DNA of 64,000 nucleotides from Octopus vulgaris (taxonomy: Eukaryota), in NCBI GenBank assembly GCA_951406725.2, contig OX597829.1, positions 19,778,001 to 19,842,000 of the forward strand. The letters run 5' to 3'. This document shows positions 1 to 64,000 of this stretch, piece by piece. The position numbers and the translations under genes are program-made. Positions within the stretch are counted from its first letter, which is position 1. Each line of letters starts with the position of its first letter. Below the pieces are notes generated by a model that had not been told where the DNA came from, made no database searches, and saw nothing but the letters and a program-made list of their open reading frames with translations.

Positions 1-119
1 ACGGTGTTGTAGAGGGGGGCTATAAAAGCCAGAAAGACAAACCTGGAAGGTTTGGAAGAAAAGGGGTAGTGGATCTATAAACTATATATATATACTTTTA
101 TTAAAGTCAAAATACATAT

Positions 120-373
120 AAACAATTGCAGTGTGAAAGATATTTGTAAGACATTCAAGAACACACAAAAACCATTAGTTTCACTTTGGCATTTAATTTT
201 CATTTGTGTCAAAATATTTTTGACAAAACATGATGCTAAATTAAATTTTGAAGTGAAACTAGTGGTTTTTGTGTGTTCTTGAATGGCTTACAAGTATCTT
301 CCACACTGCAGTTCTTTTTGTTTCAGCACACCATCTCAGACCAAGTCACTTGCTATGCAAGTACATTTCCATA
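120..373. repeat. Imperfect fold-back element (inverted repeat 127-310) between (TA)n tracts
   Basis: tgcagtgtgaaagatatttgtaagacattcaagaacacacaaaaacc... is mirrored by ...ggtttttgtgtgttcttgaatggcttacaagtatcttccacactgca, centred on gtcaaaatatttttgac. Confidence 0.8.
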
Positions 374-442
374 ATATATATATATATATACACATGTCTA
401 AACACATACTTACAATATACTTTCTCTTTTATTTCCTAACAG

Positions 443-535
443 TCAGTATCTTTTAAGAAATCCAGTGTCAATCTTGCTAGATCACTGTGGCGGAAAAATG
501 TAAAGATTTGCATTTTAATATTTATTGTCATTGTG
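443..535 (+). CDS. VAMP7: VAMP7 (synaptobrevin-like R-SNARE), penultimate coding exon
   Basis: Polypyrimidine tract and cctaacAG acceptor (441-442), GTAAGT donor (536-541). The 93-nt phase-0 exon encodes SVSFKKSSVNLARSLWRKNVKICILIFIVIV, matching the recalled vertebrate VAMP7 SNARE end/TM start (SVTFKTTSRNLARAMCMKNLKLTIIIIIVSI). Upstream exons lie outside the window. Confidence 0.93.
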
Positions 536-1332
536 GTAAGTTAAATCAAAACGTTTTTGCTTTTCTTTATTTTTGTTATTCATTGATTCAATGTGTTAAA
601 TATATTTCACCAGAAGATTTAGCTTTCATTGTGTCAACATTAATAGTGGCTGACCTATGTAAAAATGAACCTGAGAGATAGAAGGTTGTCATAGCTGGCA
701 GTGAGATTACTGAATCACAGACACTGGGTGCCTGCCCCTGGCACTACTCTTATTGTGTGTAGTACTAACACGATGAGTGTTATTCTTGTTAAAACAGTTT
801 GTTATGCATCATTGTACTTGCTGTGCTGCATGGCTGGTTGAAAGCGGCTTTTTTTCCAGTTTAATATCCTTTCCTGTTACCAGTCATTAGCAGAATAGAC
901 TGGTTATATCTGTCATTGACATTAGAAGACCTGCCTGGTTGGACTAAGAGACCTTTCTTGTCTGTATCTATACTACAGTAAGGAAAACTGCTTAATAATT
1001 AGTTAGGAGTATATGTAACTTTTACTAAAAGCAAGCAATTATTAAAGTCTCCACTGTCTAGAAAATTCTAGAGCCTCACGTGTATGGGGAAACCTACTTT
1101 TTTCTGTTGAGGGCTTATATACCCCATTATTAGACTATTTTCTTTAGTCATTGTGCGGTAACTATAAGCTTCAAGCTTATAAAATACTATTATTATTATT
1201 TACAGAATTGTAAAACTCAACACTGCTTAACAAAATCATTTGCAGTAAAAGCACATGAAAGTTTGTTTACAAAAACAACTACAAACTAATATAGTTCTTA
1301 AATCTGACAGAAAAATTAAAATATTTTTTTAT

Positions 1333-1553
1333 TATTTCTTTACTACTCACAAGGGGCTAAACATAGAGGGGACAAACAAGGACAGACAAAGGGATTAAGT
1401 CGATTGGATCAACCCCAGTGCGTAACTGGTACTTAATTTATCGACCCCGAAAGGATGTAAGGCAAAGTTGACCTCGGCGGAATTTGAACTTAGAACATAA
1501 CGGCAGATGAAATACCGCTAAGCATTTCGCCCGGCGTGCTAACGTTTCTGCCA
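1333..1553 (-). mobile_element. tRNA-derived SINE (family B)
   Basis: Minus strand has box-A-like TGGCAGAAACG and box-B-like GTTCAAATTCC. Homologous copies at 7840-9720, 18607-19490, 34660-34862, 45102-45295, 51170-51300 and 53576-54290. Confidence 0.85.
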
Positions 1554-1912
1554 TCTTATTTCTATGCATGTATATACTGATCAAGAATTTAGTTTGAATG
1601 TTCACTGCTGTCTACTTACTGTCATATGCAGAGGATAGGAGGAGGGAAATTCAGCATAAGTAGGGTAGAATCATAGTGATATGTGTGTGTGTGTGTGTGT
1701 ATGTATGTATATTATTATATGATTGAATGCCATGCATCCGTTTCCAACTGAGTTTTATCTTATCTATCTATATATATGTGTGTGTGTGTGTAGGTGGATA
1801 TGTAGATAAAAACTGAAATGTATTTGTGACTGTTTTACGTTTCTTATCCTTATTGTAAAATATGAATGAGAAATGTCCTTCTTTTTACTGATTTATTTAT
1901 TTGTATTTGCAG

Positions 1913-1978
1913 GTTGTTTTGTACCTGATAATATCGATTACATGTGGTGGACTTGATTGGCCATGCACCAGGAACTAA
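1913..1978 (+). CDS. VAMP7: VAMP7 terminal coding exon
   Basis: ttgtatttgcAG acceptor (1911-1912). In frame with the previous exon it reads VVLYLIISITCGGLDWPCTRN-stop, matching the VAMP7 C-terminus pattern YIIVS.LCGG.TWP.C. Confidence 0.93.
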   Translation, partial: VVLYLIISITCGGLDWPCTRN

Positions 1979-2187
1979 TTATGGACATGAAAGTCCAAAT
2001 GACCATTTACAGCCTGTTGTAGTTATTGTGAAACACAGACACAAATAGCCATATATTTACCCTATGGACGTTTTCAAATAAGAATACAAGTATTTCCTAC
2101 TCTTTCTCTCTGTCTCTAATTTCATTTAATTTCTACTTGAGATAACATATATATATTTTTGAATCTTTTTCACTAAATTTACTGCAA

Positions 2188-2193
2188 AATAAA
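2188..2193 (+). promoter_or_regulatory. Candidate polyadenylation signal of VAMP7
   Basis: AATAAA about 210 nt after the stop, followed by T-rich sequence. The hexamer is common in AT-rich DNA, so support is weak. Confidence 0.3.
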
Positions 2194-2384
2194 GAATAGA
2201 ATTTTCTTTGACATGTACTTTTTCTATGTAATATGCATTTGTTTATAAAATGCATACAAACAAGCATGATTATGATAAAGAATCAGATATGGCTGTGTGG
2301 TTAAGAAGCTTACTTCTCAACCATGTGGTCTTGATTTCAGTTTCACTGTGTAGTACCTTTGGCATGTGTCTTCTACCGTGTCTG

Positions 2385-2900
2385 GTAAGTTCACTGTGGA
2401 GAAAGTTCACCATCTTTGATTCACTGCAGGGAAAGTTCACTGTCAGCAATTCATTGCAGGGGAAGTCCACTGTCATCAATTCACTACAGGGGAAATTCAC
2501 TGTCATTAGTTCATCACAGATGAAGCCCACCATCATTAATTCACCATAGGGAAAGTTCACTTCATTAGTTCATCACAGATGAAGCCCACCATCATTAATT
2601 CACCATAGGGAAAGTTCACTGTCATTAGTTCATCACAGATGAAGCCCACCATCATTAATTCACCATAGGGAAAGTTCACTGTCATCAGTTCATCACAGAT
2701 GAAGCCCACCATCATTAATTCACCATAGGGAAAGTTCACTGTCATTAGTTCATCACAGATGAAGCCCACCATCATTAATTCACCATAGGGAAAGTTCACT
2801 GTCATTAGTTCATCACAGAGGAAGCCCACCATCATTAATTCACCATAGGGAAAGTTCACTGTCATCAGTTCATCACTGGCGAAATGCACTGTCATCAATT
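2385..2900 (+). repeat. Minisatellite: 30-bp monomers grading into about six copies of a 60-bp dimer
   Basis: Unit agggaaagttcactgtcattagttcatcacagatgaagcccaccatcattaattcaccat repeats nearly perfectly from about 2488 to 2880. It explains the repetitive ORFs at 2250-2898. Confidence 0.95.
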
Positions 2901-4230
2901 CACCTCCTTTTTTTTTTATATATATATATAATAGTTTTAACTATTAATGGTGAGATAATATAGATATATTTTGTTAGTAAAAATTCCCTATGGTGAATTT
3001 TCTTCATGTTGAATTGATGGCAGTGAATGTACCTGTAATCATCATCTATAGCCCCAGGCCAACCAAAGCCTTGTGAGTGGATTTAATTGACATTAAACTG
3101 GAAGAAGCCAGTTGTGTGTGTGTGTGTGTGTGTGGATGTGTTTGTGTGTACCTTTGCCTTGCCATCACATGATGGTTGTAAACATGTATCACTGTCATAT
3201 AACCAAGGTTTGTGCTTCCAGTCTCCCATGAAAAAACACATCAGGCCTTGGGAAAATTAATCTGCTCGGAAATGAGTAAGGGTTGACGACAGAAAGGACT
3301 TCTAGCTTTAGAAAATCAGCCCCAACTGACCCATTCAAGCATGGATAAGTAGATGCTAAAATGACGACATTGACTCTGAAGCGGGAGTATAGCTGGTGAC
3401 CTCCAATGGTTATGAAACTTTTAATTTCAGTCACTCCGGCAAGAATTCCTTTTCCACTTTTCTTTTGGATTACATTACCAAGGTGTAAAGACAAACAATG
3501 GACAAGGTCTTAAAATCTCAGCAGCTTGTGTGAGGAGAGTGTTTATTTCATAAATGCTTTCTCACAAAATTATTCAAAATTTAGAGTTAATTTTCTCATC
3601 TGTAAATGAAAACTTCATGAATTAATTTATTTTAATTTCTCTTGAGCTGTTTTTGATTTCCTACTATTATCACATACAACATATTAATCTGCTGAAGATA
3701 TCTAAAACAATAAATCTGGCATCATGCTTTACGTAGCTGTCATTCAGCCCTGAAGAAGCAGATTCCAGATCAAAAAATATCTATTCATTTCTCAGCATCT
3801 AAGTAATTAAACTTGGTAGTTCAATTGCTTTCTCTGACTTCATATCCTTAATGGCCCTTTTGATTGCATTACTGTTTGTTTCAGTTGCCAGTTTCGCCGT
3901 TAGTATTACATGGATTAGTGCCTCGTTTCACCTTGTCTTTTTGTTTTTTTGATCCCGTGTGTTCATTTTTTTTTTTCACAAAATAGATGTGGTTTGAAGA
4001 AAATTCAATACTTTTTCTAGGAAGTCAAATAATCTTGATCCCACTAAAGTTGTTGACTTTGCTTTTCAGTCTTCTGGGTCCAGTAAAAGAAGTATCATAG
4101 ACAGTAGGATTCAGTCATTTCACTATATATTTTTCTCCTAATGAAACACAAATTAATAACATTCATCATTATCATTTGATTATTTGAAACATTTGATAAT
4201 CATTTGATTGTTTAAAACATTGTCCCATAA

Positions 4231-4623
4231 GCGTAAGAGTGGCTGTGTGGTAAGTAGCTTGCTTACTAACCACATGGTTGCGGGTTCAGTCCCACTGCGT
4301 CGCACCTTGGGAAAGTGTCTTCTACTATAGCCTCGGGCTGACCAAAGCCTTGTGAGTGGATTTGGTAGACAGAAACTGAAAGAAGCCCATCGTATATTTG
4401 TATGTATGTGTATATGTTTGTGCCTGTATTTGTCCCCCCAACATCGCTTGACAACCGATGCTGGTGTGTTTACGTCCCCGTAACTTAGCAGTTCAGCAAG
4501 AGACTGATAGAATAAGTACTAGGCTTACAAAGAATAAGTCCTGGGGTCAATTTGCTCGACTAAAGGCAGTGCTCCAGCATGGCCACAGTCAAATGACTGA
4601 AACAAGTAAAAGAGTAAAGAGTA
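4231..4623 (+). mobile_element. tRNA-derived SINE (family A), full length
   Basis: Box A TGGCTGTGTGG, box-B-like GGTTCAGTCCC, internal TA/TG microsatellite and (agtaaa)n tail. Homologous to 5062-5505. Confidence 0.9.
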
Positions 4624-5061
4624 AATAATTACTTCTTATTAAGATCGTATTTTTTTTAAGGCAGATAAGCATTTGAAATAATATTAACAGAATATTGTAA
4701 AATTTTATATAAATAATTGGGAGATTGTTTTTTTTCTTTTGGTCTTCTGAGAGAATTAACTCATTGATTAAATTTATATTTAGTTTAGTTATTTATTATA
4801 CACTTTAGATATCTGCTTGTATCTATGCAGTAGAGTGGGATTTTTTTTTAAATACAATTATGCAAGTTTATAACAAATATAGGTGGACAATGCAAGTAAT
4901 TTACTTAACATTTTTTTTAAAAATATAAGTTATAATTGTACCCATGCATTTGCTGCCGCTGAGAAGAAATGTACTGCAACAGCATTTCTGTGCTACTGCA
5001 AGAGGTCGCTGAATGAGAATGCACGAGGGGAAATTGACTAGTGCATTCAGCAGAGGCTCCA

Positions 5062-5505
5062 CTTACTCTTTTACTTGTTTCAGTCATTTGACTGCGGCCA
5101 TGCTGGAGCACCGCATTTAATCGAGCAAATCGACCCCGGGACTTATTCTTTGTAAGCCCAGTACTTATTCTATCGGCCTCTTTTGCCGAAACCGCTAAGT
5201 GATGGGGACGTAAACACACCAGCATCAGTTGTCAAGCAATGCTAGGGGGACAAACACACACAAACACACACACATCATCATTTAGCGTCTGTTTTCCATG
5301 CTAGCATGGGTTGGACATACACACATATATATACATATATACGACAGGCTTCTTTCAGTTTCCGTCTACCAAATCCACTCACAAGGCATTGGTCGGCCCG
5401 GGGCTATAGCAGAAGACACTTGCCCAAGATGCCACGCAGTGGGACTGAACCCGGAACCATGTGGTTGGTAAGCAAGCTACTTACCACACAGCCACTCCTG
5501 CGCCT
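5062..5505 (-). mobile_element. tRNA-derived SINE (family A), full length
   Basis: Reverse complement of the 4231-4623 element with CpGs largely intact. Degraded copies at 2288-3370 (interrupted), 17760-18130, 26783-27085, 50356-50518 and 57345-57470. Confidence 0.9.
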
Positions 5506-5769
5506 ATGTACTCCACTTATTGAAGTTGAGTTATAGTTAAAAGGACCATGAAGGATATTAGCACAATTTGGCTGTTATAAAGATACTAAAAATATCTTCC
5601 AAAATAGGAAACAGTACTGAGCATCAGAATGACAATTGCTTGTACTCCATTTTACTGGTGCAGTAACACATCATAACTGTTGCAAGAATAAAGGAAATAT
5701 TCCAGAAAGAAGCAATTAAATAAGAATCAAATCAATGGCCTGCTAATAATTATGGCCTTTGCTCCTTAA

Positions 5770-5991
5770 CCCTTTTAGTATTCAGATTACACTGTTAAAT
5801 GTAATATATTTTTTATTCAAATTGTTTTGAATTCATCAAGCATTATCTTATAGCTTTGAGGTTTCAATGATGTGATTGTTTATTTTTAGAATGGCATTGT
5901 AGGTTAGGTGTGAAAGGCTAGATATGGCCAGTTTGAATATAAAACATATAGAATATTTGGGCCGGATATGGCCAGTTTAAACACTAAAGGG
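5770..5991. mobile_element. piggyBac-type MITE (family D)
   Basis: TTAA|CCCTTTTAG...CTAAAGGG|TTAA termini, about 220 bp. Further copies at 23447-23885, 31944-32586, 35210-35322 and 42357-43770 (split). Confidence 0.8.
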
Positions 5992-6299
5992 TTAAAGTTG
6001 GTTGATTTTGTACTTCCTTCACTCAAGCATTCTTGATTGACTTGTCTCTCCACTTTTGTGTCTGATCCTCAGGTCCCAAACAAAACACTGTACTGCACCT
6101 GTTCACCACTCCATAAATCTCAGCCCTCAGGTATTAATTTACAACAGCTTAAACAGAACATTAGTAGCATCATTCTCACTGGTTTTGAGAAGACCTGCTA
6201 AAGCTACAAGCATTATCCCTTCCATAAAACACCAGTAGGTAAAAAACATTTTTTTAAATTATAAAATATACAGTTGCATCACAGCTGACAGGAAAGAGA

Positions 6300-7450
6300 T
6301 TCAGAAGGGTTTGTGCCAGGATTAGGTACCATCTTAGGACTAAGAACTCTTTTCTTAGAGGTAATTATAAAAGAAATTCTTTGCAACTACTGGAAAAGGT
6401 ACTGTACCTAGCATTTGTAGATTTAGAGAAAGACATTGAAAGGTTTACCGAGAAGTGCTTGATAGTTTCTGTTACCTAATTCACCTAATAAATACCGTAA
6501 ATCCTCTAGTATAGTCTGCCCTTGAGTATATTACCCAGGGAATTTTTAGGGGGCTGTACCTCTGGAAAACCTAAACCTTGGGTATAATATGCACCCATTC
6601 TCTAATTTGAGTCAAGGAGGTTTATATAATGTCCTTGGTTTGTAAAAATGTATACGGTAACGTCCTTTATTATTATTATTGTATATATCACATAATGCAA
6701 ACGCGTATCTTTTTTTGTGCATTTTGTTTGCAGAAAATAAAGAGATAACAGTAATAACATTTAATAAATGTTGCTTATTGCAAGTTATGGATGATTCTTT
6801 TATGACTTCATAGCTTTCAGGCTTAGCTTAAGGTATTTTCGCACCCGACATCACAAAATGCATCTGAATATTTTTCATTTTTAATCTTGTATATAGTACG
6901 CACTAAGGATATTGATCTTTAAATTTTGGGGAAAAAATGCAGATTATACTTGAGGATTTATGGTGTTGGTGATGGATGTTCCATAAGCAAAGTAGTCAGA
7001 ATAAGATGGGGAAAAAATTCAGAGAGCTAGTGCTTCTGCTGGCTAGAAGAAGAGTTTCTCTGCAAACGAAGACTAGATTGTGTGATTCTTGTGGATGAAG
7101 TGCAATATTGCATGGCTATGAAATATTGGCATTGAATGTATAAGGTTATGTGACAGCTAGAAAGAAATGAGGCGAGGTGAGCATGCTTTGCTGGATGTGT
7201 AATGTTAGTGTGAGAGAATGAGGTGAGAGGAAAAACTGGGTATTAAAAGGAATGAGATGTAGTGTGTAAATTGTGTTGGTATGGATATGTGCTGCATATG
7301 AATGATGATAGTTAGACAAAGAAGTGCAGTAGAAGAAGAAGAACTTGTAAAAGCTGATTTTGGAAGACTGAACCACACAAAAGAGATAACAAAAAAAAAC
7401 AGCAACAAATGAAATGCAGTACTGGAGAAGACCTGTCATACCCATGCAAG
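6300..7450 (+). pseudogene. Highly degraded RTE LINE reverse-transcriptase relic, interrupted by a Tc2-type MITE
   Basis: LYLAFVDLEK-like segment at about 6402-6431, and RIRWGK/FREL and AILHGYE-like segments at 6998-7125. Resembles the RTE at 62510-64000 and the relic at 33960-34610. Confidence 0.6.
6495..6963. mobile_element. Tc2/pogo-type MITE
   Basis: TA|CCGTAAATCCTC(T/G)AGTATA terminus with inverted copy at the right end. Near-identical to 53708-54207. Confidence 0.85.
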
Positions 7451-7839
7451 AAATAAATAAAATTGATATAAAATAATGTCCTTGCTTCAAAATACTGATC
7501 AAGATGGTGAAGAAGTTAAAAAATACAGAATTTTTTTCCTTCCAGAAAGATGTTTTTCTTTAACTCTCTTGATTATTTGATACAAATATAGAATTTTCTT
7601 TCTCTCTTCCTTTTGCTAAATAGTTGTTCAGATAAGAAATTTGAATTTTGTGGTGGCAATATTTGAGAGGATGTGCAATGGCTTCGAACACTGCCCTGTT
7701 CTCCAAAGCAATAGCAAAAAAAAGAAAAAAAAGCTTGATGTTATCAGGAAAGGCTTGGGAGGTGTGTGTTCTGTATCTGTTAGTTCCAACATTGTATTGA
7801 ACATAACTCTTTTTGTCTGAGAAAAAAATTATTTTTAAA

Positions 7840-9720
7840 AATTTGGGTGGAAGAGGTTGTCAAGCTGACATCACCCTCAGTATTTGACTGGTACTCTATT
7901 CTATCAATCCCAGAAGAACTGAAAGAAAGAGATGACTTTAGCAGGACTTGAATTCAGAATATAAAGCAACAAATATCGCAAGGCATTTTGTCCAATGCTT
8001 TAACCCCCCATCAACCACCAATCCAATGTGTATCCATAATTCTTTCTAATATAAGCACAAGCCTGAAATTTGGTGGGGAAAGCCAGTTAATTACACTGAC
8101 TCCAGAGCTTAACTCGTATTTTATTGACCTCAAAAGAATGGAAGCCAAAATTAACCTTGGCGGCATTTGAACACAAAATGTAAAATCAAAAGAAATGCCA
8201 CTAACCATTGTCCGGAGTGCTAACAATTCTGCCAGCTCACCACCTTAATAATAATTCTTTCTATTAAAGGTGCAAGGGGGAGGGGACTAATCAATTACAT
8301 CGACCTCTGATGTTCCATGATACTTAATTCATCAACCATGAAAGGCAAAGTCAACCCTGGTGGAATTTGAACTCAGAACATAAGGACGGATGAAATACCG
8401 CTAAGCATTTGCCTGGTGTATTCTGCCAGCTCACTGCTTTCACCATCTTAATGGTTTCAAATTTGGGCACAAGGCAAGCAGTTTCGGAGTAGGGGGTAAG
8501 TCGATTATATGAACTGCTACTTATTTTATCGACCCCAAAAGGATGAAAGGCAAAATGAACTTCAGCTGAATTTGAACTTAGAACATAAAGATGAACAAAA
8601 TGCTGCTAAGCATTTTGCCCAGTATGCTAACAGTTCTGCCAGCTTGCCACCTTAATAATAATAATCATCATCATCGTGGTTTCAAATTTTTCCACAAAGG
8701 CAGCCATTTTGTGGGAGGGAACTAGTTGATTACATCTACCCCAGTGTTCAACTGGTACTTAATTTATTCTTTTCTACTCTAGGCACAAGACCTGAAATTT
8801 TGGGGGAGGAGACCAGTCGATTAGATTGACCCCAGTATGCAACTGGTATTTAATTTATTGACTCTGAAAGCATAAAAGGCAAAGTTGACCTTGATGGAAT
8901 TTGAACTTAGAACATAGAGATGGGAGAAATACTGCTAGGCTTTTCGTCCGGCATGCTAACATTTCTGCCAGCTTGTTGCCTTAGTAGTAATAGTAACAAA
9001 AATAATAATAATAATTTCAAATTTTGGCACAGGGCCAGCAATTTAGGAGCAAGGATTAAGTTGATTAAACTGATTCCTGTGCTCAACTGGTACTTATTTT
9101 CTCGGCCTCAGAAGACTGAAAGGCAATGTTGACCCCAATGGCATTTGAACTCAGGTTGTAAAGATAGATAAAATGGATTTTGCCTGGCATGCTTACAGTT
9201 CTACTAGCTTACCACCTTTGAAAATTTAATAATAATAATGGTTTCAAATTTTGCCACATGGGCAGCAGTTTTGGGGGAGGGGATGAGTCAATTACATCGA
9301 CCCTAGTGCTCAACTGGTACTTATTTTATCAACCCCAAAGGGATGAAAGGCAAAGTAGACTTCAGTGGAATTTGAACTCAGAATGGCAAAATGCTGCTAA
9401 GCATTTTGTCTGGCATGCTGACAATTCTGCCAGCTTGCCATCTTTGAAAATTTAATAACAGCAGAATTTGAACTCAAAATGTAGCGCAAAATACCACAAA
9501 GCATTTTGTCCAGTGTGCTAACAATTCTGCCACCCCGCCACCTTCATCGTCTTATTATTAATAAATAATAATGGTTTCAAATTTTGGCACAAGGCCAGCA
9601 GGTTCAGGGTATGAGGTAAACGGATTACATTGACCTCCAATGCTTAAATGATACTTATTTTATCGATCCCGAAAGGATAAAAAAGCCAAGTCAACCTCAA
9701 CAGAATTTGAACAAATAGAG
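7840..9720 (-). mobile_element. Cluster of roughly 9-10 co-oriented family-B SINE copies
   Basis: Repeated blocks ...actggtactta.ttttatcgacccc.aaaggatgaaaggcaaagt.gacct...gaatttgaactcagaa...ttctgccagct..cc.cctt, separated by (AAT)n. Confidence 0.85.
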
Positions 9721-11739
9721 CACTTCCAGGTTGTAAATAGAAACCAAATTCCAGATATTATAAACTTATTTCTGATTCTGACAATAATTTCTTTTGTAGC
9801 ATAATACTAGGAAACCATATTTTGTGATGTGAATAACTTTCTTAAGTGATATGCTTTCAAAGAGGAAACGACCAATTAAGATAATGTTAGTAATAATTAT
9901 AATAATTAAGGATCTAAGACAAATAAAGGAACTTTAATGCATCAGGTTCTTTTTGTTGAAGTACATTTCTTATAAAAAGCATGTGTACAAGCCATTAAAA
10001 AAAAAAGAAAGAAAAAAAAGGTTTAAACATTACAATAAAAAAACTGGATTGAAATGCTAGTAATTTTTTTTCCTTTAAATAAATATAAACCAGGTATGCT
10101 GTGAATACATACAAAAATAAATTATAAGGATATAGTAGGCATACAAATATAAGGTTGGAAATATGTACTGAAATTTTAAGTACAGTTGCAGGTGATCATT
10201 GGAAAAAACAGCTTTTTCCAATTTGAGAAGAAAAACGGTTTTGAGAGTTTTAATTTCTTTTATGATGTGGGTATTATCCACTAGGAAGATTTTAAACAAA
10301 AATATGCCCTAATAAAATCGACTTAACTAGATTATTTTTGATGCTAAAGTAGCTTTTATTCTGAATATCATCCTTTTTGTACACCTACTTAAATAAAAAA
10401 AACATCCCAAGTAGCTATACATAGGGGTATTTGAAAATTAACTTCTTTTCCAAAGAGATCAACACTAAATTATGCTAACTTTTGGTGAGGTCATAAGAGA
10501 AAAGGAAAGGAAGTTAGTGTTGTATTATGTTTATATTGTTATGTAGTAGGATTTGCGCTTAAAATCTCATGGGTAAGAATTTAACATATCAATATTCTCA
10601 TAGCACTGTTATAATGGTTTCTTTAGTTAACAGGAGTAAAACCTTTAGCAAATAAGGCTGAATGTTTTACTCAAAACCACATTGCCTGTTTCAGTTATCA
10701 AGTTGTTTGTAGCATCTGTTTCATCCAATGTGCCACTAATATCAGTGCAGTTATGGAACAAGCTGTAGATATGCATATTCCACTTAAACTTGAGTAGTCA
10801 CCCACCTTCGTTTTACTCTAAACAAACTCAGCTATTCAGAGTTCTATGAAATTTTATAGTAACTTAGCAGATGTATTAACAAACAAATGTATTTGTATAA
10901 GACACTTACTACCCAGAATTAGTAATTTCACTACGTCATCTCATTTCCATAAGATATGCAAATTTTAAAAACTTTATTAATGAAAAATGTAACTAAGTGA
11001 TTAGCCCTACAGACTTTTAAAGATTGGTTACTTCCTTCAGGATTAAAGTCCACTGCTCAAGAACATTAATGGTATTATTGAAACAACATATCTAGAACTG
11101 AAATCTGAAAATATACTTTTTAAACGTACCCAGTACAGTTATACCATCACGTCTATATGCCTGATCACAATTATTAGCTCAAATAGATATAACTGGCTTA
11201 AGCAACATCAGTTTTTATTGCATGGTTAGTGACAACTTTCATAATATAACAGACAAATAAGGAATCAGAACAAGTTTGTTTCATATCCTCCTATAATCAA
11301 TCTGGAACATGTTCGTTTCTCTCCAAGAAATTTATAAACTGTTTGGGAGCTTCATTAATTTATCTAAGATGTATAAATTTTTGGTGTACTAAAAGGGCCA
11401 TTGGCTTCCTGTACCCTCTTTTAGTTGAAAAAAAAAAGAAAAAAACTTCAACTGTGTTTTAAAACAAACAAAAAATTAATAAATTAACAAATAAAACCAT
11501 AAGTCATCAGACCAGCAGCCTCTACTGAGGCATGTTCTATGTTATATGATTAACATAGTGCTGTTGAAATGGTTTTAAATGTATTCAAATAAATTAAATG
11601 TGAGTTTATTTCTAATGTAGTAATAGAATATTGGAATCACCTGTGATTTATGCCACTGTCACTCCCCCACCAATATTTCAGATGAAGACATTAGATAGAT
11701 TAAAAAAAGAATGTGGAAGCTCAGTTAAATAAATGTTAG

Positions 11740-11743
<4 letters not shown>

Positions 11744-11796
<53 letters not shown>
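11744..11796. repeat. (TA)n microsatellite
   Basis: Perfect dinucleotide run. Others at 48692-48777, 51413-51463, 53133-53185, 58520-58584, 59222-59270 and 60146-60226. Confidence 0.95.
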
Positions 11797-11798
<2 letters not shown>

Positions 11799-11920
11799 CT
11801 TAAAATATTTCACACAAGTCACAATAAGAAGAAAATTAACAATTCCTTTTGTATTGTAATTAAATTATTCCAAAATGTTCTTACATACTGGTTTCATTTC
11901 TGATACTTGATAATCATGTA

Positions 11921-12874
11921 CAAGGTACATTCTAGGTTTGAAACTTTTTTTTTTTGAGAGAGGCAATTATAACTGTCCTGGATTATAGTAATTTAAGTAT
12001 ATCATTTTCTCGACATCTAATAAGCTGACCCCCACCCACCCCAAAACTTTTATTCCAGGTTGAAGGAGATTGTTGTAACACTTTGAACACACCCTACTAA
12101 TCTTTGTCCCCAGGGTGCTTAATGATAAACTGAAGGAAAGATTCATTGTTGACAACAGGGAGATGGTTAAGCTTATTACCTCCAATCCAAGAGTACATGG
12201 GTCTCTGGTAACTCGTGACAAAAGCTGGATCTGCTGATATGATCCAGAGACCAAGAGACAGAGTGCCCAGTGGAAGCATCGTGGCTCCCCCAAACCCAAG
12301 AATGCCAGGCAAAGCAAGTCCACCGGAAAGCTCATTATGAGCCCATTTTTTGATAGCAAGGGCATTACCTACATCCACTGGGTTCCCTCGGGCCAGGTGA
12401 TCAGCTAAGAATACTTGGAGGTTTTTAAGAGCTTAGGATGAGATTTTGTTGCAAAAGGTCAGAGCTCTTCCATTCAGGCCAGTGGCACCTGCACCTGGTC
12501 AATGCAGCAGTTATAATTTCATTCTGGTAACGAAATACTTGAGAGTGATAGGCATCAAAACTGCCCCTCACCTTTTCCTCCTACAGTCCAGACCTTGCTC
12601 TCTGTGACTTTCGGTTGTTCTCCAAGTTGAAAGGGAACCTCAAAGGCAGCTATTTCGAAAGATGAAGATGAAGGAGGCTGTGACAAGGTATCCTGGACAG
12701 CCTCCTTCATTTTTGGAGGGCTTCCATTCGGTGTTCATGAAGTGATTGGAGAGTTATAACAAATGCATTGAAGTGACAGTAACCAACTTTGAAAGAGATT
12801 AGAGTTTTCTACTTCTTTGAAATCAATAAATGTTTCTCTTGAAATAAGTCTCAAAACTTCTGGAATGCATCTTG
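11921..12874 (+). mobile_element. Internally deleted mariner element with transposase pseudogene
   Basis: TA-flanked degenerate TIRs (caaggtacattctagg-tttgaaactt / aagtctcaaaacttctggaatgcatcttg). Plus-strand translation gives YDPETKRQSAQW, FFDSKG, HWVP and PPYSPDLALCDF mariner motifs, with stops and frameshifts. Confidence 0.85.
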
Positions 12875-12896
12875 TACTTTAAAAGTGAAACCAGTA

Positions 12897-13849
12897 CCGT
12901 AAATCCTCGAGTATAGTCCGCCCTTCAGTTTAATATGCAGGGGATTTTTAGGGGGCTATACCTCTGAAAAACCTAAACCTTGTGTATAATACACACCCCT
13001 TCTCTAACTTGAGTCAAGGAGGTCTATATAATCTCCTTGGTTTGTAAAAATGTATACAGTAATGTCCTTTGTTGCCTTCTTTCTCTTTGGCATCTGTTTA
13101 ACTTCATCTTTATTTCTTATCCAAAACCTGACATTGCTTTCGTCAACATCAAATTTTCTTCCGGCTTTTACCATGCTTTTCAGCATATGATATAACTTCA
13201 AGTTTAAATATAGCTGAATAAGATCTATGAGGCATTTTATGGGCATGTAATGTATAAAATTTTTCATAGGAGTTTAATGTACAGGTTTAAGTCATGCTTA
13301 TAAAAAACCCTAGTAAAGACCCACAGTAGTTTAAACATTTAATACTGGTATTTAATTAAGTATCTATTGTTTGCCACGGTAATGATGTAAACTGCCGATA
13401 CAAACAGCAGGATGAACTATTTAGCGCTAAACCATTAAGCACAATTTGTGCGTAATTAAGCCAACAGTACCTAGTTGAACAAACACTTCCGCGCATACGT
13501 AATACAATAATGGTGATGTTCTTAACTGTTATATGGGAATATAAATATGCTTGCAAATTGTTTTTGTTACATGTTATTCTGTGTTCTGAATACTTTTATT
13601 TTAATAGATGTTGCTTACTGCAAGTTATGGATGATTCTTTTATGACTTCATTGCTTTCAGGCATAGTTTAAGGTATTTTCATGCCCAACATGACAAAATG
13701 TGTCTGAATAAACATTGCCAGGCAGCAAATAGAGACTCGGACATTGCTTAGAAAATATTTTTCATTTTTAACCTCGTGTATAGTATGCACTAGGGATTTT
13801 GACCTTCAAATTTTGGGATAAAATGCAGATTATACTCGAGGATTTACGG
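12897..13849 (-). mobile_element. Longer Tc2/pogo-type element retaining the transposase N-terminal HTH
   Basis: TA|CCGTAAATCCTCGAGTATA ... TATACTCGAGGATTTACGG|TA perfect TIRs. The minus ORF 13004-13267 contains AGRKFDVDESNVRFWIRNK, a pogo/Brinker-like HTH. Confidence 0.85.
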
Positions 13850-13923
13850 TATGTAATAATATATTTTGTAAAAATTTGATTAATTACAATAAAAAAGTAA
13901 TTGTGCATTTTCTTCTTTTTATT

Positions 13924-13961
<38 letters not shown>

Positions 13962-15332
13962 TACACATGCTGCACGCAAAATAAATTCGCAAATAACTGT
14001 AAGAGGGTTTTAAAGTGGATACAAAATATTACAAGAATAAAAGGTGCAAATATGTAACAAATTATTATAATTAATCCAAAAACTATATTTGGCCATCATT
14101 TGCAAGCACACTAATGAGCAGCACTACAATTTATATAAATATATAATATATATATATATATATATATTAGTTTTCACAGCATACAATCATTCTAATTTAC
14201 TACGATCTTTTTATAACAACTATTGTTACTGTATCTCAAAATATCACTCATTTAAATCTTACCTCCACAAACGAGATTGTAATTGTAATTAACAATTTTG
14301 CACCTAAAGTATAAAATACACATACATTTTATTTTCTCATAGTACTTTCATCAAATTGAACAAACAAGCCAAATAAAAGGAAATAAAAGCATTTTGTACT
14401 GATTCTGTGCTTGAAGAGCAATTTCTAGTTATGTTATTATGTTCACTGTGAAAATTTAGTGTGCTCTAAACAAGCTCATATATTCTTTGTATGCAAGCCA
14501 GCAGTGGAGGGAGGGAGGGAGGGGTGCCATGAAGACAAGTTATTCATTTCTCCATTTTCAATCTCTCTCAGCATTCTCTCATGCTTCTCTTTTCTCCTTT
14601 ATTTACTACTCTATTCATGAAGAAACTTAGATGGACTACTCCTTTTGCATTACATTCTTTTTTTTTTTTTACTATAAATTACATATTTATCCCATTTTTG
14701 TTTTAAAATAAAAATAATATTGATTTATAATGGGATGTAATATTTACAGCCTGCATATTTTCACTGTTCAAGTTGTTAACAAATACAAAAATATGTTATG
14801 GGCAAATATCTTTTAAAAAAAAAAGAAATGTCAAAAGATTTTATTTTCAATTAATGGTAATAAAACATTTAAGATAAATTTTGAAAATTTAGCATAGTTG
14901 AAAACCATCTAGCTTTTTTATTAATTGTATGTTAATAGGACACTGGTAAAGAATTTTAGATTGAACAAGCAGCATCATGTCTCCCATTTTACTCACATAG
15001 CCCATGATCAGCAATCTGATGGGAGAAAGAACATCTTCCTATTTTTCAATTTTTATAATGAAACATTCGTTAAGAAAGATACAACTTTCGGGGAAAACGT
15101 GTGTGTTTGTGATGTGTGTATGTGTGTGTGTGTGTGTGTTTGTGACCAAGCCAATACATGTGTTAACATTCACCAATAAGTGCACAGCATCTGCTGGTAG
15201 CGATGCAGCAGCCATGAGTGAGTGTGCGTGTGGGTAAGTGAAAGCAAGCACACACTGGATTTTGCTAATGTCTTTTGTTTTGTTTTGTTTTTTTCTTAAA
15301 AAAATCATTCATTTTGGAAGGGGAGTTTAGAC

Positions 15333-15425
15333 TTAACAAACCCTGAATGGTACTATTAATTCTTCTTTATGATTGACTTGAATATGATTGTAAGCATCAC
15401 AGGCTTGGTCAGCTGCTTTTTTAAT
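15333..15425 (-). CDS. LAMTOR1: LAMTOR1 exon 6 (terminal)
   Basis: tatttcAG acceptor. Encodes IKKAADQACDAYNHIQVNHKEELIVPFRVC-stop, matching the recalled human [30 protein letters not shown]. Confidence 0.92.
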   Translation of the reverse strand: MKKAADQACDAYNHIQVNHKEELIVPFRVC

Positions 15426-16391
15426 CTGAAATATAACAGAAATACAATTTATTAATATATCTTTTATATACGACAGCTTATTTTAAAGGGTGTCTAAGGG
15501 ACTGAAGGAGCAAAAATAAAAGATTAAAATTCCTGTTCTTTCTAAGAGCACAACTGATGCATTCCCAACTGGAAATAGAGTTAGTCTACAAACTTACTGT
15601 CATCTTACATTACTTGTATCGTAACATTAGAAATAATTTCTTCTGATGAACCCATTTTTTTAAGTGAACACAATGTAGATTATCTAATCTAATATATAAA
15701 ATATAGATGTGTGTGTATTTGCTTTACATGCAAAAATGGTTTCACCAATTGCTTCCATACTTGTGATGCATGAATAATTTGACCTCTTTATGTAATTTTT
15801 TAATTAAAAATAAAAAATACTGCTTTATATTTATGTTGATTCACTTCTTTAAAAACGTTTCTAAATGTCAACTTCACTCTCTATTTTGATGTTTTCATTT
15901 CAAGTTTTTAATTCACTATTTGCAAACAACTATGATAAATTACTGAAAGAAATATTTACTAAGTTCACAAATTTAAACATTACGTACAAGTGCTTTATCA
16001 CCTTCCTAATAAGAATAAGATTACTTTATTCACTTATGTTCTCAAGCATTAATAATTATTTTATATTGAGCAAGTAGTACAAAGTTAATTTTTACAAGAA
16101 AGATTGGAATAAATTCAAGTAATCCTGATATGGCATGTTTTCCAAGTAAGTACAGGTACTGGAATATGCCCTTATTGTCAGTATAAGTAAAATTCAATAA
16201 ATGCAAATGATAATAGCAGCAGAGCCTAGTTCTATAGTAAGTACCTAAAATAAAATCTTCTTACTGAAAACAAGGCCAACTTTTGGAAGGAAACCAATCT
16301 TATAGCTAAAAGATAGGAACCATGATGGGCTAGATAAATGAAAAGAAGCAACAATATTGGTAAATTAGTAAAAAAGAAAAATTATTCTTAC

Positions 16392-16521
16392 CAATAAAAG
16401 ATCTGTAGAAGGCAAAGGCTGTGACGACAAAATTACTTGTGGATTATTTGTACTGTTTGGTAACTGTGTTTTATACGTTCGGATTCGACCAGAGCCATTT
16501 AAAGCGCTATTTAATTTGTCA
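16392..16521 (-). CDS. LAMTOR1: LAMTOR1 exon 5
   Basis: ccattttcAG acceptor and GTAAGA donor, 130 nt. Encodes (S)DKLNSALNGSGRIRTYKTQLPNSTNNPQVILSSQPLPSTDLLL, compared with [22 protein letters not shown]. Confidence 0.9.
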
Positions 16522-16624
16522 CTGAAAATGGAACAAAAAAAATTAAAATTTACATAGGCTACTTAATTCTTGGACAGTTTCAAAATTAGTTGATACAATG
16601 CAATCTCTATAGCATTATTAGACT

Positions 16625-16932
16625 CGAGCGTGAGCACCATTTGAGCTTGATCGTTACCAACTTCGCTTCACTGGTACATGTGCCGGTGGCATGTGTAAAA
16701 AGATTCGAGCGAGGTCATTGCCAGTACCGCCTGATTGGCCCCCGTGCCGGTGGCACATAAAAAGCACCCACTACACTCTCGGAGTGGTTGGTGTTAGGAA
16801 GGGCATCCAGCTGTTGAAACTCTGCCAGATCAAGATTGGAGACTGGTGCAGCTATCTGGTTTGCCAGCCCTCAGTCAAAATCGTCCAACCCATGCTAGCG
16901 TGGAAAGCGGACGTTAAACAAACGAATGATGA
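16625..16932 (+). mobile_element. RTE-tailed SINE-like repeat (family C)
   Basis: gtgccggtggcac.taaaaagcacccactacactctcggagtggttgg...catgctagc.tggaaagcggacgttaaac followed by a (GAT)n tail. Copies at 17110-17445, 21555-22085, 23605-23828, 27470-27610, 30565-30990(-), 33108-33305(-), 36050-36340, 50978-51161 and 53091-53132(-). Confidence 0.8.
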
Positions 16933-18606
16933 TACATGCATACATGAACACACACCTGTTTCTGTCCTCTTTCTTGCACCTCTCACTCTTTCTCCCTCCA
17001 TTTGGCTTCTCTCTCTCTCTCACTGGGTATAGCAAGACCTCTATAGCAAGACACCTGTTTCTGCCTCTCTGTCACACTCTAACCTTCAATCCTCTTACAA
17101 AAGTTCCCCTGCCCCACTCATAATTCCTTGTCTTGTGAGCTGCTTGGTGACCCTGCCAGTGCTGGTGCCACATAAAAAGCATCCAGTCCACATTGTGAAG
17201 TGGTTGGCATTTAGAGGAGCATCCAGCTGTAGAAACCTTGCCAAAACTGACCTTGCCTGTGCTGGTGCCATGTAAAAAGCACTGCGTCCACTCTGCAGAG
17301 TGATTGGTGTTAGGAAGGGCATCCAGCCATAGAAACCATGCCAAAAACAGACACAGTAGCCTGGGGTAGTTTTTCTACCTGGCCAATTCCTGTGAACCAT
17401 CTTACCCATGTATGCATGGAAGACGGATGTTAAACGATGATGATGGTTCTATGCAACTAAAAATACTTAGGTAAAAAATATTTGAAGTGAAATTATTCCC
17501 TAAAAAATTTCACTTTATCTCAGATTCCTGAAACACTTACTCCAAGGTATTTCATAACAGCTAAAATAAGACTGCACTCTGATAACAAGATAACTTGTTC
17601 AAGAAGCTCAATGATAGCTGATAATAATGATCAGAAGTTATCATAAAAGTGATTATACTCTTTGTTATAAAATTCTATAGCATTAATTTACATGTTTAGT
17701 TACCATGAAAAGTTCATTTTATATTGACTAATTAGATATTTTTTAATTGTTATTTTGTTTTATTTTACTTGTTTCAAACATTAGACTGTGGTGGCCATGC
17801 GCAACTTTCGAGAAATCTTATAGTTGAATGAATCAACACCAATACTTATGTTTAAACCTAATACTTATTCTATCAGTGACTTTTGTCGAACTGCTAAGTT
17901 ATGGGGATGTAAACACACCAACACTGGTTGTCCAACAATGGGTGGGGATGGGAGTGGACAAGCACACACACACACACACATACATACAAAAGGGTTCTTT
18001 TGGTTTCCATCTACCAAATCCACTCAAAAGGCTTTGGTAGAACACACTTGCCCGTGGTACCATACAGTGAGAATGAACCCTGAACCATGTGGTTGGGAAG
18101 CAAGCTTCTTACCACACAGTTACACCTGTGCTTTAGTTAGTAACTTTTGACATGTAATTTTAGTAATAATAGCTAATTTGACACATCACTCATCTACTGA
18201 TTTCTCTCTCTATCTCTCAGTAACATGCAACACAACTGATAACAATTCTTCCAAAGGTGAATTTGAAGATGTTTTTTTTCTCTTGGGATATCAAAAACAC
18301 TGAGAGAAAATGTTTTAAATTTATTTAGTGCAACACAGACATTAGTATTTCTGATGCCAGTGATAGAGAAAATGAAACTGGCGAGGAAGGATATAGGTAA
18401 ACAAATGGGGCAATAGATACTAAGCAACAGATATTAACAAATTTTCAGGACCTATGTGAAATTTGAACCGGGAGATATGGCAGAAATATTTTTTTTTACT
18501 AAAAATGTTTTTTAGAAAAATATATTTGTTTTCCAATTAAATTTATCACCGCAATTTATTGAGCAGTGAAGTCGTCATACTATTAGCCAGCTGGTATGGA
18601 AATGGA

Positions 18607-19490
18607 AAGGTGAACTGGCAGAAATGTTAGCACGCCGGGCGAAAAATGCTTTGCAGTATTTCATCTGCTGTTACGTTCTGAGTTCAAATTCCGCCGAGGT
18701 CGATTTTACCTTTCATCCTTGCGGATGAAATTAAGCACCAGTTACGCACTGGGGTCGATGTAATCGACTTAATCCATTCATCTGCCCTTGCTTGTCCCCT
18801 CTATGTTTAGCCCCTTGTGGGTAGTAAAGAAATAGGTATGGAAATGGAAAATTAAAATATTATCCATATGATAAACAACATGAACCGTTCATTATTTCAT
18901 AGTACTAAGGTGGTGAACTGTTCTGAGCTCAAATTCTGCCGAGGTCGACTTTGCCATTCATCCTTTCGGGGTTGATAAATTAAGTACCAGTTATGCACTG
19001 GGGTCAATGTAATCGACAATCCTTTTGTCTGTCCTTGTTTGTCCCCTCCATGTTTAGCTGCTTGTGGGCAATAAAGAAATAAGAAACGTTAGCATGTTGG
19101 GCAATATGCTTAGCAATATTTCATCTGTCTTTAAATTCGGAGTTCAAATTCCACTGAGGTTGGCTTTGCCTTTCATCCTTTCAGGGTCAATAAATTAAGT
19201 ACCAACTGCATACTGGGGTCGATATAATCGACTGGCCCCCTCCCCCAAAATTTCAGGCTTGTGCCTAGAGTTGAAAAGATTATTTCAAAGTACTTAAAGA
19301 TGGTATACTGGTATGATTGTTAGCACACTGGACAAAATGTTTAACATTTTGTCTGTATATTTCGTGTTCAAATTTCACCTTTCATCCTTTTGGTGTTGAT
19401 GATATAAGTATCATTTGACCACTAGGGTATATGTTATTGATTTGCCTCCTCCCACAAATTTCAGGCCTTATGCCTATAATAAAAGGGTTA
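18607..19490 (+). mobile_element. Tandem cluster of 4-5 family-B SINEs
   Basis: Successive aaggtgaactggcagaa...gagttcaaattcc.ccgaggtcga...agtaccagtt units. Confidence 0.85.
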
Positions 19491-21150
19491 ACTGGTAGTG
19501 CTTAGCACAGACTGTTTTCATGGATAATTTTCCAGATATTTATGTGACATAAACGTTTAGTTGTTTTGCTTTTAAGATAAAAAGTTCCTTGCTTGTTATA
19601 TTCATATTTTATTATGCTGTTACATTTTTTCCACTGTTTATCTGTTGCTTGCATAGCAAAATTTCATAATATATTTTTAAAAATTTTATATTAAATATTG
19701 AAGTGAATAACATTTTAATTACTACATCTTAAATAACATGTATTTTGCATTTATTCTTGAAAATCTTATTAGAAATTGATAAAACTGAAGTATAGGGAAA
19801 TGTTTACTTCTGAGAGATGTATTGTCAGCAAAAGTGTTAAAATCTTTTTTGATCACAAGTGAGAAAACTGCATAAGCTATTATTCAAGCAGACTTTAAGC
19901 TCTTGGGCTTAAAAGCCGAAGAAAGTAAACAAAGTAATAATACATGTTTTTATATCTCCTTGGGTAGAAAGAGCAGGACTGAACTGACTAAGTCTCTAGT
20001 TTTCTTAGATGTTAGTCAGAGAAAGACTATCCACCAGCTGTCAACAAAGATTATAGCTTATAGCTATTCATAATTATAATCAACTTATTAGCTATAATTA
20101 CATTCACAGTCTTTGTGGATAATTTGACTTTAGCTGAGTCCTAGTTACTATTTGCTACAAACAACTATAAGCTATTAATCTCTATCTGTTGATAGAAGAT
20201 GGATAATTCTTTTTCTGATGAAGGTGTAAGAATAGAAACCAGTTAGATTCTCCCTTTTTCTGCACACAGTAAAATAAAATCTGAGTGTAACTACCTTGTT
20301 CACTTCTCATAGCAATGTTAAAATAATATGTTTATCCAAAGAAGGGCACACTTTATATTTCAAATTATCCAAAATATTCCATGTAGTTCATTATATATAA
20401 ATTACCTGCATATGACCTCATAAACTTTAACAGATATGTGAACATGGCACAAAAAGAATTTAATAATCTTTCCTATCTTCTGTTTGTCTATTCATATTCA
20501 ATTAGTCCTCAACCCTTGATTTTCATTATATTTTCTCCTTCACCCAATGCCAGTCTATAACCGTCCCTTACTCTCACCTTACTCTTGCAACCCCTCCCCA
20601 TCTTCACTTCCTGCTCTTCTGGCACTCACCTAATTTTATGTGTTCTCCCAGCACCACCCTGGTTACTTCCCATCAACTCATCTACAATGTGCAAAGTCAT
20701 GTAGCACCTCCACAACAAGAAACTTGTTCTCTCCTGGCCCCTTCTTTCATACCTTAGTTCCATTCAACCTAAGGGGATCTAAGTTTCTGAGGTGCATAGT
20801 GACCTCACTAATGCTGGTGTCACAAAAAGCAAACCCATAGAAACACTAGATAACAATGCAGGCCTTGATTTCTTTGGATCCAGTCTAACCATCCAACTCG
20901 TACAAGCATGGAAGATGGACATCAAAAGCTGATGATAGCGATAACATACAAACATACGTAAAGCATCGAACACTTATACAAACCTTCAAAGTCGTTAATC
21001 TATTAGGATTCAGACTAAGAGATTGCTATTTTTTGGTTTTGAAACATTTGCATAAAAGCTAAATGCCTTTTGTATACATACAATATCTTTTATAATAATC
21101 CTCAAACCAGCTAAATATCATGAATACAATAGATTCCTCAACATACATAC

Positions 21151-21228
21151 CTGTACAATTTAGCTTTGTCATGATATTCATTGTGTTCCATGCTTTGTGG
21201 TTCCATAGCAGCAACGTCAATGATGTTC
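21151..21228 (-). CDS. LAMTOR1: LAMTOR1 exon 4
   Basis: cttctccAG acceptor and GTATGT donor, 78 nt. Encodes NIIDVAAMEPQSMEHNEYHDKAKLY(S), compared with human [26 protein letters not shown]. Confidence 0.95.
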
Positions 21229-21391
21229 CTGGAGAAGAAGAAGAACAGGTTAAATAGAACAATAATGATATCAAATTGTTTCAAATTCATAAATTCTTCA
21301 AAATTTCTTAAGATTTCCTTTTAATTATTCAGCAACTTGTTACATGGTGAAAGAAATTCACCGAGAAAGACTGAAAAATTGAAATAGTTAC

Positions 21392-21472
21392 CTTGCAGTT
21401 GTCTGGAGTATCCTACCTAGTTTTGATTGCTCGTCAACTTTATCTGAATGCTCCCCACATTCAGTTAGAAAA
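21392..21472 (-). CDS. LAMTOR1: LAMTOR1 exon 3
   Basis: tctctttcAG acceptor and GTAACT donor, 81 nt, phase 2-2. Encodes FLTECGEHSDKVDEQSKLGRILQTTA, compared with RTDEQALLSSILAKTA. Confidence 0.92.
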
Positions 21473-22904
21473 CTGAAAGAGAGAAAAAAAAGTTAAGTTT
21501 ATAACAACTTCTAATTAGAGTGTGTAATAAGCAAACATATTGTGGCTTATGCCAAGGGTGTAATCAGTCCACTTATGCGTGTCTTTCCTTCATTGGACAC
21601 TAAACTCTGCTTGCAAAGACCTGTTGAGGCAAGTGAAATCAAAATCGAAATCAAACTCGGTGACTGGCATACGTTGCTAGTGGAGCACTAAGAATACCAT
21701 ATGAGTGAGATCGTTGCCAGAGCAACAAGCTGGCCTCCGTGCCGATGGCATGTTAAAAACACTATTTGAGCATGATCGTTACCTGCATTGCCTTACTAGC
21801 ACTTGTGCTGGTGGCACGTGAAAATAAAAAATTCAAGCGAGGTTGTTGCCAATGTCACTGGACTGGCTCCTGTGCAGGTGGAACATAAAAAGCACCATTT
21901 GAGCGTGGCTGTTGCCAGTACCACCTAACTGGCCCTTGTGCCGGTGGCACGTAAATGCACCCACTACACTCTAGGAGTGGTTGGCATTAGGAAGGGCATC
22001 CAGCAGTAGGAACTCTGCCAGATCAGTCAAATCGTCCAACCCATGCCAGCATGGAAAGCGGACATTAAACGATGACGATGATGATTACAGGAATTTGTCA
22101 AAATAAATATGTATCTCCACAATACAAGTCTGAGTAAATACTGACTTCTTCAATTGTTGATGCACCAAAATAGCATAACTAGTTGATCAATGGCTGGTGA
22201 ATAGAAACTGTGTAGGAACCTGTGTGTGTGTGTGTGTGTGTGTGTGTATTTTGTGTCTCTCTTACCCCATAATGTAATACTTCAACAAAAGAGATCAATA
22301 AAATAATCACAGATGGTGATATAATGAATTACACCTCAGGAAGCAGTGGCCACAATTCAATGATGGAAATTGGTGAAAGTGTAAAGAGAAAGTGAAAACG
22401 AAAGGATTGCTGGTTTTGAAATAGATATTTATTGGAAAAGGCCAACTTGATATATATGCAATGAATTTCATTTCTGTCAGTGTTTAAGGTGAACCACTGA
22501 TTGCAATAAAGCTTCTTTTCATAAAAATTAACAAGTACACCAGTTATATTAGCAACCTATGTTGCTATTAAAATAATAGATAGAATTAAATATTATTGTC
22601 TGTTTATATAAATGTATTCGTATTGTAAATGCCAGCAAGACAGAATGCTTTTTAACAGAGAATCAACCTAACAAATTCATACAGGCACAGATATAGATAT
22701 CTAGTTAAGAAGTTTGCTTTGTGGCAGTATTTATAACCACACTCAGTACTAACCCTTTCAAATACTGCTAAAGCAGAAAGGGTGAAATGAATAACACCAC
22801 TCCAGGAAACAAGTAAAGATTGATTCTACTACCTTTGATATTCACCCACCACCATTACCACAACTGCCACCACTGCTGCTGTCTTCTTCTTCCAATCAGG
22901 ACTC

Positions 22905-23368
22905 ATGCCATTAGCCACAAAGAATAATCTCTAATTCAAGCCTACTCTAAGCTACTAAGAATGCGTGTGGCAACTTGAAGATCCACCCACCACACGCGAT
23001 AGACTGGCGGTTGCACAGGCGCGAATGCTACGTTGGTATTCTCATTCCGTAAATGGTAGCTTTTAACGGGTGGAGAGCTGAACCATCCTGGGGTACAGAG
23101 GATTCGCAATCTAGACTAGGGTCTGAAAGTTTACCATACCATAGTGGGTTACACCATGGTTCTTCTGCTTTGTGGCAGAAGTAGGAAGAAAGAGTGAGAG
23201 AAAGTTGTGGTGAAAGAGTACAGCAGGGTTCAACCCCCACCCCCAGAGCCTCGTGGAGCTTAGGTGTTTTTGCTCAATAAACACTCACAATGCCCAGTCT
23301 GGGAATCGAAACCATGTTCTTATCACCGCGAGTCCGCTGCCCTAACCACTGGGCCATTGCACCTCCAC
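22905..23368 (-). mobile_element. Retroposon 5' end with tRNA-derived head
   Basis: Minus strand starts gtggaggtgcaaTGGCCCAGTGGttagggcagcggactcgcgg...GGTTTCGATTCC (box A and box B). Its last 85 bp recur at 24183-24265. Confidence 0.65.
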
Positions 23369-25243
23369 TCTGCTGCTGTTGCCACTGTGAAACAATTGCT
23401 GAAACTCAGGTCATTTTATTTGGTACAAATGATCAACTTCAGTATTTAACCTTTTAGCATTTAAACCAGCCATATATGGCCAAAATAGTTTACCTGTTTT
23501 ATGTTCAAACCAACCTGATCTGGCCTCTCACACCTATCTTACAATGTCATTTCAAAAATAAGCAATCATGTCATTGAAATTTCAAAACTACAAGATAATG
23601 CATGACGTAAAAGTGCCCGTGTGGTGCCAAGCAAAAAGTGCCTGTGCAGTGTCACATAAAAGCACCTTGCACACTCCATAAAGTGGTAGGCATTAGTAAG
23701 GGCACCCAGCCGTAGAAACCATGCCAAATCGAACTGGAGTCTGGTGCAGCCCCACCAGCTTGCCAGTTCTGGTCACATCATCCAACCCATGCCAGTACGG
23801 AAAATAGACATTAAATGGGGATGATGATTAATGTGAATAAATAAGGATTACATTTGACAGAATAATCTGAATGCGAAAGAGTTAAAGTACAAGTTTAAGC
23901 ATACCCACTTTTATTGCAAAAGTGCTGGTTGCTAACCTTCATCCAATGTATATCATAAGGCACTTGGATTGGAAGCAACAATAATAATTTCATAGCATTC
24001 AGTAGTATTCTAAGGTATGAATCTCTATTACTTTCCACATTGTTGATGAGCAACAAGAAAATTCAATAACCAGATTGCCACGTCAGACTGTTGAGTAATC
24101 GTCATCAGAGTAGTTGTCAGTATACCCAAAGTTTGCTGGGCCATATTCATCAACAAATCAATATTGCATTAACCACTTACGCTATTAGCCACAAAGAACA
24201 ATCTCTAATTCAAGCCCACTCCAAGCTAAGAATGCATGTGGCAACTTGAAGATACAGCCACCACATACCGGTAAACCAGTATGAAACAGTGTGAATTCAA
24301 TTGAGTATTTTGTTACCAACTAAGTGGGGAGTCAGGTAAAACAGTTTAACTATGGTTCATATTTACATATTTATTGTCAGAATTAAACTTTTGAAACTGT
24401 CCAGAGAGTCCTGAAAGTTAAATAGTCTTTCATGAAGAAAGTACCTACTGCATGGAGCAATTCTCTTAACATGGCCATTTTTCTAGTGGCTTATTTGAAA
24501 GAAAGGCAATTGCTTGTTCTCCATAAAAATTCCATTCAGGTATTTTACTTGATTGTCTCCAGAAAGAAGACAGAATTGTTCTTAAGAGAGACAACATTGT
24601 TCATAAGAAAAGAAAGAAAGAAAGAAAAGTACAAATGTAGAGATATAAACTGGGATCCTTAGGCTGATTGAAGCTGATGTACTAAACATAATTTAAAGAC
24701 AGATAATTTCTGAAGCAGCTCTCAAATCTGACATGCAACTACAAAGAAAATTCATCTTTAATCACAAACGAGGAATTAGATAGGTAACTGCTGAGGATAT
24801 TTGAATCAACACTTGAATGGTTGTATAAAATTGATAGGTTTGGCATGGTAGAATCAAGGTTCAATTCAAAGAATGCAATGCTTTCATTGCAAGTTTTTTT
24901 GTTTTGTTTTTTAAGCATCTTCAAAAAAAAAAAAAAAATGACTCATCCAACATGGTGCTATTATCAAGTCGCTCTAGGATAATACAAAGGCAAACAGAAT
25001 AAAAAAAGAAATCTATGATTCCAGAAGATGGTAAAAATAGATGTACAATCACTTAGAAAGGCAACAAGGGTAGTGAATGAGAAACATTGGATTTTAATCA
25101 TCCACATTCTCATTGTCTACTGAGGATAATCTAGTTGACAATACACAAGAGGGTTTTCCTGTATTACAAAGACTTACTATATGCTTAAGTATGTGTGGGT
25201 TTTTGCAACAACAGAGGATTATAAGTCAACTGAATGATGATTC

Positions 25244-28077
25244 TGTAAGAGAAGGCAAAGGTTAAGAGTAGTAATAGAAACAAAAACAAGTTTTTATTTC
25301 TCTAACTACAAGTTATTTTGACAAAAAAATACAGGACAGCAGAAAAGGTCAGATTAAGAAGTGACATAGTCGGGTTGTTTAGTGGTGAGGTGGTGTGGTT
25401 TAAGAAGGTGAAACTAGAGGTGGTGCTTCAACATTTTTCTGATCTCACTAGTTTTATACTGTTTTATTTATAATGGGATGCATTATTTTAGAAGCGGGTG
25501 ACAGAGATCAATTGAGTGGTGAAAACAATTGAAGCAAGATTAAAGGAGACATTTACAGGATCATTTACAGCCTACAGAAAGCAAGTAAGGTGAGGTGGAC
25601 TTATGAGCTGATAAATGTCTGTTAATGAAATCAAGAGGGTGAAAGATGGACCAAACAATATTTGTGAGAGGGAGAACAGTGGGTAGCTATGATAGTACAT
25701 TGAATAGAGGAGTAAATACTGAATTTGTAAAAGAAGTAGAAAGATGGATAAGAATTGGACATTACTGTATGATGGAGAGAAAAAGTGAAAACAGCCTTGC
25801 TACCTTTGAGGAAGGAAGCTCAGCCAATGAAAAACTATCAGATCAGGGTTGGCCTTTAAGAAGTTAAATCATCTATAATATGTCATACAAATGGTAATAC
25901 AACAGACATTTGGGGAAGACATGTGAGCATGGAGACAGATGACAAAAGCAGCTATGATTGTTGACCTAAAGTTAGCTTATCTACAGCTCCATGTGGCCAA
26001 AAAACTGTGGAAGTGCCAACTGGTAAACTACAAAAATAGAACACATCATCTGATTAGAGTGGAGTTTGGGCTGAGCTTTGCACCAAAGATAAGGGCAGTC
26101 ATCCTCAAGATAAATGAAAGAGAAAGGTGAAAAGGATAAGAAAAAATACAAGTTCCTACACTGAAGGCATTCTGATAAACGAAATAGATGACTGTGGAAG
26201 AGGTAAAAAAACTATGGAATGACTGCAAGGCCATTCAAATCATTAAAAAAGTAGAAATGAGGCTTAGGACAAGAACAAAATGGAACTGCAGGTGAGTAAT
26301 GAGTTAAGTAAGCAGGAGTTGTTTTCTGTATGCAGGAGATTAGTTGAACATTATCCTATTACTCGTTGGCTTCGTGTCATATGAAGCTGTATCAAGAGAA
26401 TGGTCAAAATGGAGCCGGTTAAGCCAACTAGGTACATAAGAGAATAGTCAAAATGGAGCCGGTTGAGCCAACTAGGTAAATAAGAGAATGGTCAACATAG
26501 TGACAATAGGGCAGAAGTACTCACAGGGGTGAAGAAGTCCTGGCTAAAGATGCCAGTGGATTCCAAGAATGAGGTCACAGCCATGTGCTGTGTAGGGGAA
26601 ATTATCTGGTGGAATTGCATGGTATTCATCAAATGAGAATAGATAGAGTCCCTATTCCTGGTCAGGAAGATGAACCCTATTCCATTAAGAAGGCCATTAA
26701 TAAAATGATTAGAGTACAACAGGTGTTAATCATTGTTACACCAAATGTGAAGAGAGAAATTCAGGTCAGAAATAACAGAAAAAGGCATGGCTGTGTGGTA
26801 AGAAGCTTGCTTCCCAATCACATGGTCCCAGATTCAGTCCCAATGCGTGGCACCTTGGGCAAGTGTCTTCTGCTATAGCCCAGGACCTTTCAAAGCACTG
26901 TGAGTGGATTTGGTAGACTGAAACTGAAAGAAGCCCATCATAACTTAGTAGTTTGGCAAAAGACACCAACCGAATAATTACAAGGCTTTAAAAAAAAAAG
27001 TCTGTGGTCAACTTGTTCAATTAAAACCCTTCAAGGCGGCACTCCAGCATGGCTGCAGTCAAATGACAAACAAGTAAAAGAAAAAATTGATATGTATTAT
27101 TGAAAAGGTCTGTACTTAACAGTGGTTGATTGCAACATAGACAGATAACTAACTATATGGAGGTGAATCAGATCAGTGAAACAGGGACCTGAATCACAGC
27201 AGTGTTGAATGAAGTGTTTTTGTAGAGAAAGGTGCATCAGACAAAGTGTTGGTGGTCAAAAGAACTCTATTTAGATCAGAAGTACAGAAGGAAATACAGA
27301 ATAAGAAGCATGTCAAAAGTTATTTCAGACCTGTTTATGGGCCAAGCAGAAATAGTCTTGTGGAAAGGCACTACAGATCAATTAAAACCATCGTTGAAAG
27401 GTGGGGTACATCTTGCTGCTCAATGTGGTCTCTGGTATATGTGGCTCAGGTGTGGAGAACAGAAATCTGCAGCAGAAGGGCATCCAGCTGTAGAAACCAT
27501 GCCAAATCAGACTGGACCCTGGTGCAGCTTCCCAGCTTGCTGCTCTGGCCAAACCATTCAATCCATGCCAGCATAGACAGTGGACATTAAGTAATGATGA
27601 TGATGATGAAAAGGCATTCACATATAAAGCAGGCATTCACAAGCTGTACCAGCATCCTATGAAGAAGAGTGGGTGCCCGCATATGTCCAAATTGGGGAAA
27701 GGTACAGTTAAGTCACTTAGTGATTTGTTGTACAATGCAATGGGCAAAGGGAATTAATGTGGAGACCTCAATGTGCAGATAGAGAGAGTTCCTCAACACA
27801 ACCTAGACATATACATAGTTTGTTGGATAACAATGCAAAAAATGAAAGACAAAGGGGGATGGATCAACTGAAATCCTGTAATAACCACAAAAGAGGTTTC
27901 ACCTTGTTAGTCATGCCATGAAAACAAACTGTAAAGAAGAATGAGTTCTGTTAGCACTGTTGTTAAGTAAAAACAATATTTTATTTAAGATCAGGTGGGA
28001 GTGGGTGTAAGGTAAATCAGACACGAAGGAGGATAGAATGGCTGAAAAAGCAAACATTTTTATCTCTTCTTACTACA
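25244..28077 (+). mobile_element. Degraded LTR retrotransposon (RT before integrase, Ty3/Gypsy-like order)
   Basis: RT motifs VDLKLAYLQ and FGLSFAP (25939-26130). Integrase-like SRNSLVERHYRSIK (about 27340-27390). Purine tract ggtgggagtggg precedes TGTAAG...ACTACA at 28006-28077, with a similar TGTAAG...ACTACA at 25244-25310. Confidence 0.55.
26394..26495 (+). repeat. Short tandem duplication, about 44-bp unit
   Basis: aagagaatggtcaaaatggagccggttaagccaactaggtacat repeated about 2.3 times. Confidence 0.85.
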
Positions 28078-30811
28078 GTTGATAGGACATGTGTGAAAGG
28101 GTACCCTGTTATTTGCAAGATTTGTTATAAGTTTTAAGTGTCTGTGGATTTTCACAGGAGTAAAGGACCAGGACCATCAATTGCATGAGGATTTTTGCAA
28201 CAGAAGAGGACCAAGTATGCAAGGTTTTAACTTCTCTTGGGCATTACACAACAAAGGCATTTGTCGTTCCATGTTGAGTCTCTTAGGAACTGAAATAAAA
28301 TGAACCAAGTTCTCATCATGCTCCTCAAGAGTTTTGCCAACAACCTTAACATTGATGAACTAGGCATCAGCACTTTTGCTATTATTGTCAGAAATTATAC
28401 TATTTATCACTCTTTACCATGAGACATTTGGGCTGAAAGTAACAATAATGATAAACTCTTCATCAAAAAAGAAGCTTGAATTACCTTAGAAATATTTAAA
28501 AGATTTTCCAAGATATTACAACAGCCATAAACAATGCATGCATCAGATCTTGAAATAACCCTTAACACCAGCATCTTGCACAGATTCTAACAAGCTTGCC
28601 TTACTAGGTCAACAAAATCAAACAGATTCAAAATGCGATAAATACATCATACACTGTAATCTCATATGAACATCAGTCTCTCCTCTTCGTGGGAGACCTA
28701 CCAACGAAGTTCATGGTACATTACAATGCTGAAATACTGATCCTTTGCAATAACAGTAAGAATTTCGGAAAACCTTTGATCAAGATGCCCTACTTCTTTC
28801 GTAACCCATCCAAATTGAGAAATACTTAAATGGTGTCACTATACAGTAACATGTGACAGAAAGAAGGAAAAACATTGCAAAACAGTTGAGTTTCAAACAT
28901 AAAATGTATAAGCAAAATTTGTATCCTATAGCAAAAAGAAAACTCTATGATATTTAGAAAAGAGATCACAAACTCCCTCATATGCTTAAATACTGTCATT
29001 TTATGATATTTATAACTCCAGTGGGTCACTATCCTTAAAAAGCTTCACCTCAGGTATACATTACTTCAAAATATGAAATTGCTTAAAAGATTTCAAAGCT
29101 AAATGTCATGATGAGGTGTTGCTTGATTAGATCATTCTACAAGAGCCATTCATTTTAGTTGTTTAGTAGCTTGACATTTGTGACAGACATGGGATAATGC
29201 TGAATTCTGAGAAATTTATGAAGTGAAGACATGGAATTTACAATAAATAGTTATCAGCCATTATGAAACACAACATTAACTTATCTTAAGACGTATTTGC
29301 TCATAACAGATACATGCTTATGGTTTAGCCTCATTGATCATATATTCTGTACATTCAGTATGACTCATAGAATGTCACTATTCTGCTAATTGCTAAAACC
29401 AGGAACATTTAAATGGCACAGCATTTACAGTACTTTGTTCAAATAAACAAAAACTGCTATTGTGAATATTACTGAAGATGGCCTGAGAATCAATGGCAGC
29501 AACCCAAAAAAAAAAAAAAAAAAAATCAGCTTGCTTGGCCACTAATTGGTCAAAAAGTTAAAGTAAAAAAGGTATTGGATTCTAGCTACTTCAAAAGAAT
29601 TGAAACTGTTTCGTATCAAAAGGATTAAAGAAAATCATTAAGATATTAATTCTGGATAATCTTTATCCCATCCGTTATGAATCATGCCATTAGATGCTGG
29701 GTAGAAACGGAAAAAAAACTAAACTAATATTGACTAATAATTTGGTAAATATTGTTTCCCACTTTGTTGTCCACCTTTATTAATACTAACAAGAATAAGA
29801 TTACAAGCAATCCTGGCTGACACTGAAAGATGCATCATGGCCACTGCAGTGTTTTCCTCAACTACATTTGACATATCTGTAGAATAAAGTTGCAGTCATC
29901 ATGTACCATACGCTTTTGTAGCATATTGATGACAACAACAACAGAAGTTGACCTCATATTGAGAGGGAGAGAAGAGAGAGAGGGTGCAGGATGTCTTAAT
30001 ACATTTGTTACTTTTAGCATTCAGGTTAGATTTAAGAAATGAAGCATATATCATCAACTTATCAGAAGCCTTTCATCACAGCAACTATCAAAGTGAAACA
30101 AATGTCGACATACTTGATCACAAATAACACAATATGGAACAGACATAACAAAATTGATTTATTTCAACTTCAGTATTGAAGTACACTGGAGGAATAGTGA
30201 AGCTCTGCATAGGAGAAGTGGTGAAACCCTTACCAACAATGTATACTTTTGGCAGACCAACACAATATTTCATTCTAATATCATCAGGTAAATAACATTT
30301 GCATAAAACTTGGCAAGAAACTCTAAATGCCTGTGAGGAGGCTCTCAATAACTAACATATAAAGGTGCAGAGCATACTAAAAAAAAAGCTTCAACAACAT
30401 GATACAAATAATAATCTATGACTTCAAAACCTTATCCTCTGAACTGAGAGGATAAGGTTTTATCCCCTTATCCTCTGAACTGAGACAAAACAGATCAGAA
30501 AATCCAAGTACCGTCATACAATTAATGAGCAACTGAAGTAAATGGTTCAGATAGAATTACTATCATTATCATCATTTAACGTCTGTTGTCCATGCTAGCA
30601 TGGGTTGGATGGTTTGACTAGGCTGGCATGCTGGAAGGCATCAAGTCTGATTTGGCATGGTTTTCTACGGCTGGATGCCTTTCCTAATGCCAACCACTCC
30701 AAGAGTGTAATGACACAGGTGCCATTTGCATGACACTGGTATCTGCCACAACTGTGATTTTGCTTGGCTTGATGGGTCTTCTCAAGCATGACATGATGCC
30801 AAAGGCCTTGA

Positions 30812-30987
30812 CCATTGCCTCCGTGAGGCCCAACACTCAGAAGGAACTCAGCCACTTTACCTCTGTGAGGCCTGCTCGAAAGGAACCAGCCACCTTACCT
30901 CCATGAAGCCCAATGCTCGAAAGGACCTCAGCCACTTTGCCTCCATCAGGCACAATACTCAACAGGAACTCAGCCACTATGCCTCCA
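30812..30987. repeat. About 39-bp tandem repeat in a family-C element
   Basis: gcctcc.tgaggcccaa..ctc.aaaggaactcagccactt repeated 4-5 times with divergence. Confidence 0.8.
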
Positions 30988-31943
30988 CATAACAGAAAAT
31001 TTCTGGAGAAATACATACCCATGTAAATGACAATATAGCTTTCATTACTTATAGCATTTCTGACAAGCATTAAACAAAGCATCCAAGTCAAAATTCTAAT
31101 CATTCCTCTCAATCAACAACAATGTCCCACTAGTAAATTTGTGTTATGGTAGATACTTAATTACCAAACTAAGCTAACATTAATACAACCAGAGACATCA
31201 AATCAAAGCAACAAGCCAATAACATAAAAACTAAAAGCTTCAGAACAGGAGTGTTATTAAAAAGTCCTTTGTATAAGCTTTTGAGAAGGAGTAATGGTGG
31301 TTTAGGAAGAATTGAGAAAGATCTTAAAAGAAGCTATTGTAATTTAAATAAGAAAAAGTGTTCCAACAGAGAATTAAAGGTTGTTGCAACTAACCAAATC
31401 CATATTAAATTCTGTAAAATCCTCAAAGTGTCTGAAATCTCAGTTTTTATTTCAATCACGAAACCACTCTTTTAAAAGATTATAAATAAATTCTTTGAAA
31501 TTCCAAATAGCATTTATAATTCACCTTATCATCACCTCAACAATATTAAATAAATTCATTAGTTGTGCTATTGAAAAATATACTTTTCAAAATCTCAAGA
31601 TGAACTCCTTCCTGTTGCTTTGTGCAAACACGTACATAATTAGACACAAGTGTGTCAGTACAAACATACTGATTTTATGCACGTAAACAAAAATCAGGAA
31701 TTTTGGCACAAACAAAAACTGCATGCATTTTCTATCAGTACCAAGTAAAGCAGGTGAATCATCTTCAGCAGTTGGTTCACCAGTTTTCTAGAACAGTTCA
31801 AACTAGTTTCGTTACAGATGCTAACAAACATGAACCAATATACTTACTTACTTAAAAGTTAAATTTTACTACACTGTTTTTTTTCTTTGTAGTACAGAAC
31901 TAACAAGCAAAATTCTAACTTTACCAAAACAGTTTTTGTAAGA

Positions 31944-32586
31944 TTAACCCTTTAGCATTCACATTACTCTGTCAAATGTAATAATTATTTATTCATGTTG
32001 TTTTAAATTAATTGTGCATTATCTAGTAGTTTTGAAATTTCAATGATGTGATCGTTTATTTTTAGAATGACATTGAAAGGTAAGTGCAAGAAGCTAGATC
32101 TGGCCAGTTTGAACATAACATGGGTAGAATATTTTAGCCAGATATGGCCAGTTTAAATGCTAAAGTGTTAACCATTTAACAATCAGTTTATTCAGTCAAG
32201 CATAATGCTTCTTTATTCAAATTGGTCAGAATTAATAATGCATTATCTCACTGCTTCTAGATTTCAATCATGTGATATATTTTTAGAATATTACATGGTA
32301 GATGTGAGAGGCCAAGTTTCAGTCAGTTTGAATGTAAAACATGTAGAATATTTGGGTCTGATATGGCTGATTTAACATTTTAGCATTTAAACCAGCCATA
32401 TCCAGCCCACATATTCTACATGTTTTATGCTCAAACTAACCAGATCTGGCCTCTCACATCTGCTCTAGAATGTCATATTAAAAATATACAACACATCATC
32501 AAAATCTCAAAGTTATGTGATAATACATGATTATTTCAAAACAATATGAATAAATAAGCATTACAATTGATAGAGCAAAGGGTTAA
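31944..32586. mobile_element. Three abutting family-D MITEs joined at TTAA sites
   Basis: Copies at 31944-32171 (+), 32168-32375 (+, truncated) and 32372-32586 (-). Junctions are shared TTAA tetranucleotides. Confidence 0.8.
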
Positions 32587-33054
32587 TTTACAAACATTGC
32601 TTTAAGTTATTATATATCAAATACTTTATTCTGTGAATTCTCTGCTAAAACAGAAAAAAAATATCACAGGAATAGGTATGGCTGTGCGATTAAGAAGTTC
32701 ATTTTGCCACCATATGATGTCTGATACCAAAGTACTTTGAGCATCTTTAATCCCAGGTTGTCCAATGCCTTGTGAGTGGAATTTGAGAGACACAGAAAAA
32801 CTATGTGGAAGCTTGTCACATTATATGCAAACACTCATAAGATATATAAACTCTGCATTTTGCATTAATGGAAGTATGTAAGTTATTTATTATTAAATAT
32901 AATATAAATTATTTATATGTTTTTTTTTTTTTTTTTTAGGTTTCAAAGCAATTTGTCATGATATTAGAATTATCATCATTGTTGTTTCATGTCTGTTTTC
33001 CATGCTGGCATAGGTTAAAATTTTATCAGACTATTTCTCTGTCATTTATTGACT

Positions 33055-33089
<35 letters not shown>

Positions 33090-33959
33090 GTGTATGTATG
33101 TGTGTGATCATCATCATTTAACATCCATTGTCTATGCTGACATGGGTTGGATGGTTTGAGTGGGCTGGCAAGCTGGAAGGCTGCACCAGACTCCAGTCTG
33201 ATTTAGCATGGTTTCGACGGCTGGATGCCAACCACTCTGAGAGTGAAAATGGGTGCTTTTACATGACACCAGTATCTGCCACAACTGTGATTTTACTTGG
33301 CTTGTGAGTGTTAAGACAGTGTGGAGGGTTGAGCAGTAGATGTAGTCCTACCCTACATTTAACATGAGTTGGTAAAGTGGTGTATGAAGGAGGTTTATGA
33401 AGATATATAAAGTGGTGTATGAAGGGAAGATATGAAGGAGGTTGGTAAAGAGAGAGAGTGAAGAAAACAGAGATGAGGGAGGATAAGGAGGAGATGCAGT
33501 GCTACCCAACATTATTTATGGGTATGTAGAGTGGTGCAGAAGACAGCTAGATGTTGATTGAGAGACTGGGAGTGAATGCTCAATGTGACATCTTCAAGAC
33601 AGCATGGATGATAAGAGTCAGGGAGGGTAGGTAAAGGTTGCTAAAGTTCAATTTCTTCTGACTCTAGCATCATGATTTGGATAGAATGTGGGCTAGCAGG
33701 ATAAAGGTTGTGGAGGTATCTTATACCTCAGTATGAACAAATCAAGTACTTTACTTCCTGTTATAGGCATCATGGCATGGTGAGTAGAGAAGAAAGTACA
33801 GAAGTTAGGAGAAAAAAATGGTTATTTAGTGTGAGGGTGCAAAATGGACAAAAAGTGGGTAGGGGTACACTCACAAGAAATCACAATGCACTAAGCTTGT
33901 GCAGATGTCTCCTGCACTTCTGCAGTACTACATACATATTGCTAATTGACATTCTTCAG

Positions 33960-34610
33960 CCATCTCCTTTGTCAGATGTAACATCATGAGATCAATTTTA
34001 CCCACTTTATCCCAAGTCTTCCTAGGTCTCCCTCCCTGACAGGTCCCATTTACATTGAACACTCAGCCCTTGCTTATGCAGCTATCATTTTCCATTTGCT
34101 CTTCATGCTCACACCAGCACAGCATCCCCTGTTGTGCACTTCATCTAATTTCTATTAAACCCACTTTATATAAATTTTCATTTATACTTTGTCATTCATG
34201 CACACTAACATGACACATCCAGTAAAGCATGTTCACCTCATTTCTTTCAAACCTTCACAGGTTTCCCACTCTCAAGGCCAACATCTTCCTGTCACATAGC
34301 AGCACACTTCCCAAACAAGCTTCATATATTCAATCAGCTCTTGATCTTGAGTGGGTAAGGCTCTTTGTTACCAACAAAGGAAATAATACTTCTTTGAACT
34401 TTATCCAACTGTTCTTATTCTAGCTACTACAGTTTCAGAACATCCATTTCCATTGCTAATTTGATCACCTCCATAACAAAAGCTATCAACAACTTCTAAG
34501 GAGTCACTTGGAGGATTTGATACAATCTATTTCCTGATCACTCTTACAGCACCTGATGTATCAGGAATCAACTTTCTTTGTTAATCTACCTTTAATCCTT
34601 CTATACCTTG
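33960..34610 (-). pseudogene. Degraded RTE LINE 3' relic
   Basis: Minus strand translates to LEVVDSFCY.GDQISNGNGCSETVVARIRT followed by IKFKEV and LLVTK-like segments, typical of the RTE RT C-terminal region. Confidence 0.65.
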
Positions 34611-37221
34611 CATATATGTGTGTATATATCTATCTGTCTGTCTGTATATTATATATCCTTTTATACTATAGGCACAAAGCCTGAAATTTTGGGAGAGGCT
34701 TCCAGTTGATTAAATTGACCCCAGTATGCAACTGGTACTTAATTTATTGATCCTGAAAGGATGAAAGGCAAAGTCGGCCTTTTTGGAATTTGAACTCAGA
34801 ACATAAAGACAGGTGAAATACTGCTAAGCATTTCACCCTGCATGCTAACATTTCTGCCAGCTTTCCATGCTGGTATGGATTGGACGATTTGACAGAGGTT
34901 GGTTAGGCAGAAGACTGCAGCAGGCTTCACTGTCTGTTACAGACATATCTTTTATCTTTTACTTGCTTCAATCATTAGACTGCGACCTTGCTGGGACACC
35001 ACCTTGGAGAATTTAGTTGAGTGAATCAACGCCAATACTTATTCTATCGATCTCTTTTATCAAACTGCTAAGTTACAGGGACGTGAACAAACCAACACCA
35101 GTTGTCAAAAGGTAGTGGAAGACAGACAAACAAAAACAAAAAGACCCTCACAAATAAATGTGTTTCTTTCAGTTTCTCTCTACTTGATTTCTATTACTTG
35201 ATTGTTTACTTTTTAAAACAACATTGTAGGATAGATGTGAGAGGCCAGATCTGGCCAACTTGAACATAAGACAGTGAGAATATTTTGCCCAGATATAGTT
35301 GGTTTAAATGCTAAAAGGTTAAACCAGTTAAAACTCTGCATTGTGTTTAAATCATATCTTATGTCCTGCAATGTAGCAGTTTGATGTACTGTTAGGTTTG
35401 ATTTGATCAACTTGGTGTCCCAGCATGGTTGCAGTCTATAGGAATAATACTATTCTATTATTTCCTTAGGAATATCATCAATGCAAGTTCAAACCTCAAG
35501 AGAAAACTCCCATTATAACCCATACTTCTCCATGCAAGTTGTCTTGTTTCTTTTGAATGCAGTGTAGACCGTTTGTCACTGAGTTCAACAGTTCAATATA
35601 CAAGAACATTATTCTATTATTGGATAGACTGTAGTTCATAAGTAGAATTTTTAGAACATTGACTACTTTCCAATTCATTTCAGCCAGACAATTTTCTTTT
35701 TTACGGAATGATTTTTCAACTGACACTAATTCATGTACTCAACCATCCTATTTATATTCTGATCCCTGTCCCTTTTGAGTATGCTCGGCACTTTGCCATG
35801 ATCTATATCCTGCTGTCTCCCACTCTCTCTCTTTCACTTCCCTCAGGTTGGGTAACCATGTATCTCCTTTGTGGTAGCCCACCTGTTTCTGTCCTCATTC
35901 CTGATCTCTCTCTCGCTTGCTCTGGCCAGGTAACATTGTACCTCCTCTACAGCAAGACACCTGTTTCTATCTCTCTGTCTCACTATAAACTTTCATCATC
36001 TGACACAATATCACCTCATCCAATGTCCCTTCCCTTCTCAAAATATTTTTGTCTTGCAAGTTACTTGGTGACTGTCAGTGCAGGTGCCACTTAAAAACCA
36101 TCCAATCCACACTGGAAGGGCACCCAGCTGTAAAAACTTAGCCCAAACTGACTTCACTTGTGCTTATGCTATGTAAAAAGCACTAAGTCCACTCTGCTGG
36201 GTGGGAGGTGTTAGGAAGGGCATCAAGCTGTAAAAATCCAGCCAAAACAGTCACAGAAATCTGGTGCAGGCTTTTACCTGACTGGCAAAGTGTCCCATCC
36301 ATGCCAGCATGGAAGGCAGATGTTAAATGATAATGATGACTAATTCATGTACTGTGTTTTAATTTCATTTCAATTAATTTCACAACAGTTGCTGAGTCAA
36401 GGTTAAGTAATTAATGAAATGTCATTTGGTGGTTGTGACAGTGAATCTGCTATACAGACATTCAAAACCATGTCCTGAGAAAGGCCACTTAATTGAATGA
36501 TACAAAATCATTCACTTATACAATCCAACCTCTGGCCCGTAGGCATGTTATTTCCTCTCTCTTTCTACTGCTACTACTGCGATCTCTATTAGTTTCCCTA
36601 TAGAGTAATTAGTCATTAGATCAGCTGAATTACCTGCTCATTTTATTAGCATGTTAAGTGAAGCCGAACATTCAACATATACCATTAATGTAATCCTCAG
36701 ACAGAATCATCATGACATGCCGATCCTTTCAATTATAGGTTCAATCCGTCCAACTGCCTTCCACAGAGTTTCGCCAGTTTCATTTCACAAGGCTTAAATT
36801 GACCCAAGGCAATGACAACAGACATTTACCAAGAAGTGATACATTGGAATCAAAATCTAGAACTTTGTAATAGCAAAGAAAACTTCTTAACTATTTAGCC
36901 CCAAACATATTCATTGTCATTTTCTTAACATAAAACATCTTAAACCTGTATAGTACATCACAACTAATAGTTTGTATTATTATCAACCCCAGAATTTGAT
37001 TGGCTTGAGAGAATAAATGAAAAGCAAAGTTGTTTTTTCTCCTCCCAGGAAATAATAGGAGTTAATGCCAGTCAAAAGCTGAAGTTGAACATACCAATTT
37101 CACTTTTCCCAAAAAGTGTGGATTTGTGCTAATGTTAAACATCATCTTTATTGTAATTTCAATTATTATTATGGTTCAGTAACCGCCCATATCTTGTTTC
37201 TAATATGAAATAGAAATGATA

Positions 37222-37259
<38 letters not shown>

Positions 37260-37581
37260 GAGCAAAACAAGCCAGGGTGCTAATGGATTTATAACATGGG
37301 GGATTTGGATGAAGAAGGTTAAGGCCCTAAGGACAACACCCGAAACAATGGTATATGAGCATCTAAACGGCATAATCTTTGTAGATATGCTTTTTAATTT
37401 TTTGTACGTTTCCTCGCATACTGTTATTTTCTATTATTTTGGTGCCTTCCGGCAGTTGAACTGGGACTTCAGCTCTCATTTCTAAATTCTGATGCTCACT
37501 GCATCCTTAAGGTTTCGTGCTAATTTTATATATGTATATATATTTTCTATAATTTCTATTTCATATTAGAACCGCTATTTA

Positions 37582-37619
<38 letters not shown>

Positions 37620-37620
<1 letters not shown>

Positions 37621-37777
37621 TTTATTTTAAGCAGCAGAAAATTCAACAAAATCTGTTACTCTGAGTTTCTTGTTGCCGTTCATCAGACAGTTTTTGCTAG
37701 CAAAAACTGTCTGATGAACGGCAACGAGAAACTCAGAGTAACAGATTTTGTTGAATTTTCTGCTGCTTAAAATAAAG
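37620..37777. repeat. 158-bp spacer-less palindrome, one mismatch
   Basis: Centre gctagc at 37696-37701. Arms ctttattttaagcagcagaaaattcaac... and ...gttgaattttctgctgcttaaaataaag. Confidence 0.97.
37707..37744 (+). ncRNA. Minimal type-I hammerhead ribozyme-like motif (second copy on minus strand)
   Basis: ctgt-CTGATGA-a-cg-gcaa-cg-a-GAAA-ctc-a-gag-TA-acag. Helix I is ctgt/acag, helix III is near-palindromic, and the cleavage triplet is GUA. The helix II base pair is non-canonical (A.A). Confidence 0.55.
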
Positions 37778-37994
37778 CATATTACTCTACCACTGGTATT
37801 TGAGTACTCTTTTTTCCACCTTGTTTCACATTTATGTGTTTACTCCGGTATATATATATATATATATATATATGGCAGTTAGCAGTCCATGAGTCAGAAG
37901 AAAAAAACACACACTAATAGAGAACATACTACTCAACAATATAAGAGTGTGTGTGTATGTAAAGCTCAAAAAGTACAGTAAAAAAGATACAAAC

Positions 37995-38071
37995 CTTCCA
38001 GTATGAAGACTCGGGCTGTCAACATTGGCAGGATCCTGGAGCAAACCGTCGTTTTCATCTGGTCCACTATA
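37995..38071 (-). CDS. LAMTOR1: LAMTOR1 exon 2
   Basis: tttacttgcAG acceptor and GTTTGT donor, 77 nt. Encodes YSGPDENDGLLQDPANVDSPSLHTG, keeping the acidic dileucine/LLxDP motif. Splice phases fit exons 1 and 3. Confidence 0.88.
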
Positions 38072-38466
38072 CTGCAAGTAAATGAAGAGAATAAAGTGGA
38101 TTAACGCGAGCATATACTCTAAGCATTTATAATTAATTTACATAAAGCGGAATGTATTAATTGTTAATTGGTTAAAAAGTAGCAAAGAATAAAAACCCAT
38201 CTGTCAATGTTTATATTTTTGGGGGAAAAAGTGGGCGTGCATGCTTATGACAATAAATTAAGTGTCATCGATATTGAAACGAAGTTAAATCGGTTTCTTA
38301 ATCACATTTAACTAACAATTCCTATATTTGCATACGTGTTTCTTCACTTATCTTTAAACACCGGATCTTTTATTTTGCATACTTATCAAATATTTAAATT
38401 CTCCATAATGCATGTTAAACCGAACGTAACTTGTTCACCGGAACTCAACACGAGTAATGTTTCTCA

Positions 38467-38497
<31 letters not shown>

Positions 38498-39149
38498 ATA
38501 AATAAATGAAGAAAATATGAAATTTGTCAACCTTCGGACTCAAAAATCACTAATTATTTTGTAACACGTTTCGATTTCTGTGTATAATAATTCATGCGCA
38601 CATTTTACTAAATATAAAAATCAGTCTAAAATACACCAGAAACTGATAATATATAGGTTCAGCAATACAGATATACTTGAAGAAATTCAAAACTACTCAG
38701 ATGAAATAAACCAAAGCTTGTAAAATTTTATCAACTTTATTTTTAAAAAAATGACGGAGAAATAATAATTTATATATTAACACACATTCACACGTGTGTG
38801 TGTGCGCGTGAGTGCGTAAATAGGAATTTATAATTAAAATATACAGAAAAAACATACATATAACATGAGCACATCATAAGATTCAGCGAGTGCAAAAGAA
38901 AAACAATAATAGTAAGAGAAAAGGCAAAACAGCACTTCAATCCAAGAATTCTATAATAGGGTCGATGACGACGACGGCGAGTAACTTAATTAGAAGTGAA
39001 ATTTTCTGAATTTATTGTTAAATGTGAAGAGAGAAGAAAACCTAAACGGCAAGATTGGTTAATATCTCTCACAAAAAGCGCATTAAAACTAGTTGCAAAT
39101 TTATGTCATAACTAAACACTGGTAAAATTAACACGAAATAGAAACAAAC

Positions 39150-39188
39150 CTTGTCTTTATCCTGCTTTTTACTAAAGCAGCAACCCAT
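39150..39188 (-). CDS. LAMTOR1: LAMTOR1 exon 1 (start codon)
   Basis: ATG GGT TGC TGC encodes MGCCFSKKQDKDK, the myristoylation/palmitoylation signal of p18. GTTTGT donor. The six exons total 498 nt with a continuous frame. Confidence 0.92.
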
Positions 39189-39460
39189 ATCTTTTTAGTT
39201 GTTTGTTTTCTTTCCCTTCTCTGAATCAAGTTGATTTATTTTTCCTTCCTTTTTTATATTTTTTTTAATTCTGCGGGTTCGGAGATAGTTAAAAAAAAAA
39301 AAAGTCGGCTTCCTAAAAACGCACTTCGTAGAAGAGACGAAGAGACGAACGAAGTACGACAACTATCACATGATAATTACGGCAGATATTTCCTTCGAAA
39401 TGTAAAGATACGAAAAATTGAGACGACCAAAGAAAGATCTCTCAACTCAACTATTTCTTT
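39189..39460 (-). promoter_or_regulatory. LAMTOR1 5'UTR/promoter region with M-box-like E-box TCATGTGA (39366-39373)
   Basis: Locally CpG-enriched unique sequence directly upstream of the ATG. Contains the near-palindrome tatcacatgata. Confidence 0.5.
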
Positions 39461-39685
39461 TATATATATATATATTTCTGTATATGTATATTATAGAAAT
39501 TAAAAAAAAATATCGTAATTGCTATAACAAATGACAAAATAGAGGTAACTATAAATCTCGTCAAACGATGAAATTAAATCCAAGAAATCGGCGACAGAGG
39601 ATATATACGTAAATATATGTATGTATATATATACACACACATATGTATGTATGTATGCAAATATATGTATTTATATACACATATA

Positions 39686-39718
<33 letters not shown>

Positions 39719-40789
39719 ATCTTCTTAGTTTTCATCGAGTTAAACCATCGTTTCGTATTTTTTAAATGAATTATCTTCCTTTGTAGTTTCTAATTGAATG
39801 GGATTATCTCCCTTGATTTAAAATAAAATAATGAACTGACTGAATACAGTACTTCGGATATATATTTTTTTAGCGGCGGGACTTTTGGCATTCAACGATC
39901 TAAAATTTGTAGCTAATAAAAAAAAAAAAAGTGTCATTTAAATACAACGTACAGTAATTTTACTTCTTTGCCAGGTGTGCTTAATTATAGCTAATCTCGA
40001 GTTAATATCTGGTGACCAAGGAAATCCCGGCATACCTACACAAGTGTGCCCCATTGATTTCATTTCTTCATATCTTTCAGAAAAATGGGTATTTTTCATG
40101 GAATTTTCTACAGATGCCTTTCAGATGGTGTAGATTACAAGTATTTCGGAGTTTTCTATGAAAAATAGAAAAAAAAAGAAATTAATGGCGCGCACATATA
40201 CATATTGACACACATTACAATTTAAAAAAAAAAATTCAAGTTTCATTTTGTAATTATGCATGTGATCTACGTCAGTATGTATATGTGTGTGTGTGTGTGT
40301 GTGTGTGCACCCACCAATTTTTTCCATTAAATTCCTATGTAATAGTAAATAACATTATCTAAAAGGTATTTGTAGAAAAATTTCATTACAAAATGTACAT
40401 TTTTCTGGGAAGTTGTATAGCCATACCGAAAATTCCATATAGGCGCTCGGCTTGCTAGAAGGACATCTAAATCTTCCTTGAATCACATTCTTTCACCTTA
40501 TAAATAAAAGAAATGATACATTGAATGTAATCCTAGACATACAAGACAGGATGGCCATAGCTAGAACACTTTTGATTGTTAGACTGCTCAATTTGAATTA
40601 ACCAGGAGTTAAACAAGAACTGGTAATCTATGCAGTGAATGTTCCCTTTACTCAATCATCCCACTTAAAAACTCTTACAATTCTAAAATACTCTATTGCA
40701 GTCATTTCCCATAATTAATTTTAAAATACTTCTCAACCCTTCAAATTAGCACCACTACTCTCTTCTGTCTTATAATTCTCTGGTAATTT

Positions 40790-42350
40790 TTACTCAGAGT
40801 TTACCAGGTTAGCATTAGGCACTGTGATGGACCCTAACTTAGCTAACTTTTTGGTATGTCATGGTGAGGTGAGATTTTAACCCAATCTGCAGAACCTAAA
40901 AATAAGTTAGGTTATGTTGTTAACTAGTTAAATGGCACTTCTCTCACAAGAGATGAACTAATCTCCTTCAATTCTTATATTAACAATTTTTGTACTGTGT
41001 TGGAATTCATTTTTGAATATTCAACACTTCTTTCACTTTCTAGTCAGCTGTGTCAGTACCAATAATTTCCACCAGTCCATACCATAAGACTACTGATTCC
41101 CAGGCATAACTCAGCTTACCTTCTCCATCCACCACAACCAAATCTGCTATTTTTTTCTCCCAATTTTCCCATCTTCACTGACACATACATTGGCATACCA
41201 AATTCCTCCCTCTTTTACCTTCCACTGAGCCACTCTCACATTAAAATACACTTTCTTCTGTAACTTTGACATTCTACTTTCCAACCTCGTAACATCTGCA
41301 ATCTTTTCCCTGCTATCTATTCTTTCTAAGATTGAAACAGAAATTCTATGATATCTCAGCTAGAAATTTATAGCTGCTTTTCCCAGTCTCATCAAACCTG
41401 ATACTTTTGTAGCAAGACTCAAAACCAAGTCATAAAATTACAAAGTTTCTAGTCACAACACAGACTGATGATGTTCACGTGAGAGGTTGAGTTTTTGACC
41501 AATCAGCAACCAGACTTTATGTGATAGATTCTTCTAGACCCTTCTGGAACATCTTGGTGCAAGGGTCATATAAAGGCTTGTTTTTGTGCCAACTTTCAGA
41601 GTGATTGGTAACCTACAACCCTCCCACACATTCTCTTCCAATTTATAATAGTCATTTTCACAACTTTTTGCTAAGCTTGGATATGTCAGCATATTTGGCC
41701 AATACAAATCTGTGTATATTTTCTCTTGTCTTCACACTCTTCAATACAGAGATTTTGTAATCAACTATTTATGAACACTACTGAATTATTCCTTCAATTG
41801 TGTTGACTTGTGGTAGAACATTGTAATTAATAACTGACCTCAATATTACTCGTGCAGTGAAATAAAAGTTACTATTGCTTGGTGTTGTTATATTATCCAC
41901 ATGCAGCTTTACATGGATACCTACTAAGCAACATCTTCAAGTAGTCTCACCCTTGCCACACTTGTGCCTTCATTTCAAACACCACAACCATAAATGGCCT
42001 AAAATCTCAATACGTAATCCCTCAAAATTTTAGTTATATTTTTACCTACTTTTAACTGCTGTATTACATGTAAACTTTGCAGTCCATTGTACTGGTGAAA
42101 TGAGGCTGCATTTTGATCATTACTTTTGTGAATATCCTCCCAGTATTCTCCATCACATATAGGGAAGATCCATAGCCCAACATATCAATTTATCTGACCT
42201 TCCATTGGCAACTTTTGATATTTGAAGTTTCTGAACAGCTTGGTCTCCAAGATTTGCACAAAAGTAAAAGAGAGATATTTTTACAACTGTAGCCTCCATT
42301 TTTCACTTGCATCCAGTCTAGTACCTTCCCACTTGACACTACCTCTCCCA
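40790..42350 (+). pseudogene. Ancient Penelope-like element relic (RT and GIY-YIG traces)
   Basis: ALGTVMDPNLANF (GxAMG-like), YHKTTDS and CCITCKLCS-like segments, heavily frameshifted. Confidence 0.45.
41408..41901 (+). mobile_element. Possible solo LTR inserted in the PLE relic
   Basis: TG...CA ends with CCAAT, TATAAA and AATAAA in the expected order. No clean target-site duplication seen. Confidence 0.35.
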
Positions 42351-42429
42351 GAAGCCTTAACTCATTAGCATTCAGTTTACTCTGTCAAATGTAAAGCTTA
42401 TTTATTCACATTTATGATTAATTGAAAAC

Positions 42430-43035
42430 AACAACAACAACAACAACAATAATAATAATAATAATAATAATAATGATAATAAATGCCTTGATGCAGTACC
42501 AGGCAGTGGCTCTCATGGCTTCTGATCTTAACTGATTGGAAGTGTTATCATGTACATTTTTTTGTCTTGGTATAAAAGATGGGCTACAGCAAATCTGCTC
42601 AATACCACAGATTTGCTTGTCAGTTGTTTAACCTTAACCAGTTGAGTATGTCTCTTAGTGGCTGACGATATGTGCATCTCTGATCATGAGCAGAAGTAGT
42701 GGGGGAGCATCATAGCCATGTGATGAGAGGGATTCTTTGGGGTTTGAATAATTCACCTCTGGAAACATGGGTGGTTCTTTCAACATCCTTAAACAACCCT
42801 TATTCAGGGACCTTTTGAGCGGGATGGGCTACTCAACCTGAAGAAAATTCTAACTGGGCCCCACCTGCAAGGTCATGTGTTGTTTATCTTGACATGAGAT
42901 CACCATGTCGCGCACATATGGTTGTGATGCATGTGCCTGGTGTACCCTTATCAGACAGGTAGTCATGATGGGTATATTGGGCTTCGTATATTTTACCCCA
43001 GTGTCACTTTGATGGCATGAACTGCTCTCTCACTC
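42430..43035 (-). mobile_element. About 550-bp non-autonomous retroposon with (TTA)n/(TTG)n tail
   Basis: GC-richer block bounded on the left by a long (AAC)n(AAT)n tract. It interrupts a family-D MITE. Confidence 0.55.
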
Positions 43036-43036
43036 A

Positions 43037-43217
43037 ATAATGATGATAATGAAATTATTGTGCATACTGCTCAGGTGCACTACAACTCATCAAAGGTGCA
43101 TGTACAGTATGCAGAATTATGTTCTTGATTTTTGTACATAATTCTATGTACTGTATGTGCACCTTTGATCTGTTGTGGTGCACCTGAGCACTACACACTA
43201 TAATTTCATTATTATTA
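43037..43217. repeat. Palindrome built from two CR1-like 3' ends
   Basis: tgctcaggtgcactacaactcatcaaaggtgca... is mirrored by ...tgcacctttgatctgttgtggtgcacctgagca. The arm matches the CR1 tail at 46305-46345. Confidence 0.85.
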
Positions 43218-43591
43218 CCTCTGCCTTAGCAAAGGTGGAGGTAGTGTTTTCAGTCGTGTTTGTTTGTTTGTTTGTCCATGGATAAGATATCTCAAGAACT
43301 GCTTGATGGATTCAGATGAAACTTTCAGGGACCTTTGGCCTCATGACTGGCACGAACTGATTAGTTTTTGGGATCAATCCAGTACTGAATAAGAATTCTG
43401 GATTATTTTTCCAGTTTTTTTTTTGTTTTTTTAATTTTTGAGAGCAGTCGGTCTCATTTTTAGTATTCTCATTTGTGAGAGCAGTCGAGTTTATTTCAGA
43501 TATTCTCATTTTAAAATTCATCTCTGGTTAATTGTTGAGAGGACGTTGGTGTTGTCTTGGCAGAGGTTTGCACTCTCTGAGTGCTCTTGTT
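43214..43591 (+). mobile_element. Helentron-associated non-autonomous element (DINE-1/HINE-like)
   Basis: 5' acctctgcc..ggtggaggt hairpin, (GTTT)n microsatellite, 3' subterminal inverted copy ggcagaggt (43559-43567), then stem-loop gcactc-tct-gagtgc, ending in TT. Confidence 0.7.
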
Positions 43592-44263
43592 ATTATTATA
43601 TTGTTTTCAATTAATCATACATTATCTCATAGTTTTCAGATTTCAATGATGTGATTGCTTATTTTTAGAATGACAGGGTAATCGTAAGAGGCCAGATCAA
43701 GTTGGTTTGCACATAAAACAGGTAGAATATTTTGGCTGGATACAGCTGGTTTAAATGCTAAAAGCCTAGTGAAGTAAAGTAAAGAATTTTTTAAATGATT
43801 TACCACAATCAACATTTCCTGGCACCTCCTTTTTACCCTTCCTCCTTTATTTCCATCATGACAGTTACTACCCCTCTCCTCCCCCCACTGAACTTTACCA
43901 TTATTCTTACCATTATTCATTGACCTCTACTTACACACTCACAAAATTATATTCACTATTCCCACACATACATATACACTAAATTTGTCACTTGTACCTG
44001 TTGACTTCTAGCTAAATGACATTTTTTACCTGCTTTAGTCATTGGATATTTTATGCACTAATAGTCAAATAATCAAATTAGATAATCAAGAATTTTTCCT
44101 ACTTTTTGTTTGTTTAAAATTATAAAATTGTAGGTTATTGCTTTTTTGCCACTTAGAAATTTTAAATTTATTTTGAAACAAATGTTTTACACAAACAATT
44201 TTATTTTGAAATTAAACACCATACTTCAAGAAAGTATTAAGCGGGTTGCAAGCATCCTGTGGG

Positions 44264-44598
44264 CAGTGGCTGACTGAGTCTAAAAATATTGGTTGGCAGG
44301 AGACTAAAGAGACCCATCCACAACTACAAGGGGTCCCACCTGCAACTACAAGGAAGCCAACTTGCAACTATAGTGCTATCATTTAATTTTTTTTATTTTT
44401 AAAGTATTCTTTTGAACTGTCTACAAACACAACCAGGTTTAAATAATTAAGGCATTCTGCCAGGAATGAATAAAAAATTTTCAAACTTGAGGGGATGGGC
44501 CCCTTAGTTACTAACATGGGCTCCCCATATATGGATTCTAATGGCTAAGGGGCCCACTTGCTATCAGCCAAGTTGGCAACCTGGTCAGTCCACCACTG
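44264..44598. mobile_element. hAT-type MITE
   Basis: TIRs cagtggctgactg / cagtccaccactg with an exact 8-bp TSD CCTGTGGG (44256-44263 and 44599-44606). Confidence 0.88.
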
Positions 44599-46276
44599 CC
44601 TGTGGGTCTCAGGTTGGCCAGCCCTAGTCTAGACGTTGACCATGGAATAACTGGTCATGTCCTGGAGAATCTTTTGTGTGAGGTATGAGATAGGCATACA
44701 TGCTGCATATCTGAGCAATCCCAGTTGATGTTTGTAAAAAGTATTGGTTCAACAGGGATTTCTGTGTGTATCAGAAAGAAACACTTCTTGAGACAGTAAA
44801 TGCTAAAGGCTTACAGGTCTTAATGTGTTGACTGTACATGGTCCATGTCTTGTAGGAAAGTGGAAACTCTAACTGTCTGGTAGAGAAGGGTCTTGGCATG
44901 GAAGCTGAGGTAGTTGTTTACAAAATTTCTCTTTCTAAACTTTTGGAAAAAAATAGAGAATTCTGTTTGAAACAGTTTAGATTAGTAGTTCTTAACTATT
45001 TTTTTTTAACCTAAAGACCTCTTTGATTCTTATTTTACTTGAGTGAACTTCCATAGCAATTTGAAGTTTTAAAAAATCCAATTATATTTCTATAATTAAA
45101 TAAAGCGGTGAGCTGACAGAATTGTTAGCATGCCAGACAAAATGCTTAGCAGTATTTTGCCTGTTGCTACATTCTGAGTTCAAATTCCGCTGAAGTTGAC
45201 TTTGCATTTCATCTCTTTTGGGAATTGATAAATTATGTACCAGTGAAACACTGGGGGTGGATGTAATCGACTAGCCCTTGTGGCCAATAAATAAAGGATT
45301 TTTATAATTAAATATTATTAGGAGTTGCATAAAGAAAATTGTCAAAATATTTTGTGTTGTAGAAGTATATGCAATTTCATTGCATGTAAATTTTAACAAC
45401 TAAATGTCATATGAAACCCCAAGGGTCATGTGGACCCTAATTAAGAATCACTGCCTTAGAGTATAAGTATTTTAGAACATGTAATAACTAGTAATATGAC
45501 AGAGAAGGGTACATTAACCATTTGGCTAGTGTAATCACCTCAGTTAATTTATTTGTGAAATACTATTTTTAACAACAAAATCTTAAATGGATCCCAAGGG
45601 TCATATGGACCTGAGTAGAGAATCTCTGGTGTGGAGTCTCTTTGTTCAGTGTACAGTCACTGAACAAGTGTACAGATTGGAAGGGTGGAACTAGTTGTTA
45701 CTGTAGTAGTAAAAAGGTTAGAAAGGAAGGGCGATGCACTGTTCCATTGATGTACGATCTCAGTTTCCTGGATGTTAAATTGTTAAATGTTAGGCCAATT
45801 CTTTAACAAGCTGTAACAGCTGCTACACAACAACAGAAATAAAACTCAGCATAAAACAACCAAGCAATGAAATTAAAGAAAATAAACCACACACAAAAAA
45901 AACAAAAAACAACTTTGGTATCTAACTGCTAAACATTTATATCTACCAGAAACCATAAACTAGGCAGTGAAAAATGATGTACAAAGCAATTAGCATCATC
46001 CTGAACAACAATAACAGGCTGACCAGAGTGTCTCTATGTAATCACCTAACCCACAAAAATTTGCTACCACACCCTCCTCAAATGCAACATTACTATTTTA
46101 AAAGTGGTGAAATATACAGGATAATTATGGCTAGAAAGTTAGTTAACAAGGGTGAGTACTTTTGTTCCATGGTCCCTATTTTCCCAATCCTTATAGAAGA
46201 ACTTACATAAATAATTTAACAATTCTGAATGTAATGCACCAAATCTAACTTCTTTGAATGTAATTGCTCAAATGGT

Positions 46277-46814
46277 TAATAATAATAATAATAATAATAA
46301 TAACATTGTGTACAGTGCTCAGGTGCACTACAACTCATCTAAAGTGTATGTATAATCAGGTGTAGTTTCGGCGGATTTCGGAAAGCATGAGGGCCTTAAA
46401 GGATGCAGTGTCATGGCAGTCAACAACTGACGCAGGCAGTTTATTCCATGCTTCAGCAACTCTGAGCGTGAAAAAATGTTTCCGAAAGTCATGGGAGCTG
46501 TGTTGTTTTCTGACTTTGTAGGCATGTCCACGTGTGTTAGACACATGGAGATCAAAAAGGTGTTCAGTGTTGTTGTTGGTGAGGTGGTTGATAACTTTGT
46601 GGGTGTTTACCAAGTCCATCGCCAGACGCCAGAGCTTCAGTGAATCCATGCCCAGGGAAACAAGGCGTTCAGAATATGGTAGGTGTCTGATGGAGGGTAT
46701 GCGTTTGGTTGCGTGTCTCTGGACAGATTCCAGGAGGTCAATGTTCTGAGCAAGATAGGGGTTCCAAACTGATGATGCGAATTCCAAGTGTGGTCGTACC
46801 ATAGCTGTATACAT
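46277..46814 (-). mobile_element. 5'-truncated CR1-type LINE (ORF2 C-terminus intact) with (TTA)n tail
   Basis: ORF 46356-46814 has VRPHLEFASSVWNP, LESVQRHATK, TRGH and RKHFFTLRVAEAWNKLP, hallmarks of CR1/L2-group RT C-termini. Confidence 0.92.
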
Positions 46815-46834
46815 TTATACAGCTATGGTACTGC

Positions 46835-47850
46835 TAAACAAGCTTGTTAGAGACCTAGAAGACACAAACATTATTACAATTTCTATAGATGCTTCAAAAC
46901 AGAAAATATGTTAACGTTACACTTTACTGGTTGAGGGTACAAATAAAATTTTTTGATATGCACATTATCCTATTGACATGTCTAAGATCCTGGGAGTGCC
47001 TGAGTCTCAGTTATTGACAGTCACAGATTAGAAGGAAAAAATGTTGTTAGATTTTATGGTGACAACTGTAACAGAAATTTAGTTGGAGTATAATGAAAAG
47101 GCAAGAGCCTTTTATGTCATAAAAAAAAAAGAACAACAACTTTGAAATTATATTATTGGCATTGGTTTTGGTGCATACTTTGTGTATAACTGTCTCTAAA
47201 ACAGTTGTTGATACTAAAGCACTTATGAAAAATTTCAAACTTTTCACATATACACAGTTCATGTTACACAGATGAAGGAATTCTGTGACTTTGTCTGACA
47301 TGAATATGCAAAGCTGTAATAATATGGTAAAAACTCATTACTGTCTACGTTCTCAAGTGCAGAATAATGCATAAACAGTGTGAATAGGATATTATCCTAA
47401 TATTGCAGAAAAATTTGTCGGCGACCAGCCATCTCAGAGATGTGCGTTCAGGTCTCGTGGCTGACCACTGACAAATTTTTCTGCAATATAAGGGTAATAT
47501 CCTATTCATGCTGTTCGTTCATTATTCTGCACTTGAGAATAAATTATCTCCATATCTGTATAGTTCAATACATCTCAACACTTCCTACTGTTCATATTAA
47601 CTGCAATTAAAAGAATTCTTTTAATTTTTGTTGTCTTAAAATTTTACTTCTCTTTCCAAAAACGCCACTTTGAATTGATGTGATAATTTTTTGGAGGAAA
47701 AAGATCTTTGAGAACTGTATTTATGGTTTGTAAAAGGACAGCTCAGCGTATTCATCAAAGGAATTCCGACCATGGATTTCTGACAATGCCAATGCAGCAG
47801 ATTTAAAACTAGAAATGCAGAACCTGAATATTATATTTGATTATGAATTT
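46835..47850 (+). pseudogene. Degraded DNA-transposase relic, probably hAT-like
   Basis: Fragments ITISIDASK, FYGDNCN, IGIGFGAY and FHIYTVHVTQMKEFCDFV, interrupted by the hairpin at 47350-47539. Confidence 0.45.
47350..47539. repeat. Hairpin element, about 82-bp arms and 26-nt loop
   Basis: ttctcaagtgcagaataatg...ccagcca and tggctg...cattattctgcacttgagaa. Confidence 0.9.
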
Positions 47851-47879
47851 ATATCTCAATGTGCAAAGACCAAAGTAGT

Positions 47880-48687
47880 AAGGAAGATAAAAAGAAAAAC
47901 AAATTGATGGAAATGTTGAACTCAGTGAAAAAGTTTTTATGAAAGATGCTTTGCATTGGTCCCAGTTTCAAAGGGGGTGGGGATGGGTGTGGAGGAAGGT
48001 GAATTAAGAGAATTTTTTTAGAGTATAAAGGATAAAGAAAGATAAAAATAGATACTATTGAAAAGGTTGCAAGATGCAACGAAAATTTTAGGAAAATAAA
48101 ACAATAGAAAATAAGAAAAAAGTGGAAATTTTACCGGTGAGTGTGTTAAATAATAAGGCACAGAAAGAAAATGACTCCCCCCAGACACAACAGAATATGC
48201 TTCAACACACGAACTCATATAAAGAATCTTGCAAACCAAATCCAAAAACGAAAAAGAAATAAAGAGTTTTAGGGAGTATGGGGGTGATTAAAGACTGGTG
48301 GTTGTGAAGGTAAATGCAAGGGAATGAACGTCTGTGAGGGGAGGGTGAAGTTAGGGAATGACATGGGGGAGGTGATTATTGTTATTTGTATTTTGAGAAT
48401 AGGTTACATAATTTGTGGTGACATGTAAAAATTATGCTACCATGTTCATTCAGGCAATCAGTGGATTACATAATTGATCAGACTTAAGCTATGCAAAGAT
48501 CGCACTTGTTGTTATAGCCAGTATACAGTTTAGGATGGGTGACTATGGACCACTTTAATGTGGGAGAAATTAATTCATTATTAAGTTTATGTATAAGCTG
48601 AGATAAAGATGTACTGTTGGATTTTGTTTGGGACTTGAAACTGGTGTAGTGGTTGCTCACTCTGGCTTTGAAGGTGATGTAGCATGA

Positions 48688-48780
<93 letters not shown>

Positions 48781-50030
48781 GAGTTGGCAGCTGATACTGT
48801 ACATTTGTAAATGGTAATTTTAGTAAGATAGTGATTATCTGAAGGGCAGAAGGTTGGGCATCTGCAGCTGCATAGGATCACAGGGGGTGTTGTAGCTGAA
48901 TTGGTGGGGTGATTGTTATTTAGTGAAAGACCGCTGTTAGGTTCATTATCAGTGGTGTCATTAAAATTGGTATTTATTAGGGAGTTAAGGGAGACATCAG
49001 TAGGTTGTATATGATAGTTTTTATGTCCAATGTTACTGTCTATATCATTCTTTATTTCTATACGAGGTAAAGTTAGGTTGTGAGGTAGGCTTAAGGATTG
49101 GGTGTTAGTAATGGAATTATAGTTGGAGGTTTGAGGGTTAGTGTTGGTAAGGGGGTTTATTGGTGTTCTGGGTGGAGGTTTATATGTATGGAGCTAGGGG
49201 CCAGGGTAAGTTATGTTATTAGGGTGAGTGTTAGCTATTTGTGGGTTTCTAAGTTTCTTATTACTCTGGTAATGTTGGTGGTGGTGGTGGAGTAAGACAA
49301 TTTTATAGATTAGGGGTTAAAGATTTTTCTAAGGGGGCTGGATTTAGGGAAATGTTTTACAAGTAGGGAAAAGAAGAGTTTAGGTACTTGAGTTTGAACA
49401 TTAAGGGTAAAGTGGGATGGAACCAGATAACATCATGGGTTTTTGTTTGTTTACTCCAATTAAAGGGGTTATCAGAGTATGGATAAGGCTTTGGAGGTGC
49501 ATACTGCTGTTGATTTTGGTGGGTGATGACATATTTAGGATTTAGGACCATCTGGTGGGAGGATTGCTTATTAGGTCATCAGCTACTTTGAAATTTCGAA
49601 GATTAGTGGAGCAGTGAGAAATGGAAGATATTTTGTGCTCTATTTGTTGGAGGTGGGGCAGAACTGTTCTTGGTTCGGGTTAAGCGGAGGGAGGTTTATT
49701 CCACATGGGGATATATTCAATTGAATCTTTATAACCAGCACGTTATAGGGCACAATTATAGTATTCTGTATATTTCCTTATTTGTGGACAGTGAGGAAAT
49801 CTGGTAGGATATGCTCTCTATAATAGATTTTAGAATGGATGGGTGGTGGTTGAAGGGAAAGGTGATGTAATTGAGATTCATGCCAGGTTTGTCGTATGGG
49901 CAGAAATTTTGGTTTTGTAATTCTAGAGTGATGTCTAAGAAATTAGCAGCTTTAAGGTTGTTACAGGAGAATCTAAGGCTGATGTTTCTAAAAAAGTCTC
50001 TTATTCTTTTTCCACTCTGTTTCAAACTTA
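47880..50030 (-). mobile_element. Degraded Penelope-like element (RT C-terminus plus GIY-YIG endonuclease)
   Basis: NFLDITL and NHHPSI (RT), VIWFHP, CSC..CP, IYKCTV..YI(R)S, FKARVSNHYTSF, TSLS, LKWSI, CDLC, LN..CHH. Multiple stops. Confidence 0.8.
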
Positions 50031-50602
50031 CATTTATATATATATATATATAGTGATAAGAGTAAATAATTTCTATAAAGGCTTTTAAAAAAACCCCAAT
50101 TATTTACTGGTAGAATTCGGTATGTAAATATAGCCGATTACCGGCAGGAACTTCTGTAAAGTTCAGTATATATATTGTATATAAGAAGAAGGGACAGGCA
50201 AAACAGGTTGCTTGACCGCATACCGAAAAAATAGAAATAGCAGTCAAGAATGCTTATTTCTATCAAAGTTGGACTCCGGGCATGACAGACCCTGTAATTC
50301 ACATATACAGGGTCTGTATATGTGAATTATATATATATATATATATATATATATTCTTTTATTTTTTATTTGTTTCAGTCATTTGACTGCAGCCATGCTG
50401 GAGCACTGCCTTTAGGCAAACAAATCAACCCTAGGACTTATTCTTTGTAAGCCACGCAGTGGGACTGAACCCAGAACCATGTGGTTGGTAAGCAAGCTAC
50501 TTATCACACAGACACTCCATTTCTAATATAAGGATAAAATTTTTCAAAAACAATTATATTAGTGGCCAGCATATTAAAATACCTTTTAAGAGAAAAATTA
50601 TA

Positions 50603-50919
50603 AATAATTATAAATAAGAGCAAAAGAAAACAATTTTCTATGCCAATATGCTGAAAAATAGATTTTAGATTGTCTAACTACAAACAATATTTTTCACGAT
50701 AAATACACAGCTGATGAAGGAAAAATCCTTTTGGATTAATCCAGAAATTGGTCTGATTCAAGGATAACGGAATTTTAAACATTTCTGTTAGCTTGCTTTC
50801 CTCGTTTCAGCATGCTGTGTATTTAAAGCGAAAGATATTTTATGCAGTTAGACAATCTAAAGTCTATTTTTCAGCATATTGGCAAAGAAAATTTTTTTTG
50901 CCCTTATTTATAATTATAT
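50603..50919. repeat. Inverted repeat (about 105-bp arms) enclosing a hammerhead-like core
   Basis: Arms 50603-50711 and 50815-50919. The spacer begins CTGATGA (50711-50717) and has GAAAttggTC at 50744-50753. Confidence 0.8.
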
Positions 50920-51386
50920 ATATATACATACATACATACATACATACATACATACATACATACATACATACATAGATGTGCCGGTGTCATGTAAAAGCAC
51001 CCACTACACTCTCGGAATGGTTGGCATTAGGAAGGGCATCCAGCTGTAGAAATTCTGCCAGATCACATTGGAGCCTGGTGCAGCCATCTGGTTTGTCAGT
51101 CCTTAGTCAAATCGTCCAACCCATGCTACCATGGAAAGCAGACGTTAAACAATGATGATGATATAATGAGTGGGCAGAATCATTAGCATGCCAGGCAAAA
51201 TATTTCGTAGCATTTCATCCATGTCTATGTTCTGAGTTCAAATTCTGCTGAGATTGACTCTGCCTTTCATCCTTTTGGTGGTGATGAATTAAGTACCAGA
51301 TTTAAGGCAGTGCTCCAGCATGACCACAGTCAAATGACTTAAGCAAGTAAAAGAATATATATATATATATATATGTAAACACACAC

Positions 51387-51463
<77 letters not shown>

Positions 51464-51466
<3 letters not shown>

Positions 51467-53088
51467 TTGCGGCCAAAATGTTCAGAACGGCATTGTTTTC
51501 GTCAGAAAAGTAGGTATAAGTTTTTATCAAAGTTGTTTTATATTCTATAATTTTCACAGACAATAAATACGATATTATTTGTTGTTGTCTGAGATTTTGG
51601 TGTAATTTGAGAGGATAATACAAAAGTTATGGATGATTTAGTGATTTACTGCAAAACCCATGGTGGCCAAAATGATCAGAACGGTTGCTTTTACTCCATG
51701 TTTTAGTATATTTAACCGTCGAACTCTAATGTTTTGAATTTGTTTACGTGACAGTTCGTTTACTAAACATTAGTAAGAATATCTGCAGTGTACTTTGTTA
51801 ATATAATGCCACTTACTCAGTTGCCAATTCATCAGCAGATTATTAAGCTTCGAAAGAAGGATATTTTAAGTATTAGGTCTATTGCAAAGATTGTTAACAA
51901 GTCAAAAAGTGTTGTTCACGGTATTCTTAAGGTCTACGATGATTGTGGTTCGTGTGAAGCAAGAAAGTCTACAGGTAGGCCAAGAAAAACGACCAAAAGA
52001 GAAGATCGTGCTATGGTAAAGTTGGTTAAAAAGGACAGATTTAAAACTGCTGCTGCTGTTTTTCGGGAAATGAGCATTGTACTGAAGAAAACTTTATCTC
52101 GAAAAACTGTGTCTCGTCCTTTAGTTGAACATGACCTACAAGCAAGAGCACCTGCAGTGAAGCCACTGATCAAATCCAAGAATAAAAAGTGTCGTTTTAC
52201 CTTTGCAACCTGTGTTGTGGTCTCAAGAAAAATGGCAAACGGTGCATTTCAGTGATGAATCTAAGTCTATGTTATTTGGCTCAGATGGGAAAAGGTATGT
52301 TCGTTGAAAAGCAGGTGAAAAATTGTCACCTAAATGCCTTAAGCCTAGTGTTAAATTCAGTGGAGGAAGTGTCATGGTTTGGGGGATGATATCTGGAGAT
52401 GTTGTGGGCCCTTTGCTGCGATTACATGGAAAGGTAAATGCAGGAGTTTATAAACAACTTGTAAAAGATCATGTCTTGCTTGTGCTGAGAAATTCAACTA
52501 AGCGACCACCCATATTCATACAGGACAATGCTCCATGTCACAAGGCTAAGGTGGTCATGAACTTTCTCAAGGCTGAAAAGGTTATTGTTATGGATTAGCC
52601 TGCTCAAAGCCCAGACCTCAATCCTATAGAAAATGTGTGGAATATTCTAGGAGAACGTTTGAAAGCCAGAAATCCTAAGTCAACCGAGCAATTATAGAAT
52701 GCCCTTCAGGAAGAATGGAATAAGATCACCCAGCAAGAAATTGAAAATTTAATTTCCCCATGCAGTTGAAAATGTCAAACTTTGATTGAAGCTAAAGGGC
52801 TTCACACTAAATATGAAATAATTCCAGCATTCTCCGTCACTTTTTGATTATTTTGTTATTTTTTCAACCGTTCTGATCATTTTGGCCACCATGGGTTTTG
52901 CAGTAAATCACTATATCATCCATAACTTTTGTATTATCCACTCAAATTACACTAAAATCCCAGACAATACCAATTAATATCGTATTTATTGTCTGTGAAA
53001 ATTATAGAATATAAAACAACTTTAATAAAAACTTATACCTACTTTTCTGACAAAAACAATGCCGTTCTGAACATTTTGGCCGCAACTG
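51464..53088 (+). mobile_element. Full-length Tc1 transposon, IR/DR type
   Basis: TA|CAGTTGCGGCC...GGCCGCAACTG|TA. The 224-bp TIRs (51464-51687, 52865-53088) each hold two ggccaaaatg(t/a)tcagaacgg direct repeats. Confidence 0.97.
51806..52817 (+). pseudogene. Tc1 DD34E transposase pseudogene
   Basis: HTH plus GRPRKT, FSDESK, GGSVMVWG, QDNAPCH and SPDLNPIENVW, with exactly 34 residues between the second D and E. Frameshift near 52210 and several premature stops. Confidence 0.93.
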
Positions 53089-53130
53089 TATCATCATCAT
53101 CATTTAACGTCCGCTTTCCATGCTAGCATG

Positions 53131-53187
<57 letters not shown>

Positions 53188-53267
53188 TTTGGGGGAGTAG
53201 CACATGAAGCTATAAATAATTGCATGTAAATATTGAGTTGAAAAACCCTTTTGGATAGGAAAAGTTA

Positions 53268-53340
53268 AAGGCTGTCCATGGGATTTGAACCCATATCTCT
53301 AGTAGACATGACAGGCATTTTACCACTAGACAACCCTTCA
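53268..53340 (-). other. Degenerate tRNA-like head
   Basis: Minus strand gaagggttgtctagtggtaaaatgcctgtc...atgggttcaaatcccatggacagcc has box A/B-like motifs, but no convincing cloverleaf. Confidence 0.4.
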
Positions 53341-53707
53341 TATGTATGTCTTTTTGTATGTATGTGTTCATGTATATTTATATATGTGCATGTGTGTTAA
53401 AGTATTCATTATAATGATGTATGTCTCTCATACACAAGTACATGTATGTATGTACTTCTCTGGAGTACATATTCGACTGAAATAGCAACATCATGGTGGA
53501 GTCATTTTATCCATCTAAAAACACACACAAAAAGCTGTTATATTATTTCCACTCCATAATATTTCTTGTAATGTTAAGGCAGCAAGTTGGCAGAATCCTT
53601 ACAGTGCTGGAAAAAATGTCTAGCAGCATTTCTTCTGGCTTTGCATTCTGAGATCAAATGCTGCCAGAGTCGATTTTGCCTTTCATTCTTTCAGTGTTGA
53701 TAAAATA

Positions 53708-54207
53708 CTGTAAATCCTCGAGTATAGTCCGCCCTTGAGTATAATACACAGGGGAGTTTTAGGTGGGTGTACCTCTGAAAAACCTAAACTTTGTGTATAA
53801 TACGCACACCTTCTCTAACTTGAGTCAAGGAGGTCTATATAACGTCCTTGGTTTGTAAAGATGTATACGATAACGTCCTTTATTATTATTGTATATATAA
53901 CATAATGCAAACTTGTAGCTTTTTTGTGCATTTTGTTTGCAGAAAATAAAGAAATAACAGTAATAACGTTTAATAAATGTTGCTTACTGCAAGTTATGGA
54001 TGATTCTTTTATGACTTCATTGCTTTCAGGTATTTTCACCCCCGACATCACAAAATGCATCTGAATAAACATTGCTGGACAGCAAATAGAGACTCGGACA
54101 TTGCTTAGAAAATAGTTTTCATTTTTAACCTTGTGTATAATACGCACTAGGGATTTTGACCTTTAAAATTTGGGAAAAAAATGCGGATTATACTTGAGGA
54201 TTTATGG
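53708..54207. mobile_element. Tc2/pogo-type MITE nested in a family-B SINE
   Basis: Same TIRs as 6495-6963. Removing it and one TA restores the SINE sequence gataaaa-ta-agtaccag. Confidence 0.9.
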
Positions 54208-54944
54208 TAAGTACCAGTTGAGCACTGAGGTTGATGTAATCATCTTGTATCATTTTCTGGTGGCAATTGTTGACCTTGTGCCAAAACTGGAAACCATTAT
54301 TTCTAGTGATGTGAACATGTTCTGCATACCACTGTAATCTGGTCAGTTCCTCTGCATCTGTTTGAAAATTAGTTAGTGGTGAGTTTTAATGGGTCTCAGA
54401 TGTGTCTGTACCCTCCCTCTCTCCCATTCTTTATCTTCTTGAACTTACAAACATATGGACCTGCATCTGTTATAGAGTTGTTTCTTGACATTTTGTCAGC
54501 AGTCTCTGTTCATCACTTCTTTTGTCTGTCAATAATCTAGTTTAACCATTATTTTTCATCTTTACATCTCTTTTTTCTCTCCCTTTCAGTTTTTCCTTCT
54601 TTCTCTTTTTTCATGTTCTTATCTCATTCTCTTGTCCTTCACAGTTGACCGAGATGCAAGCAGGCATGTTATAGTCTATGATAGATTTAATATATTATTT
54701 GTAAAACAGTATTGTAGTTGTTATATGTGTTTGTAATGTACCTGTGTATCTTTTAGCTTAGTCTTTGTGTTTTCAGAGGTGTAACTAGTGCTGACTGCTG
54801 TTTCTTACACTGTTTCTTACACCAGAATTACAAGGATGAGTACAAAAGTCTGTTGGGATTTTTTGACAAACAATTTTTTTCTTTCCATAAAGAAAAAGCT
54901 ATGGTTGCTATTATGGGGAACATTGGGATATTGTTCCTGGTGTC

Positions 54945-55680
54945 TCTCTCTCTCCAATGCCCAGTCTCTTTTACAATTTCTTGAACAAGCCTCAAATTGT
55001 GTAGGTCTTTACCTCAATGAGGCCAAAACTGAAAACATAAACAAGTGCCTGTCCAACAGTGATTGCATCATCCATACTCTCAACAATGCGCCCTTAAATA
55101 TGGTTTCTGATTATAAATATCTTGGGTCATACATATCATCATCTGGAAAAGACTTTCTAACTAGAAAGGGTATGGCCTGGTCAGCCTGTAATGACATGCA
55201 TAAGATCTGGTCATCAAATCTAAGTAGAGACTTCAAACTTGAAATCTTCAAAGCCACAGTCGAACCAATTCTACTATATGGCTCAGAAACCTGGACGCTA
55301 TCAAAGAAGCTTGAGAGGCGGTGGGATGGAACCTACACTCGCCTCCTTATGAGAGCTCAAAATCTCTCGTGGAAGCGCCATCCAACCAAAATGCAAATAT
55401 ATGGGAAACTACCACCTGTGTCATCTCTTGTGAAAGGTAGGAGAGTCCAGTTTGCTGGACATTGTTGTAGAGCTGAAAAAGAAGTAATTTCTACTCTTCT
55501 CCTCTGGAAGCCATCTACTCGCAATACCAGAGGGCGCAGATTCTCCTACCCTGATGTAATATCCAGGGATACAGGCATCCAGCAACAGGACCTCCGTAAT
55601 GCCATGATGGACCGTGAAGTCTGGCGTAGCATGGTAAATTCCATTGTCTCGACCATGGTCGAACAATGATGATGATGATG
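54945..55680 (+). mobile_element. 5'-truncated RTE-type LINE with open RT C-terminus and (GAT)n tail
   Basis: GLYLNEAKT, YKYLGS, LLYGSETW and FAGHCCR. The stop at 55669 runs into gatgatgatg. The first roughly 50 aa of the listed ORF are flank read-through. Confidence 0.92.
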
Positions 55681-56923
55681 TAGCAGCAGTCAAAAAGTTA
55701 GCTGCTGGTTGTTGAGTTGCTGTCACAGATCATTCATTGTGGTTAATGTCAGCTTGGGTCAGCTGCTGTCTGTTATCTCTGTTGACTGTCTCCTATGGGA
55801 TGTTGAAAGCTCAAAGCTATGTTGGTACCATGCTAGTAGTCTAAGAAATTGTTGTCTTTAAACAAAGGCATTTTGGCTCTGATTAATCAATGTTTCCTTC
55901 CCAGATTTAAGAGATTGAGTTGTTATTTGAAGGAATTTAGGCTGTTGACTTGCTTCTAAGGCAAAATCTATAAAAGGATTGGAAAAAAATTCCAGCCTTA
56001 TCCAGAATATTTCAAGTCAAAAGCTTAAAAGTCAATATGATTAAAACCAAAGTTCTAATTGCACTTTATATCTGCTAAGAGAGTTTTCTCAATATGTAGG
56101 AAGCAGATAGTTGTCTCATGATGCTTTCTAGTTACCATAAGCAATGCATTATCAAGATGAGCAAGTGGATATTAAACAAAATTGGTACCGAGCCAAGGAT
56201 TTAGATAAAGCAAATATACAAGAATATTTTTCAGTTGATATACTTGAAAGAAAATCTGTAAACAATTTGGATAGCTTCTATAATTAGTAGAATGTATCTG
56301 TTATCTAGGTGACCTAATAATTACTAAAAATAACCAAAGTGTTGAGTATCTAGGAAAACAAGCAGATTGAAGAGCTGCTATTTTGACAACAAATATCATG
56401 ACTCTCTCTCTTCCTTTCTCTCGCTCTCTTTATCTCTATCTCTTTCTCTCTTTCAAAAGGAAAACTTTATGAAGCATATGAAAAGAGATGTAAAACTATA
56501 TTGTAGTGAGATATAGATGATGAATGTAAAGCTTCAAAGTGACTGAGGAGATATGGGTTGAGTATGAACTTCTGGGAATGTAATGTTAATGTGTATAAAA
56601 TGTGAGGTGCAATAAGGCTATGACACCTTGGCACCATAAAATCATTAACTGATTTATGCAGGAAAGGGGACGTTCTGTTGTAGCTGTAAAATGCAATTGG
56701 ATAACGAATGCTACATAATATAGTAATAAATAAAAACAAGAGAAAATGCCATTGGCAGAAATGGAAAGAAGAACTGACTTCAGATATGAGGTGATATATT
56801 GTATTGTTCACTCCTTTTTAAAAGTCAGCTTAAAATGACAGATATTAAAATGATGATGATGATGATGTTGTATGTGTGTGTGTGTGTGTGCAAGTGTGTG
56901 TGTATGCATGTGAGAGAGAGAGC

Positions 56924-56926
56924 ATC

Positions 56927-56988
<62 letters not shown>

Positions 56989-56990
56989 AA

Positions 56991-57073
<83 letters not shown>

Positions 57074-57087
57074 TTTGTCTGTCTGTA

Positions 57088-57144
<57 letters not shown>

Positions 57145-57153
57145 GTTTGTCTG

Positions 57154-57244
<91 letters not shown>

Positions 57245-57245
57245 G

Positions 57246-57316
<71 letters not shown>
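56924..57316. repeat. Long (ATCT)n microsatellite
   Basis: About 390 bp of ATCT with a few GTCT interruptions. Confidence 0.97.
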
Positions 57317-57572
57317 GTACACACACACACACGTTATTTGGCAAGAAGTCTGTTTTCCAGTCACGTAGCCCTGGGTTCAGTCTTACTGTGTATCACGTTG
57401 AGAAAGTGTCTTCTACTATTGCCTTGGGAATAAATTTAGTAGACAAAAACTAAAAGAAACTTATTCTATACACACACACACACGTGTGTGTGTGTGTGTG
57501 TGTGAGTGTGTGTTTTGTGCAATCACCAAACTGGTAAAAGGGGAGGAGGAATTTTTACTTGTTGCATTTTTA

Positions 57573-57623
<51 letters not shown>

Positions 57624-57927
57624 CACATGTGCATATATAAAGATACTTATATATAATAAAGGTGAAAAATTGAATATTAATTAAATTAATATCAATTTAA
57701 AACAAGTGGTCTAGCATATTAAAATCTGAAGATACAGAAAAATTATATTACATGCATAACATATAGGAGGGATAACCACTATGTGGACATCCATATGCTA
57801 GAAGTAGATCCATTCTAGTATATGGATGTCCACGTAGTGGTCATCCCTCTTATATGTGTGTGTGTGTATATATATATATATATGTATATATTATATATAT
57901 ATATGTGTATGTATGTATATATATATA

Positions 57928-57961
<34 letters not shown>

Positions 57962-58439
57962 CATACATTCTAGCATATTGATGTTCATGTAGTGGTCATC
58001 CCTCTTATATGTACATATATATATATATATATTTGCATACATACATACATACATACATACATATACACATATATATATGTGTATGTATATATGTGTGTGT
58101 GTATGTATGTGTGTGTGTGTGTCTGTCTGTCTGTCTGTCTGTGTCTGTGTATATATTTCAAATTTATAGAAAATTTATAGAAAACTGAACACGAAAACAG
58201 ATGAAGGAACAACAAGCAGATGTATTTGTTTGATGCTCGGAAAGAATGGAAACATCATTGGCGTTTTAAGCTTACAGTTTTTGAAAGAAAGTGATGAGAG
58301 GAAGAAAAATGGCGAGGGAGTGAAAAGAAATGGGGAGAGAAAAGATGTGTAGAGATTAATGGTTCAACATGATGAAAAAAATATATATATACATATATAT
58401 ATATGTGTGTGTATATATATATATATATATATGTGTGTG

Positions 58440-58470
<31 letters not shown>

Positions 58471-58515
58471 GTATATATATGTGTGTGTGTATGTGTATGT
58501 GTATATATATATATG

Positions 58516-58585
<70 letters not shown>

Positions 58586-58588
<3 letters not shown>

Positions 58589-59218
58589 GTGCTCTCTCAA
58601 CGAGATACCAAGCATTGACCTTTCCATGGCTCTTTGAGCTGTTATGAGTCTTTGCTCTTCTCTCTTTGTGGTAGCCCATGTTTCACTACCATATAACATT
58701 GCAGGCAGAACTGCACTGTTAATGAGGTTGGCGCGGGTGGTCCTGTCCAACCTTCCCTTGAGCACATCCCTTATGCCATTGAATGCCTTCCATCCGGCCC
58801 TTACTCTCCGTGAGATCTCCTTTTTGATATCCCGGCACATATTTACTTCCTGTCCCAGGTAGACATATTCTCTCACCTCCTCTATTCCATTGTTTAGAGA
58901 GCACATGAATAGCAACATCATCAGAAAGAAGTCCGGCGTGAGAGATGTCATCGCAGAGTATACTCGCAGCAAGTATAGATGGGCTGGACACATCGCCCGG
59001 CTCATCGATAATCGGTGGACGCACGCAGTTGTCAAGTGGTACCCGCATGAGCAGAAAAGACCACCCGGAAGACCTCCACGACGGTGAAGTGACGATTTCA
59101 AGAGGATGATTGGGATCACGTGGATGAGAAAGGCGTGATCCAGAGAGGAGTGGACAGCGTGCTGTGACCAGCGGTGTCAAATGGACACCTGACGGACTGG
59201 TCAGTCAAAGTGATCAAA

Positions 59219-59223
<5 letters not shown>
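58586..59223 (+). mobile_element. RTE-type LINE 3' fragment with inverted 5' portion, inserted in (TA)n
   Basis: Minus 58895-58586 encodes YVYLGQ...MLYGSETW...LGISLREHI. Plus 58896 onward continues REHMN...WAGHIAR...GRPPRR and ends in a (caaagtgat)2 tail. Confidence 0.92.
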
Positions 59224-59270
<47 letters not shown>

Positions 59271-59273
<3 letters not shown>

Positions 59274-59654
59274 GAGCAAAATGCCCCCCGTCCAATGGAC
59301 GGTGTTGAGTTGTCAAACATTTAAACCAAATTTTCTCAAAACAACTTGTCCGACCATCCCATAGGCCTCGTCTTGAAGAAACACTGATTTAACCTAAATT
59401 TGAGACAGCAGCAAAAGAAGAAATAAAGATAGACTTTTTTCTATTCCAAGAAAAACGATTTTACAAATGCACATTCTCACAGCTTTATCAATCGCATTCT
59501 CACCTGGAATCAATTTTTGTAATTTTTTCAAGACTTATACATGCCCTGATACCGTCGGTATCTACAGATCAAATTTGAGCACAATCGGATGGAGGATGCC
59601 CAAGATCCTAGAAGACACACACACAGACAGACAGAACGGATTTTATATAATGGA
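59271..59654 (-). mobile_element. Non-autonomous Helitron-like element
   Basis: Minus strand has a 5' TC-cattatataaaa start, (GTCT)n, a 3' hairpin ccgtcc-att-ggacgg, then a CTCG|T terminus (CTRR-like). Confidence 0.6.
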
Positions 59655-59892
59655 TATGTACGTAAATCGTCTAAAAGTCCACAAGCCAGGAAAAAGATGC
59701 ACTTGTATATCTGTCAATAGAGTGGGTATGTTATCTGAAGTGTACAGTATTATATATCCATCATGAACTTACCAATCAGTTTTGCACTAGGGGTGCAATG
59801 CAGTGTTAGGTAACAGTCTGATTATATAACCCTACACTCATCAGAGGTAGCCAATATGAAATGAAACATGGAGACTGCTCTCAACAATAGAG

Positions 59893-60153
59893 TGTGTGCG
59901 TGTGTGTGAGTGTCTGTGTGTGTGTATGTGTCTGTGTGTGTGACAGAGTGTGTGTGTATGTAAGAGTGTCTGTGTGTGTGTATGTTTATATACTATATAG
60001 TGAGTAGAAACTCCCCACTGTGAGTTTATATACTATATAGTGAGTAGAAACTCACAGTGGGGTGAATGGTTAAAGGGAAAAACCTTCAGCAGAAGAATTC
60101 CTGTCGAGTTTTTCAACCTGTTAGTTCCTGACACTCTAAGGACAGTATATATA

Positions 60154-60232
<79 letters not shown>

Positions 60233-60434
60233 TAAAGTGTCAGGAACTAACAGGTTGAAAAACTCGACAGGAATTCTTCTGCTGAAGGTTTTTCCCTTTA
60301 ACCATTCACCCCACTGTGAGTTTCTACTCACTATATAGTATATAAACACACACACACACTCTTACATACACACACACACTCTGTCACACACACAGACACA
60401 TACACACACACAGACACTCACACACACGCACACA
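59893..60434. repeat. About 540-bp inverted duplication centred on (TA)n
   Basis: Arms 59893-60144 and 60227-60434 are near-identical reverse complements, including the irregular GT-rich microsatellite. Confidence 0.95.
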
Positions 60435-60837
60435 TATATATATAGAAAATAGTAAAAAGTGAAAAAACTACAGAAGGCTTGTTTTAAAAGGTTAAAAAAT
60501 ATATATTTGAGTCATTATGTCAGAAGAATGTTATAAATTTTTTTCATACAGTGACATAGTTTTTGAAGAAATTACCAGTTTCGTGTTTAACTTTTCAAAT
60601 TTCTCAAAACATTGTTATGATTTCGTTTAAGAAGTGTAAAGAAGAATTCCAGGTAAGAGGAGGTAATAAGTGATTTCTTCCGGTGTAAGGGAGATAATCG
60701 CTTTATATTTCTTGCCTTTTTAAAAAATTTAATGGGGTGAGTTTCTCTGTATAAGAATGTTAGAGTGGTTAAGTTTGGGCTTATATTTTTCAATGAAGAA
60801 TGTTTCCTTGTTTAGTCTAATTTGTGTTGGTGTTCCA

Positions 60838-62209
60838 ATAGAGGCAATACAGTTCTGGCTGGACCAATTTCCGGCAGAAATACCAAAAAGGATCAGTAAA
60901 GAATTCATTACTAAATCAGTTGAATTCATCCTACATAATAACGACTTCATGTTTGACAGTACATTTTACCGTCAAAAATCCGGAATTGCTATGGGTACAA
61001 GGGCAGCACCAGTCATCGCGAACCTAACAATGGGCTACCTGGAAATAATTATTTACCAGGAATCTTTATCAACCTTTGGAAACTCCCTCTCTCAATACAT
61101 AAAAGAGAATTGGAAACGATTCCTGGACGATTGTTTTATACTCTGGAATGAAAACACAAATAAACTCCTAAAATTCAAAAACCTATTGAACAGCATCAAC
61201 CCAAACATACAGTTCACAATGGAATACAACCAAAAGGAGCTCCCATTCTTAGATATACTAATTAAAAAAATTAACCTTAAAATAGAAACAGACATTTTTT
61301 ACAAAGCCACAGATGCCAAACAATACCTACTTTTTGATTCATGCCACCCAAGACACACTAAAACAAACATCCCTTTCAACCTTGCAAGAAGGATATGCAC
61401 AATAGTGTCAGAACAAAATACCAGGAACTTTAGACTACAAGAACTCAAAAACACCCTAATTGACAGACACTACCCAGCTCAACTCATAGAGGATGGGATC
61501 AGACGCGCAACAGAAATCAACATAGAAACTTTGAGAAAAGTTCAACACAACAACACACCTTCCCCGAAAATACTGCCTTACATATCCACATACAACCCCA
61601 GAAACAAAGAAGCCTTCACCATCATCACCCAGAATTTACCAATAGTTCATAAGGATCCCAAATTAAAGGAAATTCTAAACATACATAAAATCATTAAAAG
61701 CTACAAACAACCTAAATCACTTAAAAAGATTCTCACAAAGGCAAAATTGCTTTCTGATATTACGGATGCAAAAGTAAAAAAAATGTGGTAGATCAAACTG
61801 TGCAACATGCCCAAACCTTCTAGAAGGATCAGAATTCCTCTTCAAAGAGGGACAAAAATTCAAGATCAAATCTAATTTTACTTGTGCCTCTGAAAACATA
61901 ATTTATGTCATAAGATGCTCGGGCTGCCACCAAAACTACGTGGGGTCCACGGGACTATCACTCAGACGTAGATGCACACTGCATCGACAACAGATTGCAT
62001 TCCCAGAATACAGAATGATATCCTTTAGTGAGCATATTGAGAAATGCGCAAAGCAACTACTACCACAATTTTTAATCTTTCCATTTTATCAATGTGCTAT
62101 CGGAACACCAACACAAATTAGACTAAACAAGGAAACATTCTTCATTGAAAAATATAAGCCCAAACTTAACCACTCTAACATTCTTATACAGAGAAACTCA
62201 CCCCATTAA
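60838..62209 (+). pseudogene. PLE reverse transcriptase plus GIY-YIG endonuclease, broken by one frameshift
   Basis: GIAMGTRAAP, RFLDD, LPFLDI and SCHP. An A8 run at 61776-61783 shifts the frame; the second frame reads CGRSNCATC...NIIYVIRCSGCHQNYVGST...R..LH...H...E...LN with no stop until 62209. Confidence 0.93.
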
Positions 62210-62333
62210 ATTTTTTAAAAAGGCAAGAAATATAAAGCAATTATCTCCCTTACACCGGAAGAAATCATTTATTACCTTCCCTTACCTGGAACTCTTCTTT
62301 ACACTTCTTAAATGAAATCATAACAATGTTTTG

Positions 62334-62370
62334 AGAAATTTGAAAAGTTAACACGAAACTGGTAATTTCT
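62334..62370 (+). ncRNA. Minimal hammerhead ribozyme-like motif with U3-A8 core variant (second copy 60567-60604, minus strand)
   Basis: agaaat-TTGAAAA-gt-taac-ac-GAAA-c-tg-g-TA-atttct: 6-bp helix I, short helix II and GUA triplet, located in the PLE terminal repeat. Confidence 0.6.
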
Positions 62371-62509
62371 TCAAAAACTATGTCACTGTATGAAGAAAAT
62401 TTATAACATTCTTCTGACATAATGACTCAAATATATTTTTTAACCTTTTAAAACAAGCCTTCTGTAGTTTTTTCGCTTTTTACTATTTTCTATATATTCA
62501 ACCACGTGC

Positions 62510-64000
62510 TTTCACAGCCACTGACCAGATCTGTGGATGAAGCAAAGTACCATCTCGACCCAGAGTAACATGGTGGTGGAACACTGTGGTTGACAGGGTT
62601 ATTAGACAAAAGAGACAGGCTTGGAAGGACTGGAAGAACGGTGGTAGCAGGGAATTGTATCAGACAGCCAGAAGGGAAGATTGGAGACAGGTTTATTTAG
62701 CCAGAGGGGAAGCAGATAAGAAAAAATTTGCCAATGTTTTGAGCCGTGAGGATGAAAGACTTGAGGTATTTCGTGTTGCAAGACAGTGTCTGAGAGAGAA
62801 TCGTGATGTGGTAGGAGAGAAGTGTGTTCGCATGGATGATGGTTCACTTGCGCTAAATGAGGATGCAAAGAGAGAGGTTTGGAGATGCCACTATGAACGG
62901 TTGCTGAATAAAGAAAATGAATGGGATAAAGAGAGTCTGCCGAATGTCAACCCAACAGAGGGACCAGCCATCTGAGTTGAAAATTCTTTGGTAGTTAAAG
63001 CAATTAGAAGCATGAAGACAGGGAAAGCCCCAGGCCCATCAGGAATTACTGCAGAGATGCTCAAAATATCTGGCAGTGTCGGCTATAACCTAGTCACCCA
63101 TATAGTCAACCAGGTGATACACGAAGGAGTCATACCCAATGACTGGTGTAGCAGCATACAAGTCAACTGCTACAAAGGTAAAGGTGATGCCCTAGAAATA
63201 AATAATTATAGAGGTATCAAGCTGTTGGATCAGGTAATGAAGGTTACGGAGAGGGTCATAGCCCAACTAATTAGAGAGAGAGTTAGTTTAGATGAGATGC
63301 AGTTTGGGTTCGTGCCAGGGAAAAGTACCACTGATGCTATATTCCTGGTAAGGCAGCTGCAGGAGAAATACCTAGCTAAAGATAAGCCCCTGTACCTGGC
63401 TTTCGTTGAAATGGAGAAAGCCTTTGATAGGGTCCCCCGATCCCTTATCTGGTGGTCAATGAGGAAACTAGGGATAGATGAATGGCTGGTGAGGGCTGTG
63501 CAAGCCATGTACAGAGATGCCGTAAGTAAGGTTAGGGTTGACAACATGTACACAGAAGAATTCAAAGTAGAGGTTGGGGTCCACCAGGGTTCAGTACTCA
63601 GCCCCCTCCTATTTATCATAGTCCTCCAGGCAATTATGGAGGAATTCAAGACAGGTTGCCCCTGGGAGCTCATCTATGCTGACGACCTTGCTCTAATTGC
63701 TGAGTCACTATCAGAACTGGAGGAGAAGTTCCAGGTGTGGAAGGAGGGTTTAAAATCGAGGGGCCTTAGAGTCAACCTAGCTAAAACCAAAGTACTAATA
63801 AGTAGGAAGGTAGACAATCCACAAATGTCTTCAGGAAGATGGCCCTGCTCGATCTGTAGAAAAGGTGTAGGTAGAAACTCTATAAGATGTACCCAGTGTA
63901 AGCTATGGACACATAAGAGGTGCAGCAATGTCAAAGGTAGGCTAACTGGGAAGATAGTTTTTGTATGTGGCAGATGCTCGGGAGCATTAACCTCCGAAAA
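62510..64000 (+). mobile_element. RTE-type LINE, RT region, running off the window
   Basis: WWWN, KAPGPSG, YKGKGD..NYRGIKLL, QFGF, EKAFDRV, GVHQGSVLSPLLF, YADD and a Cys-rich CSIC..CTQC..HKRC finger. In-frame stops near 62540 and at 62973. Confidence 0.93.

Follow-up and report, generated by a model that had tools for sequence, protein, structure and literature searches.

Fold-backs in the window

The window, that is, the whole stretch of 64,000 nt analysed here (Octopus vulgaris, GCA_951406725.2, OX597829.1, positions 19,778,001-19,842,000 of the forward strand), contains nine inverted duplications. All had been proposed in an earlier note, and all nine intervals (9/9) are real, with matched columns far above those of random window segments. 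The arms match in 78/87 columns at 127-310, 125/174 at 19919-20310 (an old pair, overlooked by blastn), 78/79 at 37620-37777, 71/82 at 47350-47539, 104/116 at 50603-50919, 40/44 at 57760-57856, 223/224 at 59893-60434 and 392/401 at 60438-62497; at 37198-37571 the match is strong over 45 bp only, and about 40% of those 45 bp are TA. Null draws scored as high as the real arms 0-5 times in 300 per interval, and these high-scoring draws are probably resamplings of the element itself. Arm identities range over 72-99%, and the fold-backs differ widely both in age and in the family to which they belong. The features are as follows.

120..372, + strand: head-to-head stub of an autonomous Penelope-like family with C-terminal EN; 27/27 pairs short plus long
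19919..20310, + strand: old inverted pair of a low-copy family; arm identity 72%, remnant core at 20215
37198-37242/37527-37571 (within 37198..37571), no strand assigned: TA-centred flank palindrome, 45 bp
37620..37848, + strand: hairpin stub of a young Hydra-clade Penelope-like element; autonomous parent found
37700..37752, + strand: minimal type I hammerhead motif; core 37711, predicted cut after 37740
47350..47591, + strand: inverted stub of an old ~300-bp tandem monomer; Penelope-type short/long ends, 5/5 pairs
50518..50919, + strand: member of a hammerhead family, inserted head to head; tandems occur in the family as well; 9/11 pairs short plus long
57650..57856, no strand assigned: head-to-head stub of a tandem-monomer family; 15/16 pairs short plus long
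59893..60434, no strand assigned: recent locus-specific inverted duplication of ~250 bp of flank, centred on (TA)41
60438..62516, + strand: 5'-truncated Penelope-like element with Neptune-type linker, cut by a LINE
62327..62375, + strand: minimal type I hammerhead motif with U3-A8 core, inside the pLTR
318-372, 37778-37848, 50518-50602, 57650-57759 and 62491-62516: Penelope tails

Where one arm outruns the other, as had been noticed before, the overhang is the Penelope tail. In the Penelope-type elements the (TA)n tracts said to adjoin the fold-backs do lie beyond the arms; in 37198-37571 and 59893-60434 they occupy the centre. These two, in the first case the 37198/37527 arms, stand apart from the seven others as local duplications at a TA tract. 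59893-60434 consists of a GT repeat and the end of an old repeat, its five candidate relatives are 72-91% identical and single-armed, and it is a local duplication rather than a mobile unit. In the TA tract between the 37198/37527 arms sits a copy of another hammerhead family (37260-37525), its 5' stem I strand deleted.

Seven of the nine fold-backs have Penelope-type anatomy or belong to a hammerhead-bearing family. They do not, however, constitute the single window-wide system that had been suggested: arms of different elements share homology neither with one another nor with the pLTR at 62097-62497, and fold-back density is unremarkable, with 9 in the window versus 38 in the flanking 200 kb (a count that excludes 60438-62497 owing to its 1.2-kb loop). 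The notion that they might be assembly chimeras is contradicted by the recurrence of the same exact junction at 144 loci, with flanks that differ among the copies read. Opposite-strand joints are also present at the same places in contigs of the public run X16, a run that may not be assembly-independent. Among 134 window frames Pfam reveals no convincing host exon; since it overlaps a CA repeat, a COX7a match at 3049-3240 is regarded as spurious.

Parent families and their hammerheads

The hairpin at 37620-37848 is made of an inverted short arm (37620-37700) and a long arm (37697-37848) that ends in the tail; the arms meet at a self-complementary CTAG, and (TA)n tracts (37590-37619 and 37849-37873) bracket the whole. 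Its parent has a period of 3352 and an intact 727-aa ORF bearing Hydra motifs, in which RT is followed by GIY-YIG (motifs read from the translation; the ORF has no Pfam and no PDB match). Like the Hydra clade (PMC8557442; here and below, published work is cited from the accessible parts of the sources), the parent combines a single ORF and GIY-YIG at the C terminus with RWK and DKT, with CxxC and CxH in the EN, a hammerhead and TA targeting, TA flanks being present on 92/106 arms of the family. Unlike that clade, whose members are generally <3 kb and have a CxCX5C linker, it has a period of 3.35 kb and, in the one copy translated (L152), CxFX5C, with Phe at the second Cys; looking for the linker motif in other copies yielded nothing. 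Genome-wide the family has 3674 exact 34-mer cores, and its short fold-backs number 729 loci with an 8-38-nt gap versus 97 with a 39-68-nt gap.

At 120-372, a short arm (120-~215) is joined to a long arm plus tail reaching 372, followed by (TA)n. The parent again encodes RT and then GIY-YIG (motifs read from the translation), and such short fold-backs occur at 652 loci. The family hammerhead has a G3-C8 core, unlike the PLE hammerheads and retrozymes described in the accessible literature; the window copy is without the core because its fold-back falls at the palindromic stem III.

The third element, 60438-62516, comprises an inverted pLTR copy (60438-60841, the short end), a body (60842-62490) and a long end with tail to 62516. 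RT and GIY-YIG frames of the body are broken at an A run near 61780, and GIY-YIG in 61778-62206 gives a weak Pfam match (E 7e-4). Its translation contains the CX2-5CxxC linker and the CCHH in the C-terminal EN of Neptune, an assignment that we treat as provisional, the linker being found in Nematis as well. The parents of 37620, 120 and 60438 all exhibit the RT plus GIY-YIG ORF and one-ended tail of EN+ PLEs, with pseudo-LTRs in partial tandem or inverted, variable 5' truncation and, as a sequence motif, a hammerhead in the pLTR.

No parent ORF was found for the 19919, 37260, 47350, 50599 and 57760 families. Tandems are present in relatives of the 50599, 57760 and 19919 families. At 50518-50919 the tailed long arm is on the left and the short arm on the right; the core at 50711 is decayed, the junction having taken the place of its 5' stem I strand. 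The 57650-57856 stub has a further arm at 57960-58011, and its family hammerhead lies ~170 nt upstream of the portion retained. The 47350 monomer harbours a tRNA core within an extended stem (in the relative L098 the tRNA scores 36.7 bits in Rfam against a cut-off of 29), and a hammerhead was looked for in this family and not found. Its tRNA-derived segment has A and B boxes, as in SINEs; the tRNA-head start and LINE-type tail of a SINE are missing; copies continue through the tRNA head into the tandem monomer and have short/long ends.

Our own type I descriptor demands a long stem I and thus lets short-stem motifs (e.g. that of the 19919 family) escape. With stem I of at least 8 it returns 5 matches in the window versus 0.5 in shuffles; in its strict form it finds no intact hammerhead in 46 of the 47 fold-backs counted in the window plus flanking 200 kb. 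Rfam yields zero hammerheads among 117 window matches at E<=10. By the descriptor, intact type I motifs are confined to 37711(+)/37686(-) and 62340(+)/60598(-), a match at 19757 being doubtful. The 37700..37752 motif, mirrored on the minus strand with its core at 37686, has a weak stem II of 2 bp and a near-palindromic stem III. The 62327..62375 motif, mirrored on the minus strand with its core at 60598, is of a type with 31 matches, partly overlapping, over the fetched loci. The earlier note had seen hammerhead-like cores in four fold-backs; intact hammerheads persist in just two window copies, and at 20215, ~37309 and 50711 the hammerhead of the respective family is present in decayed form. 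In the 19919 family the consensus forms a minimal type I hammerhead. The association of hammerheads with hairpins holds at the level of the family, in seven families.

Two fixed ends and a variable junction

Each family has two fixed 3' ends, a short and a long one; each insertion has one of each, and junctions are variable. Short and long ends are paired in 57/60 Hydra hairpins (a sample deliberately rich in the CTAG junction, with gaps <=38 nt only) and, in one further family, in 6/7 pairs. Arm lengths are concordant in 36/38 pairs, with 22 short-short, 14 long-long and 2 mixed versus 18 mixed expected (loci that are decayed, complex or duplicated are not among these 38, and by-eye correction was applied to some end points). 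The r58 allele is found on both arms in 16/46 hairpins and on a single arm in 0/46.

In two families 5' ends pile up sharply at a TATA/initiator-like site, and in the 120 family G is in excess beside it. Nearly half of the Hydra arms (47/106) end within a 28-nt window directly 5' of the ribozyme, a density of 168 per 100 nt versus 1-11 elsewhere. These ends are mostly at -16 or -14, with no visible G and a less ideal TATA-like motif, and the wall is leaky, since 29 of 50 listed loci, judged by eye, extend past -19. In the 120 family TATA lies exactly -30 from the arm stop site, and the first non-parent base is G in 13/16 truncated copies. A start-site wall was also looked for at the hammerhead of the Neptune-type family, where only one short fold-back locus was found. 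We infer from the DNA that the pile-up site is the transcription start and that the G would be a copy of the cap, which is likely for the 120 family. Microhomology with the partner arm or flank is an alternative source of an extra G, and the one in L309 ends a target duplication. Pile-up at the ribozyme cut site, which would point to cleaved templates, was checked over 179 loci with both arms ending downstream; among the 50 listed, 10 stop by eye at r29-30 versus 9 at r18-21, all confounded by microhomology.

We consider it likely that most fold-backs are dead-end head-to-head insertions of several unrelated Penelope-like families, twin-primed and, in the case of the short ones of two young families, generated by cap run-off. 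A (TA)n target would be nicked and two reverse transcriptions primed on opposite strands, at two fixed sites of the same source RNA; in those short hairpins, both cDNAs would run off the capped 5' end of the RNA and be joined to each other by microhomology. The hammerhead would be carried along because it is located between the start and priming sites. The stubs have no upstream promoter, and the ribozyme in any read-through RNA is predicted to be locked within the hairpin. Of the two origins considered in the earlier note, ORF-less Penelope integration products formed at each insertion describe most of the small hairpins, parents having been found for 37620 and 120; a hairpin that moves as a fixed unit does not, fold-back points proving variable on testing.

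Twin priming in L1 involves two primings on opposite target strands and joining by microhomology; here, in contrast, the two arms would derive from one and the same stretch of RNA, each started at its own fixed site encoded by the element. Retroviral strong-stop DNA arises by run-off at the capped 5' end with an extra G, but in the octopus the short product is itself integrated.

Mirrored alleles and concordant arm lengths would equally fit one cDNA copying itself. Such self-priming (snap-back), perhaps with an antisense strand as template, has been proposed for rotifer Penelopes, and short arms would then mark a pause at RNA structure; palindromes are indeed common at junctions (PMC3846280). 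We nonetheless find this improbable. The furthest 5' reach in Hydra hairpins belongs to either arm, and in about half of the -16/-17 junctions it is the tail-less arm that reaches furthest, so that under snap-back the tail would be template-less. Moreover, both outer ends are fixed sites adjoining TA, and the pile-up matches TATA/initiator spacing and falls past the far stem I strand rather than where stem I is entered.

There is still less to be said for a view of the short palindromes as non-autonomous mobile units of a retrozyme or MITE kind, for which a few master hairpins would serve as originals to be copied entire. A hairpin template would recreate its own centre, one exact junction does recur, and the 158-bp palindrome has an identity of 99-100% to its best 40 matches. 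However, that junction accounts for only 144 of the 729 short fold-backs, beside many other junction types, and falls on the parent's self-complementary CTAG; both r58 alleles occur within the same junction classes, and the stubs are without upstream promoter motifs. In place of the fixed symmetrical TIRs and fixed length of MITEs and fold-back transposons, ends differ and spans vary. For the tandem non-coding monomers of the 50599, 57760 and 19919 families a retrozyme interpretation may hold, but it does not suit hairpins taken as units: what the window has are lone inverted stubs rather than tandem monomers with a complete hammerhead each.

That the hairpins are a host-used dsRNA system supplying ADAR or Dicer strikes us as very unlikely. 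The 229-nt unit (37620-37848) is predicted to fold to a 77-bp hairpin (-136.7 kcal/mol), and Penelope inverted repeats yielded siRNAs in transformed Drosophila (PMC3681739). Yet elements of differing age and family decay like neutral debris, the window frames offer no convincing host exon by Pfam, and the A>G/T>C differences of putative RNA contigs recur in run X16. Many of the short palindromes of the octopus genome would be by-products, not purpose-built RNA devices, and could be incidental dsRNA sources. Least credible of all are TA-cruciform repair products or assembly chimeras with no retroelement link, which would suit TA-centred 59893-60434 (unique to its locus) and the 37198/37527 arms but not the other seven, in families with hundreds of copies or family-specific ends and tails.

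Relation to known systems

Inverted Penelope ends are already known, and EN+ PLE insertions have been described with an inverted 5'-truncated pLTR and an optional tail, self-priming being favoured or the mechanism left open (PMC8557442; PMC3846280); how the tandem and inverted structures originate has, by the account of PMC8557442, yet to be defined. The octopus insertions resemble these in having an inverted truncated copy beside a direct copy, a one-ended tail, partial tandems, (TA)n targets, TATA and initiator motifs in the pLTR and microhomology junctions. They differ from the accessible descriptions in that the tail, 35-110 nt long, is almost always on exactly one arm and in that short arms pile up at the predicted start site. 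In vitro, Anolis Poseidon PAc has a tail bordered by two RT start sites, both internal; cutting and extension take place on each strand of the target, targets are AT-rich and the main template is uncleaved RNA (PMC11167929). The octopus families would share these features; in the accessible part of that source inverted insertions are unexplained and no RNA 5'-end run-off is reported. For PLE minimal type I hammerheads, palindromic stem III, U3-A8 covariation and opposite-strand dual hammerheads 100-700 bp apart were previously noted (PMC4209133; bioRxiv 10.64898/2026.07.22.740005).

Twin-primed cap run-off would explain the long-puzzling inverted ends of Penelope elements. We have not found cap run-off for Penelope in print: strong-stop, cap, twin priming and head-to-head are absent for Penelope from the titles and abstract openings searched, subscription papers and supplements lying outside the search. 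The supplements of PMC8557442 may already list these octopus families. The young families provide hundreds of natural junctions discriminating two primings from self-priming; these junctions link the tail to a strict rule of one per insertion, and with nothing but DNA they appear to locate the transcription start. The cap run-off model also gives direct predictions for the in vitro PAc system and 5'-end RNA data.

A bolder extension, which we offer tentatively and hold to be rather doubtful, is that Penelope has a retrovirus-like strong-stop. The protein would start two cDNAs close to the 5' end of the capped RNA that encodes it. Where that RNA is linear, the pair would run off at the cap and be integrated as hairpins; long copies would need a hammerhead-made circular or multimeric template, and the same machinery would spread a ribozyme-free, tRNA-cored tandem RNA. 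Our literature search found tRNA-derived PLE passengers in no title or abstract opening. The tandem non-coding monomers of the 50599 and 57760 families are like metazoan non-LTR retrozymes (bioRxiv 10.64898/2026.07.22.740005; PMC7229834). The tRNA-cored 47350 monomer, in which no ribozyme was found, is unlike the known PLE hammerheads and retrozymes of the accessible literature, and has the same insertion ends; its tandem RNA might be a retrozyme analogue that host tRNA-processing enzymes could cut to monomers.

Fold-backs of the window

All nine inverted duplications listed in the earlier note proved genuine on re-examination, although the pair at 19919-20310 is old and the strong match between the 37198/37527 arms is limited to 45 bp. 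Their density is ordinary for the region (nine in the window versus 38 in the flanking 200 kb). Microsatellites and transposon remnants abound throughout, and Pfam found no convincing host exon in 134 window frames, which is still compatible with a long intron. The fold-backs do not, as had been proposed, constitute a single hairpin system, because the arms of separate elements are mutually unrelated in sequence. As for the suggestion that several carry hammerhead cores, a descriptor scan found intact type I motifs in both arms of 37620-37777 and 60438-62497, whereas an Rfam search of the window returned no hammerhead. Four further stretches come from hammerhead families:

50518-50919, element from a hammerhead family
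57650-57856, element from a hammerhead family
19919-20310, element from a hammerhead family
37260-37525, insert from a hammerhead family

Three of these four families have tandem relatives, and no ORF turned up in the vicinity of the copies searched. At 47350-47591 lies the stub of an old tandem monomer of ~300 bp whose tRNA-like core (Rfam 36.7 bits) sits inside an extended acceptor stem, the anticodon being GGT in several copies (L096, L098, L240-L242, loci elsewhere in the genome). No ribozyme was detected in this family, which shares Penelope-type short and long insertion ends. The 59893-60434 fold-back is locus-unique and TA-centred, its arms 99% alike versus 72-91% for relatives, and TA is also central to the 37198/37527 arms. 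We read both as local fold-backs at TA tracts, possibly linked to an adjacent Penelope nick.

Two fixed ends and a probable single source per insertion

The hairpin at 37620 is a 229-bp unit flanked by TA tracts. Near-unchanged copies occur elsewhere in the 2.8 Gb genome searched, as do exact copies of its 34-nt ribozyme core (3674 in all). Its parent, recovered from tandem copies, has a period of 3352 bp and one 727-aa ORF with reverse transcriptase (RT) and endonuclease motifs, RWK, DKT, CxxC and CxH, in agreement with the Hydra clade of Penelope-like elements as described in section 11 of PMC8557442, except that the linker of the translated copy deviates at one Cys. Another Hydra-like RT survives as a degraded fragment at 49759-50326 (32% to the protein of L152, a family locus), and a short palindrome (50295-50329) adjoins it.

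With r0 set at the core's first base, short arms of the Hydra family terminate at r66 and the long, tail-bearing ones at r137; TA adjoins 92 of 106 arms. The pseudo-LTR (L152) has AATAAA at r60-65, on the short end and ~77 nt past the predicted start, a placement reminiscent of the poly(A) signal in the retroviral R region. One end of each kind is present in 57 of 60 short Hydra-family hairpins, and short-plus-long pairs were counted in families named after other window copies:

120 family, 27/27
50599 family, 9/11
57760 family, 15/16
60438 family, 6/7
47350 family, 5/5

Since the tail of an Anolis Penelope-like element is bounded by two RT start sites, with both target strands extended (PMC11167929, in part), we read the short and long ends, by analogy, as two priming sites.

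The fold-back points, which might have been fixed or variable, are variable, ranging from a few bases to more than 3 kb, and we read the hairpins as formed anew with every insertion. No exact junction is commoner than that of the 37620 hairpin, present at 144 loci among 729 short fold-backs; it coincides with a self-complementary CTAG of the parent. One might imagine that a single cDNA folds back and primes itself, as proposed in part of PMC3846280. Against this, it is the arm lacking the tail that extends furthest 5' in roughly half of the -16/-17 junctions, and there a single fold-back cDNA could not supply the tail. Short hairpins might instead descend from palindromic masters. Among 46 clean hairpins, however, the A/T allele at r58 occurs in both arms of 16 and in a single arm of none, where a random draw of two templates should give mismatched arms in ~45%, and both alleles are present inside the same junction classes. 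Together, mirroring and shared classes speak against such masters and favour a single source RNA or locus for each insertion. Two near-identical hairpin insertions in opposite orientation, 60 kb apart (L167 and L168, C1:67410113-67470693), are probably part of a larger inverted duplication.

Arm ends at the ribozyme

Of 106 Hydra-family arms, 47 end within r-26 to r+1, or 168 per 100 nt versus 1-11 elsewhere, in a sample (70 partly overlapping loci drawn from the first 100 matches to the core on C1) that requires one intact core and hence misses insertions with both arms shorter, of which 179 exist. In a set of 60 hairpins whose gaps do not exceed 38 nt, enriched by design for the CTAG junction, none passes -17. 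Gaps of 39-68 nt occur at 97 loci, and because 29 of the 50 listed extend beyond -19 (by eye), the wall is not absolute but amounts to a fall of roughly tenfold. Arm lengths are matched: 38 pairs, excluding decayed, complex or duplicated loci and with some ends corrected by eye, comprise 22 short-short, 14 long-long and two mixed, where 18 mixed were expected. Set against the promoter consensus motifs (CCAAT, TATA, initiator), the parent sequence 5' of the wall shows a motif resembling each, and the initiator-like site has its A at -17.

The family of the 120-372 element provides a second case. Its hammerhead combines a G3-C8 core with a palindromic stem III, and its long copies encode an RT plus GIY-YIG ORF. 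In this abundant, autonomous family (loci L298-L338) the putative ribozyme has U at the cut position. There are 652 short fold-backs immediately 5' of the ribozyme, the furthest ending (by eye) at, or a few bases from, one A that sits in an initiator-like setting and has its TATA at exactly -30. Among 30 copies selected because they reach this A, 14 run on into the parent, the other 16 being truncated (one of these 20 nt further upstream). The first non-parent base is G in 13 of the 16, directly before the A in eight. Copying of a cap leaves an extra G as its signature; here it can also be supplied by microhomology. The window's own copy is shorter, folding back at stem III. No comparable wall was seen at the ribozyme of the Neptune-type 60438 family (one locus).

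We consider the following course likely as a whole, its first and last steps being those we infer. RNA polymerase II would start in the pseudo-LTR, just 5' of the ribozyme; an element protein would nick a TA tract on each strand; and two cDNAs would be primed, one at the short and one at the long site. Where the sites near the RNA 5' end are used, the copies would terminate by run-off at the cap, about 85 and 155 nt long, pair over 1-4 bases and become integrated as a hairpin lacking a promoter; a longer or circular template would leave both arms long. The ribozyme would be a passenger: most templates were apparently uncut, no pile-up of arm ends at the cut site is evident by eye among 50 listed of the 179 loci with both arms ending downstream, and folding predictions give the 229-nt RNA a single 77-bp hairpin (-136.7 kcal/mol), the hammerhead motif being weak alone (-9.7 kcal/mol; -21.6 paired with a second copy).

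Precedents and other repeats in the window

Parts of three papers already describe inverted truncated pseudo-LTRs with a tail (PMC8557442), junction palindromes and promoter motifs of Penelope elements (PMC3846280), and minimal hammerheads on opposite strands, including U3-A8 variants (PMC4209133). Neither cap run-off nor a tRNA-cored passenger was found in a search of the open literature. The worth of these elements lies in junction evidence on how inversions form. A dsRNA role for the hairpins is plausible by analogy, given the precedent in part of PMC3681739.

Other repeats accompany these elements. The tail of Penelope element 60438-62516 is interrupted by a LINE (62517-64000) that carries RT and a PHD-like finger. 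At 43043-43215, and absent from the earlier note, two LINE 3' ends bearing ATT tails lie inverted to each other; a further end of the same LINE is at 46291-46814. At 31964-32578, where no hammerhead was found, a common repeat is present in inverted copies, and it recurs at least five more times in the window; two inverted copies of a common SINE-like repeat (79% over 446 bp) lie at 4226-5508. A Tc1/mariner element with a broken transposase (51461-53091) has 227-bp terminal inverted repeats (96%) and TA tracts on both sides, and a minisatellite with a 30/60-bp repeat, about 17 units long (2403-2904), has frames open on both strands.
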